Part shown: one piece after another, positions 1 through 64,000 of the stretch
How positions within the stretch are numbered: position 1 is the stretch's first letter
How the letters are laid out: each line of letters starts with the position of its first letter
From: Saccostrea cucullata
Taxonomy: Eukaryota
NCBI RefSeq assembly: GCF_032062105.1
Contig: NW_026936238.1
Location: forward strand, 1-64,000
Length of the DNA: 64,000 bases
Direction: 5' to 3'
Notes under the pieces: generated by a model
Seen by the model: only the letters and a program-made list of their open reading frames with translations
Database searches by the model: none
What the model was told of the DNA's origin: nothing
Position numbers and translations under genes: made by a program

Positions 1-876
1 CTGTATTAGTGTTGGGTGATGTTACCTGTATTAGTGTTGATGATGTTACCTGTATAAGTGTGATGATATTACCTGAATAAGTGTTGATGATGTTACCTGT
101 ATTAGTGTTGGGCGATGTTACCTGTATTAGTGTTGGGTGATGTTACCTGTATTAGTGTTGGATGATATTACCTGTATAAGTGTTGGATGGTATTACCTGT
201 ATTAGTGTTGGATGATGTTACCTGTATTAGTGTTGGGTGATGTTACCTGTATTAGTGTTGGGTGATGTTACCTGTATTAGTGTTGGGTGTTGTTACCTGT
301 ATTAGTGTTGGATGATATTACCTGTATTAGTGTTGATGATGTTACCTGTATAAGTGTTGATGATATTACCTGAATAAGTGTTGGATGATATTACCTGTAT
401 TAGTGTTAGGCGATGTTACCTGTATTAGTGTTGGATGATATTACATGTATTAGTGTTGGGTGTTGTTACCTGTATTAGTGTTGGGTGATATTACCTGTAT
501 TAGTGTTGATGTTATGAGTGTTGGAATACCTGTATTAGTGTTGGATGATGTTACCTGTATTAGTGTTGGATGATATTACCTGTATAAGTGTTGGGTGATG
601 TTACCTGTATTAGTGTTGGATGATAATACCTGTATTAGTGTTGGATGATATTACCTGTATAAGTGTTGGATGATATTACCTGTATAAGTGTTGGATGATG
701 TTACCTGTATTAGTGTTGGATGATATTATTGTTACCTTTATTAGTGTTGGATGATGTTACTTGTATTATTGTTGGATGATATTACCTGTATAAGTGTTGG
801 ATGATATTACCTGTATAAGTGATGGATGATATTACCTGTATAAGTGTTGGATGATATTACCTGTATTAGTGTTGGG
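1..876 (-). repeat. 25-bp minisatellite spanning an MDN1 splice donor (copy A)
   Basis: Plus-strand unit ttacctgtattagtgttggatgata, which on the minus strand is exon end CCAACACTAATACAG plus GTAATATCAT. About 35 copies; the array runs off the window start. Confidence 0.95.
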
Positions 877-2040
877 TGGTCTGGCCACTCCTGTTGAAGT
901 TCTCTTACTCTGACCATCAGTCTCTGTAGTATAGGAACACACTGAATGACCTCTGACAAGTTAGGGTCACGGTAAACATCATAACCCTGGTGATGATTTC
1001 TCAGCCTGATTATCATATACAGACTTATGTCCTCTTGTAGTGTCTGACTGGCCACCAGGTGGCTTCCTAATGTCTGCCTTTCTACTTCTGACACTGTCGA
1101 GAAGAGAAAAAATGAAATTACGAATGTATGTATGTATATGTTTGACTGTATCACTTATTGAGATGAAATCTGTTCTTACTTAGGTTATCAAGTGTCTTTA
1201 TTGTTTTTTTAACATAAGATTAAACTTACAGTTCCACTGCCCTCTAAACAAAGGTGCAGCAATGCTATAGCACAACAATGAGGGCTCTGTGATATCCTTG
1301 GTCATGACCTCTGTCACATGACTTTGTTGTAGCCAATCAGAGGAGGACAGACTTGAGAACAGTAGCTGGTGGGTGTGGCTTACAGCTGCCACTTCCCTGT
1401 CAGTCACTCTCTGGGATGCGTCATCTATTTCCGGTTCCAAAGGCTCAGATAAACCAGTGTCTTCCAGAGAGTAGGGTGTCATCAAGTCTTGGAAATCCTA
1501 TCAAAAGAAAAACACATAGCAAAAATTCAGTAGGATTGAATACACATTTTACATATTTTAAGATAACAAAATCTCAAACCTTTCACATTCTGTAGACACC
1601 TATTACAATATAGTTCTGTACAATGACACGCTGATCTACATGTTGAAAATCTTATTTTCTTTCATGATTTTTTTTTTTTTGTATTTTGAAGACAAATTTC
1701 AACCTCAGTCCAGGCCACCCTGACTAACCTGCTGAAAGGAGGGAAAGTTCTGTCTGAATTCCTCCTCCTCTATCACATCATTGTCTCTGTCATCGCCGTG
1801 GAGATTTGTCTTGTATTTATATAGACCCTCATCAGCCTCTTTCTGACGTCGTATCTCCTCCTGATGTTTCCATGACAACACAAAACGATTGAAGATTTGG
1901 TGCAGAGACATCAGAATCTCTCTATTTAATTCTTTTCTCATCATGGCTGAGTTCCGCAGTAAAAACAATGCACCAAGGTAAAGTCTGAAAGAGGAAGGGA
2001 TAGAACGTAACATATTAGAACCAGCATGATATAGTTTAAT

Positions 2041-2663
2041 TTATTATACTTTCATGTTAAATACTAAAATCTGATTGGTTTAGACGCAGGTAACAATCCG
2101 TTCGATTACCCTGAGCCTTAGCAACATACGTGACAACGGGTAACACAACGGTAATGCCACATGCGTGGAAATTATGCGCGTACGGTTCACCGTAGAATTC
2201 TCAAAACGTCAGTTGCGCGTTTGAAAGAACCGGAATTATCTTGACGTCAATAAAAGCTTGCTTGCGATAAAGCTTACTTTAAAACAACAAACGACAGACG
2301 ATACATGCTTTGCCAGTGTAGGAAACATGCTTGCGAGCCAGAAATAACGAACCTTATAACCTGATAAATGACTCGAATTCGAGTATCAAACAAACAATAA
2401 GGAGATTAGTGAACCGGTGAGTGTGAAAGCTTTCTATGCATGAGCGTAAAGACGATCGACGGTTTTTTTTCGCTGACGTCCTAAATCAATAAGACATTCA
2501 GTATAATAAAATAAATGGTGCCTGTTTTGTAGGGTAACATTTGAAATTGACACCCCTCGGAAAACCATTGTCAACCTCCGCTGACGCGTCGGTTGACAAT
2601 GGTTTTGCTTGGGGTGCCAATTTAATCTGTTACCCTCCAAAAAAGGCACCATTTATATAATAT
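2041..2663. mobile_element. Non-autonomous element with a terminal ~145-bp hairpin, possibly Crypton-like (copy A only)
   Basis: Palindrome at 2511-2655 (ataaatggtgcc...aaccattgtcaacc-loop-ggttgacaatggtt...ggcaccatttat); absent from the copy B intron 54810-54938. Confidence 0.55.
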
Positions 2664-4074
2664 TATAGTCCTCTCCTCAACCAATGAAAATTCAACACTT
2701 TTCTATAAAGGCAGAAAACAAATAACTACACATTTACCTTGAAGTTTGCTCTGTCCCGTTCTCCTCCACCTGACCCCTACAACCAGACACCAGTCTCTCT
2801 ACTAACAGGATTTTCTGAGCTAGCTTCCAACTGCTGAATACATCTGATGAAATGAACGGGAACTTTACCAACAGATGAGCTGCTTCCCTGATGTGACCAA
2901 CTGTCTCATGGACCTTGAGAGCAAAATATATATTTATAAATTTATATTTCTGAGAAATTCACAATAACTAGGTGAAAATTGAACCCAATTTTTAATTTGA
3001 AAATATGGATAATGTAATTCAAACTTATTCCATCATTAGAAGTGCTTCTACCTGACTGGTCACTTTCAGTCTGTCTGTCAATTGTTGTGCATTGTTTGCT
3101 TCTGTTGCACAGCCAGCTATAAGCCTCATCCCACATCTCACCTGAAACAAACAAGGTCTCATTATTTCTTTACACTTAAAATGCTGAAATGGCTTTTCAC
3201 ATGAGAACATGTCTAACTTGTAAATTCATTTGAAATTTAAAAGAAAGAGCAAACAGCCCCCATTGTGGACTCAGGGAGGGGGGGGGGCATAAAAAAACAA
3301 CCTGTAACTTTATAATCACTCACCTGTTGGAGGGCGACTATGAAGGGTGTGGTGATGTCTCTGTACAAAGGGAACTCCTCCTCCAGGGAACTGACCAATC
3401 GCTGGTGAGTTTTCTGCCAGGTCCTCTCTTCTGCAATCTCATTGGATAATTCTCCAGATTTACAAATTGTTAATAATTTTTCCATCAGCTGAATTGTGTG
3501 AGTGGCAGATCCTTTGGTACTGTCAAAGTCCCTTATCATATTCAAAAGTTGTTTGTACTGCAAGAGAGCAATGAATTTCAAAGTCAAGAAAGACAACTGA
3601 CAGAGAAACTGATAAAATTTACACACATATTGCCCAAAATGTTTTGAACAATTCTATTGTCATTAACATATAGCCATCACATTAATCCTGAAATATCAAG
3701 CCACTAACCTGACAAGCACTTGGTCTGTAGGCCTGCCGGGACTGTAAAGCCTCTATCTGTCTCTGTAACTTCTCCCTCCTGTCAATCAAGTGGAGGATCA
3801 GAGGATGTTGTAGGTGGGAGGGCGTGTCCAGCAGATGTAGACCTGTCATTTGTCTGTGATGAATGACCTTGACCTCAATATCTGTATTGATCTCCTCCAG
3901 CTGATATAAAAATTATTTAACTATTAATTTATTTTTTATTTATTTTTGATTTATATAAATTTACTTGAAAATTATTTTCAGTTTATTCAATTTTGCAACA
4001 GGAAAAAAAAATCAAGAGCAAAAACATTTTTACATTAATTTCTTAATGTAAACATTTTCTGTAATTGATCTTAC

Positions 4075-4468
4075 CTCCCTTTGCTTTAGCTGTAGTTTGA
4101 TCTGTGTTTTGACCACGGGATCAACAGGTGACCTTGGTTTGTGGAGGAGCATGCCCAGTAGACCTACATACACCCACTGTCTCCCTACTGTACTCATATC
4201 AGCCTCATCATCAGAAACGGCAAGTATTCCACTCAAACACTCCCTGACTATAAATAGATCAGGACCCATAACTCCATGCAGGAGGTCTGTTATGGTTTGG
4301 ATTATTTGTTCACTGTCCCTATGAGAGGTATCTTTGTTTTGGAGGCAGGTGATGAACTCAGACACACTCTGTTTGTATTTATCTTCTGATTCCTTGGTTT
4401 TAAACATTGCCACAGTGGAGTGAAGTATTGATACAAACAGTTGGACATTGTGCTGTCTCAACAATTTC
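4075..4468 (-). CDS. MDN1: MDN1 copy A linker exon
   Basis: 11 differences in 131 aa versus the copy B exon 57068-57461 (hand count). Confidence 0.8.
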
Positions 4469-5156
4469 CTAAAAGGACAACACAATGACTTTGTATATTA
4501 TTAATATTTGTCATACAAATTATTTAATTTATTGACTTTCAATAAATTCCTGAAGCTTGTGAATACACACAACACATAATTAAAACTTACCTAGTTTTGA
4601 GATTCCCTTTACACAACATTTAACCTTGAGACCAGATGTGCTGTGACAGGATCTGTAATTTGTGAAGCCTTGATTTTAAGTCTCTCAGGGAAACATGAAT
4701 AGTGAGATGTCTGTCCTGTGATGGCTTTAGTGTTTCCTCAGATTCTCCACACATCAGGTGGTAGGCAGTCTGACTTAGTACTGACTTATGAAGACTTTCT
4801 GGACTCTAAAACATATTTAATTTGATGACATTAATCAATTTTTTTTGACATGTAGCCAGCAATTAAACAGTATTACTTCATATGAATTGAACAAGAGCAC
4901 ACAAGCAATAATATATTAAATTATGATTCCTTTGTTACTGAGAATTGTGCTGTGCCAAGTACTTAGTCAAATGTCTGTGGATATAGTCCTTTTAGTTTTT
5001 TCCTGTTCTTAATTCTCATCACATTTGGTTTAAACATTAGACAACAACAAGAGAACATATAAATACATTTAATATTATTTAGATTTTTTTGTCATAATTA
5101 TATCCTACAAACGGAGCCGGAAGAGATATGGTAATGCAATCATGCGTGTGTTTTTC

Positions 5157-5548
5157 AAAAATTTTTCACTCATATAAAGTCACCACCACTTGTTGGTGGA
5201 GAGATGCAAATTTTCTCCTTTACTCAGGTCATAGCTGCAGAACTGTAGCTCTGTGCTTGAGAAAATTCAGACAGGTAAAGCAGGGAGCTACAGATCCATG
5301 TGTTGTAAAAACTTCTGATTTACACTGATTTTTTTCTTCCTCACTTCAGGTAGAGCATGCAAGCAGAGAACTTCAGTTCTGCAGCTATTAGGGGCCATTG
5401 AGCAGTGAGGGTTACATGGAAACTCGGTTTATATGGTCTAATCCAAAGGACCAGTCTCCACGTTCTACAGTGGGATTCAAATCAACGACATAAGGATCAA
5501 CTCCTTACTTCACCATTCTAGAGCAGATGCTCTAACCACTGCATCACT
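5157..5548 (-). mobile_element. Degenerate tRNA-derived SINE interrupted by a ~160-bp MITE (5231-5388)
   Basis: Minus-strand A-box-like GCAGTGGTTAGAGC and B-box-like GATTTGAATCC; MITE TIRs atagctgcagaactg / cagttctgcagctat. Confidence 0.55.
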
Positions 5549-5990
5549 GTTTTCAATGGAAGCAACTTAATGCTGTTTCTTACTAAAGTGCAGGAATTCC
5601 TTAGAGTACATCAGCACAATCAAGGTCAATATTTTATTGATAAACCAATTCTTTAAATGTTTAAATTATAAACATTTTTAAAGAGCCAGTATTGTTTAAC
5701 ATCTTTGCTCTTTTGTTTTTTTTAAATTACAATTACTGTGTGCTAGTATGGCCCATTTATTCTCTTATTATTCAATTTCTGCAACGATGCCAAGACTGCA
5801 TGGAGATTTAAATGTTTTTGTCACTGGGCTCACCTCAGCTATTTGTGGTTTCATTGCCACAATGTGTCTTTGTTTATAACAGGAGGTAAATTACATTCTA
5901 CCTGGATACATATCTTACATTACAAATGGCTGATACTTATCACGACTTGAAGTATTGTGAAAGAGATTTAACTACCAGATCACATAAAAG

Positions 5991-6097
5991 GTAATACTTT
6001 TAAATTAGTAAGTGTTGAACATGTTGAAGCTATACACACTCATACCACTACCTAGAGTGTCTCCATTACCTACACTCTGATAATGACTATTTTTTAG
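5991..6097 (+). other. Probable 5'-UTR intron of the intact TRIM-like gene
   Basis: AAG|GTAATA donor and TTTTTTAG acceptor 17 nt before the ATG. The paralog has the same arrangement (CAG|GTAATA at 61281, acceptor AG at 61372-61373). Confidence 0.6.
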
Positions 6098-6114
6098 AGT
6101 TTGAAACAACAACA

Positions 6115-7743
6115 ATGGACCAGGTACCAGATACAGCCCAGCACTTTATTGAGTGTGACACGGGATTATGTAGGAACTTTTCTGTGTTTTACTGCAACAC
6201 CTGTCATCAGCGAATATGTGATGAATGCAAACAGCGCCATCTAGAGCAGAACAGTGGACATGACATTGTCCTCTATCACAAGAGAAAGAGAAAACTCCCG
6301 TCAGAGAAATGCAGGATCCATCCCACACAACATTTAAACGTTTACTGTAAAATTTGCCAGGATCCTCTTTGTTCTACATGTTTTACCGAACATCACAGTG
6401 ATCATGATAAAAGTGACCTTGAAACCATTTACAATGACAATCTGCAGCAATGTCAGAAAGGAATAACTGAGATTTGGAAAGAAGTCATTCCTACAGCTAA
6501 AAATAATGTTGAATCAATTGGGAAAAAGAGAGAAAATGTCAAGCAAGAAATTGCCAAGTTTAGAGTTTCCATGAAAAATAGAGCAGATGAACTGAAAGAG
6601 GTTGTTGACAATATACTAACTGATAATAATAAAAAACTGGATGAGATTGAAAACTCTGTTCTGACTGAAATGATGGAACAACAGAAGGAAACAGAGGACT
6701 ACATAAAGTACCTAGAAAAAATGATTGCAGACTATGAGAGTAGAATGTCATCAATTAAACACACCGAACTCATGAAATTCCAATTAGACATTTCTTTAGC
6801 TACCCTGAAGATGCCCAGCAAATCTGAACCCAAACTGCCAATTTTAACATCAGGTACACTAAATAAAGAAGAGATAACCAAACAGTTTGGTAAAATAGAA
6901 CTAGATTTATCAGAAAGGTTTGAACTCTCATCTGTTACAAAAGTAAGTGAAAAAACTATCCAGGGAAAAGTGTATCATTTGTCTCTCTTACCCCCAAACA
7001 AATTCTGGGCCAGTGATCTTATGAATATCATTCAGTATGACATGGAAGAAAACATCTTACATAAAATATATATCACTTTTTTAAATTTCCGAGGTAACCA
7101 CACAGTAACAACAGAGGGAGAACTGCTTTACACAGATTACAATAAAAACTCTGTATACAGAGTAAATAGTGACAAGTCCATCATCAGGTTTATTGAGACA
7201 GGTAGCTGGGAACCTGGAGCCATTTTCTCCTCTCCTATCAATGGACACATACTGGTTGTGATGGAGAGAAATCTAGTCTATAAAATAACCAGATACAGCA
7301 GAGGAGGAAGAAAGTTACAGGACATACGGCGGGATGATAAAGGACAAAATATCTACCAAAGTATAGATTACATCACCGAGAACATTAATGGTGATATCTG
7401 CACATCTGACTCTAATGCCAATAAGGTTGTGGTGGTGACAGCCTCAGGAGAGTACCGCTTCTCTTACTCTGGTCACCAGTCTCATCATGGATTCCGTCCT
7501 TATGGAATCTGTACAGATGTCCTGGGAAACATTCTTGTGTGTAATGGCTATCCTATGTCTAATGACACTTTTAGTGTCCACCTGCTGGACATCAATGGTC
7601 AGTTCCTGTCCCTCTTACTCGCACCAGATCAATGTCCTCCACGTCCCTGTGCTCTCTGTGTTGATGATCAACACAATCTGTGGGTCGGGGGAAGAAGTTC
7701 TACTGTCTCTGTGTACAAGTATTTACAGAAAACAGAAAAATGA
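6115..7743 (+). CDS. RING-less TRIM-like protein (two B-box zinc fingers, coiled coil, NHL-type beta-propeller), 542 aa, nested antisense in an MDN1 copy A intron
   Basis: Intact single-exon ORF. Motifs: CNTCHQRICDECKQRH..H and CRIH..CKICQDPLCSTCFTEHHSDH (B-boxes); heptad-rich middle; NHL-like repeats ENINGDICTSD, PYGICTDVLGNILVC, PCALCVDDQHNLWVG. AATAAA at 7796-7801. Confidence 0.9.
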   Translation: MDQVPDTAQHFIECDTGLCRNFSVFYCNTCHQRICDECKQRHLEQNSGHDIVLYHKRKRKLPSEKCRIHPTQHLNVYCKICQDPLCSTCFTEHHSDHDKSDLETIYNDNLQQCQKGITEIWKEVIPTAKNNVESIGKKRENVKQEIAKFRVSMKNRADELKEVVDNILTDNNKKLDEIENSVLTEMMEQQKETEDYIKYLEKMIADYESRMSSIKHTELMKFQLDISLATLKMPSKSEPKLPILTSGTLNKEEITKQFGKIELDLSERFELSSVTKVSEKTIQGKVYHLSLLPPNKFWASDLMNIIQYDMEENILHKIYITFLNFRGNHTVTTEGELLYTDYNKNSVYRVNSDKSIIRFIETGSWEPGAIFSSPINGHILVVMERNLVYKITRYSRGGRKLQDIRRDDKGQNIYQSIDYITENINGDICTSDSNANKVVVVTASGEYRFSYSGHQSHHGFRPYGICTDVLGNILVCNGYPMSNDTFSVHLLDINGQFLSLLLAPDQCPPRPCALCVDDQHNLWVGGRSSTVSVYKYLQKTEK

Positions 7744-10700
7744 TATCTTATTTACTGTATTATGTTTATGCTAATTAGTGTTAATTTAATGGAGAAATAA
7801 ACAAAGGTTCACTGGAAAATGAATTTAGTTGAAAACATGTTCAAATCCCAGATTTAATCCATTGATAATTTTTAATAGCAGTCTTGTTGTTGATTGCTTA
7901 TATTTATATTTGAGACAAATACTACACAAATAACAAGCCAGATAACTATGTTGTGACACACAAGGAAGTTCACCTATATCTCCACAGCATTTGATCTTTA
8001 TCAATAATCTTTGCAATATGAAATTACAGAATTTGTAATATTAATATTATCAAATATTATTATGTATCATAGTGTTTTTCCCCAAACAACCATAATATTT
8101 TAAATTGTACAATACACATGTAAAATTTTTTTGTTCTCTTCACTGTTATAAAATTGGCCAGTTTGTTTTGATTTGCTTAGAATACTAATTGTCAATGAGC
8201 ATTTGAACATTCAATGTTGCTCTACAGCTGTCAAATATTAAACAATGTCATGTACGTACATGTATTAAAAGTAGCTTATTACATGGATTTATCAAGGCTG
8301 TTTTTACTACCAGTAAACGGTACCTTTCCCCTCAAGAAAAAGGTGCAAAAATTCCCCTTTCTCAGATAGAAAATTTCCTAATTAAACGGAGAATATTTAA
8401 AACTTTGTTTTGAAATTTTCCGTTTTTGTCCAATTGAAGTTTAACAGCATATCCTAATTTACCATCCTAGTCATTTAAATGCTTTTAAAAGAAAGAATTA
8501 TATTATTCAAGCTTTTATTTGATATTGATTGGTAAACATGTGCCAAGTCCATGACGTCAAAAGATATGTAACTATGCGATTGCAGAGTTAAAAAGAAAAT
8601 GTAGATGAGTAGGATGGAGCTTATATCACTATGAATTGGAAGAATGGAGTAACAACAAAAACAATATCAGTAGTGAAACATGAAAAACAGAATTAATTTG
8701 TGATAGATATTCAGCAAAAAAAATGAAATAAAGTACTGACCTGGTTTAATTTTTTTTTTATTTTGTCTAAAAAGTGAAGTTTTTGTGGCTTTTGTGAAGG
8801 TCTACAAATGACCCTCAGAAGCTTTTTGAATGGAGAATTTTGCTCCATTTATTTAAAAATTTTCTTGGGGGGCTTGCCCCCGGATCCCCCTAGAATACTT
8901 GCGCCTCTGGCACTCAGATCGAGCCTGCGGCTTTCAATTTTCCCCTTTACATATTAAACGGTAGTAAAACAAAATAGCTAGATAAATCCCTAATTAATAG
9001 ACCAGGGTCAAAGCTATCAAGTTAATTTTAGTATCTAAGACTAAATCCAACCTTACCCAATTTTCTCTGGTCCTTTCAATACTTGATGTTGTGCTCTGAG
9101 GGGATGAGGACCAGTTTAACCACCAGTTTAGTCCTGTAGCGGAGGTGTTGGTCCACAGTTGTTGGTACAGATCACTGAGTATCTCACACAAAGTGTTACT
9201 GACAGCTTCCTGTAAATAAACGTTGTTAATTATGCATATCTTAATGATAAAATCTTGATTTTCCAATAGCAAGCTCTCTAAAGGAACTGTACGTGTACAT
9301 AAATTGGGGTAGCTTTTCAAAATTAAGCATAATCACTGGGTTTGGAATTGTTGGCATCAACATAAATTAGCGCTACATGTCCGTTCAGTGTATTGTATAT
9401 GGAAATGATTTGTTAGAGATACAGTGTATTCATAAATTAGCACATTGCTGTCTGCGCCAAAGCAACTAAAATATGAAGCCTGCTTTTTAAAGTACACTGT
9501 ATACACTATTACTTTACTTAGATCTTTCCTGTGTATTTAACATCAATTTACTCATCACATTGAAGTTGGCCTCAGTTCAATAATAAAACATTAAAATTAC
9601 TTGACTTTTGTCTTCACACTTTGCTTTCAGTTTTGCTAAAACTATCGGTGACACAGGAGTAAACTGACTCCCATAGTTAACTAATGCCCCTATCTCTGAT
9701 GAAGCAGTAAAAGTTGATGTCATCATTCCATTGACCAGCTTCAGCTCAGCGAGAACAAACATGTGATCTTTCAGAGGCCAAAGGTCAACATGATTTCCAG
9801 TCGTTGACTGGCTGCACAGTGACAGTTGATTGTTGTATTCTGGTTGGTCCATTTCCATTGCATTGTCCACTGCCTTTATTTCCTCTCGTGTTAGGTTATA
9901 TTGCTGAAGGAGTTGTCTAACCTTTCTAATGGTCTCAGCGTTATTGCCTGGAAGTTTTTAAATTTAAATATTGCAATAGGTAATGCAAACAAAAACAAAA
10001 TCATGAGGCTCAAATTAAAGGAGGATAGACATAACAGAAAGCAATGCCACTTCAGAAACTTAGCTAACAGTTATTAGAAAATCCCCATCTTATAAAAAAG
10101 AATTTATTTTTTTGGTTGAAGGCCTGCCTTATTCATACCATATGGAATTTCAGCTTTCACTTCAGTCCCTGCATTCATTACTAATGACACGATTTCACGC
10201 CTCCTCTCTAGATGTAACTGGACTTTATAGTTCATAATGAGGTCAGCAGCCTCTCTATGGATGTCAGACAGTTTACAGAGGTCACTTAGGGTCAAGCGGT
10301 CCTCAGCCTCACTCTGGATTCTGTAAGGGTGTGGGTGACCATGGGAGTTCCAGAACCTGATGTAACAATCCGTCTCCTCATATCCTGACAGCAGACCTTC
10401 ACCAGCCTGGTACAGATGTGGGAAACACTCCATAAACCTAAAGGGAGAAAAATTTGTTTTATGAATATCACATAATTTCTGTAGTTGTCCATCTTACTGT
10501 TGAAGAATACTAGTATAATCATAAGTTTTCAGTGGAAACGCCAAAATCAACAATTATCAAAGCACAGAGAAATATTTTAATAATTCTTTTTTTTGGTCAT
10601 TAAAAAAATTGATTTCAATGAATTTGACAAAAGTTATGGATTTCTTTTCAGTTTTGCCAATTTTTTTTTCAATGAATTGAACCAAGTACTGACATGCCAC

Positions 10701-36842: not shown

Positions 36843-38087
36843 GAATTATAATACAATCCTGGCATACCATGTAATTAATTGTCTTTTTGTTAGAGGCATG
36901 ATACAGTCATACAATGTGTTGGCCTTCTGTTGTATTGTCTAGAAAAATAAATGTGTAGAAAAAAAAAAAATTAAATACAAGTGTGGCACCTAATTAGCAA
37001 ATCATATCATATTCATTTTCCTCAATTAATTAATATAAAGAAGAAGATAGCAGATACATGTAAGACTTCTGTTGAGAATCCTGGTTTCTGCAAATGGACT
37101 CTGGGACAAAAACTCAAAAGAAACAGTCTTTGCCTGGAGAATATACAATATTTTTAAATCCAATGTGACCAAAAATGCTCAAACCTGAATTGCCTCAAAG
37201 CAGTGTTTCCACTGTTCATCCCCATACTTCATCAGGGCTGACTGTGATAATTGATTTCTGGGAAATGGAGACGGATAGTGAGTTATCTCCTCTTGTTGTC
37301 GTGGACAACACTGAAGTATGACCTTGACCTGAATTAGACCCTCCTTCATGCTGACCAAGAGAGATAGTAAGGATTCCTGTAAATGTATTCAATGGTGATA
37401 GGGAGGGAAAAATAATATAGTGGCACCTCAGATTCATAAATTGAAATTATAAAGACATGTACATTGTATGTCAACACTAAAAGATCTTCAGTTTGGTTCC
37501 TTTAACTATAATTATCCATTGAGAAAGAATTGAACATACAGTGTTTCCTTACAATAAAGATATATAATATAAACAGATTGATTTTGTCTACATACCACAC
37601 GCTCCCTTGTTGACTTCTGTGGAGGGGGTGTTCCATTAACTGAACATAAATCTTGTAACACTTCAGACAAGGAGCTTCAATTGATCAAAAAATGTCAATT
37701 AAATGTTTAATACCAGGTATATGTTTATCTAATGTTTAATTTAGTTAATTGTCTAAATATTTTCTTTAAAAGATCTTCATATTTTAAAACTGCATGGATA
37801 AAATCAATTGCAAATCTTTCAAATATACCACAAAAGGGTTGTCATCATGTGACCCTTGACCTACCTTAATGATAAGAAAGCCTTGTGAATCTCCACCACC
37901 CCAGAATACTGATCCACCACTAACTTCATTAAGTGTTCAGTGTATCCTTTACATCGCTCTATATTCCCTACACCGAGTTCCTAAAAATTTTAATAAATCA
38001 CACAGAGCCAATTACAACTTTTAAATCATATAATACCAGTATCGTTCTTTGCTTTTGTGATCTGAATTGCTACTGTTTATTAACACT

Positions 38088-40322
38088 CTGTATTATCTCT
38101 AGGTCATGTGATCTAGGAATTTACTCACCTTGGAAGGAGTCTGTAGAGCTGTATTATCTCTAGGTCATGTGATCTAGGAATTTACTCACCTTGGAAGGAG
38201 TCTGTAAAGCTGTATTATCTCTAGGTCATGTGATCTAGGAATTTACTCACCTTGGATGGAGTCTGTAGAGCTGTATTATCTCTAGGTCATGTGATCTGGT
38301 AATTTACTCACCTTGGAAGGAGTCTGTAGAGTTGTATTATCTCTAGGTCATGTGATCTAGGAATTTACTCACCTTGGAAGGAGTCTGTAAAGCTGTATTA
38401 TCTCTAGGTCATGTGATCTAGGAATTTACTCACCTTGGAAGGAGTCTGTAAAGCTGTATTATCTCTAGGTCATGTGATCTAGGAATTTACTCACCTTGGA
38501 TGGAGTCTGTAAAGCTGTATTATCTCTAGGTCATGTGATCTAGGAATTTACTCACCTTGGAAGGAGTCTGTAGAGCTGTATTATCTCTAGGTCATGTGAT
38601 CTAGGAATTTACTCACCTTGGATGGAGTCTGTAGAGTTGTATTATCTCTAGGTCATGTGATCTAAATAATACTGTTGGATGGAGTCTGTAGAGCTGTATT
38701 ATCTCTAGGTCATGTGATCTAGGAATTTACTCACCTTGGAAGGAGTCTGTAGAGCTGTATTATCTCTAGGTCATGTGATCTAGGAATTTACTCACCTTGG
38801 AAGGAGTCTGTAGATCTGTATTATCTCTAGGTCATGTGATCTAGGAATCTACTCACCTTGGAAGGAGTCTGTAGAGCTGTATTATCTCTAGGTCATGTGA
38901 TCTAGGAATTTACTCACCTTGGAAGGAGTCTGTAGATCTGTATTATCTCTAGGTCATGTGATCTAGGAATTTACTCACCTTGGAAGGAGTCTGTAGAGCT
39001 GTATTATCTCTAGGTCATGTGATCTAGGAATTTACTCACCTTGGAAGGAGACTTAGAACTGTATTATCTTAGGTCATGTGATCTAGGAATTTACTCACCT
39101 TGGAAGGAGTCTGTAGAGCTGTATTATCTCTAGGTCATGTGATCTAGGAATTTACTCACCTTGGATGGAGTCTGTAGAGCTGTATTATCTCTAGGTCATG
39201 TGATCTAGGAATTTACTCACCTTGGAAGGAGTCTGTAGAGCTGTATTATCTCTAGGTCATGTGATCTAGGAATTTACTCACCTTGGATGGAGTCTGTAGA
39301 GCTGTATTATCTCTAGGTCATGTGATCTAGGAATTTACTCACCTTGGAGGGAGTCTGTAGATCTGTATTATCTCTAGGTCATGTGATCTAGGAATTTACT
39401 CACCTTGGATGGAGTCTGTAGAGCTGTATTATCTCTAGGTCATGTGATCTAGGAATTTACTCACCTTGGAAGGAGTCTGTAGATCTGTATTATTCTAGGT
39501 CATGTGATCTAAAATTTCTCACCTTGGATGGTTCTATTAGAGCTGTATTATCTCTAGGTCATGTGATCCTGGAATTTACTCACCTTGGAAGGAGTCTGTA
39601 GAGCTGTATTATCTCTAGGTCATGTGATCTAGGAATTTACTCACCTTGGAAGGAGTCTGTAGAGCTGTATTATCTCTAGGTCATGTGATCTAGGAATTTA
39701 CTCACCTTGGAAGGAGTCTGTAGAGCTGTATTATCTCTAGGTCATGTGATCTAGGAATTTACTCACCTTGGAAGGAATCTGTAGAGCTGTATTATCTCTA
39801 GGTCATGTGATCTAGGAATTTACTCACCTTGGAAGGAGTCTGTAGAGCTTTTTTATCTCTAGGTCATGTGATCTTGGAATTTACTCACCTTGGAAGGTGT
39901 CTGTAGAGCTGTATTATCTCTAGGTCATGTGATCTAGGAAAAAACTCACCTTGGATGGAATCTGTAAGCTGTATTATCTCTAGGTCATTGATCTAAATTA
40001 CTACCTTGGATGGAGTCTGTAAGCTGTATTATCTCTAGGTCATGTGATCTAGGAATTTACTCACCTTGGAAGGAGTCTGTAGATCTGTATTATCTCTAGG
40101 TCATGTGATCTAGGAATTTACTCACCTTGGAAGCAGACTGTAGAGCTGTATTATCTCTAGGTCATGTGATCTAGGAATTTACTCACCTTGGAAGGAGTCT
40201 GTAGATCTGTATTATCTCTACATGTGATCTAGGAATTTACTCACCTTGGAAGGAGACTGTAGAGCTGTATTATCTCTAGGTCATGTGATCTAGGAACTCA
40301 CCTTGGAAGGAGTCTGTAGAGC
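38088..40322 (-). repeat. 61-bp minisatellite spanning the donor of exon 40302-40404
   Basis: Minus-strand unit GCTCTACAGACTCCTTCCAAG|GTGAGTAAATTCCTAGATCACATGACCTAGAGATAATACA; about 36 copies. Confidence 0.95.
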
Positions 40323-40703
40323 GGTGGCTAACTTGGCTCTTCTGGCAACACATTTATAGTAGTAGTCTTGGCAACACTGACCTATTTCTGTAGCGCTGTT
40401 CTTACTAAAGGAAAAATTAAACTTTTACACAAAGCATAAAAACAAAAAAAATGTTTATGAAGATTCAATTCTTTATTTAGATAAAATGGGGATAAAAACA
40501 GCCCCACCTTGTGGTGAGTTGATCTGAGCACACAGAGACATCTAGTGGTGGGACAAGTAAAGGGAGATTACTCTCAGCGTCACAGAGAAGTCCTCTCCTG
40601 TAGGAAAGACCTGTACAACAGATGTTTATAGTAAATATATTTTAGCAATAAAAACCGTTTTTGTTAATTCATGCATTTCCAAATCTTTACACATGTACAT
40701 GTA

Positions 40704-40761
40704 TTACATAGTTGTGCTAATTCATTACCTAGTTGTGCTATTATTTACCTAGCTGTGCTAT
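40704..40761 (-). repeat. Short ~21-bp three-copy repeat spanning the donor of exon 40749-40845
   Basis: ttacatagttgtgcta / ttacctagttgtgcta / ttacctagctgtgcta. Confidence 0.75.
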
Positions 40762-43700
40762 TTCTTTAAACAGATCACTGAGAGCTTTTCTTTTCTTCTG
40801 TCCAATGTGTTTAGCTTCCGATTTCTGTTTTTCTTTGTCAGCTGTCTGTAAGCATCCATTGGGATGTTCATGATTATATTTCATAAATACAAACATATGT
40901 GTACCTCAGTACATAATATTGCAAGGAAGAGATAATTCCAATAAAACTCACCTGTGAAACTTCCAGCTGTTGAAGTTCATGAATGGATTCAATGATTTCT
41001 CCTAAAAGTAAAGGATATAAATTAGGATATCATTAATCTTGTAACTTAAATGTTTCAACAAGCAGGCATACATATAAGTATAAGTACATGGCTATTTCTG
41101 TTTCATATTAACAAAACTCTGCATGATAAACTTTAATTCAACCCTTGAAATAAAGCTAAAATTCTTAACTACTGAATACAAATTTGCTTTTTGAGCATTT
41201 TGAAATTTATGCTTTAGTTCACTTGATCATCTGCATTTTTCTGAGACTTAGTAGTTGTAGTATGTAAGCAAGTGTTTACCTGTGAACTCATCTAGTCTGA
41301 CAATTAGTTGGTCGTACTTGAGTCTCTTTGTCAGCGATTTCCAGTGTTTACACATTCTGACCGATAACTGACCAAGTCGCCTGTGTAGACCTCCACGATC
41401 AAGGGCAGGTAACTCTGACTGTTGTGTCTGCAACAAACATACATGTTGGTAAAAAATATACAATATTGGTCAAGATAGGCAAATGTTACACTAACCTTAA
41501 TTAGCTGTTATAACAACAAATGCATATGCATGAAGTTCTACAAACTCTTTTTCATTTGCCAAATATTTACAAAAATTAATTTACACCTGTCTTACCTGTA
41601 GACTGATTGTGTGTGATATCAGAGACTGTACAGCTGAGCCGTATGTTTCTCTCCAGGTTAGAGTTCTCTCCCTTTGACCAGTAGAATCTACACTGCTATC
41701 AGGGTCGGCCAATATACCCTGAACTGGTTGTTCTAAAACAGCCTTCCATAAAAAAAATAAGGAACAATGAGTTAGCATGACAGTTATGTAAAAAATAAGA
41801 AAAATCAACAAAGAATGGGTGAGCATAATGTTTTGTAATCTGTCTACTAATTTAAAAATACAATCCAAAAAATGTTTCTAAACCTACCTGGAAAGCCTTC
41901 ATCTGTTTGTGTAATGTTCGGTGTGTTTTCTCTGTTGTCTGTTTTAGGGCCCAGAAGTTCATATCTGTCCAGCGGGCAATTTTTACAAACCCCTTAATTC
42001 AAATGAAAGAAATAAATCAAAATGACATGTATTTGCTACATATATTCATAAAGACAGATAAAATCCTAATTACGTGACAATACCTTGAGTTCTTTTTCTA
42101 TTGGTTGTCTTAGTTGCTGTATTTTCTCTCTGACCAATGGTAAGAACTGACTGTAAAACTGATGCAGGTTCCACAGTAAGTTCATCATGCCTAGAAATAA
42201 AACATCAAAAAGTGATAAATAACAAATCAATCAAATATGCCAGTAATAAACTGCAGCTATTGTGTATGTAACAGACAAAAAATCAGAAAATAACAATTAT
42301 TCACTGTTGTGAGTGAAATGATTCATTGACAAGTAATTCTTCTCATCTGAATCTTATTGGATTATAACACATTTACAATAATCAAGACAAAATAAATCCT
42401 ACCTTGTGATTGTGTCCCCCCTTCTTTGGCCTCAGTACAGAGGTACATGCTTTGAAAATGGAACGACTTCAACATCACTAGTCGGGCCTCAAATTCGCCT
42501 AGATTGGACCTCTCTATGAACTCTTTCAGGGTCTGCATTACCTCTTACAATTCTCTCTCTTCTGTCTCTGAACCTTCTGACGTCTCCTCCTACAGAACAA
42601 TAAGTTTTAACATTATGATGATTAAGATAAGGAACAAGAAGGTTATGAACTTCTGAATAGTTTAACTAAACTGTCACAGAGGGAAAGTTTTCTTACCTGT
42701 TGATATGTAGCCTGGATAAGTTGATAAATGTGGAACCACCATTTGTTAGCTTTCTTGGACAGCTTTACAAAGACATTGTCCAGGCACTGCTTCCAACAGC
42801 TGGAAAATGTCAGAATACGCTGCTATATCATAATTTATATTTGAAAGGGTTCAAATTTTGTGGTTTGGGGGAAATTATTTTGAAATCGAGCCTTTTATTT
42901 TCAAATTGTAAGGTTAATTACATATTATGATTGCAAACTTAAGCTCTAGATATAAAGAACCAGATGTTTGTCTACCTGAGCTCTAGTTTTCTCCAGTCCA
43001 AAATCTTAGAGGAAACTTCTGACAACTGGGTTGCCATAGAAACATGCTTTGCTGCATTGCTTTCCCATTCCTATAAAACATATACCTCAAAATCATTCAT
43101 AATTTAACCTCAGATATGTCCACTCAAAATCTGTTTTATCAATGATTAGGTTTACGACATTTTGATGATTTTATTAATCCACTTGTGAGTGACTTACCTG
43201 AGTTTTCTCCAGGAGAAGTTCTAAACCGGTGAGGAACTTGACAACAGGTGACGTCACAGGAAACGATAGGATTCTGTCTATAATCTGTGTCACCTGTATA
43301 ACAGAGGGATAGAGTCAAAAGAGTATAACAGAGGGATAGTGTCAAAAGAGTATAACAGAGGGATAGTGTCTAAGAGTACAAGAAAACATTGATGTAACCG
43401 TCAATTGTCGCCCAGGAAATATATAGAGTAAACAATGAAAATGAGTCAACAAACTGCTTTGAAATGTGTAAAAAGGCATGTGATGGAGACAATAGTTGCA
43501 AATATTTTTTTTGAAAAACTTGGAGTCGGATAAAAATCAATCAAAAGGAAACCATTTTCAACTTGATCAATTCCTCAAGTACTTGAAATGTTGGCTGCAT
43601 AAAATATAAATTAAAGATAGACACACGCATCATTTATAATCAAAATTGTAATAATTTTCAATTTTAGAATATAAAACACAAACTGTGCAGAGTACGTTTT

Positions 43701-44694
43701 TACCCGACAAGGAAAATTCGATGTTCTAAAAAAAGGGACCTGTTGTTGTTTTGATAGTAAATGATAAGTAACTATACAATGTATGTCAATATGTCATATT
43801 AAATATGAAAAAACATAGATATTTTTACAGATTCACTTACATGCAGGTATATATATTATGTATCTCGTAATTTATAAAACGGAAAGAAATTCTGATTAAG
43901 GGAGTATGGAACTGACGATTTTGAATCCACCGCGCAACTCCAAGTGACGTAAATGAATTTTACGTTTGTATATGTCGTTCAAATCTTTCCATGATTTTTT
44001 ATTAAATTCTACCATGCAAGTTATTTTATAGATATTCTTGATTTAAAATATTATTAATTGTGGCTTAAATATCATTAAAATCGAACCAAAAACAACGCAG
44101 TGTAATTTTACGACTTCTCTTGCGTATTGTCGTTTTCGGCAATGTAAGCAAATCGGATGTTTCGGAAAGCATGAAATGCGGAGAAATCTCGAGTTTTCGT
44201 CTATCAAATCTATTTAGCCGTACAACAAGGCTTCTTTGACTGAAAGAAGGCGATGGTGAGCTGTGTCATACTGAAATTCTTCTGCCAACAATCACTCGAA
44301 TGAAGGAATCACGATCGCATCACCATGATCACCCCACCCCACCATGCCCACAACTCTCGTCTGATCTGCCCAGGTTTGTCTCTAAATTAAACTCATTATT
44401 TTTCTTCCGTAATCATGACATTGCCAATTCTTTCTTATATAAATATTCAAAGAGGGTTAAAGGGCACTATAGCTATTAATCCGAGATTCCTCTGACTCTA
44501 ACATGTCTAAACCCTGCTTTGAACAATGTTAGAGTCAGAGGAATCTCGGATTATATAACTATTATATAACTATAACTACGCGATAAATACAATACCACAG
44601 TGATTGTGTATACGTGTATCACTATCAGTTGATCTTCACCTACTTCAGTTATACTCTAATCATGTCTATAGATATAACATTTGAGACACTGTTA

Positions 44695-45123
44695 TACAGG
44701 TTGGGACCAATCGCCCAAATGGGATATAATAGTCCGTTTGGGATATAATATCCCATATGGGCTATAAATTTACAGTGCAAAAATTGAAAATTTTTATTTT
44801 GGCAATAAATATCATAAATCCGCATTTAAACACATAAAAAGGAATAACTTTTGGTAAGCAAGTTTTTCTGCAACCCTATAGTTTGTAAGATTGATCCCCA
44901 AGAAGTTAAGGAACTTCCGAGGGATCAATCTCCAAAACAATGGACATACAGGAAAACTTGTCAACCAAAAGTTATTCCTTTTTAAGTGTCCTGATGCGGA
45001 TTTATGATATTTATAGCCAAAATAAATATTTTCAATTTTTGCACTGTAAATTTATAGCCCATATGGGATATTATATCCCTAACGGACTATCATATCCCAT
45101 TTGGGTGATTGGTCCCAACCTGT
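44695..45123. mobile_element. Foldback MITE
   Basis: Near-complete inverted repeat caggttgggaccaatcgcccaaatggg ... cccatttgggtgattggtcccaacctg. Confidence 0.8.
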
Positions 45124-47244
45124 TATACATGTAACCCAAACAAGTATCCTGTGTACATCTTGCAAAGTGTTTATATAATTTTTCCCCTCAACATACAGTT
45201 CAACATTTCACTAATCTACACTACAACAAAAGTAATGCACATATACTTCACACCTAAAATTCTTCTGCATAAAACAGGGATATTCATGAATTATTGCATC
45301 ATGCAATTTTTGTGCCCAAGTTGCTAAAATATGAAGCCTGCATTTTTATGTACATATACAGTAGTTGTATCTGTCATGTATAATAGCAGAAATAATTACA
45401 TATTTACCATAGGGACTTGAGCCAGTCTTAGCAAAATTGGGTGTACACTAACATAATAGGAGAAGTAAGACTGTCTCAAGTCAATGTGATATTTAATATT
45501 ATATGGACTTTTGTGAGGACCACTAACTTTTACACTCGACGGCTTACTTTTAAACTAGGACTTATCCGACAATGTACGCAATCTGTTTTGAAATGAAAAT
45601 ATTTAGGTCAACATTTATTATTGAACAAAAATCACCGGCAGAAATTATAGCACATATATAGAATCGGACAACCACTCTACCCTCAAATACTGCCATTCAC
45701 ATGTTAGTGCCCCAAACATTATCTATAACCACTAGAAATGCATTTCAAAAAAATTCATGTACATGTATTCTAAGAATAAACATGAAAAATCAATTAATGC
45801 TCCTCAGATGTATACAAATATGAATATTTTTTGAACAGGTATTCCTGTTTTTGTGGACACATGATGTCAAGATAAAAGAGAATATAGAACATTTTATATC
45901 TGCTAAATGGAGACTTGAGAAGAGGTACATTATGGAACTACATGTATAGGGATGGAGCTGCAGCCCTCTCATGTGGTGTCCTAACATATGGATCATCCGC
46001 TATCATTAAGGTACAATGACAATGTTACACCTGTATGTTTATATTATTTATACTTCTCAATTTAAGTGAAAAAATAATTTCTGCTTTCCCAACCAACTCC
46101 AGTTTATAGCCAACCCTTTTAAAAAATCCTTTTAATATCATCAAAAATATGAATATTTATTTTTTCATAATACATGTATTACCATGCATATCAATTTCCA
46201 AAATTAGAAAACACTATTTTGACATTGGTTTCTTATTTCTTGCAGTGAGCCAGAACATCATATCAGCAATGAGGGGGTAGACCATTTGAACCAATATTTT
46301 GTTCCATAAAAACAGGCAGACAAAACTACAGGTTTGAAAATAAATGGAATGAAAATCACTGGACATAATATCAATCCCTATCCTTGTACTACTGAAACTG
46401 TGGCATTGTCCACCAACTCCATGTGGAACTTTGGATGAAAGATTTGAATGAAAAACTATTTGTGCATTATTCCAAAGGAATTATGGATTCTATTTCAGAA
46501 TTAAGACTTTTTCAGTTGAAGTTTGATATGAAAAGAGACATTTATCCTCTGTCTATTTGAATGTCAATGGCATCAATTACGTCTTTGAATGTTGAAGTTT
46601 TCCACATACTTTATGTGCAAAATACATTATATAATTTAAATACATGTATTTAAAAAAAAAATAATAATGATTTTATAAAAGGAGAAAAAGACATTTAAAA
46701 TAAATAGTTTGAAAAAACTCGTCAAATCATTTTTAAATATTTTTTTCAGTAAAGAATTGTTGAATTCACACTTTTCAAAAGTTATGTCCTTTGACCGCTA
46801 TCTTTGAGGAAAACCCCAAAGAATCTTCACAGTACCCTTTATAGTTTCTGGTTTGTAACTTTGTCATCTGAATGGAAAAAATTATGTGCATCTTGGATAA
46901 TGATTGCCCTAAGATGGGCCAACTCATATATCAAAAGAAAAAATAAAAACACAGTTGATTTATCTGAGACTGAGCATGCCCAAAATATTTTGTAGCATAA
47001 AGAGGAGAAATGTCATTTCTTTCCCCATTTGACTTTTTGGTTGACCCAGAAAAGGGACATAACTATTGTAAAGTTTGGATTGGATTATAGTCCTTATATC
47101 TCTATTTAGAAAAATTGTCAAAAAATTCATTTAGATATAAGCTCCTCAAAACATACATGTATTGATGGTCATTTCCCAACATTTACTGCTTTGGATTCAT
47201 TTATAGTGACATGATAATGAAACAGCTGCAACTTGCAAACATAG

Positions 47245-49006
47245 GTAATCAGAGATTACAGAGCTCACCTCAACGTGTGTTGTCTTTAAGTAAGGCAAAT
47301 TAATTAAGTCACACAATTAACCAACAAAAGTGTACATCCAAAAATGCAAAATTTTTGCACGTTTGATACTTTGGAATAAACTTATATAAAAATTTAAAAC
47401 TAGTTCTTCACCATGAAAATGTAATTAAAATCCAGCATCTGAAGCAAGATTGAGAATTTTCATCCCTTGATGCATCATTTGTGCAACTGGTTTAGTTTCT
47501 TGGTGATAGACTTGCACCCATAACTTTTACGAGGTCTATTATCTGGAAAATGTATGTCGAATTCAGCATCTGAAGCAAGTCCATTAGTGTGCATCCTAAG
47601 ATGAATCATTCATGCAAGTTTGGTCAACATAGGGCTTAAAGTTACTTGCAAATGAAACCTGTATAAAAAAATTAACCTTTCCACTAATCCAGAAAATGTA
47701 GGTCAGATTCAGTATCCGAAGCCAGCCTAGTAGATTGCAACCTTAGATGTACCATCCATGCAAGTTTGGTCATTATAGGGCTCAAAGTTACTTGGAAATG
47801 AATCCTGCACTATAAACCTTAACATGTTTACTCGTCCATAAAATGTAGGTCAGATTCAGCATCCGAAGCAAGGCTGGTAGTATTCATCCTAAGATGTACC
47901 ATCCATGCAAGTTTGGTCATTATAGGGCTCAAAGTATCTTCGATATGAAACCTTCACCAAAAACTTTAACCTGTTCACTCAACCGAAAAATGTAGGTCGG
48001 ATTCAGCATCCGAAACAAGGCTGGTAGTATGCATCCTAAGATGTATCATCAATACAAGTTTGGTCATTATAGGGCTCATAGTAACTTGGAAATGAAAGCT
48101 GCACCAAAAACTTTAACCTGTTCACTCAACCGGAAAATGTAGGTCAGATTCAGCATCCGAGGCAAGTCTAGTAGAATACATCCTAAGATGTACCATCCAT
48201 GCAAGTTTGGTCATTATAGGGCTCAAAGTATCTTCGATATGAAACCTTTACCAAAAACTTTAACCTGTTCACTCAATCGGAAAATGTAGGTCAGATTCAG
48301 CATCCGAAGCAAGGCTGGTAGTGTGCATCCTAAGCCGAATCATCCATGTAAGTTTGGTCAACATAGGGCTTATAGTTACTCGGAAATGAGACCTACACCA
48401 AAAACTTCACCAAAAATGTTAACCTGGACCAAAAACATTAACCTGTTCACTCAACCGGAAAATGTAGGTCAGATTCAGCATCCGAAGCAAGTCTAGTAGA
48501 ATACATCCTAAGATGTACCATCCATTCAAGTTTGGTCATTATAGGGCTCAAAGTATCTTCGATAAGAAACCTTTACCAAAAACTTTAACCTGTTCACTCA
48601 ACCGGAAAATGTAGGTCAGATTCAGCATCCGAAGCAAGGCTGGTAGTATTCATCCTCAGCTGAATCATCCATGTAAGTTTGGTCAACATAGAGCTTATAG
48701 TTACTCGGAAATGAGACCTACACCAAAAACTGCACCAAAAATGTTAACCTGGACCAAAAACATTAACCTGGTCATTCCTTTGCTGAAATTGCAGCATCTG
48801 AAACTTTGACTGGTACAATGAAACACAATAGCAACATCTTCCATGCATGTCTAATCAATATAGGACATAGAAGTACTTAAAAAGAAAACTGCTCCAAAAA
48901 ACTTAACCTTAACCCGGGAAGCCGACGCCGACGCCGACACCGACGCCGACGCCGACGCCGAGGGTATCACATAAGCTCCCCCCAACTTCGTTGAGGTGAG
49001 CTAAAA
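47245..49006 (+). mobile_element. Helentron-associated (HINE/Pearl-like) element with internal satellite
   Basis: ~150-bp tandem units at 47400-48780, (GACGCC)n tract, 3' hairpin agctcccccaacttcgttgaggtgagct followed by an A-run; subterminal motif agagctcacc at the 5' end. Confidence 0.7.
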
Positions 49007-51363
49007 AACATCATGTCACAATATAAAAAAAAACAATTAAGGCAAGATTTGCTAGCAATACATGTAGGTCAAATTGTAGATATAATTTATTTAAAACAAA
49101 ATACTAATATTCTATCATTTGTTTAGCATAACAATTATTGACTGTTTTCGAGTGACATTGATTATGCTAGCCTCCGTGGAATGAAAATATTGTCCTTTGC
49201 TCCACGTTGGACAATATTTCAACCCTTGGAGGCTAAAATAAAGTTGCCCTCAACAGTCAACATCATTCTGTATTTGTTTTAGTTCGTAATTATTTTAGTG
49301 ACACTCTATCAAAGGACTTGTTTTGGTAATTTATTTTTCCAGCTTTATAAGGATGATAATATAAATATTTTTTAAAAATATTATTGTTTTTACTCTTCAC
49401 CATATTATACACGTAGTAAAATACATTGTAGTGTATTGTGGTGGTGTGTCACTTTTTCCCCAGCTTCAACAGAGTGTCCATGATGTGCGGTGGTTTCATA
49501 TTCATAATATCAGTTATAGACCCTTTTCCTTTGACATTATTTGCCTACGAGTTATTCTCCTTAGCCGCCATCTTGTAGGGCAAAGTAGTTAATTTACCTC
49601 TTTGAGCAACCAATTTTAAACATGCATGTAAGAAATATATATTGGGGAAAATATGTACAATTTTAAAATTATGAATAAATAGAGGCTTTAACAAATATAG
49701 TTTCATAAGAAAAATAGTGTTATCTTTACCTCAGTAACCAGTATAACAAATTGAACTTGGTTGAATAATGAAGGGATCTGGGAATGTTGCCCTAACTGGC
49801 CTAAGATATGTCAGTTTTAAAAGGGGAATAACTCCTACGCAAAATATGTCATAGGAAAGGGGTCTATTGACTCATAAATCATCTTTATATGGTACTGGAC
49901 ATAAAAATCTTCAAAACAAAACGCAGATTTATTATTAATCATAGTTGTACGTGGAGATACAACCTTTAATCTTATTATAAATAAAGAGTATTCAGAGCAT
50001 GAGGCAGTGCCAATGTACACTACATGCATGCCGTGATTTCTGTCCTCGCCCGATCCCTTTATTTCATCAATTTCACTCAGGCGTTAGAAACAATAGAACT
50101 TATAATTCTTTTTTGTTTTTTTAAATAATAATTATTCACGGACAATTGAAGATACCTCCTGTAATCAGCTAATTTGATTTAGCATCGTCAATTTTGCAAT
50201 CGGCAATCCTCGGCTGACTCCGCTTTGCTCCGTTATGTGCGAGGTACGAGTCATCCGAGGAAATCCGAGTGTCAATTTTGAGTTTGAGTTGCAGACTGGA
50301 AATAACTTGTACACTGTAATGTGCAAAACTAAATCGTGAAATCGGAAGATATCCGGATTGCTCAACAAAGCTCTGACGAAAAGCGCATTATCCACCGTGT
50401 TACGAAAGAAATATAGCAACGAGGAAATTTTTTAGTGTTAATAGATTAAGTTAAGTGAATAAAAAACTAAAAGCAAGCATTTTAAAAATGCAAGCTTATT
50501 TTTTATCACATTTCATAACAATTTCGAGCAGAGGAAATTCGGGTCTAGGAAATTCGAAGGATATTACTCTAAAACTGTACACTAACTTTATAATTTTTTA
50601 TTAGCAATTTGTAAAAAATATTAATCCCTATAAATATTGCATAAGCAATTAAACTTTTAATTATTCCTTAATTGCTTAAAATTACATTGTACATATATAT
50701 TAACCCATTTCCCCAATAAATTGATATTATGTAAATAAGTCAAAATAATTTGTCATTTTATATTTTTTCCTTGTACTTTTTTCTTTTAGAAATAAAATTC
50801 CATTCCTGGTGATAACAATATTTTATAAAATAATTATTTTCTGATGTTTTTATGGGAATTCTGAATTTTTAAAAATTGCTTATAAAAATATCATTTTTTC
50901 CCTACAGAGTTACCCCCCTTACTTTGGCGTGTTCTATTTTTAGATTTACGCACTAGAACCTTTTCTGATGTATTTTATCAAATTATAGAAAAGTTCTCCT
51001 TTCAATCCGTGTATGTGTTTCAGAGTTTTAATTACTCTGAAATTAGGACCCGAAAGTCCCATACTCCCTTAACTATCTTTTCAATGTTTAGAAAACCATT
51101 AATTCTGAATAACTACTCCCATCCCAATGCCCATACACCAACACTTAAACTTATATGTATAGAGCAGCCCGGTCCTCCGGGCTGCAATAACAGAGGGACA
51201 GTGTCAAAACTGTATAACACAACAATCTGTGTCACCTGTATAACAGAGGGACAGTGTCAAAAGAGAATGATGGAATGTGCGTTTGCCAAAACAAGTATCA
51301 AAGTGATGAAATTGTGCATTTCCTTCTGAAGTTTAAACATGATAAACACTGATGATGTTAAAT

Positions 51364-53479
51364 GTTACCTGTATAAAGTTTGGAAGATGTTACCTGTATA
51401 AGTTTAGTTTAAGAAGTATTTTATTCATAATATACAAAGAGTACAATATTAATATGGATTGACTTCACTTACCTGTATAAGTGTTGGATGATATTACCTG
51501 TATTAGTGTCGGATGATATTACCTGTATTAGTGTCGGATGATATTACCTGTATTAGTGTCGGATGATATTACCTGTATTAGTGTTGAATGATGTTACTTG
51601 TATTAGTGTTGGATGACGTTACCTGTATTAGTGTTGGATGATATTACCTGTATTAGTGTTGGATGATATTACCTGTATAAGTGTTGGATGATATTACCTG
51701 TGTAAGAGTTGGATGATATTACCTGTATTAGTGTTGGATGATATTACCTGTATAAGTGTTGGATGATATTACCTGTATAAGTGTTGGATGATATTACCTG
51801 TATTAGTGTTGGATGATATTACCTGTATAAGTGTTGGATGATATCACTTGTATTAGTGTTGGATGATATTACCTGTATAAGTGTTGGATGATATTACCTG
51901 TATTAGTGTTGGATGATATTACCTGTATTAGTGTTGGATGATATTACCTGTATTAGTGTTGGATGATATTACCTGTATTAGTGTCAGATGATATTACCTG
52001 TATACGAGGGCTGTTCAATAAATAATGTCCTGAACTATATGACATACATTACAGATATTGTATAACATTAAACTTGACCTTCTCTCATTATTGAATCTTT
52101 CGTGAATTTATAACAGCTAATGTGACCACTTTTCATCATATAGTTTCATCTTGAGAAGCTGTGAAACAAGGGCTTTTCGAGACACTGCATTATAAATGAA
52201 TGTTAAAGAATCAGTAAACAAGAGTGAAAATAAAAGCTTCATTAAAGCTGCCGTAAAACATGTAAAAAAATCCCAAAGAAATATTAACTGAAATATGTGA
52301 CATTTAGAGCAACCAATGCCTGTTTTATAGACAAAAAAGCAGTTGGATTTCAATGATAAAACATTATATAATGGGCATCAAAAATGGGTACCCTCCTTGC
52401 CAACAAAAATTATAACAACTCATGTACTGTTCGCCAAATTTCAACAAACGATATTTGATGCTGTATGATTGACTTTAAGACACATAGCAAATTTGATAGA
52501 CATCACATCAGGGGTATTTTACACTGTATTTAAGAAACGTTTGGCGGTAAAAAAGCTTGATACTCAAAGGTCACCCTATATTTTGAAAAATGAGTGAAAA
52601 TGACAGCGTGTACAAAAATCTTTACAATTATTTTAAAATATCAGTAATTGTAGTTATCCACGTTTGTTTTATTTTCAAACAGATATTGGAACATTAATCT
52701 ATCGCTTAAAACCCTAAAAACAAAATTTACCATAAGATGTACTTGATGAAAACCGCGAATGTCTGAAAAGTGCACAGGTATGCAAGAGCACAAAGACAGA
52801 TGTATATGTAATTTTCTTAAACATTTGTGGTAATGTTGTTCAAAATCGTATTCGGAGAGACAGTTTAATTTCTGGAGGAGTCAAGAAAGCACTTCTTTGG
52901 CCAAAAAATCAAAAGGTTTATTAGAGGAAGGACCCAGAATCAGGAATTCACTACATTGAATTTCTTCAAGACAGCGTCCAAACCCGCATGCCCTGAAGAG
53001 TAAATGGGTTCTCGGGATAAACAGAAAGTTAATGTTTTTTCACATTAACAATTTTTGCAAGATCTTTGACCTCTTGACTTGTTTCAATTTCCAGACTTGG
53101 AAAAAATACCTTTTAGAAGGAAGAAACAAGTCCGGAAAATCATTGGATCTGCCATTTCCCAGTATACTGAGGGACATACCTAAATATGAGTTCTACAAAC
53201 GATCAGAAATTGGATAGAAAATGCTACGGACATGTATTTTACTTAAAAGAGATTAAATAATAAAATCATGAAGAATAAATAATTGAAAATCGTCTTTTAA
53301 TTCTTTCTGAGCACTGAGGACATTATTTATTGAACAGCCCTCGTAAGTGTTGGATGATGTTACCTGTATAAGTGATGGATGGTGTTACCTGTATAAGTGT
53401 TGGATGATGTTACCTGTGTTAGTGTTGGATGATATTACCTGTACAAGTGTTGGCTGATATTACCTGTATTAATGTTGGG
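51364..53479 (-). repeat. Same 25-bp donor-spanning minisatellite in copy B, split by a mariner element
   Basis: Units at ~51364-52004 and 53344-53479, abutting exon 53464-53699. Confidence 0.93.
52005..53343 (+). mobile_element. Mariner (Tc1/mariner) element, ~1.34 kb, decayed transposase
   Basis: 27-bp perfect TIRs CGAGGGCTGTTCAATAAATAATGTCCT and TA duplication (52003-52004, 53344-53345). The remnant LTLRHIANLIDITSGVFYTVFKKRLAVKKLDTQRSPYILKNE*K*QRV resembles the mariner HTH/WVPHEL region. Confidence 0.85.
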
Positions 53480-53741
53480 TGGTCCGGCCACTCCTGTTGA
53501 AGTTCTCTCACTCTGACCATCAGTCTCTGTAGTATAGGGACACATTGAATGACCTCTGACAAGTAAGAGTCACAGTAAACATCATAACCCTGAGGTGATG
53601 ATTTCTCAGCCTGATTATCATATACAGGAGTTATCTCTTCTTGTAGTGTCTGACTGGCCACCAGGTGGCTTCCTAATGTCTGCCTTTCTACTTCTGACAC
53701 TGTAGAGGAGAGAAAAAATGAAATTACGAAAAAAGTATGTA

Positions 53742-53889
53742 CAGTGGACCCTCATTTATCCGGACGCTTTGGTTCCCAGTCAATTTGTCCGGATATGTGA
53801 AGCATCCGGATATCTGAATCACCAGATAAACAAACAAATAAACATTTAAGAATTTTGTTTCGATGAAAAATCGTCCGGATACTGAAGCA

Positions 53890-53921
<32 letters not shown>

Positions 53922-53927
53922 TCACTG
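53742..53927. mobile_element. Tc1/mariner-type MITE (copy B only)
   Basis: ta|cagtggaccctca ... tgagggttcactg|ta; absent from the copy A intron at ~1120-1150. Confidence 0.8.
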
Positions 53928-55574
53928 TAATTGTATGTATCAATTATTGAGATGGAATCTGTTCTTACTTAGGTTATCAAGTGTCTCTATTGTTTTTTTA
54001 ACATACGATTAAACTTACAGTTCCACTGCCCTCTCAACAAAGGTGCAGCAATGCTATAGCACAACAATGAGGGCTCTGTGATATCCTTGGTCGTGACCTC
54101 TGTCACATTACTTTGCTTTAACCAATCAGAGGAGGACAGACTTGAGAACAGTAGCTGGTGGGTGTGGCTTACAGCTGTCAATTCTCTGTCAGTCACTGTA
54201 TTGGGTGTGTCTTCTATTTCAGGTTCCATTGGCTCAGATAAACCAGTGTCTTCCAGAGAGGTGGGTGTTATCAAGTCTTGGAATTCCTATCAAAAAAGAA
54301 TAATAATATTATTATGTATGTGTAAACACTTCTGCTTCACACTGAAGACATTTCTAGATAACATTTTTGAATCATATCCTTATTAACTTCTCTCAATTAG
54401 AGCAAACCCATTTCTATATCAAATAATAACTGTTACAATAGTCTCTTGGATTTCAAATGTAAAAAAAATCATAATCTGATTTTCCTTTCACCTTTGCCAA
54501 CAGCTTACAATCATTTTATGACTCTACACTTGTATAATGCCACCCTGACCTACCTGTTGAAAGGAAGGAAAGTTCTGTCTGAATTCCTCCTCCTCTATCA
54601 CTTCATTGTCTCTGTCATCGCCGTGGAGTTTTGCCTTGTATTTATACAGATCCTCCTCAGCCTCTTTCTGACGTCGGATCTCCTCCTGATGTTTCCATGA
54701 CAACATAAAACGATTGAAGATATGGTGCAGAGACAACAGGATCTCTCTGTTCAATTCTTTTCTCATCAAGGCAGAGTTCCGCAGTAAAAACAAGGCACCA
54801 AGGTACAACCTGAAGGAGGAAGGGATAGAACAATGTCATGTAAGAAGGCAGCATAATATAGTTTTATATAATTCTCTTCTCAACCGATGAAACAACATTT
54901 TTCTATTAAGCAGGAAACAAATAACAGAATATTTGTACCTTGAAGTTTGGTTTGTCTCATTCTCTTCCACTTGACCCCCACAACCTGAAACCAATCTCTC
55001 CACTAACAGTATTTTCTGAGCTAACTTTAAGCTGTTGATTACATCTGATGAGATAAATGGGAACTTTCCTAGAAGCTGGGCTGCCTCCCTGATGTGACCA
55101 ACTGTCTCATGGACCTTGAGAACAAAATTCACAATTTATTTTATAATTCTCAGAAAATTCATAATAACTGCAAGTGAAAATTAAATGAAACAAATTTTTT
55201 ATTTAAAAACTTATGGATATTGTAATTCAAACTTATTTCATCATCAGAAGTACTCCTACCTGACTGGTCACTTTCAGTCTTTCTGTCAGTTGTTGTGCAT
55301 TGTTTGCTTCTGTGGTACAGCCAGCTATAAGCCTCATCCCACATCTCACCTAAAACAAACAAGGTCTCATGTATCCTTTACAGTTATATTGCTTTTAAAG
55401 GCTTTTTAACATGATCACTTGTCTAACTTCTAGACTGAATCTCTTATGTCTTTCAAAATATTCAGTATTCCTTCAAAATTTTAAAGGATGGGCAAGCCTT
55501 GCAGAAGGCAGTCCAAGTTTTGTGGATGAGAAGGGACTTATTTTAAGAACACCTGTTTACAATGAATTAAAGCA

Positions 55575-56536
55575 CAGGAGTCTGAAGTTTTAATTGTCAA
55601 AAAAAAAAAAAAAGAAAAATTCGGAAAAAAATTTCCCTACCCTTAACTAAAAAAACCTCAGGATGGCAACGTGTTTTGGGGAGACCCACCTAAACAAATA
55701 GATCTGGGCTTGGTCGGAAAAATCTCGCAACTAATTTAGTATCCGGAGTGTTTGTGCTATTTATTCAAGTTAAGAAATCAAATCTGCTTGACGACTATGG
55801 GCTGTTCATGGCCTGTTTTTAAGTTTGACAGCTCATCCTGGACTCCATGCCACTAAACCGGAAGTGAACTCCGAGGTGAATATATGACGTAATTGAAGAA
55901 AAGAACCAAAAAAATGCATGTAAAACTTTATGTACAATTTTATGTCACCATACGTGATCAATAAAAAGATGTATTTTTCAAACAAAATAATGCTTTATAA
56001 GAGCGCTTAGTCTAAATATTTGGCTCTTTGTCGACATGGCTTTTCAGTGATTTAAATTTGGAGCTTGTAAAAACTGAACTATCTGTCCCTGGTACACATC
56101 GTCGTACACGTAAGAAAAAGGAATAAATAACTTTTTAAAGTTCTCTTAAATATATTTAAAATAACTGAATAAAATTACGTTGAACAATTATTTTTTTGAT
56201 TTCATTTGAACAAGTTTTCATAAACGTAAAATATACACTGCGAGATTCTCTTCCGGTTTAGTGGGCAGGCATGGAGTCCAGGATGAGCTGTCAAGTGGAA
56301 CAGGGGCTAGGAACGGCCCGTAGTTGTCAAACAGATTGAATTTTTCACATTAACTGAATAACAAAAACGCTCCGGAAACTGAATTAGTTGCGAGATTTTT
56401 CTGGCCAAGCCCAGATCTATTTGTTTAGATGGGTCACCCCTAAAACATGTTGCCATCCTGTTTTTTTTTTTTAGTTAAGGGTAGGAAAAAAAATTTCCGG
56501 ATTTTTTTTTTTTTGACGATAAAAACCTGTTCCTGG
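55575..56536. mobile_element. Foldback element with ~280-bp inverted arms (copy B only)
   Basis: 55588-55865 is the imperfect reverse complement of 56250-56525; absent from the paralogous copy A intron. Confidence 0.8.
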
Positions 56537-57067
56537 CACCAGGTATAAATATTTAATTCACTCACCTGTTGTAGGGCCACAATGAAGGGTGTGGTGATGT
56601 CTCTGTACAGAGGGAACTCCTCCTCTAATCCTGAGATATACAGCCACTCACCTGACAGGTGCTAGGTCTGTACCTATAGTCATCCTACTAATCCTGAAGA
56701 TACAATACTACTCACCTGACAGGTGCTTGGTCTGTAGGCATGCTGGGACTGTAAAGCCTCTATCTGTCTCTGTAACTTCTCCCTCCTGTAGATCAAGTGG
56801 AGGATCAAAGGATGTTGTAGGTGGGAGGGCGTGTCCAGCAGATGTAGACCCGTCATTTGTCTGTGATGGATGGTCTTGACTTCAATATCTGTATTGATCT
56901 CCTCCAGCTGACCAAAAAATTAATTAAACGATTATTTTATTTTGAAATAATCTTTATCTAATTTTGAACATGAAATTATTCATCAATAGCAGAAAGTAAA
57001 TTCCAGAATTTTTAAAAACATAAATTTCTATGTTTTTCATGTGAACGTATTCAGTACTTTTTCTTAC

Positions 57068-57461
57068 CTCCCTTTGTTTTAGCTGTAGTTTGATCTGTGT
57101 CTTAACCACTGGATCAACAGGTGACCTTGGTTTGTGGAGGAGCATGCCCAGTAGACCTACATACACCCACTGTCTTCCTACTGTTCTCATATCAGCCTCA
57201 TCATCAGAAACGGCAAGTATTCCACTCAAACACTCCCTTACTATAAATAGATCAGGCCCCATAACTCCATTCAGGAGGTTTGTTATGGTTTGGATTATTT
57301 GCTCACTGTTCGAATGAGAGGTATCTTTGTTTTGGAGGCAGTTGATGAACTCAGACACACTCTGTTTGTATTTGTCCTCTGCTTCCTTGGATTTAAACAT
57401 TGCCACAGTGGAGTGAAGTATTGATACAAACACTTGGACGATGTGCTGTCTCAAAAGTATC
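57068..57461 (-). CDS. MDN1: MDN1 copy B linker exon, paralog of 4075-4468
   Basis: GRQWVYVGLLGMLLHKPRSPVDPVVK motif; 394 nt in both copies. Confidence 0.85.
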
Positions 57462-57502
57462 CTTAAAGGACAACAAATGAAATTGTATATTTTTATCATT
57501 AA

Positions 57503-57813
57503 GGCCACACCAATAAATTTTTTTGTTCGTCAGACCAGCGCGCTCGTATTTAAACAAAACTATACAAATAATATTAATTTAAAAACCCCACACCATGGGA
57601 ATTCTCTGTTGTTTTGTGTTCTATTTCTGCTCTATTTATCGTACTTTTAACCTACTTACTCTGCAAATCAGAAAAAATATAATTCTCTGCTCAATTTTTT
57701 TCAAACATAAAACTTTTACCTACAATAAAGTTATAATATTATTATTTTACCACTAGCCCGCTCGTACTTTCTTCATTAAATGTCCGACAAACAAGAAATT
57801 AAATTAGTGAATC
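57503..57813. mobile_element. TTAA-flanked MITE (copy B only)
   Basis: ttaa|ggccacaccaataaattttttgttcgtcagac ... gtccgacaaacaagaaattaaattagtgaatc|ttaa. Confidence 0.6.
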
Positions 57814-58238
57814 TTAAAATCATTTTACTGACTTTCTCTAAATTCATGTGAATACACACAACATCAAAATTAAAACTGACCTAGTCTGAAGATTCCCTTT
57901 ACAGAGCATTGAGCCTTGAGACCAGATGTGCTGTGACAGGATCTGTAGTTTGTGTAGCCTTGATTTTAAGTCTCTCAGAGGTACATCAACAGTAAGATGT
58001 CTGTCCTGTGATGACCTTTGTGTTTCCTCAGATTTTCCACACATCAGGTGGTAGGCAGTCTTACTTAATACTGCCTTGTAAAGACTTTTTGGGCCCTAAA
58101 ACATACAGTTTATGTGATAAACAACATGAAACCAGAAGTCTCTGTCGAGACTGTAGCTCTACTGGTTTATACTTAAAACAAAGGCAGAGAAAAGAAGCAG
58201 TTGTGACTTGAGACTTCAAAACAGCAATCAGTAGAAAA

Positions 58239-59207
58239 ACTAGAGCAAAGCTCGTTGCAAAGCAACGAGTAGGTCTTCCGTCCTGTTTGACCGGAAGTAA
58301 CTTTCATTTTTAATAAATATGTGAAACAACGCCCAAAAATGGTTTGAATCCTCTAAATCCATATCAAAAAATTCAAAAATAAGCCATTTTCTGCTACTTC
58401 CGGTTTGACCGGAAGTGACGACGACGGACGGAAAATTAATTTAAATGCTCCCAGAGACTTATATTACAAAAAAACCTGTAAAGAACGGCAAAATTATGCG
58501 TTTACCGATTACTTCCGGTTTGGTCGGAAGTGACAACGTCGGACGTATTTTGACGACTTTAATAGATCAAGCTTGACATTTTGAACAACTTTGCTTCTTT
58601 TACGTATCACAAATTCTCAATACTTTTTGAGATAGAAAGGAAAAACTTTCGGTCCCTCCTGGCCCCTTATTTCAAGGGCCAGCCCTTTTTTTGAGATGTC
58701 ATTTGAAAGATCTTCAAATTCTACACCTTTTTTGTTCTACATGCTTTAACAAAATATTTTCAGGTAAAAAGTTTTCGTATAAAAGGTGCTAAAAATTTTG
58801 AAATTCTTGATAGGACTATTTTCGGGCCATAGCGAGAGTCGGCGCTTCGTACTTCCGGTAGTTTTGATATACTTAGTGCACTTCTCCAAAGGTTGCTCTA
58901 AGCATCACTGAAAATTTCATGCTTCTGTGTTAAGTGCTTTTTAAGAAAACTGCCGGACTAAGTGACCCTCTAAAAATCACTAAATCGCAGAAATCTCCGG
59001 ACCGGAAGTGACGTCATCAAAATAAAAAAATATATATCTAGATTTTTTGGTGTTCTATCAGACCTGAAAGTTTCATGAAAATCGATCGAGCCGTTCTCGA
59101 GAAATCGTGCGCACAAAATCGGTAAGAAAAAAAAACAATAATAAAAATAGTGGAAAAGAAACCTAAGAAAAACAATAAGGTCTTCCGTTGAAGACGGAAG
59201 ATTTTAA
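58239..59207 (+). mobile_element. Nested Helentron-associated element
   Basis: 5' actagagc..ctcgttgcaaagcaacgag..ggtcttccg; 3' hairpin ggtcttccgttgaagacggaagat. Confidence 0.7.
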
Positions 59208-59260
59208 TGATCCTTATCACCCATCAAAATAAAAACAGATGCAAAAAATTATGTATCATA

Positions 59261-59926
59261 AGTATAAGTCACATTATCCAGCGATGGGGTACACGATGCG
59301 AAACTGATGCGTATTTTGATGAAAATGGCGTGGTTGCCGACCGGGTACCACTAGTGATCAGACGGTGACTGAGGCCATTTTGCAAATCGGTGGGGTCATC
59401 AGTAGGAAATAAATCGTAGTTAAAAATCAGCTATGTCTCCAACGATGCCTCACATTGCTCCTCATCGACAACCCATCATTAAGACGTCTTTCAAGGATTG
59501 GCCGATGTATGACCGAGCATCTTCCAATTTCTGTTCAATCTGAGGTCATCGGAGGGTTGAGTGGTGTTCAACAGATAATGGACGATCATCGGTCGATGTT
59601 CGGCCAAACGTTGGCCTGAAGTCGACCTAAGTACAAAAGATGTTCACCAATGTATGAACGATGTAATATACATCAGCGGATTATCCTGGAACATCGTTTT
59701 ATGATTAGCAATGCATCACTGAGCCTTTGTAAGTCTGGCCAGGAACCACACCATTTTCATCATAAAATGCATTGGTTGCCCATCGTATACCTATCGCTGG
59801 ATAATGTGACTGATACTTTAAGGACTACTAGCCAATGATGACCGATGTAGGGGCATCGTTAATACCACGGATTACCACTGATTACCACCGTTCTACGGCT
59901 ACCGGCCGGGAAATGTGACCTAGGCA
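59261..59926. mobile_element. PIF/Harbinger-like MITE
   Basis: Imperfect TIRs agtataagtcacatt / aatgtgacctaggca, inserted at the host TTA (flanks ata and tta). Confidence 0.55.
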
Positions 59927-61392
59927 TTAGTGTAGTTTACTTGTCAGCCAAGTTATATTGAAATTGGACCAAAGCTGTAGGAGGTGTAGCATTTTGAAAG
60001 AAATTCACAGAAATTTCTATTTTCAGTAACCATGGAAATATCGTTCATCGAAATCAAAAACCGATGCACAGAATTATGTATCTTAGTGTAGTCTACTTTT
60101 GTGCCAAGTTATACTGAAATCAGAACAAAACTGTTTGAGGAGTAGCATTTTGAAAGAATATAACAGAAATTTCGATTTTCAGTTACCATGGCAATACCGT
60201 TCAAAGAAATCAAAAACCGATGCTCAAAATTATGTATTTTAGTGTAGTCTACTTGTCAGCCAAGTTATACTGAAATTGGACCAAAACTGTAGGAGGAATA
60301 GCATTTTCAAAGAATTTCACAGAAATTTCTATTTTTAGTAACAATAGCAACACCGTTCATTGAAATTAAAAACCAATGCACAGAATTATGTATCTTAGTG
60401 TAGTCTACTTGTCAGCCAAGTTATATTGAAATTGGACCAAAGCTGAAGGAGGTGTAGCATTTTGAAAGAAATTCACAGAAATTTCTATTTTTCGTAACCA
60501 CCGCAAGATCGTTCATCGAAATCAACCAATGCACAGAATTATGTATCTTAGTATAGTCTACTTGTGTGCCAAGTTATATTGAAATCAAACCAAAAATGTA
60601 GGAGGATTGACATTTTGTTTACAGACAGACAGCTAGACACTCAGACGGACGGACGACGGACGCATTACTATCGCATTAGCTCTTCTGGTCTCTGACCAGT
60701 AGAGCTAAAAACTTCTATGATGTCACCCATTGTTATCAGTCAACGCATAATTTACCGTTTCAATCAGCACTAATTGGATATTGTTTAGATCCAACTGGCC
60801 ATCAGTTTGATTTTTAAATATCCAACTGCCTATCGGTTGGATATTCAAATATCTAACTGAGGTGCATAAAGCATAATACAATGAACAAAAGAGATAAAAC
60901 AGTTTTAAGATGTATTTCCAATGCACATGAAAAATTAAAAATACTCCAAATTTGCCACACTATTAATTATCAGATAACATCTTTTAATCATTTAAATAGT
61001 ACACAAAGAACCAACCAATATAAATGTTAAAACTTATTGTCCCCATTTTGCACTACAGTGTAGCCTTGTCTTTTAAATTCCCTTCATATATGATATAATT
61101 ATTGAAGCCCTTTTTTTTCTCTTTAAATGCTGTGGCTTTGAAAAGAATACAAAGAGATTTAAATGATTTTGTTTGAAATAGGTAGTTCCTACATACACAT
61201 AAATTGCAAATCATCTAACTACACAAATCATGAATAAAGGTTATATTGTGAATGGAACAATTTAGCAGACCAAAGAACAGGTAATATTTAAACTAAGTAA
61301 ATTTTCTCTTTAAATGAAGAGTATATTATGTAAATTCTTATCATCCATGATTTAAATATTAAATATAATTTAGAGGTTTTTCATCAACATCA

Positions 61393-63054
61393 ATGGACCA
61401 GGTACCAGATACAGCCCAGCACTTTATTGAGTGTGACACAGAATCCTGTAGCAATTCCTCAAAGTTTTACTGCAGTACCTGTCATCAACGACTCTGTGAC
61501 AAATGCAAACAGTCTCATCTAGAGCAGAACAATGGACACGAGATTGTCCTCTATAGGGAGAGAAAAAGAAAACTACCATCAGAGAAATGCAGGAACCACT
61601 GCACCAAAGACATAAATATTTACTGTAAGTTTTGTCAGGAACCTGTTTGTTCTACATGCTTCGACTTGGATCATAGAAACCATGAAAAAAGTGACCTTAA
61701 ACCCATCTACAATGACTTTCTACAGGATTCTCAGAAGGAAATAACTGTGATCTGGAAAACTGTCATTCCCAAAGCTAAAGATAATCTTGAATCAATTACA
61801 GAAAAGAGAAAAAATGTCAAGAAGAAAATTGCCAAGTTTAGAGATTCCATGAAGAATAGAGCAGATGAAGTTAAGAAGACTGTTGAGAGTGTACTAACTG
61901 ATAATAACAAAAAACTGGATGAGATTGAAAACTCTGTACTAAATGATATGGAAGAACAACAGAAGGAATTAGAGGACTACATAAAGTACCTGGAAAAAAT
62001 GATTGAAGACTATGAGAGTAGAATGTCATCCATAACACACACTGAACTTATGAAATTTCAATTAGACATTTCAAAAGTTACCCTGAAGATGCCTCGGAAA
62101 CCTGAACCCAAACTTCCAACTTTTACATTAGGTGCACTAAATAAACAAGACATATCCAAACAGATGGGTAAAATAGAACTAGATTTATCAGAAAGATTTA
62201 AGCTTTCTTCTGTCACAAAAATAAAAGATGAAACTATCCAGGGCAAGGGAGTGTCTCATTTTTCTCTCTTACCCTCCAACAAAGTTTGGGCCAGTGAAAG
62301 GAGGGGGAATCTCATTCAGTATGACATGGATTCTAAAGGAAAAGTCATAAATGAAATACCCACCGGTATGAATTATTCCCACGGTATCCACACAGTCACC
62401 ACAGAGGGAGAACTTCTTTACACAGAAAACTGTGAAAAAACTGTATACAGAGTAACTAGTGACATGACTATCAACAAATTTATCCAGACAGGGTGCTGGG
62501 AACCTGGAGCCATCTTCTCCTCTCCTAACAATGGAAACATATTGATCGGGATGAAGAGAAATTCAAACCAGAAAAATTCAAACCATAAAGTCACCAGATA
62601 CAACAGAGAAGGAAGAAAGCTACAGGACATACAGTGGAATGATAAAGGGCAATCTCTCTATCAACATATAGATTACATCACAGAGAATATCAATGGCGAC
62701 ATCTGTACATCTGACTGGAAAGCCCTTAAGGTTGTGGCGGTGACTGCATCGGGAGAGTACCGCTTCTCTTACTCTGGTCTCGAGTCTCAGTATGGATTCT
62801 GTCCTTATGGAATCTGTACAGATGTTTTGGGACACATTTTGGTGTGAAATAGCATTTATTCATTATTTGGGAATTACTCTAGTGTCCACCTGCTGGACAT
62901 TAATGGTCAGTTCCTGTCTCTCCTACTCCCATTAGATGAAAGTCCTCTAACTCCCCGTGCTCTCTGTATTGATGATCAACACAATCTCTGGGTCAGGGGA
63001 TTAAACAGTTCTACTCTCTCTGTGTACAAGTATTTACAGAATACAGAAAACTAA
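61393..63054 (+). pseudogene. Paralogous B-box/coiled-coil/NHL TRIM-like gene nested in the homologous MDN1 copy B intron; in-frame TGA at codon 485
   Basis: ORF 61393-62847 (484 aa) is colinear with 6115-7743. The TGA at 62845-62847 aligns with TGT (Cys) in the paralog. The frame stays open and homologous (SVHLLDINGQFLSLLL...YKYLQNTEN) to TAA at 63052-63054. Confidence 0.85.
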
Positions 63055-63139
63055 CATTTTATTTATTATTTTATTTATGCCTGTATACCTGCTTGATCAG
63101 TAAAAAGCAACCTCTCCAAGTGTTCATGAAGAAATAAAT

Positions 63140-64000
63140 AACTGTCCAAACCAGACGAAATACCCCCCGCTGGGTTTTTCAGATGTAAGTTTTTCCATAA
63201 TAAAGAAATGTTTCAAAATCAAAAATTATTAAATTTTTTATTCCAGTGACCTTGAACTTACCCAAATAACCTTGGGTCAAGGTCATGACATACCCTTGGG
63301 TCATGGGCAATCTTTCAGTGAAATGAGAACCTACCAAGTTTATCCATAAGAAAGATATGGACCTGACACGAATTATGAAATTGTCTCTTCCATTTACCTT
63401 GAACTTCCCCAAATGACCTTGGGTCAAGGTCATGACACACCCTTGGGTCATGGGCAATCTTTGTGTGAAATAAAAACCTACCAAGTTTATCCATAAGAAA
63501 GATATGGACAAGACATGAATTATGAAATTTTTCTACCAGTGACCTTGAACTTCCCCAAATGACCCTGGGTCAAGGTCATGACACACCCTTGTGACATGGG
63601 CAATCTTTGTGTGAAATGAGAACTTACCAAGTTTATGCATAAGAAAGATATGTACCATACACAAATTGTGAAATTTATTTACCATTGACCTTGAACTTCT
63701 CCAAATGACCTTGGGTCAAGGTCATGATACACCCTTGGGTCATGGGCAATCTTTGTGTGAAATGACAACCTACCAAGTTTATCTATAAGAAAAATATGGA
63801 CCGGACACAAATTATGAAAATTTTCTTCCAGTGACCTTGAACTTTTCCAAATGACCCTGGGTCAAGGTCATGACACACCCTTGGGTCATGGGCAATCTTT
63901 GTGTGAAATGAAAACCTACCAAGTTTATTCATAAGAAGGATATGGACCGGACAGGGAATATTAAAAAGTTTTTTCCAGTATCCTTGAAATTTCCCAAATG
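63140..64000 (+). repeat. ~146-bp tandem satellite, probably within a Helentron-associated element; truncated by the window end
   Basis: More than 5 units of gaccttgaacttccccaaatgaccttgggtcaaggtcatgacacacccttggg. Confidence 0.85.

What the first reader, a model, noticed from the sequence alone, without database searches (positions are those of the whole stretch)
1..56740. Repeated amplification of exon-intron junctions into splice-site minisatellites across one gene
Seen: the tandem arrays I found outside transposons are built from MDN1 splice junctions. Donors: 861 and 53464 (25 bp, same junction in both copies), 23061 (68 bp), 27265 (42 bp), 40302 (61 bp), 40749 (~21 bp), 56716 (~63 bp). 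Acceptors: 28144 (43 bp) and 43293. The units are unrelated in sequence and length, so these are at least 8 independent origins. The real exon is always the terminal copy, and the array grows only into the intron. Stages range from 2-3 copies to ~37. Inference: either duplication is mechanistically focused on splice junctions (e.g. transcription or spliceosome pausing, R-loops, break repair at exon edges), or these are the only exon-overlapping duplications selection tolerates. Tolerance alone does not explain why purely intronic non-TE arrays are scarce here. I cannot confirm novelty without a literature search.
Basis: partly seen in the sequence, partly recalled or inferred. Interest (0 to 1): 0.9.

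Follow-up and report, generated by a model that had tools for sequence, protein, structure and literature searches.

The report
Oyster midasin exon-edge minisatellites ("mirages")
In an oyster-like genome, seven exon edges of the ribosome-assembly gene midasin have been copied head-to-tail into the neighbouring intron; this is a known, apparently harmless repeat type (amphioxus "mirages", human F7), but here it is far commoner than chance and also occurs at the stop codon, which hints at a duplication bias near coding sequence rather than at splice sites as such.

Summary
The arrays are real. Of 57 donors and 57 acceptors mapped in two partial MDN1 copies, 7 donors (6 origins) and 1 acceptor carry a local tandem copy, against 0.3-0.8% of non-TE intron positions. 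The 27-bp array at 43293 stops 3 nt short of the AG. Other contigs hold the same units at 1 to about 150 copies, so they are VNTRs, not assembly errors. RNA-seq of related animals uses the exon-proximal copy at the three arrays tested. Genome-wide, periodic triples of the donor 8-mer exceed the reversed control about 3-fold (period 23-53) and 7-fold (54-83); an acceptor test was inconclusive. The structure is already described as amphioxus "mirages" and human F7 intron 7, and this scan noted it in several other windows of this genome. New here: seven origins in one gene, presence/absence of a 37-copy array, and an array built from the last codons plus stop codon, with no splice site. Best reading: duplications start preferentially in coding sequence, only edge-crossing ones survive, then copy number drifts. 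The source bias is inferred, not shown.

The parts
14771..58095 (-). MDN1 (midasin) copy 1, linker to C-terminus, about 43 exons in the window; continues to ~69300 on the contig; stop codon at 14771-14773
   Evidence: a relative's transcript-derived protein covering these exons matches PDB midasin at E 1e-30; junctions 22420-28144 confirmed by RNA-seq
861..11924 (-). MDN1 copy 2, partial tandem duplicate (16 linker exons), runs off the contig start inside its 25-bp array
1..875 (-). 25-bp donor array of copy 2 (15 nt exon + 10 nt intron), at least 34.6 copies; real donor after 861
51469..53478 (-). 25-bp donor array of copy 1 (5.4 + 21.4 copies; decayed remnants to ~51370); real donor after 53464; ~82 copies on C10684, ~150 on C7186
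52004..53343 (.). 1.34-kb element with perfect terminal inverted repeats and TA flanks (Tc1/mariner-like, by own knowledge) inserted into the 25-bp array
56626..56736 (-). 63-bp donor duplicate (2 copies) followed by a ~250-bp deletion that removes the next acceptor and exon start relative to copy 2
43296..43378 (-). 27-bp x3 polypyrimidine-tract array ending 3 nt before the acceptor AG (exon starts 43293); does not span the junction; abuts the end of a high-copy repeat
51185..51265 (-). Detached degenerate copies of the 27-bp unit, one including the acceptor and ~12 nt of exon
40703..40768 (-). 21-bp donor array, 3 degenerate copies; real donor after 40749
38088..40322 (-). 61-bp donor array (20 nt exon + 41 nt intron), 37 copies; real donor after 40302; single copy on C7186 and C11147
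28132..29702 (-). 43-bp acceptor array (29 nt intron + 14 nt exon), 36.6 copies; real acceptor before 28144
26429..27294 (-). 42-bp donor array (30 nt exon + 12 nt intron), ~16 copies in two blocks; real donor after 27265; 2.7 copies on C10684
22503..23118 (-). 68-bp donor array (58 nt exon + 10 nt intron), ~9 copies; real donor after 23061; 8 copies on C10684, over 16 on C7280
14636..14826 (-). Stop-codon array: last ~17 codons + stop + start of the 3' UTR, followed by two degenerate ~66-bp copies; 24 copies in a paralog on C19334. No splice site in the unit
   Evidence: local alignment score 61-65 versus a maximum of 37 in 2000 shuffles
30039..34560 (.). ~4.4-kb element with mirror-image subterminal arrays (42/50-bp and 79-bp units); TE-borne, excluded
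6060..7740 (+). Nested single-exon B-box/TRIM-like ORF in an MDN1 intron (second copy 61390-62844); name from sequence appearance only

Best explanation
These are neutral exon-edge minisatellites ('mirages') made in three steps. (1) Seeding, inferred: 20-70-bp tandem duplications arise more often in or from coding-exon DNA (45% GC, CpG-depleted and so probably methylated) than in AT-rich intron DNA, by slippage or break repair with little microhomology. (2) Filtering, partly shown: copies wholly inside the coding exon are mostly purged; copies that cross the coding edge leave the intact exon attached to one terminal unit, and the spliceosome keeps using that exon-proximal site (first donor, last acceptor), so the mRNA is unchanged. 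Extra downstream donors appear better tolerated than extra upstream acceptors. (3) Turnover, shown: once there are two copies, unequal exchange or slippage moves copy number between 1 and ~150, and arrays are later split by transposons or cut by deletions.
For: 6/56 donors with a local copy versus 0.3-0.8% of intron positions. Genome-wide donor-motif triples 899 versus 328 and 957 versus 151 for the reversed control, while single occurrences are 64,666 versus 72,784. RNA-seq joints use the terminal copy: 23060 (36 reads), 27265 (57 reads), acceptor 28144 (29 reads continuing into the exon ending at 34624). Copy number differs between contigs; the 61-bp array is single-copy in two 93-97% identical copies. 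An array of the same build spans the stop codon with no splice site, and a 51-bp x4 in-frame duplication lies inside a paralogous TRIM-like ORF. Exon CpG o/e 0.18-0.23. Silent downstream pseudo-donors were shown experimentally in F7 (PMC1557585).
Against: The seeding bias was not measured; only surviving arrays are seen. The splice-free evidence is one stop-codon array (old, ~75% identical to the CDS end) and one in-frame array. Donors outnumber acceptors 6:1 (Fisher p = 0.06), and array-bearing donors match the consensus slightly better (7.9 versus 6.9 of 9, one-sided p = 0.02, small n, some comparison donors imprecisely placed); both could point to a U1-linked cause. The acceptor motif test showed no clear excess (1280 versus 1133, no single-site baseline, TE arrays dominate). 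RNA came from other individuals that may lack some arrays. Both window copies may be defective.
Confidence: 0.55

Rival explanations
1. Duplication is focused on splice donors by the splicing process itself (U1 binding, polymerase pausing or R-loops just after the 5' splice site causing breaks or template switches).
For: Donor excess over acceptors (6/56 versus 1/57); strong genome-wide donor signal; slightly stronger donors carry arrays.
Against: Stop-codon array has no splice site; unequal tolerance can explain the donor excess; no R-loop or pausing data.
Confidence: 0.22
2. Uniform duplication rate; the pattern comes from tolerance plus unequal survival or detection (AT-rich intronic arrays decay, are deleted or are masked as TE; an exon-tethered unit is protected), and this window was picked because it is extreme.
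For: The window rate (5/56 donors with 3 or more copies) looks roughly 10-20 times my rough genome-wide estimate; TE masking was by eye.
Against: Intron target is 4-5 times larger than junction target yet has almost no non-TE arrays (7 of 8-13 origins at junctions, p = 4e-5 to 3e-3); the genome-wide motif test uses no masking and still shows 3-7-fold excess; young near-perfect arrays would be detected at any GC content.
Confidence: 0.13
3. Arrays are kept by selection as functional elements: extra U1 sites that protect long introns from premature cleavage, recursive-splicing points, or a tunable switch to unproductive isoforms.
For: Most copies keep the GT; the 25-bp array is shared by four or five MDN1 copies; several arrays lie in long TE-laden introns.
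Against: The 61-bp array is absent from two other copies including the AAA-ring-bearing one; copy number varies up to ~5-fold; no clear use of distal sites in poly(A) RNA; arrays also occur in 100-250-nt introns.
Confidence: 0.08
4. Assembly artefact from noisy long reads.
For: The contig shows 1-2-nt indels against RNA reads.
Against: The same units occur at the same junctions on independent contigs with different copy numbers; units carry shared variants; one array is split by a transposon.
Confidence: 0.02

Closest known systems
Amphioxus 'mirages' (Adh3, globins BflGb6/BflGb9, TnC, PGBD5; PMC3087553, PMC3902484)
   Same: Minisatellite-like tandem copies of an exon-intron boundary, at donors or acceptors, unit 10-160 bp, length differs between haplotypes, normal splicing, mechanism unclear.
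   Different: Here in a mollusc, with seven origins in one gene, up to ~150 copies, a measured genome-wide excess at donor motifs, and a stop-codon counterpart. Somatic instability not tested.
Human F7 intron 7 37-bp VNTR (PMC1557585)
   Same: First unit spans the exon-intron boundary; identical downstream pseudo-donors stay silent.
   Different: A single locus in human; pseudo-donors there were shown to work when the first is mutated, which was not testable here. No acceptor or stop-codon cases.
Helentron-borne satellite-like arrays of oysters (PMC7492417, title and abstract only)
   Same: Tandem arrays scattered through oyster introns; the 146-162-bp arrays of this window look like this class.
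   Different: Junction units are found only at their own locus and its paralogs and derive from host exon sequence.
Intron gain by tandem duplication of an AG|GT proto-splice site (PMC3265369, abstract only)
   Same: Tandem duplication containing a splice signal.
   Different: No new intron is formed here; an existing intron is lengthened and exon boundaries are unchanged.

Membership tests
Mirage minisatellites | Tandem unit spans an exon-intron boundary | tested here: met
   Seven arrays; the 27-bp array at 43296 does not meet it locally
Mirage minisatellites | Unit length about 10-160 bp, unrelated between loci | tested here: met
   21-68 bp versus 10-72 and 150-160 bp (PMC3087553)
Mirage minisatellites | Both donor and acceptor boundaries can be duplicated | tested here: met
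   6 donor origins, 1 acceptor
Mirage minisatellites | Length variation between haplotypes or copies | tested here: met
   alleles and paralogs cannot be fully told apart in this assembly
Mirage minisatellites | Normal splicing is unaffected | tested here: met
   for the 68-, 42- and 43-bp arrays; RNA from other individuals, so indirect; other arrays untested
Mirage minisatellites | Concerted evolution within the cluster | tested here: inconclusive
   Units are 0-3 changes from consensus with more decay at the far end of the 43-bp array; no tree built
Mirage minisatellites | Somatic length instability | not testable with these tools
   needs tissue-level long reads or small-pool PCR
F7 IVS7-type pseudo-donor VNTR | Downstream pseudo-donors become active when the first donor is mutated | not testable with these tools
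   needs a minigene
TE-borne satellite arrays (Helentron) | Unit dispersed at many loci inside element ends | tested here: not met
   61-bp and 25-bp units match only MDN1 loci (the tool warns that counts are lower bounds)
Intron gain by tandem duplication | A new intron is spliced between duplicated AG|GT sites | tested here: not met
   No such joint among those listed (9 weaker joints were not shown)

The most novel reading that the evidence does not exclude
Oyster germlines have a strong, so far unquantified mutational bias that seeds 20-80-bp tandem duplications at coding-exon edges, concentrated in methylated housekeeping genes, producing on the order of a thousand mirage VNTRs genome-wide. 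That would make mirages a genome-scale process whose cause (coding chromatin versus splicing machinery) can be tested directly.
Probability: 0.45. Interest if true: 0.6.

Novelty: new member of a known kind. Interest (0 to 1): 0.38.

Why it matters
The structure is known, but its origin is called unclear in the amphioxus papers and I found no genome-wide count in the held literature. A genome with hundreds to about a thousand such arrays, young and polymorphic, allows a test of whether mutation is biased at exon edges and how spliceosomes ignore up to 150 perfect decoy sites. In practice these arrays mislead gene prediction and read mapping, and are a source of locus-specific VNTR markers for oysters.

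Tried and rejected
No full-length midasin reference could be fetched (one search gave fragments), so exons were placed by hand and snapped to AG/GT; a few boundaries outside 22350-28300 may be off. The acceptor motif test was uninformative. The joint 22420-22600 (4 reads plus one contig) was rejected as evidence for distal donor use: the exon part of the unit is identical, and the C10684 allele resembles the unit upstream of it. The AT-rich 79- and 42/50-bp arrays were considered as counter-examples and set aside as TE subterminal arrays. A recursive-splicing reading of the AG|GT in each unit was set aside: no pyrimidine tract precedes it in most units and poly(A) RNA cannot show it. The original Adh3 mirage paper is not held, so it is cited through PMC3087553. 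Literature searches for a genome-wide survey found none.
Full report
Setting. The window is the first 64 kb of a 70.3-kb contig in a 1.17-Gb, 23,869-contig assembly. That it is an oyster is inferred from its Helentron-like satellites and from earlier scan notes; I did not test it. The minus strand carries two partial copies of midasin: copy 1 from beyond 64000 to a stop at 14771, copy 2 from 11924 to the contig start, each with a nested TRIM-like ORF on the plus strand. A relative's transcript-derived protein covering these exons matches solved midasin structures at E 1e-30. I placed 58 exons by hand.

Observation. A test independent of TRF, asking whether the 18-mer centred on a site recurs within 150 nt, was positive for 7 of 57 donors (6 origins, since 861 and 53464 are one junction) and 1 of 57 acceptors, against 0.34% (one side) or 0.8% (either side) of 24.5 kb of non-TE intron; binomial p = 4e-8 to 6e-6 for donors, not significant for acceptors. 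TE masks were drawn by eye. The two AT-rich intronic arrays are subterminal parts of one element.

Not an artefact, and variable. The 68-bp array has ~9, 8 and over 16 copies in the window, C10684 and C7280; the 42-bp array ~16 versus 2.7. The 25-bp array spans about 2.1 kb on C10684 and 3.75 kb on C7186, about 82 and 150 copies. The 61-bp unit, 37 copies here, is matched once only on C7186 (97%) and C11147 (93%), with the match ending at the end of the first unit. So that array is young or lost in those copies, and is dispensable. Raw long reads were not available.

Splicing. Three oligo-dT RNA-seq runs and one contig set, mostly 95-99% identical, were laid on 22350-28300. Joints use the exon-proximal copy: 23060 in 36 reads, 27265 in 57 reads, and 29 reads leave 28144 into the exon that ends at 34624. 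Depth over most of the 42-bp array is zero. Four reads and one contig placed at the last 68-bp unit are ambiguous by sequence. The RNA is from other animals, which may lack some arrays, and reads may come from a paralog.

Genome-wide. The donor 8-mer AG|GTRAGT occurs singly 64,666 times against 72,784 for the same word reversed. As three copies at period 23-53 it occurs 899 versus 328 times, at period 54-83 957 versus 151 times: about 3- and 7-fold after correction. These count copies, not arrays, and the two ranges overlap in part. By distinct arrays in contigs up to C2965 the short-period figures are 15 versus 5, with unrelated units. The control understates the effect because many control arrays hold a splice-like word too. 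I could not confirm that the genome-wide hits sit at real exons. A rough extrapolation (23 arrays in 12% of contigs, 14% of window donors having this 8-mer) gives about 1,300 donor arrays, or about 0.5% of donors if the assembly has some 300,000 introns (my assumption). The window, at 9%, would then be a hot gene. The acceptor test was inconclusive.

Mechanism. Shown: arrays exist, vary in length, and are spliced out with the terminal site used. Established: identical downstream donors stay silent in human F7 (PMC1557585). That first donors and last acceptors both win fits exon definition (own knowledge). Inferred: why seeds are at exon edges. Two observations favour coding sequence over the splice site as the trigger: the 3' UTR begins with decayed copies of the last ~17 codons and stop codon, expanded to 24 copies in a paralog (score 61-65 versus at most 37 in shuffles), and a perfect in-frame 51-bp x4 duplication lies inside a paralogous ORF. 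Exons are 45% GC with CpG o/e 0.18-0.23, short introns 28% GC, consistent with gene-body methylation. Against: donors outnumber acceptors 6:1 and array donors are slightly stronger, both weak statistically. I put coding-biased seeding plus tolerance at 0.55, splicing-linked seeding at 0.22, tolerance and survival alone at 0.13, selected function at 0.08.

Comparison with what is known. Tandem repeats spanning exon-intron boundaries, at donors and acceptors, with 10-160-bp units, haplotype length variation and normal splicing, are described in amphioxus as mirages, with the mechanism stated as unclear (PMC3087553; PMC3902484). The arrays here meet every defining feature I could test. The name came to me through earlier scan notes and I checked it in the papers. 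The scan has reported the same pattern in several other windows of this genome, including a stop-codon case; these are unchecked notes, not independent support.

Verdict. Real, more than chance, a new member of a known kind. The added value is density in one gene, direct presence/absence evidence, a genome-wide excess and a splice-free counterpart. Interest 0.38; about 0.6 if a genome-scale exon-edge mutation bias is confirmed.

Noticed in passing
window 861-58095; contigs C10684, C7280, C19334, C8223, C7186, C11377, C17835, C15604: The 3' half of MDN1, normally single-copy, is segmentally duplicated many times together with a nested B-box/TRIM-like ORF: 11 hits for one linker exon, 5 for the VWA exon, 2 for a mid exon; AAA-lid hits only on C7186.
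   Followed up: partly
window 56566-56715: Copy 1 lacks an acceptor and ~180 nt of one exon relative to copy 2, so this copy is either broken or must skip there.
   Followed up: partly
P0004 / L019: A transcript-derived midasin fragment of a relative joins the exon ending at window 56716 directly, in frame, to the exon starting at 43293, skipping about six exons: the same region that is damaged in copy 1.
   Followed up: no
window 14636-14826; C19334:44400-45989: 66-bp array derived from the last codons and stop codon of MDN1; 2 decayed copies here, 24 in a paralog.
   Followed up: yes
C19334:29990-30193 (L006/L007 boundary): Perfect 51-bp x4 in-frame duplication inside a TRIM-like ORF.
   Followed up: partly
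C19334:49893-50915 (L008/L009) and C8223:3373-4398 (L011): 117-bp array with largely open frames on both strands and an AG|GT donor-like word; origin not found.
   Followed up: no
window 30039-34560: ~4.4-kb element with mirror-image AT-rich subterminal arrays (foldback-like); its 50-bp unit recurs on C733 and C1797.
   Followed up: partly
window 52004-53343; C19334:9109-10074: Mariner-like TIR element with perfect 29-nt arms inserted in the 25-bp array; a 72% identical relative lies in an MDN1 paralog intron.
   Followed up: partly
window 44696-45123: 212-nt-arm palindrome (88%) in the 10-kb intron, probably a MITE.
   Followed up: no
one search list: Of 10 arrays sampled with the reversed control word and independent of it, 7 carry a donor- or acceptor-like word by eye (chance about 0.33), so the control is itself contaminated by junction arrays.
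   Followed up: partly
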